Assembly (NCBI GenBank): GCA_958009085.1
Contig: OY253675.1
Location: 372,001-436,000, forward strand
DNA length: 64,000 nt
Direction: 5' to 3'
Source of the DNA: Protoeuglena noctilucae
Lineage: Eukaryota
In this document: positions 1 to 64,000 of the stretch, one piece after another
How positions within the stretch are numbered: position 1 is the stretch's first letter
Layout: each line of letters opens with the position of its first letter
The notes under the pieces: model-generated
What the model saw: only the letters and a program-made list of their open reading frames with translations
What the model was told of the DNA's origin: nothing
The model's database searches: none
Translations under genes and position numbers: made by a program

Positions 1-37
1 CCGTACGACGCGTGGTGCGGCCCTCGGTGCTTGCAGT

Positions 38-289
38 GAGAAGGAGTACACGGCTCGGCTGGTGGAGTTCGACAAGCGGTGCAAGGAGCTGGAGGCTAAG
101 ACGCGCGCCAAGCTGGAGCGCAAGTGGTTGGGGCCCCTGTGCAAGCCCAAGCTGTACCGGGGGCAGGACGGGGAGGCGGAGCGAGAGTCGCGGACCAATC
201 GGCTGTTCAAGGGCGAGAGTACGCTGCAGAAAGAGGAGGTGCGGCGGGCCATCCACCAGCAGCGCAAGACGTGGGCGGAGGGCAAGTGA
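38..289 (+). CDS. Last exon of an unknown basic/helical protein (gene begins upstream of window)
   Basis: Acceptor-like ttgcag ending ~37, then open frame EKEYTARLVEFDKRCKELEAK...KTWAEGK* with strongly G/C-ending codons. No family recognised. Confidence 0.55.
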   Translation, partial: EKEYTARLVEFDKRCKELEAKTRAKLERKWLGPLCKPKLYRGQDGEAERESRTNRLFKGESTLQKEEVRRAIHQQRKTWAEGK

Positions 290-468
290 TGGGGGCCCGT
301 AGGCTGTCTGCTACGCTAGGGGGCGCGAGGGTGGCGCGGGGGTCGCGGGGTTCTGTCACGCCAGCTTATGGGCTGTCTCGATCGGGAAGATAGCCCGACA
401 GGGGCCGTCATGGCCGCACAGGGGCCGCATAGCATCCGGGTTTAGCCGTGACGGCAACCTCATGTCGG

Positions 469-2790
469 CTAGTGTCGGTCCATTTCGCGAACGGTGACCA
501 CGGTGCTCGGGCTCTGCTTGTTGAGGCTCGTGAAGAGCCATAGCTTGAAGAGGGTGTCGAGAAGGATGGGCACGAAACTTACGAAGAGGCCCTTGGGCAC
601 GTCGCCCACGTCCCAGCCGTAGTGCTCGCTGCGACAACGCGGGATATCTACGATGAGCGATCGATGAGCAATCGCAAAAGCAGCGTAATTGTGAAGGGTC
701 AAATAGCAAGGACCCTGCTTGATGCCCGAGATGCCGTGCGTGCATGTGATCAGTCAGAGTCTGTGCTCTCATTGTGTACAGGCCCGGGGTCGCGACTCAC
801 CAGATGAGGTTGACGGCCGAGCCCCAGCCCTCCTCTGAGTGATACCCGCACACGATGTCAGCGGCGCTGATGATGATGAAGGCCTTGCCCGTGTCCGAGA
901 GACCCCCGAAGAAGCGGCTCATGGTTCGGAAAAGCACGCGCCGACCTGGGAGCATTGGCCGACACAGGGCGGACTGTTTCGAGCCCTGCTGGGTACTGGA
1001 GGGACGCACCGACGCACCAGCGTATGTATCAATGCGTACACCACCTCATGACATGCGCTAGCATGTCTCGCTTGCGTCTCTCCACTGCACTGACCGACAG
1101 TGCACACTCACCGACCGTGTCACGGAAGAAGACGAACATGAAGACGACGCCGAACACGCTGTCCGACACCATGTTCTCGAGTTTGGATCGATTCTCACGC
1201 CGAAACTCCTCTGCGATTTCGATGGCCTCCTGCAGGCGACGATTGGCAAAGCCTGGTCGGGTATGTGTGATGCGATGCATGCGGGCGTGCATGAGCCACG
1301 GACGCTGCCAGCGGAGGAAGAGCGCAACTGATATGTGCTAGTCACGAGCGCAGCGACGCACCACCACTGCATCAGGCGTGCACCCACCTTGCGCAAGTCA
1401 TACTGCAGCTCGGCGTCCGTCAGCGGTGGCGCCTTGCCGATGCCCGCGTAAAATCGCAGACGGGCCTCGTGCTGCTTCACCTTGTGCGCCCCTTCTAGCT
1501 TCTGCTTGTCTGCGACACGTCACAGGGTTGGGGCCATGCGTCAACGCAACCATTGCACAGCAGCGGCGGATGGTGCAGGAGCTCCCGCAGAGCGCACCGC
1601 ACCTGACAGGGCAAACACCGTTGGATTGTTTTCTTGAAGAATTTCGAAACCCGGGTCGATGAAAAGCCAGCGGACGGACGAGGAGAAGATGAAGGGGATC
1701 AGGAAAAGGATGCCGGCGAACTTGACGGCCTGCCGCGACTCCCACTCGTTCGCGCGCATCTCCAATCTGTGTGCAGGAGAGTTTTGAGCATGTCGCCCGA
1801 GACTCCAGCATGCAGCGAGAGCGCAGCATGCCGGGGCAGGCCGCACCTTAAGTCCGCATCCACGGCCTCCTCATCCGGGTTGAGCTTGTCCACCCACGCG
1901 CGCACGTCGAGCATCGGGTTCAGGTACTGATCCCTACCCCGCTGCACGCGGTCCACGAGCTTCTCCCCTGCAGCGCACGGCGCAGCATCCGTGTGCATGA
2001 CTCGCCTCGCGCATGATGCGAGGAGCGCGTCCCTAGCCCCGGTATGCGGTTTCCTGACCTGATATAGTCCAACTTTTCCTTGCGTCCTTGCGGCCGCTCG
2101 ACTTGGCGTCCTCCCAGTCGGAGATGGGGTCCGCAATGTCGAGAGCCCACGAATCGAGGAACTCCTCCACCTCGTTGACGTCCATCTGGTCCCCCGAGAC
2201 GATCTTGGTCTTCGCCTGCGTCGTGCAAGCAAGGGCGCGCCGTCAACGCCTGCAGCCCAGGTGGGAAAGCGCCCGATGCAGCCAGCCGCGGCGCACCTCT
2301 TCATCGGGGCGCCTCTTCCTGTCCACGTTCCGCAGCGCCGGGTCGAACGTATACAACCGGTTCCATCCACGCGGCTTGCGCCCCTCCCTCTTGGTGTCGA
2401 GCCGGAACAGCCAGCCTGCATGCCCCGAGACATCTCATAAGGCCCACGCTACCGGCAGCCGCGTCGCGAATGGCAGCAGCGATCGGACACATCGGTGCCA
2501 GTCTTTCGCCTCTTGCGCACCTGAAGGCCGCGCCGCGACAGGCTTGTCCTTGTCCCTGCTATCCCCACTCCCACTCGTCCCCCCCTCTTGGCCCCTCTCG
2601 CCCTCCGATGGCCCATCCCCGTTGCTCTTCGCAGACACTGGCACGATCCTCACCCATCGCGGCCCCCGGGGCGCAGGCGCGAGCGCGCGATTGCGAGCCT
2701 TCACGGCAGGCCATGGCCCTCCAGCGGGAGGGTCCACAGGGCGCCGGCTCGTCGTGGCGACATGACTCGAGCAGATGATGTACTGCGGAT
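469..2790 (-). CDS. cemA: Nuclear-encoded CemA/PxcA (Ycf10/DLDG1-like) chloroplast envelope proton-extrusion family protein, multi-exon; start codon uncertain
   Basis: Exons encode GLSDTGKAFIIISAADIVCGYHSEEGW (~830-910) and FVSFVPILLDTLFKLWLFTSLN..SPSTVVTVREMDRH* (469-628). These match the CemA C-terminal motifs LSDxxKAFxIIxxxDxFVGFHSxxGW and FPVILDTxFKYWxFxxLNxxSPS. A transit-peptide-like R/A/P-rich segment lies at ~2600-2790. Confidence 0.85.
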
Positions 2791-3540
2791 GTGGAGCACA
2801 TTATACTCAATCAGCGAGCGGCGTCAAGCAGCTTCTATAGCACCGCATCGCCATGGAAGGGGCCACGGAGACACCCAGCCTTTCCACGCACGTCCAAGTC
2901 GCATTTGCCCCGAGCAGCGATCAAAGGACCCTCCAGCGAGCATGAGTAACACATGTGCATGCGCGGAACGAGGATGTCCTGTCTCCGGACGCCCTGGGAG
3001 CGCTGGCGCGTGCGTGGGTGGGATGAGTGATGTCGGGCACCTTTGAGCAGACGGTCATCCTGCTCGGCCTCCTCTGGGGGGAGTCCTGAAACGCCTAGCT
3101 CTGCGACGCGGGAACCGTGACTGCAATTCTTGCTGAAAAGCCGGGGCCGCCTCGGAAAAACGTGCCCTGCGCCCCGCGGCGCCACACGTCCGCACCGCCC
3201 GCCTCGGCAGCTGGCTGCAGATTTCAACGCAAGCAAAATATTCCCAGCAGCGGCCCGAGCGCACACCACATGAAACTGCAGTCCGGGCGCCAGTACACGG
3301 CACAGGGCGACAGGCTCCTCACGGCGTGCGGCAGGATCGCCTGCACGAGTGGACGACCATCGTGCGGGGAGGACAGTCCGCGCCGCCCTGGTCCGCTGAG
3401 GGCGCACAGGCGCTTTTCAAACCGAGCCCGGCCCGGCGCGTCTCAGGAAGGATCCCACCCTCGTGCGCGATCGACGGAGCGAAGGAGGGCGCTGATTTCT
3501 CGCGGCGGGCGTCGCCTCGCCGGTTGCCCCGCCCCAGGTC

Positions 3541-4721
3541 ATGTTCTTCCGGCGCAAGCCGAAGGCCGCCGACGCAGACCAAGGCGCGAGCGTCCCAGGT
3601 GCGCCCTGCCGCGAATCCACTGCGTCGCGCGACCGGTTCTGCGACTGACCGGCGCCAGCTCTGTCCCCGGCGCGCTCGTGACGCCAACTTCCATGGCCTC
3701 CCGCAGTGCCAGCTACCACCAAGGCCGTCCCCGGCCAGGACCCGCCGACATCGCGGGAGCCGCCGCCGGCCCCCTCGCGTGCGTCGGCGGGGGACGCGCT
3801 CGAGCGCAGGAGCTCCTTCCTCCAGCGCCTGTGAGAATCGCGATGGATGCAGCGAGACGTGGGTTGCGGTGTCCGAAGTCGCACCCGCGCGAATCGATTC
3901 CCGCATTTCCGTGCACCTGCGCGCGCAGGTCGGAGCGTCGGAAGAGTCGGGACCACGAGCGGCAGAAGAGCCCGTCCGCGGCGGCGGAGCTGGCCCAGCG
4001 CAACGCGCAGCTGCAGGTAAGGCAGGCTCTCAGGGCCCGCAGCTGCCTGCGCCGCGCTCCTTCGGCCGCAGTAACCGTACACTCGCATCGACGTGTCGCA
4101 GAGCGAGGTGGAGCGGCTCGGGAAGGAGCTCGCGGAGGCGCAGCTGGTCGCGGCCGGGTGGCAGGCCGAGTGCACGGTGAGCGACAGGCTGAGCAGGCAT
4201 CTGTGCCTTTCTGATTCTCAAACAGCTGTATTAATCCAATGACGGCGTGCCCGTGCCCTCTCGCGTGTCACAGAAGCTCCAGGACTACGCCCAGCGCGCC
4301 GTGCGGCACCTGCAAGAGGCGGAGAGGCAGAAGCAGGAGGCAGAGAATATGCATGTGCTGAAGCTGGAGCTACTGGTGGATATGTGGGCAGCATCCCTGG
4401 TGAGACGGCGGGGGGCTATTGGTGGATATGTGCGCGTGCTTTGTAACGGGTCGGGAGCGTGAGGGTCAGCCACGCGTGCAGCTGCAACGAGTGGTGCAGT
4501 CGCGGGTGTTGCATGGACAGCCAGTGTGCTTGTGCGTCTTACCATCCCCTTTCACGCACCTCGCCCCGCAGATCGACGCGCAGACCAACGCAGCCGGCAA
4601 CGACCCCTCTCGCGTGGCCGACATCCGCGCCTCCATCGCGCGCTCCCTCCAGGAGTACTCCAAGCTCTCTGACAAACTCTCTGATATCTCCCTGCGCGAC
4701 TCGGCACACGCCAGCTTCTGA
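3541..4721 (+). CDS. Small coiled-coil protein, possibly Chibby-like; ~6 exons
   Basis: First exon MFFRRKPKAADADQGASVP then gt; later exons ELAQRNAQLQ / SEVERLGKELAEAQ / KQEAENMHVLKLELLVDMWAASL / IDAQ...HASF*. The motif ENMHVLKLELLVDM resembles the Chibby coiled-coil ENNxLxLKxxxLLDM (weak). Confidence 0.5.
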
Positions 4722-4895
4722 GCATTCGCTTTCACTGCGCCAACGCTGGGTCGGGGTCCGTGGGGCTTACCGGGCTTACAAAGGGCAAAGGGCGGCACAC
4801 CAAAGCACCAGAGCGCGAGCGTCTACGCCCGTGCCCTCAACGAAGGTCTAAGCACTCTGCCGGGCCTCATCTAACACAGCGAAGGGCGCCGCGCC

Positions 4896-7800
4896 ATGTG
4901 GGCGACACTGAACGGCGCCCTGGGCACGGCGAGCCGCCTAGCCTCGTCTGCGGTGCAGCAGGCGGGCCACGTGGACTTTTCAAGAATCACCCAGGCGGCG
5001 GGGACGGTGCTGGACGCGGTGGAGGGCTACGTGGCGCCACCGCCGAGGCAGGCCCCGGTTGCTGCGGATGTCACAGAGGGAGGTCCTCCTGCCACCGGGG
5101 ATGCCAATGTCACAGTGGGAGGTCCTCCTTCAGGCCACCCTCTTTTACACCCAAGGGATCCTGACCCAGGCTACCTTCACCTCTCGGGCGATGCACGTGA
5201 GGAGGCGGGTGTCGCAGATGGCGGGGGGGACGGAAGGGTGGGCCCTGGGCCGGCGGGGCACGCGCGGGGTGTGGGGGCCGTGGGGGCGGGTTTGCGTCTG
5301 GCGGAGACCTTAGGGAAGCAGAGCAGGGATAGATCGGATGGGTGGAGGGATGAGGGCGGTGGAGATCGACTGCCAGTTTCGATGCCGTCTGGTCTTGCGG
5401 TCCCTTCTGTGGGGGGTGTCAGGGTCGGGAGCGGTGGTGGGGGTGGGGGTGTCGGGGCGGGGAGCGGTGGGGGTGGCACCGGCGGTGGGGGTGGTGGCGT
5501 GGGAGCCGGGTCAGCGGGTGGTGCGGGGAGCAGTGCGTGGGACGGTGCGGGAGGGGTCGCTAAGCCGGGCGCAGCGAGCAACGAGACCGCTCCCCACCGA
5601 CAAGCCCACCCGGCAAGCGCCAGACCCGCGGAGCCCCCGCACCCGCCCAGGCCCGGTGCGCCCCCGGCCATGGCACCCGGCCTCAACCCCGCACCTGAGC
5701 CACCGCAGCTGCGACCCACTCCTGGCCCGGCGGCCGCAGCTGTGCCGGGCCCACGTCCCCAGGGCCCTCTGTCTTCTGGCGTTTCGGCTTCTGCAGCCGA
5801 CCCCGACTCTGCCGCTGCCCGACTGGCCCAGCTAAGGGAGCGGCTACGGTCAGGGGCGGATGGGCAGGGAGTGGCAGGGCAGGGGTTGACAGCGCAGGGG
5901 GTGCGAGTGCAGGGAGCGACAGGGCAAGCTACAGCCACAGGCCCGGCGAGCGCGTCGCCCGCGCCACAGCCACCCAGCCATGCAATCCATGCACCCATCA
6001 GCGCAGCAGGGGCGACGGCGGAGAGAGCCGGGGTTGGGGTTGTCAGCGCTGAGAGCTCTGCATCAGAGCGGCAGTTGCGAGACGAGGTGCTGGCGCTCAG
6101 AGAGCGGCTGGCGCGGAGCAAGCGGCTGGCAGCAGAGCATGAAATGGAGCGGGATGCGGAACGTGCTGCGGTGGCGAGGGCGGCGGAGGAGCTGCGGGGG
6201 GAGGTGGCGGAGTGGCGGGGGCGCGCGAGGGATGCGGCCGCAATGACGGAGCGCGCAGCGGCATTGGAGTCGCGGTTGCGGGAGGCGGAGGAGCGGGAGC
6301 GAGCGCGTGAGGTGCGGATCAAAGAGCTGGAGAGGGAGGTGGGGGTGGCATCGGTGAGGGAGCGAGAGAGGAAGCTGGAGGGTCGGGTGGCGGCGCTTGA
6401 GAGGGAGCTGAGAGAGGCGCGGGCGGAAGTGGAAAGAGCTCAGCTGCGTGCGGAGGAGGCGAGGAGAGAGGCGGAGGGGAGGGTGGCGGAGGTGGCGGGG
6501 GAAACGGAGGAGCTGCGGCGTCGGCTGCGGGAGGCCGAGGGGAGGGCAGCAGAGGCGGAGCGGCGAGCGGAGGAGGCGCGGAGAGTGGGGAATGATGAGG
6601 TGACGAGTTGCGGGGTGTGCGTGGGGTGTGCGCGTGGGCGATGGGGTTGATGCGGGTGACTACGGCTGACATCACGGCAAAGTGCATCTGTTACTGATTT
6701 TACTACTAACAAGAGGGGGTCCTCAAGTTGCTATCTGCGTGTTCTCGCAGAGTGCATCGACGCAGCAGGACGTGCAGTCCCTGTGTGACGAGATCGCCTC
6801 CCTCCGCACCGCCAATCGCAAGGCCTCGCGACGGGTGGCGGAGCTGGTGGCGGCCAACGAGGCGATTGAGAGGGCATTGCAAGAAGCACAGGCGCAGGCA
6901 GCGAGGGTGAGGGAGGTGGTGGTGGTGGGTGCGTGGGTGCGGGGGTGTTGTGAGGGTGAGGCGAAGCTCCGATGCCTTCTACACACATTATACATCTTAT
7001 GTACTCATCCATGTGCAGGACTTGGAGGACCAGTTGGTGTCCCGCGACGCTCTGTGGAAGGAGCAGGTGCGGGAGGGGCGCGAGGCGCTGCGAATGATGC
7101 AGGAGAAGCAAACGGCACTGGAGCAGCGACTGGCTGAGGTGTTGGAAGCGGGGGAGGGGGGCGGGGTGTCTGCGGAGGGCGCGGGCGCGGGTGGTGGTGC
7201 GGGTGGCAGTGCGGGTGGCAGCTCGGCGGAGGTGGCTGCGTTGCGGGAGAGGGTCGCGGCGCTGGAGGCGGAGGCGGATCGTCGCGAGGAGGAATGCGCT
7301 GCGCTGCGGCGGCGGGTGCGGGAGCGGGAAGACGACGCGGCTGCGGTGGAGCGAAGGGCGGCGGGGGCTGCGAGGGAGCTGGAGAGCGCCTTGCGCGAGG
7401 CGGAGGTTGCGGGGAGGAGAGCCGACGAGGCAGAAGCGGAGTTGGAGAGGCTGCGGGGGTTGCGGGGTGGGGCGGGGGGTGACGCAGGGGCGGCGGGGGC
7501 GGCGAGTGGGGATGGTGCAGAGGCTGAGGTGAGGGGTTGGTGGCTGGTGCTTGGTGATGGATGCGTGGTATGGTGCGTGGTGAGAGAGCTGCTCTTGCCC
7601 CTTGCAAACCCCTCTTCATACCCCACCCCACCACCACCCCCAAATGTACCCCACGCAACCCCCACCATCCCCCACCCACCCCCCGCAGCTCCGCCGCCTC
7701 CGCGAGGACCTCGACGCCGCCAGAAACGAGGCGGCGCGCGCGGGCCGCGACCTGCGTCGTTTGAAGAAGCAAGTGGTGGCGGAGCAAGCAGAGGTCGAGG

Positions 7801-8973
7801 ACGCCGTGCGGGCGAGAGTCGAGGCCGGGGTGGCGGAGGTGCTGGGGGCGCTTGGGCTGCTGGAAGCAGGCAATGCGGCGCTGGGCGAAGCGGGGGGTGA
7901 GGGTGCAGGTGGTGGTGCGGGTGCGGGTGTGGGTGGCAGTGGGGGTGGTGATCCAGCGGGGCTAGCAGCAGCGGTGGCGGCGAGGCTCCGGGACCAGCGG
8001 CGCGCGGCGGAGGGGTGGCGGGAGGAGCGGGAAGCCCTGCGGCGCGCTTTGGCCGAGCGGGACAGGGAGGTGGCGAACTTGCAGGCGGCGCTGGGGGCTC
8101 TTGCCGCGGAGTCTGCGGTGGGGGAGGCCGCGTGGCACGAGGCGCAATCGATGCGGGCGGAGCTGGCGAGGGCGCGGGCGGAGGCGGAGGCGGCGGCAGG
8201 GGAGGTGGCGATGCTGCGGGCGGCGTGCGAGGGGGCGGAACGAGCAGCGAGGGAGACGGAGGGTGCGAGGGAGGAGGCGGAGCGGGCGCGGGTGGCCGTG
8301 GTGAGTGGGACGGGGAGTGGGGGTGGGGGGATGGATCGAACCCAGCTGAGTGGTTGCGTGGGGGTAACGAGCAATGTGTTACTGCCACTTCACATCTCCA
8401 CATCTGATCTACAAAACCATGTTATCCATGCCACTTACTCCACAGATAGCAGAGTCCTCGGAGCTCCGCGCATCGGTCGAGGATCTGCGCCGCCGCCTGC
8501 GCCGCGCCGAGTCTCAGTCGGAGTTGGTCGACCGCACCATCGTCAGGAAACTGCTCGTGACGTGGTTCCAGGCGAGGAGGGGTGTTTGTTATCACGATCT
8601 ATGTCACGTAATGATGTGATAACCATATGAAAGCATGGTATTGCTACCCGTCTGAAGGGTGCGTGGCAAGTAACACATGGGGCGTGCTTTCCGATCAACC
8701 CACACATCCACACAACCTCCACCCTCCCCGCAGCGCAACCGCGCCCCCGAGGTCCTCCGCATTCTGGCAAACATGCTGGGGTTTACCCCGGACGACCTGA
8801 CAGCAGCAGGGCTGACCAAGCAATCGGAAGAAGTGACCGAGCAGTGGGTTCACTTTTTGATGGAGGCGGCGGAGGGGGACAGTGGCGGGAGTGGCGAGGG
8901 AGGTGGGGAGGGGCTTGCAGGTGGGGGAATTGCAGACACGGACCCTGCACTGCTGCCGCCCGCGATGAAGTGA
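4896..8973 (+). CDS. Golgin of the GMAP-210/Rud3/plant GC3-GC4 type (long coiled coil plus C-terminal GRAB domain), multi-exon
   Basis: Long E/R/A coiled-coil exons. The spliced C-terminus LVDRTIVRKLLVTWFQ|RNRAPEVLRILANMLGFTPDD...QWVHFLMEAAE matches the GRAB motif of plant GC3/GC4 (VDRRIVIKLLVTYFQRN..KEVL..M..MLGF) and the downstream WVxFL motif. The junction uses a GC-AG intron, 8572-8733. Confidence 0.85.
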
Positions 8974-9284
8974 CGGAGCTGAGGGAGTGGGGTAGGTGTG
9001 GGGTGGCTAGCTGTGGAGTGACAACTCACGCGCATGAGTATCAGGGTGATGGGCTGTTGTGAATGTTGGTGTTGCAACTCTGCAGTCGTGTTGTGACTGG
9101 CAATTGTGTTGCTTTTGATGAAATGAACATGGTGGCGGTGCATCTCGGCAACCGTGTTGGGGTCACTCGACGTCGACATTCAAAATGATTCCCTGCACCC
9201 CCTTCATCTCACGCCCGCCTCCCCCCTCGTCATCTACTGAGCGCCCGTCTCTTATCAACAGAGCTCGGCAACGTGCCCCTCATC

Positions 9285-12200
9285 TCATGCCTCTCCCCAG
9301 TCGTCGTCATCCAAGTCCAGCTGGTCCTGAGAATGGAGATAGAATAGGATCGCTTTGCTAATTCAGTACAGTTGCTAACTAAGTACAGTATAACTCACTT
9401 GTCACTACCTACACAGCATACATAGCACGAATGGCAACACTGATGCAATGACGCTACCATCCACCCACTCACGTCCGCATCAGCCCCCTCGTCCCCCAGA
9501 TCCACGTCACGCACCAAATCGTCAATGCCCTCCAAGTCATCCACCTGTGGGGTGATGAAAGAAAGCAACTATTTCAATGAGTATTAATAAGTGATGGCAG
9601 ACTCATCGCATCGCCCGCCACAGCCCGCAACGCACCTCCGCTCCCGCAACCCCCGCCCCCGCCCCCGCCGCCACCCCAGCCGCCCCCACCGCCCCCTCCG
9701 CCCCCGCCGTCTCCGTCACCGTCGCCAGCCCCGCCGTCGCTGCCGCCGCCCCCGCCGCTGCCCCCCCATCTCCCGTCTCAGTACCCCTGAACCCCCCTTC
9801 AGGCTGCATGGGCGTCCCACCATCCAACGCGCCCGCATTCGGCATGCGATTGACGATCGAGAAAGAGTCGGACGTTCGAGGTCCCATGGAAAGAGAACCG
9901 GAGGAGATGCCAGAAACACGGGCGTCAGTGGCTGGCATCTCGAGGGTGGGGGCCGGGCGGGGCTTGGCAGCGGGGGCGGGTGCGGGTGCGGATGCGTTGC
10001 CGTTGGAGAGGAGGGGGGCTGCGGGGGTGGGGTTGGGGATGAGGTTGTGGGTGAGGGTGGCAGTGGGGGTGGGGGTGGAGGTGGAGGTGAGGGTGGCAGT
10101 GGGGGTGTGGGGGTGAGGTGAGGGTGGCAGTGGGGGTGGCAGTGGGGTGGCAGCGAGGGTAAAGAGATTGTGAAGTGGACTTACCACCCCGAACACTCTA
10201 CCATTCAACTACCCCACTCCATCACACCCACTCACCCCCCACGGGCATGGATCTCATCAACGCCACCAGATCCACACAGTCACCCACCACCCCATCCCCG
10301 CTCACTGACCCCCCAGCTACCCCCCCACCACCCCACATCCCCACCACCCCTCACTCACCCCCCGCGGGCATGCTCCTCATCAGTGCGACCAGATCCGCCA
10401 CCTCCTCGTCCGCCACATCCATGTAGTCCCCCGCGTCCCTGCCCCCCATCTGCTGCCTCATGTTCTCCGCTTTCAAGAGGTCAGGGTAGTCGGGGAAAGC
10501 CTCGGGGTTGCGGTCGGGGTCCGCCAGGCCGTCGGCCACGTGCGTGAGGGACTGGGAGTGGGTGCTGGGGGGGTGGGGGGAGGGTGGTGGGTAAATGAGT
10601 GAGTCAGCGACTGGGAGTGGGTGCTGCGGGGGTGAAGGGGGGTGAGTGGAGGTGAGGGGCGGTGAGTGAGTGGGGCGGGTGGGTCAGAGACTGTGAGTGG
10701 GTGCTGTGGATGAAGAGAGAGAGGGTGGGGTGGCTGTGAGGGTGAGTGAGTGAATGGGGGTGAATGCGGGTGGGTGAGTGCGTGGGTGAGTGGGGGTAGC
10801 ATTAAGGGTGCTTCACACATCTACACCCACCCACTCCACCCCTCACCTCAGCTCCTCCCTCCACATCCCGACCGCCTCCGTTACACACACACACACAACA
10901 TCCACACCCCACCCCACCATCACCCCCCACATGTATGATGCATACATAAACAAACCCCCAGCCCCCTCACCTCAGCTCCTCCCTCCACATCCCGACCGCC
11001 TCGGCGATGCGCGAGGGCAGGTACGTCCTTGCAAAGAAGGCCGCCTCCGGGTACCTCTTGCACTTGACCAGCACCTCGTAGCACTTCTCGACGTTGTTCG
11101 TCAGGTAATGGCCCATGAACGCCAGGTTGTGCTGGCCCTGCTGCTCGGCGCGCGTGGCGAGCGAGGACATGCCCTCGCGGTTGCCCTGGGGTGGAAGGTG
11201 GGAGAGGTGTGCGTGAGAGATGTCAGTACAATAACATCGACAACATTGTTACAATCATAAAAATATTAGTCGAAATACCAAGTGATAATACATGGTAAGT
11301 GACAACTACTGAGAAATAAGTGACAAAGTATCAATAGAATCAACAACAATCCATAACACCCACACCCCTACCCCCTCGCCTGCGCGGTGTAGATGAGCAG
11401 GAGGGTGGCCAGGTCCCCCGCCCTGGTTGCCGCTTCGGCCGCCTCATCCACCGCCCCCGCCTTGATCGCCAGCTCCCCGATCTGCCGCCATTTGGTATCT
11501 GACTCGTCGCTCGCCGCCAGCTGCATGGCGTCCGACAGCCGCCCCAGCTGCACTGCCAACTCAAAGCGGTAATCGGGGTCCACCGCCACGTGGAAGGCTT
11601 TCTGGGGATGATATGGGAATTATATTCATAATTTTACTTATAGATAGTCATATTGTTTGTAATGGGGGGGGTAGTCGGGGTCCATCGCCACGTGGAAGGC
11701 CTTTGGGTGTAAGGGATGGCAGTGACAATGACAGTAATAATAAAAGTGATTATACTTCTTATAGTTGTTACCAGTCCCCACCCCACTTCCCACCCCCCCA
11801 TTCACCCCACACCCCATCCCCCCTCACCTCCGCCTGCCCCTTGGCTGCCATACACCCCACCCCACACCCCTCCCCTCACCCACCCCACCCCACTCCACCC
11901 CCCGTAACCCCTCACCTCCGCCTGCCCCCGGGCCGCCAGGAACCTCGCCACGCTGTCCAGCTGCGACTTGGGGATCTGGGGCAGCAGCGCCTGGGCCGCC
12001 TCCTCCTCCCCACGCAGCAGCAGCGTCTTGTACTCGATCACTGCGGACGATGGAATAGCAATGATAGTAAGATATGAACACCGATGTATTGATATGGAGC
12101 GTCAGTGCATTGTACGCAGTCACTGCGAGGATGGTGTGAGAACAACATGGATACTGCAGCCACCCAACCATTCCCTCTCTCCACCCCACCCACCCAACAC

Positions 12201-15058
12201 TCATCACCCCCACCCCCAACCACCCCCAACCCCTCACCCGCCAGCGCGAGGGAGTAGGTCACCACCGCGTAGTCCCGGTCGATCAAATAGAGCCGCTGCT
12301 GCTGGGCGTGGTATCCCAGCAGGTGCATGGGTTTCTCGAGATGCACGATCGTGGTCGTCTCCCCACCCACCGCGTAGTTGAGGCGCCAGGTGGCGTTCAG
12401 ATACACAAAGCACGCGCCGACCCACATGCCGGTGTGAACCCGCTCCTCCACCTCTTGCACCACCTCAAAGGCGTCGCCCAGGCCGTCCTCGTTGTTGATC
12501 TCCGCCCCGTCCGCGAGCGCCTGCTCCAGCGCGGCCGGGTTGTACTGCAGCACGAAAAAGGACGCGTCGCAAAGCACGACCAGGCTCTCCCCGCCCTCGC
12601 TCCACTGCAGGTCCCGCGCCTCCACGTCGATGCGGCGGACGAGCGTGGCGGTGTCCCAATCGTAAAAGCACACGAAGTCCGCCGCCTGCACCCCGATCAG
12701 CCGGCCGCCGAAGATCTTGACCACCGGGAAGGGGACCTTGAACGCGGTCGCCTCTTTGAAGTTCCGGAAGACGCGGATGGTCGATCCGGACTCCCGCACC
12801 GCGAAAAGGTTCGAGTCCTGGCCCCACGCGAAGTCCTGGGCCTGGCCGAAGTGGCGGTTGCGCCAGGCGACGGCGGTGTAGATGATGTACTCGCCATCGC
12901 CACACTGGGAGTGGAATAAGGGGTGGGGTTGGTTTGATATGTGAATTGAGGTGTAGACGATGTACTACCAAAACAGCACATATCACTTTTGCCTGTGTTC
13001 AACTTCCCCTTCCATCATCACTCACCACGGCGATGAACCTCCCGTTGGGCGAGTGCTTGAGGAAGGTGGGGAACACGTCGGCGGTCCCCATGTCCTTGAC
13101 CGCCAAAGGCAGCCGCTCCCCGTCCTGCACCTGGTACTCCCCCATGCTCTTGATGGATGCCGACTGCACCTCGGTGTGTTTGGCCCACACGATCTTGCCC
13201 GTGGTGGCGTCCATGCTGGCCATCGGGTCGTCGCTGCCCATCTTGACCACGACCGAGCCCTCGTCGCAGCCGACGGCGAAGCCGTTCAGGCCCTGGGGGT
13301 GGGGGAAAGGGAAGGGTATGTGAGTGAATGTGATTGAGTGCAAGTACAGCACAGCCGTTCAGGCCCTGGGAGAGGGGAGGGGGGTGGACGGGTATGTCAA
13401 TGAATGTGACTGCAAGTCATTGCGTGTAACGCAGCCCTTTGCGAAGCCATTCAGGCCATCGCATGTCATGGCATGCTCTCTCCACCCTCGCACTCTCACA
13501 TTCACCTTACAGGTCGATGGTACCCACCCATCTCTCTCAATAACCCTCACCTTCGTAGCCGCCAGCGCCCAGCACCGGTCCATGCCGTAGTTGAACGTCT
13601 GCTCGACCCGGTACGTGGTCGCGTGCCACATCCGCACGGAGCTGTCCTCCGATGCGGACAGGATGAGGGGCAGCTCGGGGTGGAAGGCGACCGCGGACAC
13701 GTTGCCCGTGTGGCCCTGCAGGGCCTGGATGCACGCCTTGGTCTGCGGGGCAGGGTCGAGGGGTGGGGTCGTTGAGGTGAGTGTATGAGATAAGAACCTG
13801 TGAGATCACTCCTGGAAAGTGGTTTCTAAACTGAATCTTGTTTTACACACATCAATTCCCACCTTCCACAACCACCCACCCCACTCCTCCCCATCTCTCT
13901 CGCCTGGTAGTCCCACACGCGCACGGTGGCGTCATCCGCGCCCGATATGAGGTACGGCCGGTCCCCCCCAGGGTAGTAGTCGATGCAGTTGACTCCCTTG
14001 GCGTGACCCTCGAGGGTGAAGTTGGGAATCGGCGATCCCAGCGACCATATCTTGACGGTGCAGTCCAGCGAGGCCGTGGCGAAGGTGTTGGGGTCCTTGG
14101 GGTTGAAGACCACCTGCATGACGTAGTGCGAGTGGCCCTCGAAGACCTGCGGGGAGTGAGAGGGTGCGGGGTTGGTTGGGGTCGAATGAATGACTGCCAC
14201 TTGCATGACGTAGAGCGAGTGACCCACTGGGGCGGGGCGGTGATGGTGCTAGTCCTTGCTCCAGTTCCCATTGCGTGCCTCTGCCATCGCTACTCACTGC
14301 CATCTCCACTAAAACGCACCTGCGTGCACTGCCAGTCCTTGTTCCAGTCCCACAGCTTGACCAGCATGTCGTCGGCACTGGTGAGGACGTACGACAGCGA
14401 AGGGTGCACGGCGACCGATCGGATGTAGTCCGTGTGAGCCTCGAAGTCCGCCACCTTCTCCATCGTGTTGTAGTTGTAGACACGAAGGTGCATGTCGTCC
14501 GAGCCCGCCACCACCCACTGCTTGCGAACCACAAACTTGGCGCTACGCACTGTGGCGAGGGACATACGAGAGACGGGAGCTGATCAATGCGACTTGCAAT
14601 CCAGAAGGGTCAAGCGGTGTTGTCAACAATTTGTGTTGCCCACACACAGAGCAAGGTGCTTCATACTAGGGGCGCTCGCAACGCTTACGCAGACACAGGT
14701 GAAGCGCAAGGAAACAAATCGGTCCGCGCCATCTATTTGACCAGTCGTTCGCGCTCAGCTCACCGGGGAGCTCCGAGACTTCGAAGGACTTGACCACGGC
14801 GTTGTTTTGGTAGTCCCAAATGACCACGGACCCATTGTACAGGTTGGTCAGCAGCCAGGGCTCCGTCGGGTGGATCTCCACGCCCTTGACCCGCTCCGAA
14901 CGTTGCATAAACACGCGCTTGGCGTCCAGGTGGAGCGGCTGCGGGAGGGGACGCGCTGGCTTGTCGGAAAGCGGGCAAGGGGCGCCACGATGAGCGCAGC
15001 GCTGTCTCGCGAGCGCCGGGATGGATCCCAAGCCACAGAAAGTGCGATGCGCGAACAT
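9285..15058 (-). CDS. COPB2: Coatomer subunit beta' (COPI, WD40), ~14 exons
   Basis: Exons [126 protein letters not shown] are diagnostic of beta'-COP/Sec27. The acidic tail ends DDDDWGEA* at 9285. Confidence 0.97.
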
Positions 15059-15692
15059 GGGATTCTCTAGCTGCGACGTGCGCAACCAGAGACGCCTGCT
15101 CGCGGCGCAAACGACCGGGGGATTCGTTAAGAGGCAGGGAGAACACTGCACGAGCAGATCGCGCGGAACTCAGAGGGGATGGGGCCCCGCAGTGCCACTG
15201 CCCCGAATTCCGACCCGTACACGACCGGGTGGAGCAGTGGAACGGCGCACCCCACCCCTCGGGCGCCGAGAGGGATGCCCCGAGCTCGCGCCCAGCTTCG
15301 GGCACCATCCCCGGCGCTGGGGATCCCGCGGGGTCCCGCTACACGCAGCAACGCGGACGGCATGCTGCATGTTCTCAGCTCCTCGAGCAGCTCGCCCAGA
15401 AACCCGCGGCGAGGGTCGCAGGACAACCATGCGGAAAGGTCGGGTCCCGCGGGCCGGTGAGGGGCCCAGAACCGATAGAACCATGCACATTTGTGCGCAC
15501 CGCACGGCCATCAGGGCCATCCGACTCACCATGGCGCCCCACCCTCGATGCGCGCCGGGGGGGTCCCCGCGTGATACGATGCGGTCTGCAGCGAATGCCG
15601 ACTGCTCGGGAATCGAGAACTCGCCGGTGTCCGCGCGCGCGGGGCCCCGCACGAGCCCGCGAATCGCCACGTCAGGCGCCAGAGCAGGCGGG

Positions 15693-15848
15693 GGCATCAT
15701 CGGGAAAACCCGGCGATTTGACGTCACTCGGATCAGGAGGATCGCGGGAATCACTGGATTCATCCCAGTGATCCCCGGGAATCGCCGGGATCATCCCCGT
15801 GATCCCGGCGATCCCCGCCACTGCCGCAGTGATCCCAGCGATCCCGGG
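15693..15848. repeat. Left (sub)terminal repeat block with ~10-bp-periodic GATC/GAATC motifs
   Basis: ggcatcatcgggaaaacccggcgatttgacgtcactcggatca...catcccagtgatccccgggaatcgccgggatcatccccgtgatcccggcgatcccc; the reverse complement aligns with 21154-21277. Confidence 0.75.
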
Positions 15849-16389
15849 CCGCGGCCCTGACGCGCGTGCGCGCCCCCGCGTTTGCTCAGGGGGCTCGAGA
15901 GGAGGCGGAGAGACCGCACATTTGCTAGTTGGTGCTAATGACTGCCTCGGAGGCCCCTCTCGCGTCCTAAAGCTTGCTCCAGCATGCAGACGGGGGCCGT
16001 CGACGCATCCGGGGTCCGCTTCCCCTGCGCCGCCGCTGTTCAACGTGAGATGTCCATATCTATGCGATGAGCGGGAGCTCGCGGGCTCGCCGGGCCCCCG
16101 GGGGCGCCGGGGAGGTCCCCGTGCTCGACCAGGCCTACCGCCGCCGCGGCCGCGATCGGGCACGCAGCGCTTGGCCTATGGATTGAGGTGACCTAAATCT
16201 CGCTAGCTGCGGCGCCTTTGCCGGCTACGCCGCACGGAGGTGGCTGCTGCATGGGAGGTGAGCCGTCCCCGCCGTCATGGCGCTGCGGATGGGGGCGCGG
16301 GGCTGGCTTCGGAGAATTATCTCGATACAGATGACATCGCCGGCGTCGGGGACCTGGCACCGCGAGCATCGGGGAGCTCCTGGGGTCAC

Positions 16390-19300
16390 CTACTCCTCGC
16401 CGCCGCTGGCGTGGTGCTCCCAGACCTGCTGCACGTGGCCGCAGTGAAGAAGCTTCCCAGCAACTTTCACGGCGTGAAGCTGCCGCCGAAGGTTGCGGAG
16501 GGGCACGCACTTCAGAGCCTCGCCCTCCGCAGGCTCCAGGAGCGACAGCTGGGGAGGCTGCAGCGCTCCCAGGTTGGTGTAGAACGACAAGCACTGGTTG
16601 GACAGGTATCTCAGGTCGCATGGGGCCCTGTGCACCGGGGCCACCAGGGCGCAGAGGAAGGTCCCGGCACCGGAGCTGGTCTTCGCCTCAACCCCGCACA
16701 CGACCCTGCCCGTCTGCAGCGTGCCCCTGTCCGGGAGGTACTCGACGAAGGACAGGGTCTCGTCGGTGGCGACGATCCTGGCCCGGTCCCCGCTGGCCGT
16801 CCCGATCTCGACCGTGGAGGTCAGCGCGACCTCGCCCAAGACGTGGCAGGGAAGCCCCGCGCCCTTGAGGGCGTTCAGGAGGTCCGCCTTAGAAACGAAG
16901 TCTTCCGCGCGTCCCTCGCTGCACAGGTCGTTCTTCTTCAGGACGGTCTTCACGCCCTTCACTTGGTCCTCGGGCTGGGACGGGACCGGCTGCTCCGCCC
17001 TCGCCCGGCTCTTGATGACGGAGGCCGCCCTCTGAGAGATGACGCTGGTGCTCGCCTGCGACAGGGCTGGGGGGTCAGTCCAGCGCGGCTCAGCATGGCA
17101 CGCGGGTCGAGCGCCGTGCGACCGCATCGAGACGTGTGAGTCGCAAGAAACGCGTCCTGCGTGGGCTTCCCCGCGTCGCCTACGCTGGGCGGCGCTTCTT
17201 GCCTGTACCTGCACGTCGCCCTTGCCGTTCGTGCGCGCGTTGGCAATGGGCTTGTGCATGCGCTCGGCGTCGTTCATGCTGCCCAACATGATGGAGCCGT
17301 TCCTCGCCACCACTGCAGGGAAATGCGAAAGCGCGTGGCACTTCTGGCTGTTCTCGATCTTGCTGAAGAGGGGCTTCTCCGTGCGGACGATTTCGTGGCC
17401 ACGCAGCAGCGTCTTGAGCACGACCTGCGGCGACACGGCAGCGACAAGGCTTCCAGAGTGAGTAAGGGGCAGCGAACGATGGGGCTGGTGTTGGAGAAGG
17501 CCTCACGTGGAGGACCTTATTCAGCTGCGCGTCCGCCGCCTGCGCCCCTGCGATGGTGGCGCTCTCCAGGGACCATTCGGCATAGAGCTGAAGGCATGCC
17601 AGGGCTACGGCCACGAGCCCAACCCTCTCGTCGTGCACGTCTTTGCTGCCCGTAGGCTCTGCAAGGGATGTGGTGGTGGGGAAACACTCCCGGGGTTCCC
17701 CGGCCCGCATCGCGATACCCGCAGCTCCTCCCGATGCCCTCGCAGCGCTGACTGTCGGCCTCGCCTCGAGAGAAGAGCTCGACGAGGGCGAAAGGCAGAG
17801 CTTGGATCAAGAACCTCGCCTCGTACGCCTTTATCTTCCCAAACGGGTCCACGAGGCTCAGCACGATCTGGAAGGTCTCGCCCCACGGACGGGCGTGGAT
17901 CCATGCCGGGGCCTGCGCTCCACCCACACGACGATGGACATGCCAGGTGAATACCGAGCAGCTGCGGCGCCACTGCAGGCAACGCACGCCATTGCCTGAC
18001 CTGCAGCTCACCTTGGCATCCGCAATGATCGATGCGAACGCAGCCAAGAGGGCGTTTGCCTTTGTCGCAGACTCTCCCGCTGCCGCGTTGTTGTAGAGGA
18101 CGGTCAGTATGCAGAAGGGAACAGTCTTGCCCAACATTCCCAGTTCCACGGTGTGCATGGGGTCAGGTGCTTGGCCCTGATACAAGTCCGACCCGAACTC
18201 GTCCCAGTACGACAGGGCAGGAACCACAGGATGAATTTTGCTCTCCCTGGCTTGTTCGTTGGCCCTGGCCGTCCCCACGTCCCTCCTCAAGCGCAGGATG
18301 TGCTGCACCTGGAGGCGATGCAGCGCGACGGTGCGAGGCGTGCGGCAGTCATCCTGGAGGCACAGCGGGCACGACCTGACGGCCAGCGTGGACGAGTTGG
18401 CCATCATGTCGTTCAGCTGCGCCGCCAAGACGGAAAGACGATGACTCTCCCGACGTCGGGGAGGGTCATCCACACCCCACCGGACCTCGCCACGCCAATC
18501 AGCTGCCGGTCCACGGCAGCCAGCCGCCGCTGGATGGCCTCTCTGTTGTTCAGGTCTGCCTGTGACCCCGGAGTGATCCCGGACACCTGCGGGGGCCTCG
18601 AGCGACAACTCATACACGCGGCGTGGTGGTGGACGTGTGGGCTGCAACGCCGGCAATCCTCCTCTCGCCTTCATGGACTCGACGGTGGCCACGGTTCGCG
18701 GCGTCCCTGTCCTCACGGCCTTGCAAGGCGACAGGAGGTGCATGTGGATGGGCGTCGTCGATGCGCCCTTGGTCATCTCCACCCCGTCGATGCTGTACGC
18801 GACCGGCACGAGGAGCAGCCGGGCGTGCAGCTCGGGGCGGACTTTGCCAGCGACAGCCTCGGCTATGTCGCTATACCCCTTCGCCCGGGAGAAGGTGAGC
18901 TTCTCGTGGATGCTGGGATGCGTCTCATGTGGTCTCGCCCGCGCCTGGCGTGACCGTTCCCGTGCCTCGCTGAAGTCTCGCATCAACTTAACGAGCGTCT
19001 TGGGCTTGATCTGCTCCGCGTGCACCAGCATGTCCCTCAGCACCGTTATCGTTTGGTAGATGATGGTTGTGCTGCCCTCCTCTTGCAAAACCTGCAGGCC
19101 GTGCGTGCACTGGTTGGCGTCAGCCCCCTCGGCCGCGTCCGAGGCCCTCGACACAAGCGGCACCGCGGCGTGACGCACCTCGTACTGGCCATGGATGCTG
19201 TTGAGTGAGGTGTGGAACGTGCGGTGGGAGCGCCCGAGGTCGAGAAGGTCGTCGCGGATGTCGGGGCGCAGCTTCACGAAGCAATCGAAATGCGCTGCCG

Positions 19301-19892
19301 TCAGCGATGCCATGAACTGCGCCCCTGCTTCAAGTTGGCTCAGGTACTCATCGTCACTGTCCCTGCTCCTGGCCCGCCATGCCTCCAGGTCCTCCGGCAG
19401 CTTCAGCGGTTCGTACTCCCCGGGCGCAGGAAGGTAGGAGACTCCAGGAGCGTCCTCTTGGGGCGCATCATGCGCTCCGGCGCTCTCGGGCGGTTCACCC
19501 CTCTCCGAGTCAATGTCCACGTCCATGTCCACGTCCGTGTCGGCGTAGTGGAGCCACGCGAGTCCTACATCTTCGCTCTCGCCATCACTGCCCGCAGCAA
19601 CGTCCGCCGTCCCGTCTTCCTCCCGCAGTTCTTGGTCTGGTCCCGCGCTGGCGCTGTCGCGTGCCAGCCCGTCCGAGCCTCGCAGAGACGGAGAGACATA
19701 GTGTTCGTGTGGGGCGGCGGGGCGGGGTGCTTCCTGGCGGCTCTCCTCGCCATATCTCCAGCCCCACAGCGCAGGGCATCTTTGCTGATGCCGGGCGAGC
19801 TTGGCCGGGGTATCGAATTGCGTTCCACACGCGTCGCATTCGAGCATGGTGAGCTGCAGCGCAGGTTGCGATGCAGGGTTCAAGGCGGGCAT
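16390..19892 (-). CDS. Plavaka-type (EnSpm/CACTA-related DDE) transposase with N-terminal zinc finger; ~7 exons; apparent 1-nt frameshift near 18432
   Basis: N-terminal CDACGTQFDTPAKLARHQQRC zinc finger; VPVAYSIDG (first D); GGVWMTLPDVGRVIVFP/VLAAQLND..CPLC; DLYQGQAPDPMHTVELG (DxxH motif); KCHALSHFPAVVARNG....NDAERMHKPIANARTNGK. The order and spacing match my recollection of Plavaka/EnSpm-like transposase motifs. Confidence 0.75.
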
Positions 19893-21153
19893 GGTGAGGG
19901 CGTGGAAGCGGAGGTGAGGAAAGTCCAGCGCGCGCTCTGTGGGTCAGGCAGGCTCAGGGGTCGTCAGTCCTCCAGGCAAGCGGGGGTGGATTGCAGGGCT
20001 GCAGCGACAGCACCGCGCACAGGCGAGGCTCGGCGCTGCTGGTGCGAACAGCGCTGGATCATCGTCCCTCTCTAGGGTGAGAGTGCAGCCTGCTGCTGAG
20101 CCATCTGCGAGGTGTGCTGACGTGGCTGGGGAGGGGAGGGGCCAGCTCCCGTGAGGTGAGATGCAGCATACGCATGACTAGATCAGGTCGGACATTGTCG
20201 CTGTCCCCGAGGTGCGCGGTTGGTCTGCTGCGCTACCGGTGGGGTCTGCGACACGGTCAGGTGTGCAAGGGGGGGTTGGTTGGCTGGGAGGGACGAAGGG
20301 CTGGTCCGCCAGCGTGGTATCTCTGTACTTGCTCACTGTACCTGGCACCGTGCCTGCACTCTCTCACCCCGAGACTGACTCTAACTTCGCCTAACAAGCA
20401 CGCAGGCGCACGTGCCACCTCGTCCCAAGTTCCGGCGCTGGTCGGGTGCTGGCCGGGCCCGCCATGGCTCGTCCGCCGACCCATGCCCCTTGTCTGTCGT
20501 CTGGCGTCCGCGGCGCCCCGCAGCGGTGGTCATCGACTCCTGGGGCGGCCGTCGGCACGGCGGAGTCGCGCACGCCACCATCTCCCGAGTGCCTGGCCCG
20601 AGTGCCGGAGCGCCGCTCCCCGATGGAGCGGCAGCGTCCGGAACAAGCGGTCGGTGCCTCTGGCGGTGGTCGCTGCGCGCTCCCGTCGCGCCTGCGGCCG
20701 CCCGAGTCCGGCTGCATGTGCGTGCATGAGTGCGTTGCCTAGAGCGTCACGGATGGTCATGTAACCTCGGCGTAGGGATTGAAATACCAATAGCTACGCT
20801 AGGGAGCGATTACGGGCCGAACGGAGCCCCCCGGGCCGCGCGGGCCCCGGAGCGCGCGTGCCCAAAAGATGCGTCCGATCGCGATCAAGATAGGTCTGAT
20901 CGCGGCCGAGAAGGAAGATAGGCGGCGGGATAGCCTCGGCTAACGCTTCCGGCGCCGCTGCGCTCCCGAGTGGGCCCCGCTCCCCGCGATCCCCGACCAC
21001 GACGAAATGCCGCGAAACTGCTCCCAGCGGCCTCTCGCATCCCGGGTGCGCCGTGGCCGTAACCGCGCCGCGTAAAACGGCCTCCCCAGGGAGATCGGGC
21101 GCGCGGCTGGAATCACTGGGCTCAATGAGGGTTTACATTACAGTCTGTGTCGT

Positions 21154-21277
21154 CAGTGGGGTCACTGGGATGATCCCTCTGATACCCCGGGATCAGCGGG
21201 ATGATCCCCACGATTCCTGGGTATCACGGGGATGATCCGACTGACGCCAGACTCGCGGTTTTCCCGATGACGATGCC
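21154..21277. repeat. Right (sub)terminal repeat block: ~31-bp tandem unit GGGATGATCCC..GAT.CC.GGG.ATCA, inverted relative to the left block
   Basis: gggatgatcc occurs at ~21167, ~21198 and ~21229, followed by gactgacgccagactcgcggttttcccgatgacgatgcc, which mirrors 15693-15735. Confidence 0.75.
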
Positions 21278-21492
21278 GTCGGGACCGATCGTGGTTCGCT
21301 GTTCACGGCCCGTGCTCCCCGCCATCACTCCAGCCCTCGCGGGGCCGAGATTGCTCGCTGGACTTTGCGCTGGTGCGTGCGGCGCAGGACGCGTGAAATC
21401 CGATCTTCGGTGGCTTCCCTGATTCTCTCTGCGTGCTTGGTGATACCGAGTTAGGGCAGAGAGGGAGGGAGGCGCGCGGGAGCGGGCGCAGG

Positions 21493-23123
21493 ATGCCGGC
21501 AGCGGTGAGACGGTGGGCTCTTGGCCTGCCGTCCCTCCTCCGTGGCCTGGGCAGCGCTGCGAGGTCCGCGGGGGAGGCTTCGACGAGCGAGAGCACCATC
21601 GCGCGTGGTGCGGCAAGCCGCGCGTCCCTATGGAGTTTCGCGGGACGCCTGGATGGGGCCCCTCGCGACTCGCGGCCCGCATGGCCCGGCGTCCGGGGTT
21701 TCGCGGGCTGCGCGTCCTCGTCTGTATCGACATTTCCCTCATTTTTCGGCGGATGGGGTGGCATGGGGTCTTGGGCGCGCTCCTTCGCCAAGAATGCCGT
21801 GGCGGGGGAGGCGGGGCTCAAGCGATACCGCCCCGTGACGCCCGGCCTGCGCCACCGCGTCATCACCCGGCGCAGCGATCTCCACAAAGGCCCTCCCGTC
21901 CGCGCTCTCACGGAGGCCAAGAAGCGCATCGACGGGAGGAACAACCACGGCAAGGCGAGCAGCGTTTGGATAGGGAAGCACAACGACACCTGCGCAGTCT
22001 CTTCGCGGCTGCTAGAAGCCACTGGGCGACCCGCTGTTCTCGTAAGACAGAGATGATCGTCAATATCAAATCATTCATGGGCTGTGACCGATCATCAATC
22101 ATCCGCGCGCAGAGGACTCGGCGACACCGCGGGGGGGGCCACAAGCGCAGGTATCGCGTCATCGACATGGGGAGGGCCGTGCGGGGGACGCAGGGAACGG
22201 TGCAGCGGATCGAGTACGACCCCAACCGGACCGCGCGCATCGCTCTCGTCAAGTACGACTCTCTTGCAGAGCAAGGCGAACAGACGGGCCAGCGGGACTT
22301 CGCGGACGGGTTGAGGTGGGCCGCCGGCTGCGGTGCGGTGATCCGTCGCAGAGCTTGGGTTTGTCGAGCAGAACGTAAGTCACGAAGGCCTCGCTCCTGG
22401 GTTGCAGGTACATCATCGCTACCGAGGACATGGCTCCGGGGATCGAGGTGGCGGCGGGGCCGGACGCCCCCGTGAAGACGGGGTGCGCGCTGCCGCTCGC
22501 CAGCATCCCTGTCGGCACCTTTGTGCACAACGTGGAGCTGTACCCAGGGCGGGGCGGGAAGCTGGTCCGGGCGGCGGGGACCCAGGTGGGGGAGGTCTTG
22601 GCTGCACGCGGATGGCGTGAACGGCAAAGCGCGTCGACTTTGTGTCACGATGCTGGGCTTGTCGCCTGCAGGCCCAGCTCATCGGGCGCGCCGACGACAA
22701 GTACTCGATCGTGCGCCTGCCGTCGGGGGAGGTGCGCAAGATCCACAGCGGGTGCTACGCCTCGGTGGGCCGCGTGGGTAACGTGCTCCACAACAACGTG
22801 AAGCTGGGCAAGGCGGGCGCCAAGCGCTGGCTCGGCAGGAAGCCGCGGGTGTGCGGTGTCAACATGAACGCGGTGGACCACCCGCACGGGGGCGGCAAGG
22901 CCCGCCACGGGCCGGGGAGGCCCAACGTATCGAAGGTGAGCGCAGTGCTCGGTGGCATCGCAGGCGGGCGCGGGCTGGAAAGTGCGTGGGGGCTGACGTG
23001 TTTAACGCTGCCATGCCGCCCTGACCGCAGTACGGCGTGCTCGCCAAGGGAGGCAAGACCAGGAATCCTCGGAAGCCGAGCAACGCGTTCATCATCACCT
23101 CCCGGCGCGAGGCCAGGGCGTAG
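21493..23123 (+). CDS. rpl2: Organellar (probably mitochondrial) ribosomal protein uL2 with N-terminal targeting extension; exons 21493-21954, 22113-22315, 22408-22585, 22672-22935, 23031-23123
   Basis: [110 protein letters not shown] are bacterial-type L2 motifs. All junctions keep frame. Confidence 0.96.
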
Positions 23124-23405
23124 TTGGCGGTGCGCATGCTTGGATGGCTTCCGTTTCTGCGACTGCGAGTGCGTTCGGCGATGCCTGGCGCTGCACAGTC
23201 AGTTGCTCTGGACTGGCTGGCGTGCATTGAATTGGCTTTGGAAACCTGAAAGGCGACCCGACAGCTGACTGCGGGCTGACAGCTGTCCCTGACAGGTGGG
23301 GCTGCAGGAATCGGGCTTAAATAGCTCTCGCCAAGCCTCGAGCGCCACAGTTCCTGCCAACTTCGATCGACCTGCTTGACGGCCGGCCACTTCGCTGATT
23401 CGACA

Positions 23406-25704
23406 ATGAGGAGTGCTGCCTTCTTCGGCGTCGCTGCGGCGGCGCTCGCCCTGGCGAGCGGCGTTCAGGGTGAGATTTTCCGATGAGCGCTTTATTATCT
23501 CAATGTCTATCGCTTCACCGTCTCTGATCAGGACGCGGAGGAGTGTCCGCCTCTCTGGGACCTCGCGGGCCACCCTGGCCTGCGGACGCCGCAGCGCGGT
23601 CAGCGCTGGCCCAGGCACCGCAACGACCCAATGACCGCATTTATTGTATTGTTAATAGTCATTGAGGCGTGCCAGATCAGGTTGACGGGTCCCTGGTTTG
23701 CCGCTGTTGGCGCTCCCGCCTGCTGCCTTCAAATTGCTCCTGGTCGCTGACGCCGCTTCCCTGCGCCTCCGCAGGCCACCGCATGCTCTACGGGCAGGCC
23801 AACCAGGCTGCGTCGGGTCCCGGGTCGATCCTCCAGGTGCATATGCGCCTGCACGGCACGGGCGTGTCCGTGTTGCCCCTGCGCCGCTATGCCCGCCGGC
23901 CCGCCTAGCCGGGACCGGCAATGCGCACATAGTAGTCGTAAGAGTGCGCCATGAGGTTGCGATTTCAGAATCACCGACTCTTTGGCCTCCGTCCCTGCCC
24001 CTGCAGCTCAACCAGGGCGACAGCACTGGCACGGGTAACCAGGCCAACCAAGCCGTGGCCGGCGACGCGGCGAACGCCATTCTCCAGGTTTGTCGCGCGC
24101 TCGCAGATGCACGGCGTCCACCGGCGCGCTTGTTGGCAATGATGCTACCCTCGCCTACCCTACCCTGCCTCGTGCCCCTGCAGCTGAACCAGGGCGACTC
24201 CACGGGCAACCAGGCCAACCAGGCCGTGTCTGGCGTCGTGTCGGCCCCGCAGCCCACATCTGCCCCCCAGCCGACGTCCGCGCCGCAGCCCACGTCGGCG
24301 TCCATCGCCAGCGCTCCGGTGAGAGCCCATGCTGAGTATGTCTTGATGTCTGTCAGCTCGATGTCTTCAGCCCCCGGCGCGTCCTGGTTGTTACATTTGC
24401 CTCCCTCTCTCCTTGCTCGCGCAGAGCGCCTCGTGGTACGTCGTGCACCACGGCCACCAGGCTCAGGGTGCGACCTACACGAGCTACGTCGCGCCGGCCA
24501 CGACCACCACGACCACCTACTACACGGTGTCCTCCAGCGACCCCGCGCCCGCGCCCCCGGCGCCCGTGCAGACCGTCTACGTCGTCAAGTCCAGCGCCAA
24601 CGCCCAGACGATCCAGCTCAAGTGCGACTCGGGTGAGCCCCTGCATGCGGCTGCCCAGCTGTATCCAATACCTGCAGCTGCCCTGTCGACTGCATGCACA
24701 CCCATGTCCATGCTGCCACGATATCACAGCTGCACTGGTGTGTTGACCAAGCTCGCCTGTGTGCCCCCGCAGTGATCTCCGACCTCGCCTCCAACGGCCT
24801 GACGCTCGACAACCTCTCCTCCGCCGACCTCTCGATGGTTGTCGTGTCGTGCGGCTGCCAGATGCTCATCAAGCAGCTCCAGGCCAAGGGCCAGTCCAGC
24901 CTGATCCCCAAGGTCCAGGCCGTCAGCAACGGGTGCCCCTCGGCCACAGTGGCCAGCGCCCCCGAGCAGCTGCAGGTCATCGTGAAGGCGCTGCAGTCCG
25001 CCGCCTCCACCTCCTCGTGCGGCGCGTGCGTCCAGGCCGCCACCGCGGCCGCGTCCCAGAACCTCTCCACGATCGTTTCTCAGCTGAGCTCCTCCCAGCA
25101 GGCCGCGGCCGCCTCGGCCCTCCAGAGTGTCGTCTCGACCCTCGGCTCCGGCACCTCCAGCACTGCCCAGGCGTCCCAGGTGAGCCCGCTGGCGCTGCAG
25201 GCAGCTCTGCCTCCGCACGACGGCATGCTCTCTGCGCAGAGCAGAGACGGTGCTGCGGCTGGCCCAGGCATGCGAAGCCTCACGATGCTCGCCCTGCCTG
25301 CAGGCCGCGAGCGGCGTGCAGAACGCACTGATGCAGCTGAGCCAGGGCGGGAGTGCCAGCGGCAACCAGGCGAACCAGGTGCGCTTACTCCGCCACGCTC
25401 CCGGCACTCGCCTCGCTGGCGCGCTTGTTCCCATGGCAGTCTCTTGTGCCTCGCACGCAGGCCGCGACGGGCACCGGGTCCGGGGCTGTGCTCCAGCTCA
25501 ACCAGGGCGACAGCACCACCGGCAACCAGGCCAACCAGGTGAGAAGGGCCTTCGCAGATCCGCGTGCTTGATACGGCATCGCAGCTCTGCAATCAGCTGC
25601 TCTGCCTCACGCAGGCTGCGGCGGGCACCGGCTCCGGGGCCATCCTCCAGCTCAACCAGGGCGGTGGCTCCGGCAACCAGGCCAACCAGGCGGCGACGAA
25701 CTGA
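23406..25704 (+). CDS. Secreted 399-aa protein with Q/N/G-rich repeats (LQLNQG-x3-5-GNQANQA) at both ends, a Pro/Thr linker and a 6-Cys central domain; exons 23406-23469, 23775-23836, 24007-24087, 24184-24318, 24425-24632, 24773-25179, 25304-25378, 25461-25538, 25615-25704
   Basis: All eight introns are GT-AG and the exons sum to 1200 nt in one open frame. Exon 1 is a signal-peptide-like MRSAAFFGVAAAALALASGVQG. Codons are strongly C/G-ending. Confidence 0.85.
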
Positions 25705-25916
25705 GCCCTCTCCTTGCGTCCCTTCCACCTCCCCGCACTAGATCTGCACGCGCGCTGTAGCAAGTGACCACGAGTCTTAGACAGATGAGCTGGGCGATAA
25801 GAGCCCTAGCAGCAACCCTTTCCAGCGGTTTGGGCACTCGGACTTTGAAACCACCTCGCAATGCTACCTAACGACACCCACGACATCTGCCACACGTACC
25901 CATCCCTGCCAGCGCG

Positions 25917-27509
25917 CTACCCATCCCCCACGACGCCCACATGTGGCGCAGACGTGGCCACGCCGCCCACGCCCTCCTCCTCACCCCACCCCTCTCCCTC
26001 CTCCGCCTCCACCACCACCTCCGTCTGTGCGGACGTCCCGAGCCACTTGCCCTGTGTCGCCTCGTACAGCATCACCCCCGAGAGCTTCTGCACGCCGGGC
26101 TGTATGCCGACGAACGACACGTTCAGCACACGTGACTCTCCCGGCCCAAGAGACGGCATGTTGTAGGCCAGGGGACCGATACTCACGACCGCCCGCCCCG
26201 CCTCCTGCGCCCCCTGCTGCCCGTCGGACCCAGCCGCGGGCATCTGGACTCGGAACGGCCCCGCCGCAGTGAGGCCGCGGTTGGTGACGACCACGTGGGC
26301 GCGGAACGGGTCGAGGTGTCGCACGTGGGCGGGGAGCGACGTCACTTCGATCTGAACGGAGCTGTTGGATGTGGACGGGGCCGACACGGGCTGCGTTAAC
26401 AGCTTCCCTCGCTGGCCCTGGTGCGCGACCCACCCGACCTCCAGCCGCCCCAGCGCCCCGCTCTGTGCGTGTAAGAAGGCGGACGCAGGGTGGAGCGGCC
26501 ATGCAAGGTCACCACGAGACCCCTAGGTTCCACGCTACATGGAACCTTAGAGTATAAGCAAGCGCAGTTCATATAACCATGCAGCTCCGCAGAGTCTCAC
26601 ACCTCGAGGTCAGGCCCGGTGGCCTTGAAGACCATGTGGTACGACCCGTTGTTCGGCTGCAGCTGAATGGTCCTTCCCGGCTGCGACCCGTCCTCCCATT
26701 CCAGCGCTGGCCTGCTCTCTGACGGTGACTGTGCGAGGCCCAGCCCGTCCTCCAACAGAGGGGGCCGTAGAGTGTGCACGGTGACTCCGTCCGACGACGA
26801 CGGAGCCAGGCACGGCGCGACGAGGAGAGGGCCGTCCGTCTCGTTCTCTACCCGAACCTGGAAGAAGGCGAAGCGTGGTGTTAATGATGAGATCGCGGGG
26901 CGCGGCGCCTGGCCTGTTGTGGCAGCCCAGGGGCCATTTGCAAGACGCCAAGACTCGCCTCGAGGAGCGCGAAGGGAGATCCGGAAGCGGAGAAGTTCCC
27001 GCGAACGCTGCGCACTTTGGTGCGGATGCCAAGCGGATAGGTCGCGCTGAAGGACCAGTTTGTCGAGCACGACAGGACCACCCCGTTCGCAGCGGTGAGC
27101 CAGGCCGTCAGGACCACGGATTGGACCCCCGGTGACCGGACGCTAAAGTTCACGACCGTGCGGACGGCGGCGCCTGCTTCCTGCGCAACCGGGCGAGCGG
27201 GGCTCTCATGAGAAGCGCAAGCAGGTTGCGACGAACCGTGCGCGCTCGCGTGGGCTCCCGAACCCTCACCAGGACATCCAACGGTTCCGCAGTGTTTGAA
27301 AAAAGGACGTCCGGACGTACGCCCTCGACGGCGTGCTCCACGCGGAGCACAACGCGCGTGCACGCCTCGCGCTGTTGGGAGACGACCCCGACCTCCAGCC
27401 CGATGTTCTCGCCGAGGTACACGGCCGAGCGGATAGGAACGACCACGCGGTCCTGCTGCGCGAGCCCGAAGCGCCCAATCGTGAACTTGACGGGCGACTG
27501 CGAGGCCAT
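25917..27509 (-). CDS. TRAPPC13: TRAPP complex subunit 13 (TRAPPC13/Trs65)-like, ~4 exons
   Basis: SAVYLGENIGLEVGV (cf. xIYLGETF), WSFSATYPLGIRTKVR (cf. FKFxVxxPLxVxTK), and the C-terminal Ig-like segment LNVSFVGIQPGVQKLSGVMLYE (cf. GxQxISGxxLxD). Divergent. Confidence 0.65.
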
Positions 27510-27668
27510 TCGGTCAACAGCCGTGCGAGCGGCGCTCGAGGGGCGTGGCCCCGAGCGAGCTGGGCGAAGACGTTCACGGGACCTTTCTTCAAGGTTTCTG
27601 AATGCGCGGGTGCAATACTTCGGCCTCCACAGAAAGAAAGAAACGTGCGACAAGTGCCAGTGACACTC

Positions 27669-30600
27669 TCAGTCCTCCTCGTCGCTGCTGATGCGGCGGT
27701 TCTTCATCGTGACGCTCTTGAGGAACTTGAACATCACGGCCGCGCTCGCTGCGGGTAGGTAAAAGCACGGCGTTTCCCCGCTGGACCGTGTAACCCTTAC
27801 ACCCTTGCGGCCCTTCCACCGATGCAAGCCGCGCCGCGCAGACTCACGGATGTGCCCCGATCGAATGAGTTCCTTGGCCACGACGTCTAGGTGGATGTGG
27901 TAGTCGGCCAAGTTCATCAGGCACCACGCGGCGGACTTGGCCACGTCTGCAGCTGTGAGCTGCTCGTGCGGAAGCAGCTCCGTGACTGCGGAGGCCGTAA
28001 CGGGTGAGAGCGTTAGAAATACGTATCTAAAATCGCTTCCCGGCGCCGTGCGGCCTCCAGAAGCGCGCGCCGCGATGCTCGAGCCACGCCTGGCTCACCG
28101 CTTCCGTCCACGCCCGACGGCGCCGTGGACAGCGCGCTGTCCCGGGTCTCGCGTCCCAAGTATCCCTCGGGAGGTCCCAAGAGATCCACGAGGATGGAGA
28201 TGGCGTTCGACTCGTGGATGACCTGCTGCGCCTTGAAGTTCTTGTGCCCGATGTTGACCAGCGCACCCATGCAAGACATCTTGACCCTGTGAACACGAAT
28301 GAGCAGGCAAGTCACATGTGGGCACATCTGAAGTGCTCGCGCATGCGCTTATGCGATCACGCGCAATGAGCGCCGGTCGCCTCCCAGCACACAGCCCAAC
28401 ACACAGCCTTTGTGACTGCTCTCCGCCCCTCGACCCTCGACACTCATTGCTGCACAGTGAGACAAACGCCCACTGCAGCTCAGCCACTCACGGTTCCAGC
28501 ACGTCCGGGCTCCGTAGGACATCGACGAGGACTCGGATGACGTGGTTAGCCGCCATGAAGTTCTGGATATGCTCGATGCCCTTACTCAGCTCCGCCAGTA
28601 CACTCGCCACCGCCTGCATGAGGCGCTCGCCCCGGGGGACCGGTTTCAGCCACACCATCACGCGCTCCTCCGGCTCGCGGGCGCGCTCCGGCGCCTGCGC
28701 TGCGGAGGGCGCCACCGGTTCTGACATCCGCCAGTTCTCGTTTCGCGTGGCGGCCGCCAGGCGGTGGCCCCCGGGCCGCGTGGGCTCCCCGGGCGCGCTG
28801 GCGCGGCGGGGATCCTCGACGGCGCTGCGCCGCCCGGCCGCCGCGGCTTCTCCCGGCGCTGCATCCATGCTCGTCCGCTTCCCCGCCGGTGCTGCCGGAG
28901 CAGCCACGACGGTGAACTCCACCGCGAATTTGAAATCCTCCAGCAACAGCATCGTCTGCGGAGATAAGCGAATGCAATGAGCAAAACGCAGCGCACGCTT
29001 GCTGCAGGGAAGAAGCAAGAACATGTCCCGTGCAGTGTTGAACCTGACCCAGGTTAGCCCGCCCTGCGCTGCGCTGCGCTGCACATTGCAATTCGCTGCG
29101 TTTTCTACGCAAACTTGCCTTGAGGATCCCCGGGTCCTCGAGGAAGCGCGCCTGGAGTGCAGGGGCGCGGCACATGATGCGCATGAGGTTGCACGCCGCC
29201 GCCGACACGCCCTCGTCGTCCATCCGCATGGCCCGCATCGCCACGGCCACCCCGTCGCGCGCCAGCATCGATTCCTGCAGCTCCCGATTCTCGTATAGAA
29301 GATTCTTCAGCGCAGAGCACGCCTCCTCCACGCACCGCACCCAGTCGGGCCGCGCTGCCACGTCATCCATCATCACCGGCATCGGGTCCGGCTCAGACTC
29401 TGTTTCGGGTTCCGGCTCCGGTTCCGGCTGCGGCTGCTGCTTCGCGCCCTTGCCGCCCTTCGCGTCCTTTCCCTTGCCCTTGCCCGCCGGCGGGGCGTCC
29501 GGGGCCGGTGCGGCCTCTGCCGCAGGTCGCTTCTTGGGCTTAGGGGGCGGGATCTGGGGCTCTCCGAAGGGGTAGGTGACGACAGACATGAGCGGCAACA
29601 GGCAGTCGTTCTCGGCTAGTCGCTGCTGGGCAGCACGGCTCTGGTAAGCGATGAGACCGAGTAAGCCGCACGCGCACCGCTTGGCCCGCCACAGCGCCAC
29701 GTCGCCGCCCTTCTCGGGCCGCTCGCGCAGCACCGCGACGACCTTGGCCACGGCGCCGGGGAGGTCTAAAAGTGTCGCGCAGTGGCGCCCGTCCGCTGCC
29801 GCCGTCTGCCACAGCAGCCACAGCATGGGCTCTTTGGTGGCCTGGGCGGCGCGGGGAAGGACGTCCACGACCTGGGGGGGGGATTGGGGTGCGTGTGGGT
29901 GAGAGGGGTGATGTGGGGGTGGGGGTGTGGGGTGATAGCGAGCGGCGGTGGGGGTGGCAAGGGGGCGCGAGACGATTTGAACGGTGCACTGCAAAGGGCT
30001 TTATGCTGAGTTATGACAGTTGCATATCTTATGCTTTGCAAGCCATGACCAAGTCCCTTACCTTCTGCATGACCCCCAGCTGCGCCACTTTGCGGAACAG
30101 CGCGGGCAGCCGCCAGCAGATGGACCCCAGGGACCGGGCCGCCTGCTGCAGCACGACCTGTGGAGTGTTGGAATCCGCCAGAATGTCGATGAGGCCCTCG
30201 AGCGCACCGTGGGACTCGATGACTTGCTGCGGGCGGGGAGTGGGGGCCGGGGTGAGTACAATGCGCGTGAGTGATTGCCATGCGCATGACTGACCCCAAC
30301 TATAGTTGGGCATGTGGCAGATGAGCGTGTGTGCGTGACGAGAGCAACGCATTGCCACGCGCATGCATGTCTGTACCTAAAGCCCATGCATAGCACCCAC
30401 CGCTTGTGTTGCCTGCACATCCCACGCACAGCAGCCCTATCCACATCCACGCACTTGCACATTTGCATCTTCACGTCTCTTTACACCCCCCCCTCCCACA
30501 CCTGCACGTCCTTCCCCCTCTCCGCAATGGACCCCAGCAGCCCCGCCGCCCCGTGCCGGCCGTAGTACGACCCCCGCGTGAGCATCTGCACGGCCGCGGG

Positions 30601-33600
30601 CACCGCGTCACTGCTCAGGATCGCGTCCAGCACCTCCCGGCCCTGCTGCCCGGCCTTCTCGGTCTCGTGGATGCGCCAGAGGGACCAGGTCGCGGAGTCC
30701 TGGGATGGCAGGCGAGGGGTCGATATGATATGAGTTGCATGGTAATAGGGAGTCAGCAGCCACAAGTAGATTGTGACTACAAATCGTGATTCCTAACAAC
30801 CTGTCTAGTTGAGGATAGCTCTACCCTCACCTTGCCCCACATCTACGCACAGCTGCTCTACACTAACCACAACCGCAGACCCGAACCCTCACCTTGACTG
30901 GGTCCTCCCCCTTGGGCCTCCCGCTCTCCTCCTCCAGCTCGCTCTGCACCCTCCGCGCCGTGTGCACCAGCGACGCCCGCCGCCGCCCCGCCAATGCCGC
31001 CGCTGCCAGTCGCTCCCCCGCCCTCGCCTCGCGCATGCGCTCCGCCACCTCCGCCCACACCCCGGGCAGCTCCAACGCGCTCAGCTCGGGAATGCGGTTC
31101 TTGCCCGTCGGCTCCGCTTCCACCGGATCGGTCAACTGGCGTGTCAGGTTACCCAAGCAGCCCGCCTCGACCACCAGCGGCAGACACCTAGGCACGCCCT
31201 CCGCGATGTCCGCCAGCGTCCCGCACGCCGCGATGCGCGCGCTCGCGTTGCCCGAAGCGAGGACCTTGTTGATGATCGTCACGTACTGCTTGTCGGCCAC
31301 CAACGCGCGTGTGGCCTCGCCACATGTCAGCCGCCACAGCGCCCACATTGCGGCTGCTTGGGCCCGGCGGGACCCGTAGACGAGCAGATTGACTAAGAGA
31401 GGGACGGCGCCGGCCTTGGCCACGGCCTTGCGATTGGGGCCGGTCTTGGAAATGTTGACTGCGGCGGTGGGGGGTTGTGTGTGTGGGGGTGTTGGTAGGG
31501 TGGTGCGAGGTGCGGTGGGAGCATGCACGGGGTAGCACTAGGAGCGGTGTGTGTGAAGTCAACAGCCAAAACCAACCAAGTTGCACAATCATCACAAGCA
31601 ACTACCAGCTCACCGAGTCCCCACGCGGCGTCCTTCTTCCCCCCATCCGTGCCCTGGCACAGCAGGTCCACCAATCCCCGAACCGCATCCAGCACCTCGC
31701 GCTCCCCATCGCTCTCGCTCGCATCGGGCTCCGCCTGCCGGGGCGCCGCGGGCTTTAGCAGCGCCGCCGCGCTCTGGGTCACCACCTTCACGAGCCGCTC
31801 CATCGCCCCCGTTTCATACAGGGTCCGCTTGGCCAGCGGGTGACCCGTGAGCGCCCACAGCGCGATCGCTGACGCGTCTCGCACCTCCTGCACCTTGCTC
31901 CCCAGCAAGTTGACCAGGATCGGCAGCGCGCCGGACTTGGCGACGGCCGCTTGCACTTGGAGCTCCCCAGCAGCCAGCTGCGTGATGCAACGGGCGGCCG
32001 CGGTGGTCGCGTCCACCCGACCCTCCGCCTCCTGCAATTGCCGCACCAGCCCCTCCAGGCCCCCCGCCGCCACCACCCGCGCTTTGGATTCCGACGTCTG
32101 GCAGAGCACCGTGACGGCCCGGGAAGCCTGCACTTTGCCCTCTAACTTGGCGTCACGCAACACGGCCGCCAACGGTTCCAACACCCCCGCGTCGATCATC
32201 AGCCCCCGCGCGCCATCGCCGCTGACCGCGATGTTGTGGACCGCCAAGCACGCGGCCTCCCGGCAGCCCTCGTCCGCGCTGCGGCATGCGTCCATGAGCG
32301 GCCCCGCCGCCCCATGCACCTCCGTGATGACACGCACGTTCGCCGGCAGCTGCGCGAGCACCGCCAGCGCCCGCGCGGCCCACTCCCGCGCGGAGTTGGC
32401 CTCGTGCCGCAGCAAGTCGACCAAAGGGGGAATGCACCCGATAGCGGCCGCGTGAGACTGCACGTCTTTGTAAGCGTCCGCCACGGACTCGAGTGCGCGA
32501 GCCGCTGCCTCGCGGCACTTCCAGGGGACCTTGGAGTAGTCCGGGCCCGCAGCGGCGGCTCCCTTGCCCTTGCCGCCGGCCGCTGGGGGGGGTGGGGGCG
32601 GCTCGGCCTCGTCGGCTTTGGTCGGGTCCACCACCTGCGGTGTGAGGGAGAGAGGGAGGAGAGATTTGAATGTAAGGCAACATAAGAGAGAAGAGGGATT
32701 TAAATGAGCTGACTCGTCAATAATACATCGACAGCATGCTTGCCTGTGACTTGCAATCACCGACACACCAACACATGGATACCCCCCCTGCCACCCACTC
32801 ACCTCCCCGCCCAACAAAATTACCAAGCTCTCCACGCCCCCTGCCTCCGCGATGTCTCTCTGAATGGGCCAGTGACCCTTGGCCAGATTCGCCAGCGCCA
32901 ACGCCGCAGCTGTGCGAGACTCGTGGTTCCCCGTCTTCACCAACGCGACTAATGGACCGATGGCCCCGATCACGGAAATGAGTATCTGCGTGGCTTTGGA
33001 GTTGGTGGCCAGGTAGCCCAGGGCGCCGGCAGCCGCGCGGCGGCCTTCGTCGTTGGTGAAGGGGCTGGGGGGGGTTGGGGAGGGAGTGGGGGGAGTGAGT
33101 GTGGTAGTAAGTGAGTGAATGAGTGAGGGAGGGAGTGTGGGAGTGAGCGAGTGGAGGGTCCACCTCTGCAGCACCTTCGTCATAGCAATAACAGCTCATC
33201 CACCACCCTCACCCCACTCACCTCTGCAGCATGGTGATGATAGCATTGGTAGCTCATTGACCCCACCCCCAGTCAACTCACCTCTGCAGCATGGTGACCA
33301 TGGGCTCGATCGCCCCCGCATTGATGATGCGCCTTACGCTCTCGGTCACCCCAGCCAAGTTGACCAGCGCATTGGCAGCGATCTCCTTGCCCCGCTCCGA
33401 TCCCTGGATCAGAATGTCCACCAGCGGCTCGATCCCGTCCGCTTTGGCTGCTAATGCCATGTTGTGGTGATTGTCAGAAACCAAGTCGCGAATCGCGGAC
33501 CCCGCCACCTCTTGCGCATGCAGCGCGATGGCCTGCTCCACCTCCCGGCCCAGCTGAAGTAGACGAACGATGCTGCGGGGACAGATGGGGTCAGTATGTT

Positions 33601-36422
33601 GTAAGCATGTTGTGAGTATATATCCCTTGCTGGTCCTTTGCTGCAACGTGAGGGTGTAACTATAAACCCTTTCACCCAGACCGCATGCCACAGCGACTCA
33701 CCCCGGCCAGCTCTTCAAGTGCCATGTAAGGGACAACTACCAAGCATCACCAACACAGCCACCACACAACACTACCACACGCCTTAATGACTCACCCCGG
33801 CATCGCCTGCTCCTCGGCGGCAATCAGGTTTTGGTTGGCCCGGTGACCGCTGCAGAGGTTCTTAAGCGTATTCGCCACCTCGATCCTCGCGCTCACATCC
33901 GTGTGGTTCCCCAGCGCCCGCACCAAGTGAGGCACCGCCCCCGCCTCGGCCACCGCCGTCTGGTTCGCCTCCAAGTTGCGGTCCGCCAGGGCCCCTAACG
34001 CCGCGGCGGCCACCTCGATCGTCGCGCTGTCGTCCGCGGCCAGCAGGGCCACGAGCGGCGCCACCGCCCCATCCGCCGCCAACGTGCGCTGATTGGTGGG
34101 GTATGCCGCCAACACCCGCAACGCCAATGCGGCCGCGCGCTTCGACGCGGGAGATCCGGAGACGACCGTGTCGACCAGCCTGGGCCCCAGCCCAACCTTG
34201 CACATCTGCTCTTGGGCCGGACCGTTGGCCTCGCCCAACGCGGCCACCAGCATCGCTGCGGAGCGCCTCATGTCCTCGTGGGCCTCAATGGCCTCGGGAG
34301 TTAGCACGATCTCACGCATGGACTCCGCTGCGGGGGAGGGAGGAGGGGTTGGGAGGTGGGGTGGTGTGTGGGGTGGTGCGTGGGTGTGGAAACGTGGGCG
34401 ATGGCGTGTGGCGTGGGTAAGGTGGCTACGGCGGTGTGTGGGAGCGGCACGGTGGGTGAGGATGCCATTTTGCAACACGCACATGTCCCACACGTCCCCA
34501 CTTGCCACCCTCAATCGCGCCCTACGTACAAGGTTGTCCTTATCTCATCGCCTCCCACCCCCATCTCCCACTCATTTTTAGTTACTCACCTGACTCAAGT
34601 GCGTCCTTCCCGGCCTTGGCTGCGGGCGCCTTGTCCTTCCCTTTGCCCTTATCCTTGCCCCCCGCACCCGCGCCCTGCCCCGCGACCCCCGGGGGACTCA
34701 GCATGTCTGACAGAGCGTCCATGGAGCCCCGGAATGCCAGAAACGCGTCCTGGTTACCCTTGTCCTTCGTGCACACCGACCTGACGGGGGGGGGGAGCGA
34801 TGGGGGGTGTGGAGGGATGTGGTGCGTGGGGTGTGGAGGAAGTGGGGTGAGCGAGTGAGATGTGGGACACCCCATCCACAGCTGCTTTGACACCCGCCTA
34901 TCCCATCCACGACAGTCCACCCCATGTCCCTGCAGAGTGGTACCACTGCCCCTCACCCGAGCGCCTCGGCGGCAGCCACCCTGTTCTCCCTGACAGGCCC
35001 CTCGATCAGGAACCCAGCGAGGGCCTCGATCCCCTGCGCCTGCGCCACGAGGGCGCGGTTGGGGCGCGAGACGGCGACGGCCGCGAGGGCCTTGGCCCCG
35101 GCGCGCCTGGCCGGGTCGGGCATGCGGCTGCCAGAACCAACAAGCGCCACCAGGGGCGGGATGCCGCCCAGGCTGGCAATCACAGCACGATTGCTCTCCT
35201 GGAAGAGCGCGATGTCCTCGAGGGCCAGCGAGGCCAGCTCCCTGCCCTTGCTGGACCCCGATCGGACTAGATCAATCAGCACGCGTGCAATCGTGTCGTC
35301 GCGCGTCATGTCCTTGTTCGCATTGGAATCAAGGACGAGGTTGCAGAGGGCCTGCTCGGCGTCCAGCTTGCCCTCCTGCGGCACGTCCTCGCTCTGAAGC
35401 AGCCGCACGAGGGGTGGGATGGCGCCAGCCGAGATGACGCTGGCACGGAGAGCGTCGTTGGCCGCCAGGTTCATCAGAGCACCCGCGGAGGCGACCTTGC
35501 TGTCCAGGTCCGCGGAGGACAGCAGCGCGACGAGCGGCGCGACGGCCCCGGCCTTGGCGACCGACGACTGCAGCCCGGTGCTGACAGCCAGGTTGCGAAG
35601 CGCGATGGCGCACACACACTTGGAGAGGTGCGAGGGGCCCGTCTCCAGCCACCGCACGAGCAGCGGCACGGCGCCGGCGTCCTCCAGGCGCCCGCGGCAC
35701 CCCTCCGCGTTGGCGAGGGCTCCGATGGCCTTCGTAGCTGCATCCTTGACTGATGGCGAGCCGTCCCTGCAAGATGCCAAAGACCAAGCCGCAGTTTCAC
35801 CCTTTTCAGCCAGGTTGCTGCGCAGTGCGACGCTACGCCATGTAGCAGCGATAGCGAATCGACAGGGGCGCATCGCGGGGCGAGCGTCACCTCAGCAGCT
35901 GCACAAGGGGCGGGATGGCGCCTGCATCGGCCAGGAGCAAGCGCTGCTCGTCCCCGAACGCGAGCTTTTCCAACGCCCCGGCCGCCGCGATCACGCTGGA
36001 CTCCTTTCCCGTCCGGAGGAGCTGCGGGCGGGGACCCAGGGCGCGAGGGTCCCAACGACAGGCGCAGGTGCACGGTTCGCGGCCAATCTCCGCGCGCGAG
36101 GGCACCCGGTCCACCACGGGCGGGATCGAATGGATTCCGTACAATGTAATACAGCCTAGGAGAACTCCTCGCTCCCCGCGGGGTCGCAAGGCGCGCGCGG
36201 ACTCGCCTGCACAAGCCCGAGCTCCTTGTCCGCGGAGAGCGGGAAGTTGAGCGAGTTCCCCGCAATGGCATCTGCGTGGAGAAAGTTGGGCAGAAACGCT
36301 CTGCGGGTTCGAGACGCCGCCGCTCTCGAGCGCAGCGCGGCGACAGCGTCGCCTGTTGGACCGCCCAGGAAGGTCTCACCTTCCTGCGCCCCCTCCCGCT
36401 TGGGGGCCGCGCGCGGCGCCAT
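27669..36422 (-). CDS. Very large armadillo (ARM)-repeat protein, many exons; 5' exon structure approximate
   Basis: Roughly 25 or more ARM units such as AGAIPPLVQLL, AGAVAPLVALL..AAGALMNLA, GAIGPLVALVKTG..AAALALANLA, in long exons (e.g. 31660-32635, 33797-34327, 34957-35767). Ends ISSDEED* at 27669. Confidence 0.9.
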
Positions 36423-37053
36423 GGCTGCTGCGGGTGGCAGCGCCAGTCACGACCCTATCCTCTGTTGTCTCAACCCCCGCACGGATGCACGCTGCGGGCA
36501 CGGCATTTCTCCAGCGCAGTCCAGGCGCTCGTTCAGGAGCTGAATTTCCATCCACGCCCACCATGCGTACACAATAAGGTGCATTCGACGAAACGCCAAC
36601 CAGCGCTGGGCCTGCTCGAAGGCGCCGCTCGCTCTCGCGGGCCCGACATGCACCGCCCGCACTGGGCCAGCGCCGCGCAGATACTCACTGCATGGCCGCG
36701 GTGCGGCTGTTGACGTATCGGACGCTTGACGTTTGTTGCGCTACACAGTTGAGAGCCCAAGAAGATCGCCAGGACATGTAGGACAAGCTGCGCCCAGTGC
36801 TCCACAAGTGCCATGAAATGAAGAGCGTTGGTTCGACGACTGCTGCCAGCTGAGCGCTCGCCAGAGCACGTGATGAGGACACAGAGAATATCGAAAGGCC
36901 ATAACAGGCGAGCGTGCAGTGCACGCCGTGCACTTGCTGGGGAAAGACCCTCAGGGTCTGGCACCCGGATCGCCGAGGTGCTCTTGTGCGACCGATCTCG
37001 CCCTGCCCGGGGCATTCCTGCGCTCTGCCCCCTCTCTCTCCTCTCCCACCACC

Positions 37054-38158
37054 ATGAACGCCAAGACCCTCCTCTTCGCCCTCCTGGCCGGCGTGCTCGC
37101 CCTCTCGGGCGCCGCCTACGCCATCGCTGACTTCGACACCGATGGTGAGTGCGCTGCGCGCCTCGCTGGCGAGCGCTGCGCGTCTCGCTGGCCCCCCTGC
37201 CTTGTCGCCGGCGTTGTGAATGCCGCCCTGCCACCCGCGTTTGACCATGGCCCGTCCGGCCCGACCGGGGCCCTGGGCGGGCCGATCGCCGCACCCGCGC
37301 GACGATTCGACCGTATAGAACCGCGTTGGTGCGGTCTCGCCGGTGGATCCGGGCCGGCAAGGCAGATTCCCGGCCTTGCTGGTCGCCACATGTAGTGCGC
37401 CGATACGGCGCGGGCGCACGTTGCGGGGGCACGATCTTGCCGCTCAGCCCTCTTTTGCAACGCTGTGCGGCCGCGGCGCGCTTCAGGATCGCTCTGCCTG
37501 CGCCCGGGAGCCCGGCGCGGGCCGGAGATGGGCGACAAGGTCGTTCGGTCCCTGGCCTTTCGCCGCGGCCGTCCGGCGCCGAAGAGGGCCCACGCTGCAG
37601 GCGTTTTCGCTAGATTCTAGCGCTCGGCACCGCTAGCCGCCTCGCCGGTGCGTCGGGGCAGCCTTGCGAGCAGCGGGCGCAAGGGCTCCCGCCTGCGCGT
37701 CGTCCCGTGCCCGATCGCCCCCGCGGGTTGAGCTGCGGTTTCCTCTGAACGGTTTTCGCTCGCGTCTCGCGTTTGCGGGACCCCCTCGCAAGCTCAAGTG
37801 GTTTGACCGGGCCGCGGCCTTTGGTGCGCGCATCCTCTCACGGCGCCGCCCCTCGTGTCCGCAGGCGATGGCTGCCTCAACGAGGGGGAGCTGATCGCCA
37901 TGCTCGAGGAGGACTTCGGCGATGCGACGGAGTGGTGAGTGGCGTCCCGGCTGCTCGAGTCAGCGGATGGATCGCAATGTGAGCAATGGCAGCGGCAATG
38001 GGATATGGTTGCGGAGAAGACGTTCTGCGTCTCGGCTGGCCCGCAGCATCGCCGACTACGTGTACGACACGTACGGCACGAACAACATCTGCGAGGACGA
38101 CTTCGATGAGGAGGAGTTCACCGGCGTGCTGATGGAGGCCGCGACGGAGTGCATGTAA
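37054..38158 (+). CDS. Tiny secreted, highly acidic EF-hand protein (90 aa); exons 37054-37144, 37865-37934, 38047-38158
   Basis: Signal peptide MNAKTLLFALLAGVLALSGAAYA. Canonical gtgagt/cag junctions join to give DTDGDGCLNEGE, a 12-residue EF-hand loop. Exons sum to 273 nt in frame. Confidence 0.85.
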
Positions 38159-38238
38159 ATTCGCTTAGCTCCTAGCTAGCAGCGCAGCAGCAGGTCTGCG
38201 ACAGAGTTGAACTCCTCACAGAATAAGACAAGCAAATG

Positions 38239-39471
38239 TCAGCCCCAAGCGCCCGCCCCCTGCGCCGCTACGAGCGTCACTGCCCCTTGCTTACGGGCAC
38301 GCATCCAGTCGGCCTGGCCCAGCTCCCTCGCCTCGCGCAGGGCCTCTCGCAAGGGCTGCGCGTCCCCGGCCCAGCGCTCCACCAGCCGGTCCAGGGCGCC
38401 CGCGCTCGGGACGCCGTGAATCGCCGAGACGACGTCCTCGAGAGGGACCCCGAGGTCCACGCCGTCGTCCACGGCGAAGCACTGCAGCTCGGCCCACATG
38501 GCCTCCAGGTCCGCCGTGCTGTGGAAGATGGGGCGTGTCTCGCTATATATCAGACGGTGCTGACATCTATAAGCATCGCATTATTGCGAGGCAGGACTGC
38601 GCCGAGCTGCTACTCGCCTCAAATCCACGTCGGGGGCGTCGAGCGTCGCGGGTAGGTCGCTGACGCGTGGCACCTCCCGCCTCGGCAGCGCAGCCCCGCG
38701 GGTTGCCTCGCCGGGCTTCTTGGGCACAGAGCCGGGTTTGTGACTTAACCTCACGCGCGGCCCCGCCTCCGACTGGCGCTCCTCGACCCCACGCCGGCTG
38801 TCACCTCGTGCCTTGGCACTGCGAAGGGACAGCGGGGCGCCCAAGCTGAGCCGAGAAGGCTCAGCTCCTTGCACCGGGCGACGCGGCGGGTCTCCAGCAG
38901 CTCCAGCCAGCCACACACCTGGGCAACCTTCCCTTGCCAACTGCCGGCAAGACGATCCTCGACGCTGACGCTGCGCTCCCCAGGCGGGGGCTGTGGGGCG
39001 CCGTGCTGGCCTCTCCCTGCTGCCCCCTCGTCTCCGGCCGCGTCGAGCTCTCGGTCGGGGGGTCGTCGGCGGCCGCGCGCCCCTGCAGCTCGGCGTGCAC
39101 GCGCGCAAACAGCTCCGCCTGGCGCTGCTCGAGTTTCCTGGCCAGCGCCTCGTCCTTCTGAGCCCGCGCCGCGGCAATAGCCTTCTCAAACTCCTCCTCT
39201 TGCTGCGCGAGGTACGCAATGCGCGTCCGCATCGCCGCTGCGGGGGGCGGGGAGAGGCGACATGCTCTGTGCGTCAGCAGGGCCGCGTCGCCGAGGAGGC
39301 CGTCTGCGGGCGCGCCGGAAGCTCACATAGCTGGGCATCAAGGTCCTTGTTCTCCCTCTGCAGCTGCGACAGCTGGTTGGCCTTCAGCCGGCCGGAGGTG
39401 CTTGCGCCGAGCATGCGTGAGGGCGGGGGGCCCGCGTAGGGGTTGGCGCGGGCATCGCGAGCTCCCGCCAT
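38239..39471 (-). CDS. Unknown coiled-coil protein, ~4 exons
   Basis: Coding-like segments MAGARDARANPY..QLQRENKDLDAQL, MRTRIAYLAQQEEEFEKAIAAARAQKDEALARKLEQ and MWAELQCFAVDDGVDLG..GAWG*, separated by intron-like gaps. Confidence 0.6.
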
Positions 39472-39889
39472 GGACTCTAGAGGTGTTGAACGTGCTCAGC
39501 GACGGCGACGCGTGGCAGGAATCTGCTGTGTGCTGTCTTCCGACTAAAAGCGGAGTGAAAAGGGTCTTTCGTCGACAGGAACGCCTCTATTGGCACAGGC
39601 GTCACAGGCCAAACTGCACCGTTGCGAGCCCAAGAAGTTACCCTGCGAGGTCAGCCTGTGCTGCACACATAGGGTAAAGCTCGCGTGGCGCAATCGACCG
39701 CACATCGCACTGGCCGATGTCGGCAGTCTGCAACGGTGGGAGGATTCTCTACATCGCTGCAAAGATCCAGGGCTGAATCGCGGTCCTGAGAAATCTCGCC
39801 CGCTTGGGCCTGATTGGGCACCGCTAGCGGGAAACGTCGCATCATTGGTCGGAATATTGATAGCGTTGGAGGTGGAGGGCGCGCTGCGG

Positions 39890-42800
39890 ATGCGGAGAGG
39901 CGAGCGACCCAGCGAGAGAGCGCAGGCGTGCAGGATCCGCTTGTGCGCAGGCTATCTTGCTTCCAAAGCATTCCTTGTGTGATCGAGTATACCGCGGACG
40001 TGGATCCGGCCGAGCGGGGTGGCCTGGCTGCCGTCGGGAGCACTCCGCTGCTGGGATAACTGTGCTCTGCATTTTCTTCGCCGCTTGGGGTCGATTCCGG
40101 TCTCAGCTTCACAGGCGCGTTGATATTCTTTTTGCAGTCGCGGTGGAGGTCGTCTGGGGTTCCCAGACCCGCGAGACGACGGTGGAGCTGGGGGAGGGCG
40201 ACGCGCGCTACGCTGTGCTCCATGCGGCGCGCGCGGAGCTTCCGGGGGGGTTCGCTGCGGTCAACATGGATCAAGTGACTGTGCTTCTGCCCGATGACAG
40301 GCCCGCGCGGACCGATGAAGACCTGCGCGGCCTCCGGGAGGGCTCCAAGCTGAAGGTCGTCCTTCCTGCCCAGGTGACGCCCGCGCGCGACCCCGGCGCA
40401 GCCGCGCGAGGGGCCCCGATGCATCTTACACAGACATTGCACCTCGCTGCACTCTTGTTGACCCCGCAGGCCTCCGGCCGGGTCGAGGCGGTGCAGTTCA
40501 CGCCGCATCCCAACACGGTGATTATGGCCGGAGACCTCGAGTACTTTGAGTCCAACGGCGCCCACCCATTGGCCTACGCCCTCGCCGAGCTGATCGACAA
40601 CGCCATGCGCGCCACGCGTGACAACCGAGAGGCCCGCAACATCGACGTCAGCTTCGTCCTTGGTGAGTGGCGACTCGCGAAGTGGCCTCTTAGCATAAGC
40701 TTCCTCCGGGCTGGCACAGTCACAGCCATTTGAGCTCTCAGCAACGCCATCCCCCAGCCCTCTTGGCACTGGCAAAGTGCATCTCAGCTTCCTGCACGGC
40801 CCCGCTCGCAGGCCCGAACGACCAGGGCGTGATTTATGTGGAAGACAACGGCTGTGGCATGGACATGAAGGCGCTCAACCAATGGGCGATCATGGGGCTA
40901 TCGATGGAAGATCGCGGGGAGCGGCCAGTCATGGAGGAGCCGCCGGGGCTGCGTGGTGCCGCCAGTCACGACCCCGGCCGCTTCCTGTCCAGCGATCTGA
41001 GCTTCTTTGGCGTCGGATCCAAGAACGCGGTCTTCTACCTCGGCAGCTGCGTCAAGATGGTCACGCGGGCCAAGACATCGAGTCAGGTGCTGGAGCTGGC
41101 GATCCGTGCGGATGAGCTGCGGGACCGGCATCACAAGGGAGAGAACCCTTACCAGGGACAGATCACGTTCCGTGACCCGGGCGACGACAGCACGTTGCTG
41201 ACGGAGGAGGCGCGGCTGCAGGCGGCGAGGGAGAGGGTGGCGAGGGAGGTGAGGAGCTGGTGGGTGGCGATGGATGAGGGAGGTGGCGTGATGATGTGAG
41301 GTGAGGTGATGGTGGTAGTTGCTGCAGCCAGCGTTTCCAGCCAACCCGTGGGACGTTACGATAAAGGGTGTCAAGAGTACCTGGGATGCTTTTGTGTTCA
41401 ACACACTCACATACCACGAAGCGACCGGTGCGTTTGCCGTTTGCAGGCGTCCGCGGGCCCGGCCTTCACCCGCGTCATCATCACCAACCTGAAGGACCGC
41501 GTGCTGGACAGCCTGCGATCGGAGCACAGCGACAGGGTCTGCCGGCACCTGGCGCACCTGTACCACTACTACCTGCACGGGTCGCAAGGCAACGTGGCCG
41601 ACGCGCCGCCCGCCAAGCTGCCCGGCGGGCAAGTGCGGCCCACGATCCGCGTGCAGTTCATCGAACAACGCCAGGGCCGGTCCGAGGTGGTGTGGAGCCA
41701 CGACCTGCGGGAGGTGCAAGACGATTTGGAGACGCGGTATCTGAGAAACAAGAAGTCTACGCTGCATTTTGCCTACGACGTGCCCGACAAGGGGACCGTC
41801 GAGGGCGTGCTCTGGTACTTCCCGTACGACCACGACCGGTGAGCTGGGCTGCACGGTGCATGGGTGCTGTGGCGTAGGCACCACAGCAGCTCAGCCGCCC
41901 AGCCGTCATGCTGGCCGTTACACGAGAGACGCCCGATATGCTCGACGTAACGCCTTCCTTCTAATGCGCCACCCGCAGTGAGACGCTGCCCGTCGACGAC
42001 ACCGTGGACCCCAAGCCGCCCTCCCAGCAGGCCCAGCGCCCGCACGCGCGGCCCGACCCTTCCCGCCTCTCCGGCGCGGCTGCCCGCCACTCCGGCGCCG
42101 GCAGCAGCGGACATGGAGCGGCGGACGACGATGATGACGACGAGGTCCAAATCGTGAACACGCCCAATGCGCCATCGGAGCCCCAGCGCGGCCCCATCTT
42201 CGAGCTCTTCTGGCAGGGCAGGCTCATCCCCGGCGCGCACCTGGACTCGCTGCCTTTCATTGACGAAACGAGGATGGGGCGGAGTGCGACGGACAGGGGT
42301 GAGGGCATGGGGGATAGCGAGGGTGTGAGAAGTGTTAGGGAGGGTGTGGGGGTTGGTGAGGATGTGAGGGGTGTTGGTGAGGGTGTGTGGGGCTCTAAAG
42401 CGCGCAGGGTGGCGCGTTGGTTCGCACGCTGACGATTACAAGTGCAGCTAGTCGGCCAATCACGCCTGCACGCAGACGACATCCCCGACGCCGTTTTCCT
42501 GCGCATCCGCGGCGCGCTGTTCCTGGGCCCTGCGTTCGGCGTCACTCGCAACAAGCTGACCTTCCGCGACAACATCGCGGAGCTGCTGAAGGACGCGCCG
42601 GCAAAGGACAGGCGAGGGAGCAATGCGGGAGAGGCATGTCGTCATGCGGGGCACTTGTTAGTATCACTGTCCATAGAGATGGGAGGAGGGTGTGTTGCAG
42701 TGTAACTGTGCACCTTCATGCCCCACTCACGCTGCTTCTCCCACTGCCCCAGTCAGTGCCCCACTCCCACGTTTCCCACCCCATGCACCTAGCTTGCCCG

Positions 42801-45800
42801 TCTCACCATGGCATGCACCATCTCTGCAGGAACCTGCAAAAACACTTCAAAAGGTGGCTTAAGGAGACCCACCAGAAGGAGGACAAGGTCATGGTGCTGA
42901 AGGGCATTGCGGATCCCGAGCAGCAAGAGGAGATACGGGTGCGTGGAGAGGGCATAGCTGTATAAATGGCATGCCCAGCAACTGTGATGCAGGTGTGCGT
43001 GTTGGGTACGTGCGTTGGAACGCTGGTGGCTGAACACGGCAAGCAATGGCCAACGATGCACTTATGCTCGTACTTGCAGAAGACGTACAAGGGCCGCACT
43101 CTCTACAACCGTGTCGTGGTGGGAGGGCCTCGGGCCAGGCAGTACAAAGCGGGCGACTGCGTGCAGGTGCACACGAAGCCGATCGTGGTGGGTGTCGTGA
43201 AGGGGTTTCTGGCGGATAAGATCCACGAAGGCGACCTTGACACCGGCAGGTGAGGATTGTGCTTTGTTATTTGCAGGATTTGTGGTTGACGGCTGATTTT
43301 CGTTGTGCTCGCGTGAACGCGATAAAGATATCGCCTACAGCTGGAGAATTACTTATTCTTATAGAGAATGAGCATATACCACCTGTCTTCTCCCCGCACC
43401 CAGCGGCTTTGTGCTCCTGAACCCGGTGCCGACGCCCCTTCACGCCAAAGAACTCAAGGACTTCCCTATTACGCGCATCGTGAAGATCGTGACAGATGAG
43501 GAGAGGCGGGCGTACGAAGAGGCCCAGCTGAAGAAGCTGCCGTCGCAGGTGACGAGGATACAATGCGGAATACGATGAGCGTGCTACTGCATGCATATAA
43601 GTATATTTCTCGAGTATTCATGCGATATTTTGATCGGGCGGGCGGATGGATTGCGCGCACGGGAGGGTTGGCTGTCGTCTGCGACCTTTTGCGTAGGTGC
43701 GCTTCAATCACAATCACCGCATTCTTTATTTCAACTAAATCCGACCTGCGCTGCATTCGTGTCCGCAGATGGACGTGCACTTCTGGTACCGCGGCCCGGA
43801 CAAAGAGGAGGCGGTCGACAAGCGAAAGAAGGTCCCGACCAACGGGGTCACCGTCAAGGCCGGGAGCAAGCTGCCGGGGATGCTCGTGGCGGTGACGGAC
43901 GGCCACGGCAAGGCCGCGAAACGCAAGAGCGAGCGGGGGCTGACCTGGGCCCTTCAGGTCAAGCAGGTGGGATTCCGAGTGATCAACAAGCGCAGCGGGG
44001 TCGGCGCTGACGGGGGGAGGGCGAGGGCCACCCGCACCCAGCCGCAACGTGCTGCGGCGCCGCGTGCCGAGGGCGAGGGCGAGGATCGTGCTGAGGGTGC
44101 GAGGGAGGAGGCATGGGAGCTGGTCAACAACCACCCCTACAAGGAGAACCTGTACTACTTTGAGCCCAAACAGGCGAGGAGTCGGGTTATTTGTGGCTCT
44201 GACTATGACTCTCTCACTAGTACTACAATTATGACGATGACTTGTTTGTCATGACTCGAACCCCTCCTCGTGCTTTCCAGATGAAGGAGACGGGCGTGTT
44301 CATCATCGAGCACGTCGTCGAGCTGGGCATTGAGGGCGTCGCTCCCATCAAGCACAGCACGACCGTGCGCGTCACGGGGGCAAACCCCACCGCGGTCCGG
44401 CTGGGTGGTCCGGGCGTCGAGCATTTGGCCAAGGGGTCGCCGATGCTTCTCGAGACGATGCCGGACATCGTGGTCGAATTTATGGACGAGTTCGACAACC
44501 CCACGGCGCTGCCTGACACGTTCGACGCGGCCTCTCTGGCGCTGCGACTGGCGGCGCAGGGGCCCGAGGGACCCGCGGAGATCCTGCGTCTGGAGTTCGA
44601 GTCCTGCGAGGCGGACGTGGAAAAAGGCACGGTGACGCTCCGGGCGCCCCGGGTGGCGGGGGACGAGGCGAGGGCGGAGGCGGTGCGGTCGGTCTTCCAC
44701 GCCAGCAAGGGGAAAGGCACACGGGCCCAGGTCACGCTCAGGTGACGGGGATGGGGTTGTAGATAGGGCTGGTAGTAGGTGATGTTATGTTACTGCTTGG
44801 GTGAGGTGAGGTGATGGGTGAGTAGGGGGCGGCGAGCACAAGGGCATGAGGCCGGTGTCCGATTCGAACTTACCCTCACCCTCTCCTAGTTTCCCATCCG
44901 CAGCGTCTCTTATCCCAGCATGAAGGAAGACCAGCTGGGATTCGATCTCCTGTCCGGGCCCCCCGAGGCCCTCCGACTCGAGGAGTCCCACGGCGCCAGA
45001 AACGCGGACCCCTCCTCCGCCAGAAACGCGGACGCCTCTGATGCCGGAAACGGGGCCGCGGGCAGCGGGGCGGGTGCCGGGGCGGGCGAGGGCGGGCGAC
45101 AGCGTGGGCCGGCGGGGGCGGTGAAGGCATCGCCAGCGGCGGTGGGGGCGGGGACCTCCAAAGCCACAGCCGCAGCCACGGTCACGCCCACTGCCAAGGG
45201 CTCAGGTGCTGCAGGCAAGGGGTCAGGTGCAGCGAAGGGGTCAAGTGCGGCCAAGGCGGCAGGTGCGGCAGGTGCGGGGTGGGCTGGTGGTGTGACCGAC
45301 TGTCCTTTCACAAGGCTCACACAGCTGAGGTTGCAAACCTGTCTCTCACTTTGTTATTGGCTTATCTGTTGCCACTATCAATGCAGGATTGGCAGGTGGA
45401 GGTGCAGGTGGAGGGCCTGCATCAGAGGGGGATGCGTTTGCGTTGGAGGTGGACTCGGGCGCGGCGTCTCTCATGCTGTCGTTCCTGGCGCTGGACCGGT
45501 ACGGCAACAGGGCTACCTTGCGCAGGTGGGGGGGTGGTGTGGGGATGGGTGGGGTTGTGGCTGGGTGGGTGGAGAGGTTTGCGGGTGCTGGTGTCTGTGC
45601 GGGTGCTTGCACGGGTGTCGACGACCGCCCCTGCCTCACACACGCCCTCACTCACTCACACCAACACACCCACACCCTCACCGTCACTGCTACCCTCACA
45701 TGTTCAACCCCCACCCACCTCCCTCACCCTCTCATCCCTCGCAGCGACCTGGATGCCCGCCTGTCCCTCACCTCCCCGCTCCTCGCTCTCACTCCCAACC

Positions 45801-48800
45801 TCACACACATCTCACACAGTCCCAACACACACCCATCTCCCTCACCCCTCGCAGCGACCTGGACGCCTGCCTGTGCCTCTCCTCCCCGCTCCTGGCCCCC
45901 GGCCCCGGCGCCCCTGACGGCGCCCCGTTACTCCCCGTCGAGTTTTCTGACAGCGCCGTCGCCACCGTCAGGGACCTCTCCTTCGCCCCCGTGCCAGAGG
46001 GCGCCAGTGTGGCCGTGTCAGACAACGCCGTGTCGGTCTCAGCGCTCGTGGAGGCGTGGATCGACTTCGAGGGGCCGGTGCCAGAAACGTTTGCGCACGT
46101 GTACCCGGGTACGACCCCGCATCGGGGGGCGAAGAGGGCGCGGGCGAGCGGGGCGGCGGAGGGTGCGGGTGGGAGGGAGACAACGAGGGTCGGGCTGCTG
46201 CGGGGGAGGCTGGTGAGGGGTGGGAGGGGGTGTGGGTGTGTTGGGGGAAATGTGTGAGGTTGAGGGCTGTGTTGATGATGTGAGGGTGGGGCGTGTGAGG
46301 TGCAGCTGTTGTGGTAGTGCTTGTTTATTGCTCCCTCTCCCAGCGCTCTCATCTCCATCACCCCACATCCGGCCCTCTCTCTCTCTTCCCACCCCACGCA
46401 GACCGTCACCCCCAGCACCGACCCCGCCACCATGACAGTACATTACCAGGGCCAGCCCCTCCCCTGCACGCCGAAGGCCATTGAGGAGGGGGCGGACCCC
46501 ATCCCCGTGTTCGAAATGCCGGGAGGTGAGGATTTGATTTAACAATTGAATATATGTTGTAATTGTCATGTATGTTACATCGCTATGCATCGTTGTGTTT
46601 CGCCTGAACCGCTCCCACTGACCCGGGCACCCACTCCCATAAACTCACTCCACCCACTGCCACCCCCACCATCACCCCCACTACCACCCCCACTGCCACC
46701 CTTATGACCACCCTTACTACCACCCCCAACCCCACCCCCAGCCTTCCCCGTGGCCACCACCCTGGACCGCGTCACGCTCCACATCGTCGACGAGGCAGGG
46801 AGAATCGTTCCCAAACCTCTGTCGGGTGATATCAAGGTATCCTGGGACCCAAGAAATGCGATACCGGCAGAGCCCACCATGCCCCTCAGCTGGAAACTGC
46901 CAGAGGAGATATGTGCTCTGGCCCCGGTGTTCACGATCGATTTCTACCAGAAGGTCGGAAAGAGGCGGACGAGCAGGCACATACGGGTCGGGGTGCAGGT
47001 GTGTGTGGGGGGGGTTGGGGTGTGTGTACGTGTGTGCGGGGCTGTGGGTGCTGTGGTGTTGGGGTGCGGGTGCGGGGGTGTGTGTGCTGTTCCATATGTG
47101 CTGTAATATGTAATTCTGATATTGCATAATCAATACTACATCTCGTGATATTGTATTCGCTTTATTCTATTCTCCCCTCTCAGGTTCGCCTGTCCCCCGG
47201 CCCCCCCCACCAGTACGCGTTATCGTTCGAAAACCCCGAGAGCGCCGACCTGCAGAACGGGCAAGTGCGAAACGGGGAGGTGGCGAGGATCGAAGTGCAG
47301 ATCTTCGACCAGTACTACAACCCCACGCCGCCCAGGGACGACCTGCCGGAGAGGGAGGTGAGGGGGGCGCGATCGTGGGTGGAGCTTTGGTTTTGAATTT
47401 ATGAATATGATTGATGTTCGCTGTAGCCTGCCATCGTGTTAATGTACTTATTTGTTTATTATTTTATATTTATTTTAGTTTATATTATATGTTTATTCTG
47501 ACCTGTTTTATTATTACACTTGCAATAATAATGTTATTATTATTATTATTTCCAGACGAAAACTCAATACCCTCGCACCCCCCCCGCAGCTGGTGGCGCT
47601 CCTCCTGGAGTCATCGATCGACGACCCCCTCCCCTGCCCCTACTCCATCCACGTGCTGAGCGAGGCGTGGTGCAAGAAGAGCAAGGACGCGGCAGAGGAG
47701 GGGGGGAATCAGGTGAGGGCACTGTGATTGTTATAAATGGCGTGGGAATGTGTGTGGTAGCCGTGACGTTGGCTGTTGTTATGATTCCAAATATTGTAAT
47801 TATTATTGTTTGTTATTACTCGTATATTATATTATGTAAGTATCGCCCCCAGGCCGACCAGGCGGTGGAGGAGGACGTGGTGATGTACCGGGTCAAGTTC
47901 TCGGGGCCACCGGGGAAGTTCAAGTGAGGCAATGCGAGTTGCATGGTTATCTTATTAGTATCGTTATTATCCATGCTCGGTCAGTGCCTGGTGTTGCCTT
48001 TGGTTCCCCCATTTGGATGCGCAACATTGCCACGCACCCGTCTACCCCAGCCACGCCCCAATAGCAAATGCAATACGTAATATGCAAAACATCATCATTC
48101 AACCACCCCCTCACCCATCACCCCAGGGTGGGCGTCCGCGACCGTTCCGGCCCGAACGGCGCCTCGCGTTTTCTGACGGACGACGTGCAAGTGGAGATGC
48201 TGCCGGGCGCGCCCTGCCGGCTCGAGTTCTCCGGCCCGCCGCAGCTGCGCAGGCCGGTGCGGTGCCGGCTGGAGGGTCTGTCCGTGCGGGTGGTGGATGA
48301 GGGGGGGTCGCTTTGCAGTCACGTGGGTGGTGCGGGGTGGGAGGGGCGCAGCGTGGAGGTCTTGCTAAGCAATGCGGCTTTGGAGGAGAGCGGCGGGGGT
48401 CTCGCGGCGAAGGTGGGGTGCGCGGGGGGCAACCGGGTGGCCGTGGTGGATGGGGTGGCGGTGCTTCCGCCTGTGACGGTGTCGGCGGATCGGCCGGGCA
48501 CGTACCTGCTAGATGCGGAGCTCCGGAGCCGGGACCTGCCGAATGTGGAGCGTGCTACGCTGCGGCTGGTGCTGGAGCCGCGCAACGCGTGCACGGGGCT
48601 GCGGGTCGATCCGGGCAGCGTGGGGCGGGGGGTGGAGGCGGGGCAGGCGGCGGTGGTGGCGGTGGCGGTGCAGACGGAGGACGGGAGGCCGCTGGACTCG
48701 GAGGCAGGTGATTGTTAGTGTTATTATTGCTTTATTATGATAATAATAATAATTGTAGTAATTGTAATACTGGTGATAATTGTAGTAATTGTAATATGGG

Positions 48801-51800
48801 TAAACGTAGCAGCGGGGAGATGCGGGCGGAGGACGGAAGGCGAAGCAGGTGATTGCAATGCATGAAATTCATGATATTCTGTTTTATTATTTTTAATATT
48901 TTATTCATATTATTGTATTTGTTAGTTATCAACTGGATAATAACCGAGCGCGCACATCCCCCGCCCCCGCAGCCTCCGCCGGCCTCCGTCTGGCCATCAC
49001 GCCCCCCTCCGGTCGCAAAGCGGACGTCTTCCACGTGTTGCCGGAGGCGATCGAGGCGGGCGGCATAAGGGAGGCGAGGTTCTGTGTGCAAGGGCTCACC
49101 AAGGCGGGCAAGTACGGACTGATCGCCGAATTCAAAGAGACGAGGGCGGACCTGGCCAGAAAGAAGGAGGCGACGATACGGTGAGATAAGCATAGGAATG
49201 GTAATTGTTAATTACCATTATGGTAGTATTTGTGGCTATGATTGTGATGACTTGCCGCTACTCTCACGCCGTCGCCCAGTGCTTTGCAGTTCACAACTCA
49301 ATGTACCAATTACATTCGCCCCATTCCCTTACAACCGCAGCTCCTCCGCCGCCGCCCTCCTCGTCTCCCCCGGCCCCGCGGACACCGTCGCCCTCCTCTC
49401 CGGCGCCACCCCCCACCGCGCATGCACCAACCGCGGCGGCGGCGGCGCCCGGGTCATCGCGGAGGCGCCGATCTTCGAGGCCCGCGACGCCCACGGCAAC
49501 GCACTGCCGGGTGGCGCAGCTGCGGGGCAGATGCGGGTGCGGGTGGGGTGGGCGCGGGGGCCGTCGCAGGCACCCCCGGGCGCATTGCTGCCCCGGATTA
49601 CCGTGAACAACGAGGAGCTGCCCGATCCGAACCGAAACGCCACGGATGGTCCCGTGGACTATCCGGAGATAGAGGCTGACGAGGTGGGGCGGTTCGTGCT
49701 CGGACCCGTGATGGTGGTGGAGGGGACCGGGCAGATGGGCGAACGTGCTGTGGACGGTGCCAGTCAGCCCTTTGGGATGGAGTTCGTGGTGGATTTTGAA
49801 TGGCGCCCCCCGGGGCAGGACTACTTCAAATCGGCGTATACGGTGGAGGTGGCGGTGTGTGATGACGAGCACCGGGCACGGGAGGTGCAGGTGAGGGGGT
49901 GGGGTGGGGTGATGGTTGGTATTGTGTTTGTGTTTGTATTGATGATTGTACAGGTGAGGGGTTACTGGGTGATGGTGGGTGAGCAGTGGGGTGGTCGTAT
50001 CGTTTAGTGGAGTGGTGACGGTACTTGCGAAGGGTGGGTACTTGCGCAGTGGCCTATACCATAGTCGACCATTATCACACAAAACAGCAAACCATTCTCA
50101 ATTTATCATCCTCACACTTACCCCCACACTCTCACCCCACCCAGCGCACGGACCGTGAGCTGGCGTCCCTCACGACCAAGCGCGACCGGCTGCTTCAAGA
50201 GGCCAAGGAAATGGAGGAGAAGCACGAGACGGCAAAGAGGGCGCTGGAGAGATTCAATCGGGAGATCGCCCGGCTGGCGAGGGACGTGGAGGCGGGGGCG
50301 CCGGCGACGGCGGAGGAGTGCGCGGAGATGGCGGGGAGGATCAAGGTGAGTGATTGGTGATGGGATGAGATGAGATGGTGGGAGATGGTGTAGGGGTGGC
50401 CAGGAGGGTCAAGGTGAGGGGGTAAGATGGCGGGAGGAGATGTGGAGATGGGATGATGCGGGTTGCTGGTTTGTGGCATAGGGTCTATTATGGGGTACCC
50501 CACATCCCCACCCTCATACGCAGGCGGAGCTGGCGAGCTCCCGCCGCCCGTACCGCCCCCCCCGCATCGAGGGCTCGCGCTGGGCGCCCGTGCGTCGCAC
50601 GATCGAATCTCTCGAGGCCCACCCCCCAATCGACGGCGTGATGGGCTTCATGGTTCGCCTTTTCGCCATTGATGATCCCCAGTTGGCTCGGGTACTGTCG
50701 GCACATATCGGACCCACCAAGCTGGCTACGCTGGTGGTTAACGATTTCGATGCGAGGCGAAGGGCGGATGCGGTGTTGAGGGGCCCCAAGGGGACGTATA
50801 TGCCAGACCGGTTCGTCATTCAGGGCGCGTTGCGGGGGAAGGAAGCTCCGGGGGAGCTGCAGGAAAGGTGAATGGGGGGGGGAATGCGAACAGTCACGTT
50901 GTTGTTAGTTTACTTTTAGGAGCTTTGTCATTGCAGGACAGGTGAGGTGCTGCCCTCACCGCCACCCTCACTGCCACCCTTGCTACCACCCACACCCCCA
51001 CCCCCACAGCGCCCCCCCCCACGTGCGCCAATTGCACGAGGACGCCTCCCTAGGCACCGACCCCATTCTGGCATACGAGTTGCCCCACCAGCTCGCGATG
51101 CGCAACGCCGGTCTGACGGAGGACGCGGCTCGCCAGAAATGCGAGCAGGCCAACGCCGCTTTCATCGACCCAGACGCGTGGCCGGAGGGGCTGCTCGGAT
51201 ATGTTGCGAATCTGATCCGGCCCCTGCGTCGCGAGCTGCGCGCAAAGGTGCTGTGGCCCATCTTCGGAAAGTGCATGCTGTTTGACCGACTGGAGAACGC
51301 CGAGAAGTACCGGTGAGGATTTGATGGTTTTTGTTATGTTTGGTTATAATTATTATAGTATTTATTACAATAATACTGTATTAGTCATGTTGTTTGACCG
51401 ACTGGAGAACGCCGAGAAGTACCTGTGAGGATGAATAATTATCAACAAGTATTGACTACAATTACTAGTTTTTAATTATTCAATGGAAATTGAAAGTCCA
51501 TAAATATTATATAATTATCCTTTCTCCCCACCCCCCCAGCGGCCTGTGCGTCGCGCTGGGCGTGGGTACTGGCGAGTTGCTCTGCATGACGGGCGACCAC
51601 ATGACGGCGTCCGGCATCATCCGCGGCTCGTCGGGTGGCGTGGACGTGAGCAGGGACCCGGATGTGATGCTCGGATCGACGGCTGCGGGGGAGGGGGCAG
51701 AGGACATGAGGAAGGGGAGGTGAGGGGCGTAATGGGGTTTAGAATTTACAATTGTTATAGTTACTACTGTAGCAGTGTATAACAATAGATGAGGAGGGGG

Positions 51801-52598
51801 AGGTGAGGGGTCGGATGTGGTGGTGTAAGTACTGTAAACACAGTACTTACAATTGTTACGATTGCGATCATAACAATCGTACTATACGATATTAATTATT
51901 TATATATTTTACAATTAGCAATATCTTTGTCGAATATGCTTCCATTCCCGTCACGCAGGGCGCTGGAGGCGCTGGAGAGTCTGCAGGAGGCCTTGGAGGA
52001 AATGGACCGGGCGAGGATGTATGTAATTATTATATTATAATAACATTATTATAATAATAGATACATTTGTTAATATCATTTGATCTGAATTTGGATTGGT
52101 GCGTGCGAGCACCTCGGCGCGAATGCCCTGACTATACTTAGCAGTATACTTGATACTAGTATCACAGTGGCATATGTGATTATCAATTATCATAGATAAT
52201 GTTATCACGTTATCCACTATCCATATTCCCCACAGCTCAAGAAGGAGGAGGAGGAGGCGCGCGAGGCCGTGGAGGGCCGCATGGATGAGACCATGGCTGA
52301 GGTGAATGAATTGGAGACGAGAATCGAATCGTTGAAAGCAAAACTGGGGGTGTTGCAGGGGAGGGCGCCGGCGGGGGCGGAGGGGGCGGGGGAGGGGGGT
52401 GCGATGGTGAATGGGGTGGGCGGGGCAGGTGATAGGGCGGGGGGCGGTGGGGTGGGGATGGGGGTGGGCGGGCCTTTGCCGATGGCTAAGGCGAAGAAGA
52501 GGAAGGGTGGAAGTAAGGGGGATAAGGGGGATAGGGATAGGCGGGGTGATGGGGAGAGGGAGAGGGGGGAGGGGAGCAAGCGATCGAGGCGGGCGTGA
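39890..52598 (+). CDS. SMCHD1: SMCHD1/GMI1-like protein: UBL-like N-terminus, GHKL ATPase plus transducer, long beta-rich (Ig-like) linker, coiled coil-SMC hinge-coiled coil, basic tail; >25 exons; start exon tentative
   Basis: PHPNTVIMAGDLEYFESNGAHPLAYALAELIDNA, VEDNGCGM..LNQWA, SSDLSFFGVGSKNAVFYLG, HLAHLYHYYLHG, EGVLWYFPYDHDRETLP, IFELFWQGRLIP, RIRGALF..FGVTRNKLTF follow vertebrate SMCHD1 motifs in order. The hinge region is GVMGFMVRLFAIDDPQLARVLSAHIG, GLLGYVANLI, IFGKCMLFDRLENAEKYR, LLCMTGDHMTASG. Confidence 0.9.
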
Positions 52599-53062
52599 GA
52601 GGGTGGGGTAGGGGTGGTGAAGGTTGGGGTGGGGAGGGGAGGTTGAGTGATGAGAGGTTAAGAGATGGCAGGTGGAGCGATGGGGGGTGGCCGGGAGAGT
52701 GGGGATGAGCATGCGGGCAGTGAGGGCCCACATGTGCGGTGTTGGGCAACAGAGGGGTGACAAAGACGGCATGAGGGGAATGATGTCAGCAGAAAATGGC
52801 AGCTGAGGCGGCGAGCATGGCGCACGGGTGGTGCGGCTGTGGCTGTGCATTGTGCGTGTGCATGGTGCATTTGCAATATGCGAGTGCCTGCGCTTGCACA
52901 CCGCGCGTTTGTGTTGTAAGACCCAAGCATGGGATGGGCGGCAGCAGCCAATTGAACGGCAATTGTCAACTAGTCGTTAAGCATTTCACACAATCGAGCA
53001 TTCGAGCATTCAATTGTCGATAGTGTCGACGCCCCTCACAGCTCAGCTCAGCACGCGCCCCA

Positions 53063-55450
53063 TCAACTGGCCCACCCTGCCCCCTGCCCACCCTCCCCAC
53101 CACCCCTTTTATCAAACAGCCCCATCGCTGCTTGGCACACAGCAGGCGGGTACTGCTTCCCGCCCATCCACTTCAGCACCACCTGCCCCGTCCACATGCC
53201 CTCCTTCTTAGCCAAAACGTTTCTACCCAAGACACGAGCAATGCGCCCCGCCAGCTCTCGAACACACAGGGGTGCTTCATGTGATAAGTCACCACTACCG
53301 CTGCCACCACCAATGCCGCCCGTAGATGCCCACGCGTCGACACCCACAACCGCGCTTGCATTATCCACTGCGGCCCATGTCATTTCCCCCAGAGCCTCTG
53401 CCAGCTCTGACATGAAGGCGCGGAGGTCGGACGTGCCATACACTGCGGCAAGCGAAAAGCGATGAGCAATGGGTTGCCTGACATCAGAGGTGCTCACCCA
53501 TGCACACCCCAACACGTCAATCACGCGCCCTTCTATCCATACACTACCTCTATCCATACACTCACCCTTAGTAAGTGCCTCCTCCATGTCTCCTGCAGAC
53601 ACCCCATGTTCCTGCGTCAGCACCCTCCGCACCAGCTCCGGCGATCGCAAGGACAGCCCGCCCTGCCGCAGCAGCTCCATCTCCGCGAATGCCGCGTCAC
53701 TCAGCACGCCCTCTGCCGTCAGCGCGTCCAGCGTCGCCTGTGGCGGCGGGGATGGAAGGGCAGTATTGGTTGGGAGGGCAGACTATGATGGGCCTGAACG
53801 ATGTTGCAGTTGCAAGTGCGACGCATGAATCTGCTAATCGGAATCACCTATCAATCATACCGGCACAGCACTGTCTGTCCACTACACCTCCACCACCATC
53901 ACCCCACCTGCACCGTCTCGTCCGCAAACGCCCTCAGCCGCCACGCCATCCTTTTCCGGGACGTCAGCCCGTGCAACTCCAGGCTCCGCAACGCCACTCT
54001 CCGGCAGTCCTCCACGCTCCCGCCCTCCCTCTTCCGCATCCCGCGATGCGCCAGCTCCCCCGCCGCCCAATGACCCAGCACCATCGATCCGGGGTCCGCC
54101 CTCACAGTCCTCTCCCATCCCCGCGCGTCGTGGTCGTTCACGGTCCCCACCTCGCCGGAGGTCTTGAAATAGTCGCGCGTGGCGGGGTCGACGGGGGCGG
54201 ACTCCGCCCAATCGCGCACGGAAGGGCCGCGCAAGCGAGGCCACCTGTGTAGACCCCTCCCTGCGCCCGCTCGTCCGGCGCCCGCTCGCCAGCGGCCGGC
54301 CGTCGGCTGCGCGCTCTCCGAATCTCGATCGAAGGCACGTCCCGGCAGGTGGAAGGCCAGTGGGGAGGGCGTCCGCTCGTCACGATTGACTGCTGGGAGA
54401 GAGGTGCTTGGCATCGCGCTCGTGTCGCGGGAGAGCTCCGGAGCGGCGGAGGGAGATGCGGAATGAGACGAAGTAGCTGCTTCAGAGGTGCTCTGCGAGC
54501 TCCGGCGAAACGGCGAGCGCGGGCGGGCTGCTGCGGGTGGGCCTGCGTCCGCCCCTTCGCCTACGGCCGCGTCTCGCCCCGTGCGCCGGTCCTGCAGACG
54601 AACAGTTAGACATCTTGAGTACGAGTGCATCGGGACGGTTGTAGATACCATCTACATTGTTAAGAAACGCTCGCCTGTTCCCCCGTCCGCGCTGCTCTGT
54701 GCGGCACCCGCTGCCATTGAAGCGTGCTCTTAGACCGGCCGGCCGAAGCCTGTTGCGGCGAGGACCAATGTGAGAACGCCTCCTCGAACAACTCCGCGGT
54801 TCGATCGACGATGGGCGCCCGCAACTGCCTCCCTCGCCTGCCCAGCCCTGCACGCACCGAAAGCGCAACTTCTCGGCGACTCCGCAGCCGCGCAACCTGC
54901 GCTTATCAGAGCCAGTGCATTACTCACTTCGTTGGCTCCGGCCATCGTCTTCTTCCTCGCCGCTCGGCTCTTCGGGGCTCACGTCCGCGCCCCCTCCCGC
55001 CCTCACCCGGGCGCGATCTGGGCTCTGAGCGCAAAGCAGTGACACAGATACGTTAGTCAGAGTCTTTATATCGACAAGGACGACGGTGTCGTGCCGCCAT
55101 GGCTTAGCGCTCGCATAACTCACCGCATCGACGGGCCGTTCGTCGCTCCCGCCGCCCTCCTCCCAGGGAAGCCGCGCGGGCCTGGTGGGCGCGCTGCTCC
55201 AGTCAGGAAGGGGCTGTTCGGCTGCGTGCGTCTCTCCGCGCCTTTCCCAGGGCAGCGGCTCATCCCGGCCTGCCCGCGTGCGCACCGACCGAGGCCTGGA
55301 CGAACTCGCCAGGCCGCAGCGCGTCGCGAGGTGGGCGCGTAACAGCTGGCTGAGATAGGCCGCCGAAAACGAGGGGCTCGCGCCGCCAGCGCCCGTCTCT
55401 GCAGAGGCAGCGCTTCGGACTGCGCCCAGCGCCCTCCATGCGCCTCGCAT
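53063..55450 (-). CDS. recX: RecX-like regulatory protein with long N-terminal organelle-targeting/low-complexity extension; start uncertain (55450-55522)
   Basis: The spliced core VALRSLELHGLTSRKRMAWRLRAFADETVQ|ATLDALTAEGVLSDAAFAEMELL..SPELVRRVLTQEHGVSAGDMEEAL resembles RecX helical repeats (ALxxL..S..EL..KL; L...GxLDDxxFA; GP..I...L..KG+...I..AL). Confidence 0.55.
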
Positions 55451-55569
55451 CGCGCAAGTCGGGGGGCGAGGACCCCGACGACCCGGCATGCTGCTGCCGA
55501 ATCGGATCAGGTTCAATGCCATAGTGCGAGGGGCTTAAGAAGCAAGCCTCGCCAGCATAGGGTATACTA

Positions 55570-56307
55570 TTAAAGGTCCTTCGCGCAATCCTCGAGCTCC
55601 CGCATCAGGTCGCGGATGCAGGCGCTCGGAACGACGTCCAACAGAGCCTGCAAGCAGGCGCATGGGCGTTGAAATGCGGCGGAACGAGCGGTGGTGTGTC
55701 CGAGCATTCCTGTGCATCCGCCTGGCTCACCAGGGTCTTCTTCTTCCCCAGACTGACCGGAACCTTTTTCATGAAGTCCTCCACCTCCCGCTCGTCGACC
55801 CCGTCGCGGGACATCATCGGGCCCAGCTGATTTGCCAGCAGCTGCGCCATGGTGACGTTCCCGCCCACCTCCGCCTGCAGGACGCACCGATTTCCGCACT
55901 GTGTTGCCCGAGCATCCAAAACGACAGCGCAGAACATGCGGCTGACCTGCAAATCACCTTCATGTCGCGCAGATAGATCTTCCAGCCGTGCATGTCCGCG
56001 TAGCACACGTCCCCAATCCGCGCCGCGACCTTGTCGTACGGCCCCTTCTTGCTCATCGTCTGCGCTCGCGGCCCGACGCTTCTCTCAAATCGACATCGAG
56101 GGGCTGCGGGAACCACGCGAGCAAGTGCGGAGCCGGACTCACCGATCCAGACACGAGCTTAGCGACATCCAGGAACCCAGACGCCGCGTCCTGCCCCAGC
56201 CCCCGGCAAGATGCCTTGCTGCGATAAGTTGCCGGACCACAGAGCCGAGGGCGCACCCGTCCTGCCACCAGCGCCGGCGCAGGAGGCAATCGCACGGTGC
56301 TATGCAT
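55570..56307 (-). CDS. DUF3181 family protein (cyanobacterial/plastid type) with transit-peptide-like N-terminus; 4 exons
   Basis: IGDVCYADMHGWKIYLRDMK and VPVSLGKKKTL|ALLDVVPSACIRDLMRELED match the DUF3181 pattern IGxxxYxDxxxWHLYLxD...IPVxLGGG..LxDxxP....DL. Confidence 0.75.
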
Positions 56308-56837
56308 CGCTCCCCGCTCAGCCAGTCCTAGTCGGTGCACGCACGATGCCAAGCTCGTCCTCGTGAGAAGCGTTTGAGCTCACGATGCGGGTCCCGCCGG
56401 TCTGTCAATCTCGTTCGCCAGTTCCCGCAGTGACACCGTCACCACGGGCGGCGCAGTCGCGTGGAAGATGGCCGTCGCGATGGCTGCGCATCGTTAGCTA
56501 GTGATGTGGGCTGCCCGCGCAGGTGGCGGAGGTGTGGTGCCTGAGCCTGTGTTTTCAAAATTGCTTTGCAGATTAAATCGCGCCCTGTCCCTTGCCGTCC
56601 CTCCCTGCTAGGGCGTTCGTAGCTTGATGTCTTTGGCGTCTTTGCTCTGCTCTGGCTGACGCGATTCGCGCTGCGTTCGTGAGCTGGTGGCAGCCGTTGT
56701 TGCCTCTCGTGCGCCGTCCAGCCTTTGAGCCGGCGGGGGGCCTTCCGCCGCGACGTCTGGCCGACATGAGTCTCTGCTGGAGCGTGTCGTGCACGGGGAA
56801 AATCTCCGACCGCCGGTGAAGGACCCTTGGTTCGCCC

Positions 56838-59800
56838 ATGAGGCCGCAGCCTGAGCGACGCGTGTCGTTCAACCTCCGGGAGCGACAGCCGGGGCCGCAC
56901 TATGCGTCTCCGCATGGTGAGCCACTTCCACGCTGCATCCGTGGGCTGGATGGCTGGGTCTGTTGTTTGGCCAGGCCCCTGTCCTGCAATGACGCTCAAT
57001 TCGAGAGTCCCGGTCCCGCAGGCCGCGCTGGGGGCGAGCCGACCCCGCCGGGCGCCGCGGAGTACATGCCACTACGAGGCTCGCCGCTCCGGAGGTCGCC
57101 CGGCCGCCAACTGCGCGCGCGCTCCGCCTCGCCCATGCGCACGTCGCCTTCCGCTGCCCTCCGCGCCTCGCCGCGGGACCCCGATCGCTCGCCGTCTCCC
57201 CGAATGGAAGCAGCCCGACGTTTGACGTCCAGGATCGCCGCCGCGCACGACCTCCTGGCCCGGGTGCAGCAGCAACGTGCTTCGGGGCTCCGTGCTATCC
57301 AAGACATCCTCACCGGCGCCTCCCCGCCCACGCGGCCCGACCAAGGCGGCCCCGGCACCGACGTTCGCGCTTCCGTGGAGTCCGCGCCGCCTGCCGCGAT
57401 GCCACCGGCCGCTGCGATCCGGGCGCCAGTGACATCGACGGGCGATGCGTCCGGTGCAGTCGATGTCTCGTTTGCCGTCACCGATCGGTCCAGCCAGGAA
57501 GGCCCTCGACTGAGCCGACCGCCGTCGCCGCACGAACCCCAGCGGCGCGCCGGCCACGCCACGCAGGTGCGGGCTTGTCGCAGCACGGGGGTGCGACAGA
57601 TGCTACAGAGAGGGTTGCCATCGTGCCTTGAATGCTGCTGCCCTGTCCGTTGCTTTGGTCGAGCATAAATGGTTACTTTTCCCCACCCGCAGGGTCACCC
57701 GGGCCCCTCTGCTGTCGGCCCTGCGGTGTCCGAGGCGCGGGACATGGGCGAACTGGAGGCCGTCGCACGCATGCTGAGGGACGCAGGTGATACGTGCTTC
57801 GTGCTGCGTGCTATTTGTCATGCTGTTTCTCAGCCAACCGCCATCATTGCCCTGGCCACTCACTCACACCCCGCTCACACTCAGTACCCTCCTCTCACTC
57901 CCACCCTGCACCGTCCCCACCGCAGCCCGGACCGCCGTCGAGTCCCCACCCTCCAGCCCCGACTGGCCCATGTCTCGCGGGCGCGCCCTGTCACCCCCCA
58001 GCACCGAGATGCCAGTAAACGCCGCACCGCCGCTCGGCACGTCCGCGCTCCCAGCCTCCATCGACCATGCGGGGAGGTACGAGGCGACCCTGTCCCACGC
58101 AGCTGCGTACGGGATGGGCGAGATGGGCGAGATGGGCATGGCGTCACCACAGACGGGGTCCGATGCCACATCGGCCTCTCAGGCCCGGTCGTCGGGGTCA
58201 TCGGGGGGCCTCGCAGCAGACGCAGCGAGGTGGATGGGTGCGTATGGGCATGGTTCGGATTCGAGGATTGGGCAGGGGTCCTCGGGTGGGCTTGCGTCTG
58301 GCGGGGCGAGGTGGACGGGTGCACGCGATCGTGACGTGAGGCATGGGCAGGGTGGTGCGCACGGGCCTGGCGTGGATTTCGGGGCCGGGCAGGGATCGCG
58401 CGGCCGCGTTCCCGGCACTTCGATGGCCGTGGAGGCGACGGATGAGTCGGGTTCGGCGGGGAGTGGGTCCAGCATGCCCACCGGTCACTCGGACCTGCAG
58501 TCCGGTGAGACCTGATGTGATGTGATGTGCTTTGCTGTGCTGTGCTATGCTGCTGTGTGCTGGTTTTCTGTGTATTGTGATTTGCTGTGTGCCAGCCCTC
58601 TGCGTGGAGTGCTCTGTGCCAGCCCATTCACGCCCTGGGTGTAACATGCGTAGCGCAACAGCGATTGTTTGCAGCCACTTCTACTCACCATCCCTCGACT
58701 TGGTTTGGCTCCCGCAGATTGGTACAGGGAGCGGGCGGGAACGGAGGAGGCACGGGGCAGGGACCGGCAGGACGCCTCGCAGCGTGCCAGCCCCCTCAGA
58801 GCCCACAGGCCCGACACCCCCCCAACACCGCAGTCACGCGCACCAGCCACCTTCCCGTCGCCGCCAACCGCGGCGCGGCCTTCTCTGGACGCCGCTGCCA
58901 TCGCCAGGGACGCCGTGCGACGCGCCATGGGCTCAGGCCAGGGCCCATCCGCACTCACCGCCACCACCGCGCCCGCACCTGCCCGGCCGTCCCACTCGCA
59001 CTCCAGTGACTGGGAGCCGCCTGCGTTGGCGGTCCGCGTTACGCAGACACCCTCCGCCTGGGCCAGCACCCAGGGACCCGTGGCTCCCTCAGTGGGCCCC
59101 TCAGACCCCACCCCGCGATCGACGTCGGCACCCCGCACCGGCACCCGCCCCGCCCCGCTGCCCCCCCGCCCGCGCGCAGAGCACCGCGGCGCTGCGGGGC
59201 CACGCGGCGCGCGCGCGTTGGGCGCCTTCACGGCGTATCTGGCATGCGCTGACCTCAACACAGGGTCACAGCCACAGCCCCAGTCACAGTCACATGCAGG
59301 CCGCCCCCCGTCTCCCTCCTTCTCAGCGGGTTCGTCCGTCCCCTCCGCTCCGGGCCGGGATGGTAACAACGAACGTCGCTCAGCTCCCTCGACGCTGCCG
59401 CGGGGTCTCTACGTCCCCGACTTGCGCCCGGCCGTGCCCACGCCCCCTGCCACAACGTCGCATGGCGCGGCTGGCCCCGGCCCCGCGTCCCCCGCTCCCA
59501 ATAACGCGGTTTTCGATCCCATTGATGCCTTAGCGGTGCGATCGGGGCGTGCCGGCCCGCAGGGGCCGAGCCATGCTGGGCAGGCGACACCAAGCGTGGT
59601 TGCGATAGACGATCACCCGGGCGAGCTGAGTTTCCGTGGGAGGCAGTTATTGGAAGAAGGAGTGATGGAAACCGACATGGCGTCGTTTGAGGCCGTGCAC
59701 GCCATCCTGGGCACCATGCAGCTCCCGGGGTCGCTGGCGATGCGTGGCGATGGGGTGGGGGTTGGGACGGAGGTGTCTGGACTGACGGTGGGGGTGCGAG

Positions 59801-62800
59801 AGCTGCAGGCGGAGGCCAGGGGTGGCGGCGGGGGCGATGGTAGTGCTGTCAGCGTAGCGGCGGCGGGGGGGGTGCGTGGGGATGGGGTGGGAAAGGGGTG
59901 GAGTGGGGTGGGCGAGGTGACCGATGCGAGCCAGGTCCGATACATGGACATGCCGGGCTACCGGGGTGGTTACTCGAATACCAAAGTGGCCATGGCGGCA
60001 GCATCGGGGTCGGCATTGGGTCACGACATGTCCCTCGCACGCGCGCTGGAGGTGTTGGGCCTGAAGGAGCGTGGGGAGGTGGGCTTGCGTGCCGCCGCCA
60101 GTGTCCACGTGGCGGCTGCGGGGCCCTCGGTGTCGCCGTGGCTGTCGCGCAGTGCGCTGGGGGATCTGAGTGTATCTGGGGTGCAAGAGGGACGGGGAAC
60201 GGGGTCGGTTACTGGCAGGGCCAGGCGCAGCGCGGTGGTCACGGCAACGACCATCCGCGGCACTGCGGGCGATGCGCATGGGGGCGTCCCACCAAGCGAC
60301 GGTGATCCGAGCGACAGTGGTAGTGACGGCGGGCAGCGCGGGGGCGGCGCCGGCGGCCGGGTTAGGGAGCGCAGGGGCGGTGTGGGTGGTGGGTCGACAT
60401 CTAGGGGTGGCGATCGCCCCAACCACGGCCCCGCTGGGACCGGGCACCTGGACGCCTCTGCTGCAACAACGTCATCCACCTCCTCCTCATCTCTGGCGAT
60501 CTCCACCCAGCCGTCCCTGTCCGAGCGGCTTCGTGCTGTGCGCGTCGTGCTGGCGTCGAGACGTGCTCTGGCGCAACGTGCTGTGGCGGGGTGCTACGCC
60601 CGGCTGCGGCAGGTGACCTGAAAAGGGAGGTAGTGGCTCAGTGCTCGCATGGCCGCGACGGCTGGGTAGGGTGTGCTTCGAGATGCGGTGACAACAACAC
60701 GTCGTTGTTGCTCTCACACGCCAATGACATAGTTGTATGACTCTGATCCAACCATATCATTCGTTCTCTAATTATCGCTCTCATATCACACATACATCTC
60801 AGGTGCGCGCGGAGTTGGCGTACGCCGAGTACGTTTGCACGTCGAGGAAGGCGCCGGAGATGCGGCCCTCGCGGCTGGAGAGGGGGAAGCCAAAGACCAC
60901 GTGGTGAGGGTCGGGAAAGCTGTTAAATATGATGACATGGGTGGGAGTTTGAGACGGCATAGTGGGGCGGCCGGCGTGCAGCCAACCGAGTGACCCATTC
61001 CACTCCCCGCATCCCCTCACACCTCCCTCTCTCGTTCTTTACCCTTACACTTCCCTCACACAGTCCCCTCCCTCGCACCTCCCCCCCCAGGCTGTCCGGC
61101 GCCGTGAGCGTCGCCCAGTCCAAGCACGCCCCCACGCGGCCTCAGGAGCCGGACCGCCTGCAGTCGCACCCACTGCGGCCGGAGATGCACGCGTGGGAGG
61201 GGTCGCAGGTGAGTGGGGGTGGGTGTTCGTGAGAGTGGCAGTGACAGTGCTGCGCTAGAGTGCTGGGCATGCATGAAGTGGTTGTGAGGGTGTTAGTGCT
61301 GAGTCTTTACGTCATAATCATGACGCATGGATGCTGCAACCGTCTCGCATTCCCCCGCATCGCAGTTTAAGCTCGCCCTTCTGTGCGAGTTGTGCACCAA
61401 GCTGCAGCTGAAGCTGGGCTTCATGGCGATGGCGTGCCTGGGGGTGGAGCGGAGGGACAAGGAGAACCTGGTGGACCAAGTGCACTGGTGAGGGTAACAT
61501 CACATTATCAGGTTGGTCATAGTAATATCAAAAGCTCATTTGGTTGCGACCCACACAACCACCCGCACCCACACCCGCAGGCGCACCCGCCGCTCCCTCC
61601 TCCGCGCCGGCCTGGCCGCCCTGCTATGCAACGCGGAGGAGGGGAGGGCCAAGCGGGCAGCGGCGGACGCTCACTTGGCGATAAGGGGAAGGGAGAGGGT
61701 GCAGGAGGCGTGGGGGCGGTGGCGGGGGTGGGCGAGGGAGGAAGGCGCGCTGACCAGGTGACGGTCAGTTTGTCATTAATTGATATACTGATTGGTAGTA
61801 CTAGTTATGCTAGTTATGAATTGGCTGGTACTGGTTCACATGGCTACCGTGACTCGCTGTGATGGGCGAGGGAGGAAGGCGCGCTGACCGGGTGAGGGGT
61901 GGGAATGGGTGCACTGATTGGTAATGATAGTACTTTATAGTAATGGATTGACAGGTACTGATTGCCATGGCTGCAATCACTGTTCACAGACACCCACACC
62001 CACACCGCGACCCCTACCCACACGCACCCACCCCCACTCACCCCCCGCAGTTCCTACCTCCGTTGCCGCGCCATCCACGACCGCCTGCTCCGCACCTCCG
62101 CCCTCGCCCACTGGGCCGCCCTGGCCACCTCCCAGAGACTGGCGCGGCTGAGTCAGGCCGCCGGGATCTCGTTTCACGCCAAGTCCTGCCAGCTGCGGTG
62201 CTTTGCGGCCTGGAAGCATCTTCTGCTAAAGCGCAAGATGCTCGACGATCGGATGCGCGCGCCTGCGACTGTGACCATCGCAAACGCCACTATCCCCACC
62301 ACCGCCACTGCCGGAGTTACACGGGGTGTGGCGCGTGGCACCACCACCACCACCACCACCGCTGTCATTGCACGCGGCAGGGCAGGGACTGTGGTTGATA
62401 AGGGTGCGACGATCGCGGATCCCAGTGGGGGTCCGCTGCCCCGGCTGGGCGACGCCATTGGACGGGGGCTGGGGCGCGTGGCGGGGCGGTTCGAGGCGGC
62501 GAGGGTGCAGGTGAGGGGTCACAGCTGTGGTGGTGAGCGTGCGGGGGTGCAGGTGAGGGGTCACAGCTGTGGTGGTGAGCGTGCGGGGGTGCAGGTGAGG
62601 GGTTGCTGCCGTGGCGGCTGGGAGCATACTCGCATTTTACGTGGGTCGCTACATGTGTACACATCTGCCCACATCGTAGCTCCACTCATCAACCCCACCC
62701 CATGTTAACATCCACCCCCCTCTACCACAACTCAGATCCATCAGTGCAAGTCCCTGCTGCGCCGCCTGGCCCCTCACCTGCGCTTCACCGCAAGCGGTGA

Positions 62801-64000
62801 CGATGTGCAGTGGGCCGCCTCCGTCCACGCCGTCCGCACCGCCCGGGCAACCGCCGAGCGACAGCAAGCATCGACACAGTTACCACAGTTACCGCGTGAC
62901 AGTGATGGTCGCAGTGGGGGTGGTAATGCAAGGGGAGTGGGGGCTACGAGAGCGGTAGAGCTGGGGCCTGTGCCGGAGGCGCAGCGGCTGGGGCTGGGGG
63001 AGGCGGGGCAGCGAAAGGCGATGATGAGGGCGATGGGAGTGGCGCAAGGAATGGGTGGGGGAGGCAGTGGGGTGGCTGGGGGGGGTAGCGATGCGGGTGC
63101 GGGTGGGGGTGCGGGTGCAGGTGTGGGTATAGGTATGGGGACAGAGGTGGAGGTCAGTTTGGGGTCTGCGTTGGGTGCGGCGGAGGGTCGCGATGCGCCG
63201 GCGACGGTCAGTGGGACGTTCGGGGGGGTGTCGACGGTGGATGGGGTGCATGCTGCGCAAGTGCATGGGTCATTGCCCGGCATCCCCGCTGGCTTGGCGA
63301 TACCTGAGATGTTCCAGGTGAGACCTGAATGCTGCACTGAGTCAGGTTAAGTGCCCGGCAGTCAGTGCGACACTGCAGCTATCGAGAGAGCACTCGCAGC
63401 ATTCATAGTTAATTAGATAGTGTTGCCAGTAAGTCTCACTGACTTGCAAACCAATCAATCCCCTTATCTGCCACCACCGCCGCAGGTGGACACGGAGCCC
63501 GGCTGGGCCCACCTGGCCCGCATCCTGCAAAGCGTGCTAGACACCATGATAGCAGCTGGCGGTGCCTCATCCGCCACCCACATCGTCCGGGGAATGCGGG
63601 ACGTGGCTACAAGCAGCCAAATTGGCGACTCGCTTGCCCTGCGTTTTCTGGCGGAGGCGGCGGTGTTAGCAGCCAGGACGGCGGGGGCGGGAAGGCCCAG
63701 GCACGCCCCCTTCCGCCCCACCCTCGACCGCATCGCAAATGCGCTGCGCGCGGAGCTTGCGGCCGCGACGCCAATCGCGGGAGCAGACGCGGTGTACACA
63801 GCTGCCACCGACACCGCACTCACCGCCACTCGCGTGGCTGCCGCCCTCGCCGCCACCGCCGCCGCCCGTCTGGCCGAGGGCGTACCCGGCCGCGATCCCC
63901 AGAACGTGCTGCGCCGTCCCCTGTCGCTTTCGGTGGAGGAGGTCGCCCGGCTGGAGTCCGGACTGACACGGGTGTCTGACGCGCTGTCTGGCGTTTCGCC
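56838..64000 (+). CDS. Large low-complexity protein with Sfi1-like (centrin-binding) repeats; runs off the window end
   Basis: Long S/P/A/G-rich exons (56838-57566, 57926-58504, 58719-60613), then short exons with AADAHL....VQEAWGRWRGW, IHDRLLRTSALAHW, AGISFHAKSCQLRCFAAWKH. These fit the loose Sfi1 consensus A-x7-LL-x3-F/L-x2-W. That it is a gene is well supported; the family call is weaker. Confidence 0.55.
62503..62603 (+). repeat. 42-bp tandem repeat (2.4 copies), each copy containing a CAG|GTGAGG splice donor
   Basis: gggtgcaggtgaggggtcacagctgtggtggtgagcgtgcgg at 62503 and 62545, partial at 62587. Confidence 0.9.

Follow-up and report, generated by a model that had tools for sequence, protein, structure and literature searches.

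Splice-junction echoes in introns of Protoeuglena noctilucae: probable remains of short tandem duplications

About 13 of roughly 186 predicted splice junctions (about 7%, roughly 1 in 14) in a 64-kb window of Protoeuglena noctilucae are accompanied by an echo, by which we mean an intronic near-copy of the adjoining exon edge together with its splice site. The window is the whole stretch of DNA that was analysed (OY253675.1, positions 372,001 to 436,000). We believe, with a probability of about 0.65, that each echo is what is left of a short head-to-tail duplication that straddled an existing splice junction. In such an event a unit of 42-134 nt would be duplicated head-to-tail, presumably by replication slippage or unequal exchange at short homologies, and would by chance straddle a splice junction, sometimes giving a mini-array of three copies. 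The pre-mRNA would then contain two tandem donors or acceptors, of which the spliceosome would keep the outermost. The inner copy and the spacer would join the intron, which would grow by one unit, and the mRNA would be unchanged. Because the intron takes up the extra unit and the mRNA stays the same, a duplication at a junction should be nearly neutral; an equal duplication inside an exon would be purged by selection.

Copies of exon edges inside introns

Local direct repeats in the window are well above chance. A search for direct repeats of at least 35 bits, 20-300 nt apart, found 20 pairs in the window and 0 in each of 12 shuffles of the window within 60-nt blocks. Both donor and acceptor sides are affected, most cases have two to three copies with units of 42-134 nt, and the copies are in all cases direct and inside the adjoining intron. 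Seven of the cases lie in COPB2 (minus strand) and six in other genes:

10229..10396, minus strand: donor-side echo; exon edge and GTGAGTG of the true site at 10352-10396 (exon end 10359); copy at 10229-10273, 123 nt downstream in the sense direction, 38/45 (84%)
10540..10706, minus strand: acceptor-side family of three copies; true acceptor with the first 25 exon nt at 10540-10575 (exon start 10564); copies at 10599-10634 (32/36) and 10679-10706 (24/28); 59-nt unit repeated almost entirely
10839..11002, minus strand: donor-side echo; true site (32 exon nt and GTGAGGGG) at 10963-11002; echo at 10839-10878 without mismatch (core 40/40); 84-nt spacer
11568..11707, minus strand: acceptor-side echo; true site 11568-11606 (exon start 11601); copy at 11670-11707, AG lost; core 29/31; 63-nt AT-rich spacer; about 20 nt of intron homology adjoining the acceptor
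11803..11938, minus strand: donor-side echo; true site 11891-11938 (exon end 11916); copy at 11803-11850, 40/48; 88-nt unit, about 75 nt of it repeated; G-rich similarity continues into the intron
13266..13457, minus strand: acceptor-side tandem triplication; true site 13266-13304 (exon start 13292); copies at 13346-13377 and 13431-13457; unit about 73-85 nt
14110..14225, minus strand: acceptor-side echo; true exon start 14146; core copy at 14197-14225, 26/29; 87-nt unit; exon homology of the copy reaches about 70 nt, interrupted by a 6-7 nt deletion
33158..33297, minus strand: donor-side tandem in an ARM-repeat gene (matches Arm repeats in Pfam); true site 33263-33297; copy at 33203-33237; degenerate third near 33158-33179; 60-nt unit, about three copies; 3-nt indel in the spacer
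45731..45893, plus strand: acceptor-like duplication in a long gene; 45731-45783 and 45841-45893, 48/53; 110-nt unit; homology on the intron side over at least 36 nt, broken by an 8-nt indel
51274..51432, plus strand: donor-side echo; true site (38 exon nt and GTGAGGAT) at 51274-51320; echo at 51386-51432, across an AT-rich spacer of 65 nt
51706..51810, plus strand: donor-side echo; 14 exon nt plus GTGAGGGG at 51706-51727; copy at 51789-51810, 21/22
61729..62020, plus strand: donor-side whole-unit tandem duplication; exon edge 61729-61761; copy at 61863-61895, 32/33; 134-nt unit
62499..62603, plus strand: 42-nt tandem repeat, 2.5 copies, 98% matches; GCAG followed by GTGAGGGG in each unit

Eleven junctions were placed by RNA, homology or stop-codon logic. 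Four of these come from RNA joints (10564->10971 and 11601->11916) and one, 10359, from the end of an RNA contig piece (10359-10564). The others were placed by homology, by gene model (13292, from gene model and tblastn) or by in-frame stops directly behind the true donor (33203, 51274, 51706 and 61729). The remaining two allow more than one reading: no stop interrupts either copy at 45731/45841, where either AG could be the one in use, and the 62499 repeat may be a donor-side array or an in-frame coding repeat, with the frame open through all copies.

Echoes of this kind had been proposed in a first-pass annotation, and 11 of its 12 pairs were recovered where it had placed them and with the identities it gave (on recount 38/45, 40/40, 32 of 37-38, 27/30, 23/26, 26/29, 22/22, 44/48, 45/47, 21/22 and 32/33). 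Its case at 62503-62603 is the 42-nt tandem repeat, and the family at 10540 is an addition to its list. The third copy that it had set at 13430 against 13280 does not match in that register (9/26), but a real one exists, 13266-13292 against 13431-13457 (22/27). The description of the copies as local, direct and intron-lengthening also holds, as does the suggestion that they seed decoy splice sites: motifs look intact in 8/8 donor echoes, which keep GTGAG or GTGAC, and in 5/7 acceptor echoes, which keep AG. The echoes appear to be non-coding, because the repeat distances have no bias to multiples of three (5/13) and stops follow the true donors.

Independent DNA, splicing and related algae

The COPB2 echoes are present in independently assembled DNA. 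We compared the seven COPB2 cases, all of which lie below 29000, with contigs of two marine metagenome runs, X5 and X6, which come from another study and another assembler. Five COPB2 pairs are carried unchanged. The copies at 10229/10352 (contig 10120-10570), 11568/11670 (contig 10973-11899), 13266/13346/13431 (contig 11879-15723) and 14110/14197 have 0 differences on X5 contigs, and the 11803/11891 pair is carried across two overlapping metagenome contigs. Short repeats can be mis-assembled, and the comparison took in 7/13 cases, but that assembly or polishing created false second copies is exceedingly improbable given five pairs with 0 differences, and for COPB2 this reading is refuted. The metagenome contigs even break exactly where the exact 40-nt repeat predicts: those of X5 and X6 both start at 10973 (= 11003-30), as a 31-mer graph, 31 presumably being the word size of the assembler, would do at the end of that repeat. 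No indel of an echo is found among the 15 of 42 joints listed. Indels of other tandem units segregate nearby in the metagenome DNA, for example one that goes back 39 at 25549 and one that skips 59 at 9669.

Splicing uses the outermost sites, across the echoes. The joints 10564->10971 and 11601->11916 in RNA contigs of runs X9 and X12 skip five echoes, although such contigs cannot reveal rare use of echo sites.

COPB2 loci of distantly related algae have the same pattern, in the form of simple tandem arrays in which the acceptor lies within the last unit. These include three units of about 112 nt (L030 8846-9172), three units of 55 nt (L039 3595-3744, common to L030 and L037) and an array of at least six copies (L030 6001-6866). 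The exon parts in the relatives' arrays are long, up to 76 nt. L039, L030 and L037 may be close strains.

Whole units, orientation and the splice junction

The first-pass annotation had noted that similarity in several cases stops a few bases into the intron, unlike in a plain tandem duplication. The spacers at 10839, 11568 and 10229 are not significantly like the flank (z = 1.5, 1.0 and 0.8), but spacer homology is found in about 10/13 cases. We compared each spacer with the sequence behind the second copy, using 200 shuffles, in 12 cases. Six spacers are significantly like the flank (z 3.0-14, a score reached by 0-2 of the 200 shuffles): 13280 (z = 8.3), 14110 (further exon homology, z = 3.8), 33203 (z = 4.6), 51274 (z = 3.0), 51706 (z = 3.2) and 61729 (z = 14). 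In the last, the spacer at 61762-61862 is about 80% like the stretch that follows the copy; the alignment contains indels and a single replaced block. In four more cases, homology is visible in the alignment (10540, 11803 and 45731) or the repeat is an exact tandem (62499). Such homology is what tandem duplication of whole units of 42-134 nt, followed by decay, would leave behind. Four families (10540, 13266, 33203 and 62499) have three copies, as growth of a minisatellite predicts.

The orientation of the copies bears on their origin. Inverted local copies in the window amount to two low-complexity pairs, with no complex ones, against 34 direct pairs. A Pol-theta-like origin, as had been suggested, would be expected to yield direct and inverted inserts alike; templated insertion by this form of alternative end-joining is not supported. 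Duplicated units of 42-134 nt probably also exceed the usual length of Pol-theta templated inserts. An RNA-templated origin had been proposed too; mature mRNA can be excluded as the template, since splice-signal bases of the intron are present in the echoes.

A related possibility is that a break or stalled fork in a G- or C-rich intron arm re-primes at a microhomology resembling the splice consensus at the true junction, so that 20-50 nt of exon edge are copied and rejoined by a loop-out template switch or a Pol-theta-type insertion. This is close to the earlier idea and would account for cores of 21-53 nt that stop a few bases inside the intron, for exon parts that are short and narrowly distributed, and for 10839 and 11568, which have young cores and spacers without clear homology. 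Potential priming sites abound, with 24 GGTGAG in the 5' halves of introns against 6.4 expected. We nevertheless consider it unlikely. About 10/13 spacers are homologous, which points to duplication of whole units; snap-back synthesis should yield some complex inverted copies; and the arrays of the relatives are plain tandems with exon parts of up to 76 nt.

Still less probable, in our view, is filler DNA at a staggered break, in which fill-in of the overhangs would duplicate 20-50 nt, much like a long target-site duplication, and the insertion, bearing a splice site, would be spliced out with the old intron. The cases at 10839, 11568 and 51274 do read as core, unrelated and partly AT-rich spacer, core, and such a process would explain why exon insertions survive near junctions alone. 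However, most spacers are homologous to the flanking intron, a second copy or source of a spacer was not found elsewhere in the window (low-complexity matches only), and intron-internal core-spacer-core pairs, the class expected to be commonest, number about five.

Duplication of whole units leaves some features of the junctions to be accounted for. A focus at junctions had been proposed, and there is a modest excess, 13 junction pairs against about 5 intron-internal ones. With an expected share of 0.46, this gives p = 0.02 without correction for detectability and p = 0.29 if junction pairs remain detectable twice as long, and the focus itself is thus not upheld. Uniform placement of units of the observed sizes makes junction-spanning ones nearly as frequent as intron-internal ones (ratio 0.86), which speaks for tandem duplication; the gene map from which the expected values here were derived is crude (4/10 RNA-supported introns reproduced exactly). 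The exon part is less than half of the unit in 12/13 cases (mean 0.33 against 0.53 expected, p = 0.0004), and the exon-side breakpoints lie 12-40 nt from the junction in 12/13. These short exon parts are not predicted by uniform breakpoints.

Within a single unit the core is much better preserved than the spacer, with 45/47 against about 55% at 51274 and 22/22 against about 71% at 33203. Constraint on one of the two copies should produce a two-fold difference in rate, and the contrast is larger than that. By our estimates of events rather than bases, it is not significant for 61729 and 33203 and remains for 51274 and 10839. Under tandem duplication, the exon-derived half would remain recognizable because one partner is under coding constraint, its sequence is complex, and the intronic remainder is quickly reworked; that remainder, a G-run, C-run, (GT)n or AT-rich sequence, would be prone to slippage and to rapid change by indels. 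The case at 10839, with its 40/40 core and a spacer of which one part resembles the sequence behind the echo, needs nested events under this explanation.

Alternatively, echoes might be actively kept by selection or gene conversion, for instance if they offered U1 or U2AF additional landing sites and so helped in the recognition of short GC-rich introns. The better conservation of cores, the donor motif retained in every donor echo, and the one echo common to the related contigs L039, L030 and L037 would fit. However, a landing site for a protein or snRNP would require the splice motif but not 15-40 nt of exon; decay is evident in older echoes (84% identity at 10229, and 78-86% in third copies, which have lost AG); and the three contigs may represent close strains. 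We regard this alternative as quite improbable.

Relation to known systems and significance

The first-pass annotation knew of no described system with this pattern, but there is a precedent in human F7. The first unit of the 37-bp minisatellite in F7 intron 7 spans the exon 7/intron 7 boundary, and its pseudo-donors look functional yet are silent, with the most upstream site chosen (Borensztajn et al. 2006, PMC1557585). The introns of the alga likewise hold tandem copies of exon edge and donor, and the outer sites are used in RNA contigs. In contrast to the single locus and one regular array described for F7, the alga has about 13 affected junctions, on both sides, with decayed spacers. De Grassi and Ciccarelli (2009, PMC2812944) described minisatellites in human segmental duplications, with units of about 30 bp, by which exons and introns become longer and new introns arise at exon-intron boundaries; 66% of the intron modifications there have alternative transcript forms. 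Boundary tandem duplications in the alga similarly change intron length and offer new splice sites, but whereas those human transcripts are often changed, the mRNA of the alga is apparently unchanged, and its genes are conserved and single-copy.

Hellsten et al. reportedly described in 2011 that introns can be gained by tandem duplication of an exonic AGGT segment. Such gain is reviewed by Yenerall and Zhou (2012, PMC3443670) and also treated by Lehmann et al. (2010, PMC2891723). It shares with the echoes a short tandem genomic duplication rescued by splicing. In that model, however, an exon acquires a new intron, flanked by the two copies of a proto-splice site, whereas in the alga an existing junction is duplicated and the old intron is lengthened. 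We rejected this type of gain: each intron begins at the true donor and ends at an acceptor far away from it, and intron 10565-10970, for example, holds echoes inside. Introner elements and transposon-derived introns (Gozashti et al. 2022, PMC9860276) resemble the echoes in that the setting is an intron-rich marine alga and the inserted DNA is spliced out. An insert of that type would be expected to have many relatives, terminal repeats and a short target duplication; the spacers in the alga, in contrast, have only low-complexity matches in the window and no terminal inverted repeats, and inverted repeats are absent locally. Within the window, an introner or transposon origin is likewise not supported. 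Thus the type of phenomenon is already known from human genes, and what is new is its frequency only, about 7% of junctions. The echoes fall short of demonstrating a new process of repair or of splicing-linked mutation.

Echoes have practical consequences. They mislead gene finders (a simple model took one echo as an exon and split a gene at another), and they break short-read contigs. They also supply many natural examples of duplicated donors and acceptors, densely spaced in an alga with short introns and GC-rich DNA, in which intron lengthening, the birth rate of decoy sites and the choice of outer sites by the spliceosome can be counted in one genome.

We speculate, as a tentative extension that we hold to be possible but doubtful, that introns in this lineage grow mainly by serial duplication of their edges, with breakpoints tied to the junction. 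The G-rich 5' arms studded with GGTGAG and the C-rich 3' arms studded with CTCAC would then be fossil echo arrays. If true, junction-tied serial duplication would offer introns a general way, open to measurement, to expand, to acquire decoy sites and possibly to slide.

Echo pairs and their support in independent DNA

Echoes are intronic, nearly identical direct copies of the adjoining exon edge, usually including the splice site, and are named here by their starts: 10229, 10540, 10839, 11568, 11803, 13266/13280 and 14110 in COPB2, 33203 in an ARM-repeat gene, and, on the plus strand, 45731, 51274 and 51706 in a gene labeled 'SMCHD1-like' and 61729 and 62499 in one labeled 'Sfi1-like'. Eleven of the 12 pairs in the first-pass annotation were re-counted with the same coordinates and identities, including the following.

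Re-counted echo pairs in the window
10963-11002 vs 10839-10878, COPB2, 40/40 identical
51274 vs 51386, plus strand, 'SMCHD1-like' gene, 45/47 identical
61729 vs 61863, plus strand, 'Sfi1-like' gene, 32/33 identical
33276 vs 33216, ARM-repeat gene, 22/22 identical

The remaining pair, 13280 vs 13430 in COPB2, fails in the register first proposed but is real in another (13266-13292 vs 13431-13457, 22/27). At 62503-62603, 2.5 copies of a 42-nt unit stand in tandem. One family had been overlooked, in which 10540-10575, comprising an acceptor and the beginning of its exon, has further copies at 10599-10634 and 10679-10706. In four families there is a third copy. A blastn self-comparison of the window gave 34 local direct pairs; with an equal threshold there are 2 local inverted ones, both of low complexity. 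Direct pairs of at least 35 bits with 20-300 nt spacing numbered 20 in the window vs none in any of 12 block shuffles (60-nt blocks). The duplicated-junction feature is real. Five predicted junctions (7893, 41227, 42301, 45193 and 57859) carry short-period arrays, which were left uncounted because they are G-rich and of low complexity and their exon borders are only predicted; an exon-internal copy without a splice site (4369/4415, 17/18) was too short to weigh.

Words of the window are present in marine metagenome DNA runs (share up to 0.94) and in metatranscriptomes (0.40-0.46). Contigs from two such DNA runs (X5 and X6), which come from a different study than the runs labeled with the organism, show 0 differences from the window at 10229/10352, 11568/11670, 14110/14197 and the 13266 triplet, and the 11803/11891 pair is present on two overlapping metagenome contigs. 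The X5 and X6 contigs both begin at 10973, where a 31-mer assembly graph (the word size we assume was used) would have to break if the exact repeat ended at 11002. The echoes are not an artefact; this contig check covered COPB2 cases, all within the first 29 kb.

In metagenome DNA, a coding-repeat gene (23995-25701) also has a 39-nt additional tandem copy at 25511-25549, and a CCG-rich array has a 59-nt deletion at 9669-9729; tandem units thus vary in the natural population. In a separate stretch of about 5.4 kb, 15715-21243, metagenome word depth is about 375 in X5 and 228 in X6, vs about 15 and 9 in the flanks. The stretch is bounded by inverted terminal repeats of 58-60 nt (15747-15808 / 21158-21244, 81% complementary), each arm of which is itself a 31-nt tandem. 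Its transcripts are spliced, with joints 17457->17746 and 18892->19096. Its two ORF pieces have no Pfam match. It looks like a multicopy DNA-transposon-like element.

Introns and splice-site use

The window is GC-rich (56-69% per 2 kb) and dense in introns. A crude gene model predicts 116 exons with a median length of 182 nt; its 93 introns have a median of 177 nt and include 78 GT-AG and 13 GC-AG cases. The model serves as a rough map, with 4 of 10 RNA-supported introns exact and a fifth within the 2-nt cut ambiguity. Pfam confirmed Arm repeats in the gene at 29-36 kb, so the name of the ARM-repeat gene stands; the names 'SMCHD1-like' (40137-52580) and 'Sfi1-like' (59662-63248) found no Pfam match in five exon pieces. 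GC-AG introns are common among the predictions (13/93), and one, 11186-11379, has RNA-contig support, its frame being open and its alignment ambiguous by 1 nt. Across 87 predicted introns, composition is polar, in that G makes up 41% of the first fifth and C 39% of the last; internal donor-like GGTGAG occurs 24 times in 5' halves (6.4 expected) and branch-site-like CTCAC 49 times in 3' halves (17.6 expected). Many predicted introns have an AT-rich core.

RNA contigs from two runs define COPB2 exons at 10359-10564, 10971-11184/5, 11379/80-11601, 11916-12040 and 12238-12904, with joints 10564->10971, 11601->11916, 12040->12238 and 12904->13026 (as seen in 15 of the 42 joints and some of the contig pieces). 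Three echoes lie in the 406-nt intron, two of the acceptor and one of the donor, and two in the 314-nt intron, one of each kind. Both are spliced out from their outermost sites in the contigs, a readout to which rare use of an echo is invisible. The remaining junctions were placed by homology, by the gene model, or by a stop codon in frame just past the true donor, as at 33203, 51274, 51706 and 61729; the assignment is ambiguous at 45731 and 62499. The gene model wrongly calls an exon at the 10236-10304 echo, and it breaks the long plus-strand gene in two at the 51316/51387 echo. Echoes are likely a source of annotation errors.

Every echo lies in the intron adjoining its source, with donor echoes downstream and acceptor echoes upstream, and this is the sole arrangement that keeps the mRNA unchanged. 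Short tandem duplications straddling splice junctions would be tolerated as long as the outer splice site remains in use. We favor this origin for the echoes, with toleration owed to continued use of the outer site, at a probability of about 0.65.

The duplicated unit and its placement at junctions

The high-identity core and the spacer between the copies together form a unit of 42-134 nt. The main argument of the first-pass annotation was that similarity ends a few bases into the intron; this is true of the core but mostly not of the whole unit, because spacers also show homology. In 6 of 12 cases the spacer significantly resembles the flank behind the second copy.

Spacer resemblance to the flank behind the second copy
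61729, z=14
13280, z=8.3
33203, z=4.6
14110, z=3.8 (homology here is further exon)
51706, z=3.2
51274, z=3.0

In alignments, 45731 has at least 36 nt of intron homology with an 8-nt indel, the 59-nt unit of 10540 is repeated almost completely, and unit homology beyond the core is visible at 11803; 62499 is an exact tandem. Spacers have no clear homology at 10229 (old, 84%), 11568 and 10839. The 84-nt spacer of 10839 contains a degenerate third donor-like motif and then about 44 nt similar to what follows the echo, an arrangement suggestive of nested events. No spacer source was found elsewhere in the window, where blastn of nine spacers gave low-complexity matches only. Cores are better preserved than spacers. 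Constraint on one copy, ascertainment, and the nature of the spacer differences (changes in G-run length, (GT)n and block replacements) account for part of this contrast.

A copying process tied to the junction itself is an alternative, and placement bears on it. When units of the sizes seen were distributed uniformly over the crude map, and those wholly intronic or across a single junction were retained, 0.86 junction-spanning units were expected per intron-internal one (share 0.46). We observed 13 junction cases vs about 5 intron-internal pairs (5068, 5412, 48749, 58194 and the 10023-10160 array), an excess with p=0.02, but p=0.29 if constraint on one partner doubles the time over which junction pairs can be detected. 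Junction cases thus do not clearly exceed what ordinary local duplication under selective filtering would leave, and the result comes close to the outcome that the first-pass annotation itself had set against its proposal, junction repeats no more frequent than other local duplications. A bias that remains is the short exon part, which in 12 of 13 cases makes up less than half of its unit (mean 0.33 vs 0.53 expected; p=0.0004, exon parts read off alignments). We consider a junction-tied process unlikely.

Related loci and known systems

A metagenome contig scan and protein search found no same-species allele of the echo introns; the closest metagenome contigs reach 52-68% protein identity at best. 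The best match to the COPB2 protein is 69%, and the best named matches are green algae (53-58% identity). Local direct repeats occur at 6.3 per 10 kb in 43 distant COPB2 loci vs 3.1 in the window, and thus local-repeat density as such is not special. Most of the repeats in the distant loci are in five contigs that are related to one another and have a GC content of about 50%, and many are junction echoes.

Repeats in related algal contigs carrying COPB2 loci
L039 3019-3105 vs 3142-3228, acceptor with about 76 nt of the exon
L039 3595-3744, three 55-nt units, common to L030 and L037
L030 8846-9172, three units of about 112 nt, intron part alike too
L030 6001-6866, at least six copies of the acceptor and start of one COPB2 exon

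Such six-fold or longer repetition of one COPB2 acceptor and exon start is also seen at L039 5948-6588, and the L030 and L039 repeats have two unit types, one of about 75 nt and one of about 113-122 nt that has a 35-38 nt spacer. Intron-internal minisatellites are present in the five contigs as well. Of 35 arrays, 26 are no more than 25 nt from an exon border placed by tblastn, vs 15.8 expected, among loci that share arrays and are non-independent; in two representative loci, 8 of 12 are near a border vs about 5.4 expected. We rejected this proximity as proof of junction focus.

The first-pass annotation knew of no described system, but the kind is already known. For example, human F7 intron 7 has a 37-bp minisatellite whose first unit lies across the exon-intron boundary, with silent pseudo-donors and splicing that picks the most upstream site (PMC1557585), and human segmental duplications provide a described case of minisatellite expansion at such boundaries (PMC2812944). 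New introns are also accepted to arise by tandem duplication (PMC3443670, PMC2891723). The literature searched on this theme yielded no genome-wide report of a comparable echo frequency. What is new here is the frequency of echoes, on both donor and acceptor sides, in an alga.

Follow-up and report, generated by a model that had tools for sequence, protein, structure and literature searches.

An intron-rich eukaryotic gene encoding a putatively secreted, modular protein with exon-encoded Q/N repeats at both termini

Within the 64-kb stretch of DNA analysed in this study (referred to as the window), a real and intron-rich nuclear gene was identified that belongs to a GC-rich eukaryote and is restricted to its lineage; the product carries Q/N repeats. 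Tentatively, this product was interpreted as a lineage-restricted, secreted and modular extracellular-matrix or cell-wall protein featuring putative self-associating terminal Q/N repeats. Self-association of these repeats is plausible, as judged from their sequence. The protein appears to be curli-like in its chemistry, while by all tests run it would not belong to the curlin family.

The gene is located at positions 23406 to 25704 of the forward strand of the window. Joining its nine exons by their coordinates (Table 1) resulted in a coding sequence of 1200 nt featuring no internal stop codons and specifying a product of 399 aa. Since all eight introns are of the GT...AG type, the reading frame is kept across nine exons, and the GC3 value of the coding sequence amounts to 0.93 compared to a GC content of 0.63 for the introns, the gene was judged to be real. 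Exon 1 begins with the first ATG of its open frame, having an A at position -3, and ends at the donor GTGAG. Exon 2 is bordered by the acceptor CAG and the donor GTGCAT, ends in phase 0 and terminates with ILQ. Introns 2 and 3 interrupt the repeat at the same position, namely, between ILQ and LNQG, and each unit of the C-terminal block represents an exon of its own.

Table 1. Exons of the Q/N-repeat gene and the protein features encoded by them (positions refer to the window).
Feature	Positions	Strand	Content
Exon 1	23406..23469	+	Start codon, signal-peptide-like N-terminus; aa 1-21 and first base of codon 22
Exon 2	23775..23836	+	End of putative signal peptide, partial unit (23789-23806), first half of unit 1 (23807-23836)
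Exon 3	24007..24087	+	81 nt, phase 0-0; second half of unit 1 (24007-24051), first half of unit 2 (24052-24087)
Exon 4	24184..24318	+	Second half of unit 2 (24184-24222), then (APQPTS)x3 Pro/Thr linker (24247-24300)
Exon 5	24425..24632	+	Thr/Tyr/Val-rich; Thr run, PAPAPPAP stretch, first Cys (aa 181)
Exon 6	24773..25179	+	135-aa middle domain with 5 Cys (CxC, C, CxxC); 3' end is partial unit A-Q-A-S-Q (25162-25179)
Exon 7	25304..25378	+	75 nt, phase 0-0; unit 3, LMQLSQG variant
Exon 8	25461..25538	+	78 nt, phase 0-0; unit 4
Exon 9	25615..25704	+	Unit 5 (25615-25689), 4-residue tail, TGA stop (25702-25704)

Regarding the surroundings of the gene, a Pfam search of 78 + 95 stop-to-stop open reading frames of the window revealed a split bacterial-type uL2, an ARM/HEAT-repeat protein, a coatomer beta-propeller and an SMCHD1-S5 domain. 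As deduced from their sequences, these neighbouring genes appear to represent a eukaryotic nuclear setting. Judging by composition and intron style, the host may well be a green alga.

Five complete Q/N units had originally been predicted, and these were recovered in the joined model, two of them in the N-terminal block (aa 33-57 and 58-82) and three in the C-terminal block (aa 320-344, 345-370, and 371-395). Their lengths were determined to be 25, 25, 25, 26, and 25 aa, respectively; hence, the period is 25-26 aa instead of the approximately 25-27 aa suggested previously. Each complete unit consists of [ILV][LM]QL[NS]QG, followed by three to five residues and GNQANQ. The two partial units that had been proposed correspond to aa 27-32 (G-Q-A-N-Q) and aa 314-319 (A-Q-A-S-Q), and the nine-exon model also bears out the predicted arrangement of an N- and a C-terminal repeat block around the linker and the Cys domain. 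In the six frames of the window, NQANQ occurs five times, each time inside the Q/N-repeat gene. The hexapeptide GNQANQ likewise is present five times, compared to a maximum of three for any hexapeptide in 2000 composition-preserving shuffles (the top count being one in 1880 shuffles, two in 119, and three in a single one). As claimed before, the repeats are almost free of charge, both blocks together containing four Asp, one Arg, one His, and neither Lys nor Glu. Q+N fractions of 0.28 and 0.29, Gly fractions between 0.16 and 0.20 and FoldIndex values between 0.04 and 0.10 were obtained for the two blocks, and their hydrophobic fraction ranges from 0.12 to 0.17 (0.21 to 0.23 for CsgA/CsgB). Of the 399 residues of the whole protein, 48 are Gln and 6 are Lys, and every unit has its Gln at fixed positions; aromatic residues do not occur in the unit.

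Ten columns are invariant across the five units, and at four of these ten positions the codons vary synonymously (CTC/CTG, GGT/GGC, GCC/GCG, and CAA/CAG). On the DNA level, copies of the repeat exons share 68-83% identity, whereas ten intron pairs reach 38-59%, the shuffled expectation being 50 +/- 3%. Furthermore, the invariant residues and the exon boundaries of the unit recur in two database proteins originating from other assemblies (P0002 and P0003). Since the exons are conserved while the introns are at shuffle level, and since the invariant residues are encoded by synonymous codons, the repeat unit is under protein-level selection acting on exact residues, and not on composition.

With respect to the remaining parts of the protein, the predicted signal peptide was recognized by inspection: M-R-S is followed by a hydrophobic stretch of 14 residues and a small-residue c-region ending in V-Q-G. 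Judged by eye, the N-terminus probably represents an ER signal peptide, which is the best supported of the four functional assignments made for this protein. The (APQPTS)x3 linker was confirmed by Tandem Repeats Finder (period of 18 nt, 3.0 copies) and, together with the Thr-rich exon, may provide glycosylated spacers, this assignment being second in support. The six-cysteine pattern C, CxC, C, CxxC described earlier was likewise detected, with Cys residues at aa 181, 210, 212, 238, 266, and 269. Exon 6 additionally features two N-x-S sequons (aa 197 and 280), and its middle domain was modelled by AF2 (single-sequence) as all-alpha at low confidence, with seven helices and a mean pLDDT of 56.2. 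According to this low-confidence model, the Cys-bearing middle could form a disulfide-stabilised helical domain, which ranks third in support. In total, the non-repeat middle between the two repeat blocks is 230 aa long. No Pfam or NCBIfam families were assigned to exon 5. Among 1.84 billion representatives, as well as in a word-index search over the longer range, homologues of exon 6 were not found except for P0001, which is the window's own read-through open reading frame, and neither a usable match in the ESM Atlas nor Foldseek matches of the low-confidence model (E<=0.001) were obtained. Comparison of exon 6 with PDB sequences returned four weak matches, the best of which (E 0.016), a coronavirus S2 heptad-repeat helix, was read as helical composition only.

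Database searches with the repeat were based on a profile whose first row is the frame 24004-24240, running unspliced through the in-frame intron 3. Two fragmentary relatives were detected among 5.8 billion protein clusters, namely P0002 in the longer and P0003 in the near search range, both representing nameless singletons. P0002 showed 48% identity over 130 columns to positions 25179-25568 of the window (E 2e-22), and in both relatives the Q|A and Q|V boundaries of exon 8 are kept. A match of the upstream part of P0002 to the middle exon, seen in an unfiltered tblastn search, was dropped, as no alignment was obtained at E<=100. The profile search of the unit alignment against the PDB resulted in no matches at E<=10, and for the 30-aa unit the best score in the ESM Atlas was 0.82, being below the lead level of 0.9. 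Scanning seven exon translations exon by exon, neither Curlin_rpt nor any other Pfam family was found at E<=10, and four repeat pieces gave no NCBIfam families at E<=1. In the literature, the motif strings led to unrelated items among the matches listed (a flagellin epitope; hemp peptides), and none of the titles among the matches listed for curli or functional amyloid in eukaryotes and algae referred to an algal gene of this kind. In the databases searched, the Q/N-repeat protein is almost without relatives.

A degenerate DNA pattern of the motif core was furthermore searched for in metagenomes, genomes and viral contigs. Matches were found at 13 metagenome and 10 genome loci, all of them representing bacterial nonapeptide arrays, whereas viral contigs yielded none. 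These GG(x)GNQ[A/L]NQ arrays are contained in no family library searched. They share the core Q-L-N-Q-G-G-x-G-N-Q-A-N-Q with the window unit and reside in host proteins with signal-peptide-like starts; the shared core is true by construction, because the motif itself served to select the bacterial loci. In two of the loci (L005 and L006), a 19-aa unit, G-T-G-A-G...NQANQ, lines up with the window unit. In contrast to the period of 25-26 aa in the window, the bacterial arrays have a period of 9 aa, or of 18-19 aa if L alternates with A, at 40% Gly, and the hydrophobic residues preceding LQLNQG in the window unit are present in none of the 23 loci. Blastp E-values down to 1e-10 were obtained between the arrays and the window protein, but in a set of 12 sequences chosen by motif, and the best HMMER score of 6.6 bits (bias 47.5) is insignificant after bias correction. 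The bacterial core motif was found fused to unrelated domains (DUF4189, ankyrin, and a 4-Cys domain). One bacterial protein, L004, with a Gly fraction of 0.40 and a FoldIndex of -0.25, was modelled completely by AF2 (mean pLDDT 40.5); its array (about residues 155-299) appeared as 14 short strands approximately nine residues apart, at block-mean pLDDT values of 49-59, which are too low to use, and no Foldseek matches were obtained for the model.

The two terminal Q/N blocks are regarded as putative self-association modules, which is the least supported of the four assignments. In each unit, [A/S]-x-L-Q-L-x-Q would form a hydrophobic strand and N-Q-A-N-Q a short polar one, the former being followed by a Gly/Ser/Thr turn and the latter by an Ala/Gly turn, and the units may stack via hydrogen bonds of the backbone and of the Gln/Asn side chains. 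With one block at each end, molecules could be linked into a network or fibre. A complex prediction for the last unit (30 aa) in four copies (score 0.09, mark 0.32) spoke neither for nor against stacking. A far-reaching version of this reading, which we consider improbable, would make the protein a eukaryotic extracellular cross-beta building block independent of curli, in which the N-terminal block (2.5 units) of one molecule stacks on the C-terminal block (3.5 units) of its neighbour to give fibres or a network. The gene would then represent the first gene candidate for the amyloid-like material reported from adhesives of terrestrial green algae, and Q-L-N-Q-G...G-N-Q-A-N-Q, occurring as a 9-aa array in bacteria, would constitute a minimal motif for stacking that recurs across the domains of life.

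Few hydrophobic residues and many Gly in the repeats also fit disorder. It is possible, albeit somewhat unlikely, that the repeat blocks are hydrated tails of low complexity and intrinsic disorder, which would provide a wall glycoprotein with a flexible spacer, a lubricant or a gel-forming part, without ordered beta stacking. Their composition (Gly 16-20%, Q+N 28-29%, hydrophobic residues 12-17%, FoldIndex near 0), the absence of a family or structure match in the searches described above and the extreme Gly richness of the bacterial arrays having the same core, such as L004, are consistent with such tails. However, spacers usually conserve composition, whereas here ten residues are invariant in five units and in two units from other assemblies, with synonymous changes at invariant codons and introns that drifted to shuffle-level identity.

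The residue-specific conservation would also be accounted for if the Q/N motif bound a polysaccharide of the wall or some other component of the matrix, the blocks cross-linking polymers and not each other. Blocks at both termini suit a bivalent linker, and the fusion of the bacterial core motif to unrelated domains is what one would expect of an attachment module. Nevertheless, neither Pfam nor NCBIfam revealed a match to a carbohydrate-binding family, and the unit is devoid of the aromatic residues usual in glycan-binding sites, so that we rate this explanation as rather improbable. Green-algal wall proteins are cross-linked by transglutaminase in Chlamydomonas, and the Gln-rich units could accordingly be acyl-donor substrates for transglutaminase-type cross-linking, leading to an insoluble wall. 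The excess of Gln over Lys (48 versus 6) and the Gln fixed in every unit favor this possibility, which is nonetheless quite improbable: the repeat blocks contain no Lys, no partner enzyme is suggested within the window, and it would explain why Gln is conserved, while leaving the conservation of L, G, N, and A unaccounted for.

That the gene is not functional, its open frame having arisen by chance or belonging to a pseudogene in decay, is very improbable. The gene is known from its sequence alone, and long spurious open reading frames are frequent in this GC-rich window; on the other hand, nine exons are in frame via eight canonical introns at a GC3 of 0.93, repeat exons are conserved next to randomised introns, and homologues of the exon type exist in other assemblies.

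A distant relation to bacterial curlin had also been considered in the original prediction, and this part was not supported by Pfam, NCBIfam, phmmer, blastp, hhalign or kernel patterns. The proposed HMM search against curlin profiles, performed with exon pieces of 25-79 aa, gave no match to Pfam Curlin_rpt (PF07012) or in NCBIfam. By phmmer (--max) against the E. coli proteins, insignificant scores of 1.1 bits (CsgB) and -12.4 bits (CsgA) were achieved, and the best blastp E-value against E. coli CsgA/CsgB was 0.11 in a two-sequence database, the corresponding alignment placing unit 3 on CsgB repeats 4-5, with three residues inserted in a turn. Alignment of five window units with ten curlin units by hhalign resulted in a probability of 0.1% (P 0.43). 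In PMC10192328, the curlin kernel N-$-Psi1-$-Psi2-$-Q is described to occur twice per repeat, with the patterns X6QX10Q, N-x5-Q-x-G and ..[AIVLSTG].[IVLQTA].Q.G, and the repeat length is given as 23 +/- 5 aa, a range that includes the 25-26 aa of the window unit. Occurrences of these patterns in the mature protein were compared with the mean of 1000 shuffles, using E. coli CsgA/CsgB as controls. X6-Q-X10-Q was counted 6 times (shuffle 5.4; CsgA/CsgB 7/10), N-x5-Q-x-G 0 times (0.29; 0/5), ..[AIVLSTG].[IVLQTA].Q.G once (1.55; 5/7), and the kernel [NS]-x-Psi-x-Psi-x-Q 3 times (3.2; 9/7). By eye, the first strand of the window unit agrees with the kernel if A or S is allowed instead of N, and N-Q-A-N-Q is all that the second segment offers. 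Genes corresponding to csgG/E/F/B were not found in the 64-kb window (Pfam, 78 + 95 open reading frames), and such genes would not be anticipated in a eukaryote. That the protein is a genuine homologue of bacterial curlin, strongly diverged and of ancient or horizontal origin, is extremely improbable in view of the blastp, phmmer and hhalign values, the silent family libraries, kernel patterns at shuffle level, eight spliceosomal introns and a host-like GC3, even though the sub-motifs Q-G and G-N-x-A are common to both, the best blastp piece joins unit 3 and CsgB repeats 4-5, and the unit length lies inside the curlin range.

Should the repeats of the putative matrix protein stack, a photosynthetic eukaryote would possess an extracellular polymer of the amyloid or beta-solenoid type that is defined genetically, and curli-like chemistry would have arisen on a different repeat frame via exon duplication. 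If they do not stack, the protein would count among the ordinary wall proteins of its lineage, albeit with a low-complexity repeat that is conserved unusually well. In both cases, concrete constructs for testing can be derived from the one-unit-per-exon structure and from the similar arrays of bacteria.

Among known systems, the hydroxyproline-rich wall glycoproteins of green algae are secreted, as predicted for the window protein, and resemble it in being modular, with a Pro-rich spacer between modules. The linker is (APQPTS)x3 in the window protein, whereas pherophorin-type wall glycoproteins have (SP)n or PPSPX, and no Pfam family of the pherophorin type, or any other, was matched on any exon. 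To our knowledge, Q/N repeats are no feature of pherophorin/GP-type wall glycoproteins. Yeast prion-like domains of the Sup35/Ure2 type share with the repeat blocks a high Q+N content, richness in Gly, Ser and Ala, and few charges; both blocks (Q+N 0.28 and 0.29) are Q/N-rich and low in charge as prion-like domains are, in terms of composition only. In contrast to the Sup35/Ure2 type, the window protein is putatively extracellular, and instead of a loose composition it has a unit that is precise in its length of 25 aa and contains invariant residues. Similarity to ice-binding beta-solenoids of the DUF3494 type was detected neither by Pfam nor by the profile search of the PDB (E<=10). We know of no gene assigned to amyloid-like algal adhesives. 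Amyloid-like fibrils have been described in adhesives of terrestrial green algae, i.e., Prasiola linearis and unicellular subaerial algae, on the biophysical evidence of Congo red, Raman and AFM (PMC6628237, citing Mostaert 2006, 2009). This adhesive material is extracellular and proteinaceous, and the Q/N-repeat protein may be regarded as a candidate building block, the link being hypothetical.

The closest resemblance in chemistry concerns curli. CsgA and CsgB are secreted, as predicted for the window protein, and like it they consist of tandem, nearly charge-free units rich in Q, N, G and A, with Gly-containing turns and the sub-motif G-N-x-A. In curlin, stacked strand-arc-strand rungs build up a two-sheet beta-solenoid, and a comparable fold of the window repeats would be hypothetical. 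Bulk composition and FoldIndex are alike (E. coli CsgA/CsgB: Q+N 0.20-0.21, Gly 0.11-0.17, FoldIndex -0.02 and 0.06). In contrast, the kernel is not present twice per window unit, the first turn is longer (5-7 residues, compared to 4 in curli), and the second polar segment has a length of 5 residues. Moreover, the window protein differs from curli in its eukaryotic host, its eight introns and the arrangement of its repeats as two blocks around a long middle part.

Joining nine exons by their coordinates (from 23000-26200) resulted in a coding sequence of 1200 nt, whose only stop codon is the terminal one, and a predicted product of 399 aa. All eight introns start with GT and end with AG, GTGAG...CAG being the majority form, and are 305, 170, 96, 106, 140, 124, 82, and 76 nt long. 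At a window GC content of ~65%, the GC3 value of the coding sequence (0.93) compared to the overall intron GC content (0.63) represents a strong coding signal. The start ATG at 23406 is the first of its open frame and features an A at -3. The encoded N-terminus is basic at its start, continues with a hydrophobic core of 14 residues and a c-region of small residues, and was interpreted by inspection as a putative ER signal peptide. Intron 3 (24088-24183; 96 nt) is stop-free and in frame and, if retained, would separate the two N-terminal units by 32 additional residues with the frame intact; in GC-rich DNA, this may be due to chance.

The original prediction of a Q/N-repeat gene was confirmed, since five complete and two partial units, the (APQPTS)x3 linker, and six Cys residues were all located in the nine-exon model (Table). 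Ten columns are invariant across the five units, namely Q, L, Q, and G in the first motif and G, N, Q, A, N, and Q in the second. NQANQ was found five times in six frames of the whole 64-kb window, in each case inside this gene, and GNQANQ occurs five times, compared to a maximum of three for any hexapeptide when the mature protein was shuffled 2000 times. Within the C-terminal block, one unit corresponds to one exon of 75 or 78 nt (phase 0-0) with introns after NQANQ, the last exon encoding a unit plus the tail. In the N-terminal block, introns split ILQ from LNQG, and exon 3 (81 nt, phase 0-0) represents a circularly shifted unit. These differing intron positions indicate that the two blocks expanded through duplication of exons, each in a register of its own.

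Features of the repeat gene, its neighbours, and example bacterial arrays (nt positions in the window unless marked aa or preceded by a bacterial locus name)
Feature	Position	Strand	Remark
Complete unit 1	aa 33-57		25 aa
Complete unit 2	aa 58-82		25 aa
Complete unit 3	aa 320-344		25 aa
Complete unit 4	aa 345-370		26 aa
Complete unit 5	aa 371-395		25 aa
Partial units	aa 27-32; aa 314-319
(APQPTS)x3 linker	24247-24300		between repeat blocks
Thr/Tyr/Val-rich exon			between repeat blocks
Middle exon	24773-25179		between repeat blocks; 135 aa; 5 of 6 Cys, two N-x-S sequons
Coatomer beta-propeller exon	12041-12964	-	Pfam
Ribosomal protein L2 gene, bacterial-type, intron-split	21444-23265	+	Pfam; directly upstream
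Armadillo/HEAT-repeat gene, large, multi-exon	30866-36375	-	Pfam Arm, E down to 5.5e-28; downstream
SMCHD1-like piece	41300-41839	+	Pfam
Bacterial array	L004:651-1964	+	example locus
Bacterial array	L018:1553-5839	-	example locus

DNA identity among the repeat exons amounted to 68-83%, compared to 38-59% among ten intron pairs, the latter being in line with shuffled introns (0.50 +/- 0.03). Moreover, synonymous codon differences among units were observed at four of the ten invariant residues, and two homologues of the exon type from other assemblies, P0002 and P0003, retain the invariant residues as well as the exon boundaries (acceptor between Q and A, donor between Q and V(GT)). Together, these results point to selection on the exact peptide beyond mere composition.

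The middle exon alone was predicted to be all-alpha with seven helices (mean pLDDT 56.2, pTM 0.38), and a Foldseek search with this model yielded no match at E<=0.001. P0001, the read-through ORF of the window itself, was its sole match among 7999 scored candidates of a 5.8-billion-cluster index and also when 1.84 billion representatives were searched in full with HMMER. With the repeat profile, one of 7988 candidates was obtained in the 'longer' range and one of 315 in the 'near' range. The clusters of P0001, P0002, and P0003 are all unnamed singletons. P0002 matched the repeat gene, including flanking intron frames, with 48% identity over 130 columns (E 2e-22), and this extension into intron frames indicates a close relative as its source. 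P0002 (299 aa, Logan/ENA assembly) also encodes a Cys-rich stretch with the motif D-G-x-C-D-E-G-G...G-T-D-C-x-D-C, which lies upstream of the repeat exon and shares its open frame. This part does not align to the middle exon, and nothing equivalent to it is present in the window gene; judging from this one fragment, the unit may thus be combined with middle parts that vary from gene to gene.

To survey the neighbourhood, 78 + 95 stop-to-stop ORFs of the window were scanned with Pfam. The best solved matches of the L2 gene were bacterial 50S L2 proteins (E 4e-29), and it is presumably a nuclear gene serving an organellar ribosome. The window is a eukaryotic nuclear region, and none of the Pfam-annotated neighbours provided a functional clue for the repeat gene. 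Its GC content, GC3, and short introns of the GTGAG type would be compatible with a green alga as the source.

A degenerate DNA pattern (Q-L-N-Q-G, 2-5 residues, G-N-Q-A-N-Q) matched 13 metagenome loci and 10 loci on eight contigs of seven bacterial genomes, and had no match in the viral contigs searched. All 23 loci are arrays of a 9-aa GG(x)GNQ[A/L]NQ repeat, frequently with L/A alternation, and begin with a signal-peptide-like segment where the N-terminus is present. The longest arrays (~1430-1490 aa, 85-88 NQANQ) reside in two Actinomycetospora genomes, further ones originating from Pseudonocardiaceae and Desulfomonilaceae MAGs and soil contigs; fusion partners are DUF4189, ankyrin repeats, and a 4-Cys C-terminal domain. 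The repeat is covered by no Pfam or NCBIfam model and apparently represents an undescribed bacterial class. For one array protein (L004), a low-confidence AF2 model (mean pLDDT 40.5) featured 14 short strands ~9 residues apart in the array (block-mean pLDDT 49-59), a confidence insufficient for structural conclusions, and had no Foldseek match. Because the hydrophobic residues ahead of LQLNQG were found in none of the 23 loci, bias-corrected HMMER scores against the window protein were insignificant, and the locus set was chosen by the motif itself, the arrays and the unit are treated as sharing a minimal motif rather than as homologues.

The gene product is tentatively proposed to be a secreted matrix or wall protein, in which the terminal blocks would act as self-association modules, the Pro/Thr-rich parts as glycosylated spacers, and the Cys-bearing, predicted helical middle as a stabilising or oligomerising domain. 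The main rival, that the blocks are disordered low-complexity tails, agrees with their Gly-rich, weakly hydrophobic composition, but is at odds with the residue-level conservation of the unit; it is considered only slightly less likely than the self-association proposal. Binding of a polymer by the blocks is improbable, and a role of the repeats as a Gln-donor cross-linking substrate even more so. That the locus is a non-gene is very improbable.

True curlin homology, finally, has a next to negligible probability; the distant relationship originally suggested found no support, and the beta-solenoid or polymer put forward alongside it is hypothetical. Curlin_rpt was absent from a Pfam scan of seven exon translations at E<=10, in which three weak matches without relevance (E 0.2-0.44) were the sole output, and NCBIfam yielded zero matches for the repeat pieces. 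Against CsgA and CsgB from the E. coli K-12 record, phmmer with all filters off gave -12.4 and 1.1 bits, respectively, and the best blastp E-value was 0.11 in this two-sequence database; hhalign of the five units with ten curlin units achieved a probability of 0.1% (P 0.43). According to Sleutel et al. 2023 (PMC10192328), the curlin repeat consists of a pair of N-$-Psi-$-Psi-$-Q motifs linked by X-G-X-X arcs, with a mean of 23 +/- 5 aa. The extraction and kernel patterns taken from it did not exceed the level of 1000 shuffles in the mature protein (6 vs. 5.4, 0 vs. 0.29, 1 vs. 1.55, and kernel 3 vs. 3.2), compared to control matches in CsgA/CsgB of 7/10, 0/5, 5/7, and kernel 9/7. At the level of sequence, the repeat protein is thus not a curlin, the likeness being limited to chemistry and unit length. 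By eye, the first strand of the unit, [A/S]-x-[L/M]-Q-L-x-Q, fits the curlin kernel with A or S replacing N, S also occurring in E. coli CsgA, whereas its turn comprises 5-7 residues and its second segment is N-Q-A-N-Q only. Q+N content, Gly content, and FoldIndex of the blocks are close to those of CsgA/CsgB, but hydrophobic residues are fewer. The protein is thus a clearly delineated orphan, and the hypothesis on it is open to testing. Amyloid-like material reported for green-algal adhesives (PMC6628237, citing Mostaert 2006 and 2009) makes the bold self-assembly reading worth testing, any link of the present gene to this material being hypothetical.

Follow-up and report, generated by a model that had tools for sequence, protein, structure and literature searches.

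Animal SMCHD1 carries a long linker of tandem Ig-like domains. The human protein is described as bridging and compacting DNA through a flexible linker, in a process that ATP tunes but does not drive (bioRxiv 10.1101/2025.07.08.663435), and ATP is reported to close its heads through the strap and the ubiquitin-like domain, with E147, N151 and K525 as catalytic residues and an acidic loop in the transducer (PMC6620310). DNA-binding arginines have been described for the mouse hinge, R1867 being one of two for which a phenotype in cells is given (PMC7458401, section 6). In Arabidopsis, GMI1 combines a GHKL ATPase with a C-terminal SMC hinge and is assigned a role in repair (PMC5651269); its length is stated as 1,600 aa in PMC4607528, where DMS3 is treated as an angiosperm-restricted, hinge-only protein of 150–700 aa. 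A MORC-type module fused to an SMC hinge was put forward by Iyer et al. (2008) as "a distinct ancient eukaryotic lineage" (PMC2292703). Our literature search, with subscription papers outside its scope, found no study on SMCHD1 in algae and no functional study of its green-algal relatives, and the main texts of an SMC-evolution preprint and a plant MORC paper mention neither SMCHD1 nor GMI1.

Here we describe one intact, spliced SMCHD1-type gene from the small marine green alga Protoeuglena noctilucae. The gene lies on the forward strand of the window, the whole 64,000-nucleotide stretch of DNA that was analysed, and was modelled from splice signals and RNA joints as about 29 exons at 39890-52598 that encode about 2,473 aa in one open frame (Table 1). 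The 28 exons from 40140 to 52598, with 27 introns taken out, give 2,469 codons and no internal stop; 25 of these introns are GT-AG and two are GC-AG, one of the latter at 42612 within the transducer part, and together with the putative first intron three of 28 would be GC-AG. The 10-nt first exon lengthens the frame to 2,473 aa, so that both the start and the end of the full-length protein proposed in the earlier note for 39890..52598 fit the spliced product. The motifs named in that note were likewise all located, on the forward strand and in the order given there: ELIDNA (40587), DNGCGM (40844), FGVGSK (41006) and HLYHYY (41555), then RETLP, which is split by an intron, and further on FWQGRLIP (42208), NKLTF (42550), D.YGN (45500) and GLLGYVANLI (51188).

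Table 1. Features of the SMCHD1-type gene and its upstream neighbour (positions in the window)
Feature	Position	Strand	Basis or remark
Divergent spliced neighbour gene, not part of the SMCHD1 gene	38618..39585	-	RNA contigs, two minus-strand introns
Putative first exon with ATG	39890..39899	+	10 nt; donor like the gene's two other GC donors, in-frame join
Putative first intron, GC-AG	39900-40137	+	None of the displayed RNA joints falls here
Candidate ubiquitin-like pre-ATPase exon	40138..40373	+	21 bits against the same-region profile of algal relatives
Strap, GHKL motif I (catalytic Glu/Asn), motif II, glycine-rich motif III	40470-40662, 40812-41248	+	Two exons; HATPase_c_3, 6MW7
End of ATPase and S5 transducer, acidic loop, switch-loop Lys	41447-41838, 41979-42298, 42476-42611, 42830-42938	+	SMCHD1_S5, 6MW7 alignment
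Beta-rich domain behind the transducer, where SMCHD1 has its predicted BAH	43080..43548	+	Two exons; homologous to P0169 261-305
Linker of predicted tandem Ig-like beta-sandwich domains	43769..49890	+	Thirteen exons; 7 introns RNA-confirmed
Coiled coil on the N-terminal side of the hinge	50145..50345	+	Weak coiled-coil Pfam matches; aligned to relatives; both flanking introns RNA-confirmed
SMC-type hinge with long inter-subdomain insert	50524-50867, 51010-51312, 51540-51719	+	Hinge profile 127.5 bits; introns RNA-confirmed
C-terminal coiled coil with a basic tail resembling an NLS	51959-52022, 52236-52598	+	Frame matches relatives; last donor uncertain by 4 nt

RNA contigs from four runs of one marine metatranscriptome study cover the stretch and provide at least 15 joints (15 displayed and 11 further), 13 of the displayed ones within the SMCHD1 gene and two in the neighbouring gene. 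These joints confirmed twelve of the 28 introns, every one of them between 45526 and 51958 in the linker and hinge, and the 3' two thirds of the gene are transcribed. The 12 joints had served in model building, the independent point being that the open frame is kept across them; 15 of the 28 introns were placed solely by splice signals, frame and homology. The 13th joint, from 52018 to 52236, uses a donor 4 nt before that of the model and would yield a short Arg-rich end; it was seen in one RNA contig, and the relatives favour the coiled-coil frame of the model. Apparent indels at 49359-49366 belonged to short RNA matches with loose ends, which were taken as foreign contigs. None of the displayed joints falls in the ATPase exons and, among the contigs listed from this study, none spans from ATPase to hinge, so a single transcript over both parts is what we infer. 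The same gap, with ATPase exons thinly covered by RNA, speaks for two adjacent genes, one for the ATPase and one for the hinge, or for a mis-joined model. Such a division is nevertheless extremely improbable, as a single frame stays open across 28 introns, the product aligns collinearly over its full length with single-chain relatives such as Volvox XP_002946452 (2,576 aa), and ATPase and hinge have the same nearest relative, P0025, in separate trees. A profile built from 10 relatives of the green-algal type likewise aligns collinearly with the model from end to end (1,566 bits).

The domain order is that of SMCHD1, namely a probable ubiquitin-like region, a GHKL ATPase, an S5 transducer, an Ig-like linker and an SMC hinge flanked by coiled coils. 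Three exons in order matched Pfam SMCHD1_S5 (PF22899; E 4e-7, 1e-7 and 1e-5), two of them above the curated cut-off, and HATPase_c_3 was matched at E 6e-5, below the cut-off. Searched against solved structures, the main ATPase exon found only human SMCHD1 (6MW7, E 1e-14), and alignments revealed equivalents of the human residues E147, N151 and K525 and of the acidic transducer loop, which bears out the closeness to vertebrate SMCHD1 that the earlier note had proposed. Judged by these alignments, the protein possesses a GHKL ATPase of the SMCHD1 family with its catalytic Glu and Asn and its transducer Lys. A MORC identity was considered and rejected, since the ATPase scores nearer to SMCHD1 structures, with MORC at noise level, and a hinge is present: the profile of the 10 algal-type relatives gave 350 bits with 6MW7 and 57.8 with the mouse Smchd1 hinge, followed by DMS3 (38.1), Thermotoga SMC (22.6) and MORC4 (12.9), and MORC structures altogether ranged from 12.9 to 17.4 bits, compared with 350–767 for SMCHD1. 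The description of the locus as a full-length SMCHD1-type GHKL/hinge protein distinct from MORC therefore stands. A search with Morc6_S5 gave no match, its control being silent too.

Upstream of the strap, the place and size of the first long exon are right for a ubiquitin-like domain. Its score against the algal-relative profile (Table 1) was reached by none of 500 shuffles, and the 8.8 bits with a mixed profile lay above all 500. In contrast, an animal-only profile gave no match to this region, 84 of 500 shuffles scoring as high. As the algal profile matches and the animal-only profile does not, we regard a ubiquitin-like domain before the strap as likely but not proven. Downstream of the transducer, the segment of relative P0169 homologous to the beta-rich domain (261-305) was modelled as beta strands; a BAH structure was absent among the listed fold matches of the P0169 model, which were filled by Ig-like arrays. 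In this model the transducer is followed by tandem beta domains, and Pfam PF26198 on the relatives likewise suggests a linker of Ig-like domains in the family. The linker exon 48127-48707 of the alga itself is predicted to fold as all-beta (pLDDT 89), its best structural match being an Ig-like domain (Z 10.5, rmsd 2.4, 102 aligned residues). The models thus point to the long tandem Ig-like linker that typifies the SMCHD1 family, here with a Gly/Ala-rich low-complexity insert near 44990-45440.

At the C-terminal end, the alignments indicate an SMC hinge with short coiled coils on either side, as expected for the family. Single hinge exons found no match in Pfam, the PDB or the protein database; this silence is ascribed to short and diverged exons rather than to a missing hinge, as the match comes through the profiles of relatives. 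Hinge lengths were 214–271 aa in green, 151–184 aa in animal-type and 165–197 aa in other sequences. The segment GLLGYVANLI had been read in the earlier note as recalling GMI1 and DMS3, a special link which is not upheld: the GxxG that opens the second half-hinge occurs in 9/9 green and 14/24 other protist-type hinges and in 0/14 animal-type hinges, and it is found in Thermotoga SMC as well. The motif is the ancestral state, altered in animals, rather than a plant-specific one. Five DNA-binding arginines of the mouse hinge were compared. The equivalents of R1848 and R1796 are Arg in the algal hinge, and those of R1790, R1867 and R1869 are Tyr, His and Thr, respectively; three changes out of five count against a one-to-one transfer of the SMCHD1 mechanism.

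The resemblance of the hinge to DMS3 raises the question of small-RNA-guided DNA methylation, in which the protein would act as DMS3 and MORC6 in one chain. DMS3 together with MORC6 has been proposed as an SMCHD1-like unit (PMC5651269), and MET1/DNMT1-like and DNMT2-like cytosine methyltransferases, identified by a reading of frames, are present in the genome. Such a role is nonetheless highly unlikely. DMS3 is described as confined to angiosperms (PMC4607528), and the hinge motif in common with it is ancestral. Moreover, exon-by-exon searches of the genome, which split genes can escape, gave no match for Piwi (control positive in 2/14 genomes) or for PAZ (control silent too), which is a weak argument against an RdDM-type role. 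Identity with DMS3 itself was rejected, the algal protein being about 2,470 aa long with an ATPase and DMS3 hinge-only. The genome (26.3 Mb, 27 contigs) holds a single ATPase locus and a single hinge locus of the SMCHD1 kind, both at this gene, together with canonical SMC hinges, SRA-domain matches at five places and a separate divergent MORC-like ATPase gene (L013). The divergent gene upstream gave no Pfam match on the one frame searched. Other neighbours are housekeeping genes (beta'-COP, ribosomal L2, TRAPPC13-like, ARM repeats), and a functional cluster is not suggested.

A profile search of 1.84 billion representatives returned 1,147 matches at E <=0.001. Among the best 150 of these, all 57 relatives of at least 850 aa match the gene model. 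Names were looked up for 30 matches and included, on the green side, Volvox carteri (XP_002946452 / UniRef100_D8TJI8) and Cymbomonas tetramitiformis (KAK3267358), both named "SMCHD1 ribosomal S5 domain-containing" in UniRef, and elsewhere the choanoflagellates Didymoeca and Stephanoeca as well as Heterostelium, Willaertia, Diplonema, Gefionella and Nonionella; four looked-up records carry the names SMCHD1 or SMCHD1-like. Full-length relatives thus come from Volvox, choanoflagellates, amoebozoans, discobans and foraminifera, and Cymbomonas contributes an ATPase plus linker. The surprise at finding such a protein in an alga is accordingly not justified, as same-clade proteins were already labelled SMCHD1, and the ancient origin suggested in the earlier note agrees with relatives across eukaryotes, as Iyer et al. 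(2008) had already put forward (PMC2292703). The algal protein belongs, as an unexceptional member, to an old pan-eukaryotic family that is already catalogued for green algae and many protists. An Atlas search led from an ATPase exon to unnamed clusters and from the hinge of a relative to generic SMC hinge clusters, and phage genomes gave no match.

Separate phylogenies of the ATPase and the hinge, the check proposed in the earlier note, both placed the query in a green-algal clade, MORC and GMI1 lying outside the row sets of either tree; the labels "green", "animal-type" and "other" of most remaining rows derive from these trees. In a quick ATPase tree, restricted to the 68 rows with at least 390 profile positions covered, the query fell into a 16-row Volvox/Cymbomonas clade with an SH-aLRT of 100. 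A more thorough tree, on 27 selected rows, recovered the green clade at 100/99, apart from the animal-type (100/98) and amoebozoan/discoban-type (100/99) groups; it gave no supported order among the three, neither ATPase tree supported a sister relation of green and animal-type ATPases, and the greens do not fall inside the animals. In the hinge tree (47 of 48 rows) P0025 and P0031 joined the query at 99 SH-aLRT within an algal group at 96, and the greens were joined with amoebozoan/discoban-type rows at only 94. The agreement between the two trees argues that both ends of the protein share one history, and neither tree gives a sign of recent fusion or of transfer from animals. Vertical inheritance within green algae appears to be the best explanation of these topologies.

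From the gene, domain order, catalytic residues and phylogenetic placement described above, and by analogy with the animal protein, we consider it probable that the algal protein works like SMCHD1, as a hinge-dimerised, ATP-gated DNA-bridging clamp. Two copies would be joined at the C-terminal hinge and would bear the GHKL ATPase heads on long flexible arms of Ig-like domains. ATP binding would shut the heads via the strap and the ubiquitin-like domain, and slow hydrolysis would reopen them. Such a dimer could contact DNA at several points and bridge or compact chromatin, presumably with no loop extrusion. Dimerisation, ATPase activity and DNA bridging may thus be carried over from the animal protein. 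The MET1/DNMT1-like methyltransferase and the SRA-domain genes count for this SMCHD1-like reading; the failure of the ubiquitin-like region to match the animal-only profile, the lack of an RNA contig joining ATPase and hinge, and the altered hinge arginines count against it. As for its use in the cell, repeat repression or compact chromatin might be envisaged, perhaps with a side role at DNA breaks.

A plausible though tentative proposal is that the gene is the algal orthologue of GMI1, with DNA double-strand-break repair as its main job, keeping the ends of a break, or sister DNA, in contact. ATPase and hinge are arranged alike in GMI1, for which a repair role is described (PMC5651269), human SMCHD1 is reported to be recruited to breaks (PMC4004971), the algal hinge profile scores DMS3, a plant hinge relative, above canonical SMCs, and the ATPase tree places the host among green algae. 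On the other hand, 1,600 aa (PMC4607528) compares with about 2,470 here, GMI1 was not recognised in the best 150 of the 1,147 ATPase-profile matches (names looked up for 30), where animal-type sequences come next after the algae, and it was absent from the six hinge-profile matches out of 8,000 scored candidates. If there is one gene per genome in both lineages, orthology with GMI1 would be the simplest guess. A repair role of this kind is compatible with the same biochemistry as the SMCHD1-like clamp that we favour. A bolder reading, which we think unlikely, is that chlorophytes keep a catalytically intact, animal-like SMCHD1 as an Argonaute-free silencer of repeats or integrated viral DNA, GMI1 being a strongly remodelled descendant or a separate, ancient paralogue. 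Were such a silencer, distinct from GMI1, to exist, Volvox-type algae would offer simple genetics for studying what a human disease gene did ancestrally.

The present sequence adds one more species to a known ancient eukaryotic lineage. SMCHD1 has been studied almost only in mammals, and a single-copy algal gene has practical value; unicellular algae could show which came first, compaction and silencing or break repair. Compared with known systems, the MORC family has the GHKL plus S5 module in common with the algal protein, but lacks the hinge and the Ig-like linker. Arabidopsis DMS3 (6OIS) has a homologous hinge (E 2.4e-9 against the algal profile) in which the patches P.G.LG...N and G.R.T..Y recur, but it is devoid of an ATPase and of the Ig-like linker, and it scores below the mouse Smchd1 hinge. 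GMI1 (AT5G24280) represents, like the algal protein, an ATPase with a C-terminal hinge in the green lineage, although it is much shorter, at 1,600 versus about 2,470 aa, and is set beside it by description rather than by sequence. The green-algal members of the SMCHD1 family (Volvox, Cymbomonas, P0025, P0031) share the clade and the domain order, with 32–41% identity in the N-terminal part; the Cymbomonas record, at 1,508 aa, is without a hinge, and the Protoeuglena gene differs from its algal relatives in needing many more introns and in its Gly/Ala-rich linker insert. Vertebrate SMCHD1 (human 6MW7, mouse hinge 6N64) has in common with the algal protein a likely pre-ATPase domain, the strap, the E/N/K triad, the acidic transducer loop, the long linker and the short coiled coils around the SMC hinge, and animal-type relatives are about 27–32% identical over 600–700 aa. 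In contrast to vertebrate SMCHD1, the algal protein is about 470 aa longer, its hinge comprises 233 aa compared with 151–184 aa in the animal type, and it carries the ancestral GxxG where animal hinges carry a GNP motif.

Three introns of the SMCHD1 gene in the window, 45526-45854, 51313-51539 and 51720-51958, each contain a near-perfect copy of their own exon-intron junction, with identities of 20/22, 21/22 and 21/22 nt, respectively, compared with a top match of 17/22 nt among the gene's other introns. Own-junction copies are found in introns 50346-50523 and 48708-48972 as well, but these are weaker. Judged from the sequence, the intronic copies resemble local splice-site duplications, and the copied junctions could serve as candidate alternative splice sites. 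At the last donor of the gene, a 52018/52236 joint was seen in one RNA contig, its donor lying 4 nt upstream of the donor that keeps the reading frame. As predicted from the gene model, use of this upstream donor would remove the last coiled coil of the SMCHD1-type protein.

Several introns in the 3' half of the gene (47358-52235) are AT-rich and contain TAT/ATT runs, with GC as low as 0.31-0.38 in a window of 65% GC. The CpG observed/expected ratio is 0.66 in the introns of the gene versus 0.99 in its exons.

Other features of the window and of the genome are listed in the table. The spliced gene stands head-to-head with the SMCHD1 gene across a gap of about 300 nt. The 808-codon frame is perhaps a mobile element.

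Features in the window and elsewhere in the genome of the alga (G000)
Feature	Location	Strand	Evidence
Spliced gene	window 38618-39585	-	well covered by RNA contigs; no Pfam match for the one frame searched
808-codon open frame	window 17520-19943	-	C2H2-like pattern at start; no Pfam match
Bacterial- or virus-type cytosine methyltransferase frames, apparently intronless	L002:1357-2556, L003:1375-2472, L004:1375-2472, L009		two near-identical pairs
Divergent MORC-like GHKL ATPase gene	L013 (G000:C4:118758-121940)		HATPase_c_3 as sole domain match

The four methyltransferase frames lie on different contigs, form two near-identical pairs and possibly belong to mobile or endogenous viral elements. 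The MET1-like gene on contig C20 (loci L008 and L006) is accompanied by a second copy of its last exon, about 25 kb off and on the opposite strand. Neither Piwi nor PAZ domains were matched in exon-by-exon searches of the whole genome, and Argonaute-based RNAi may be absent from the alga.

In the ATPase tree, SMCHD1-like ATPases from amoebozoans, discobans and malawimonads (relatives P0094, P0108, P0116, P0147 and others) form a single strongly supported group separate from the animal-type and green ATPases. This grouping departs from the species tree and is a possible sign of ancient paralogy or of long-branch effects.
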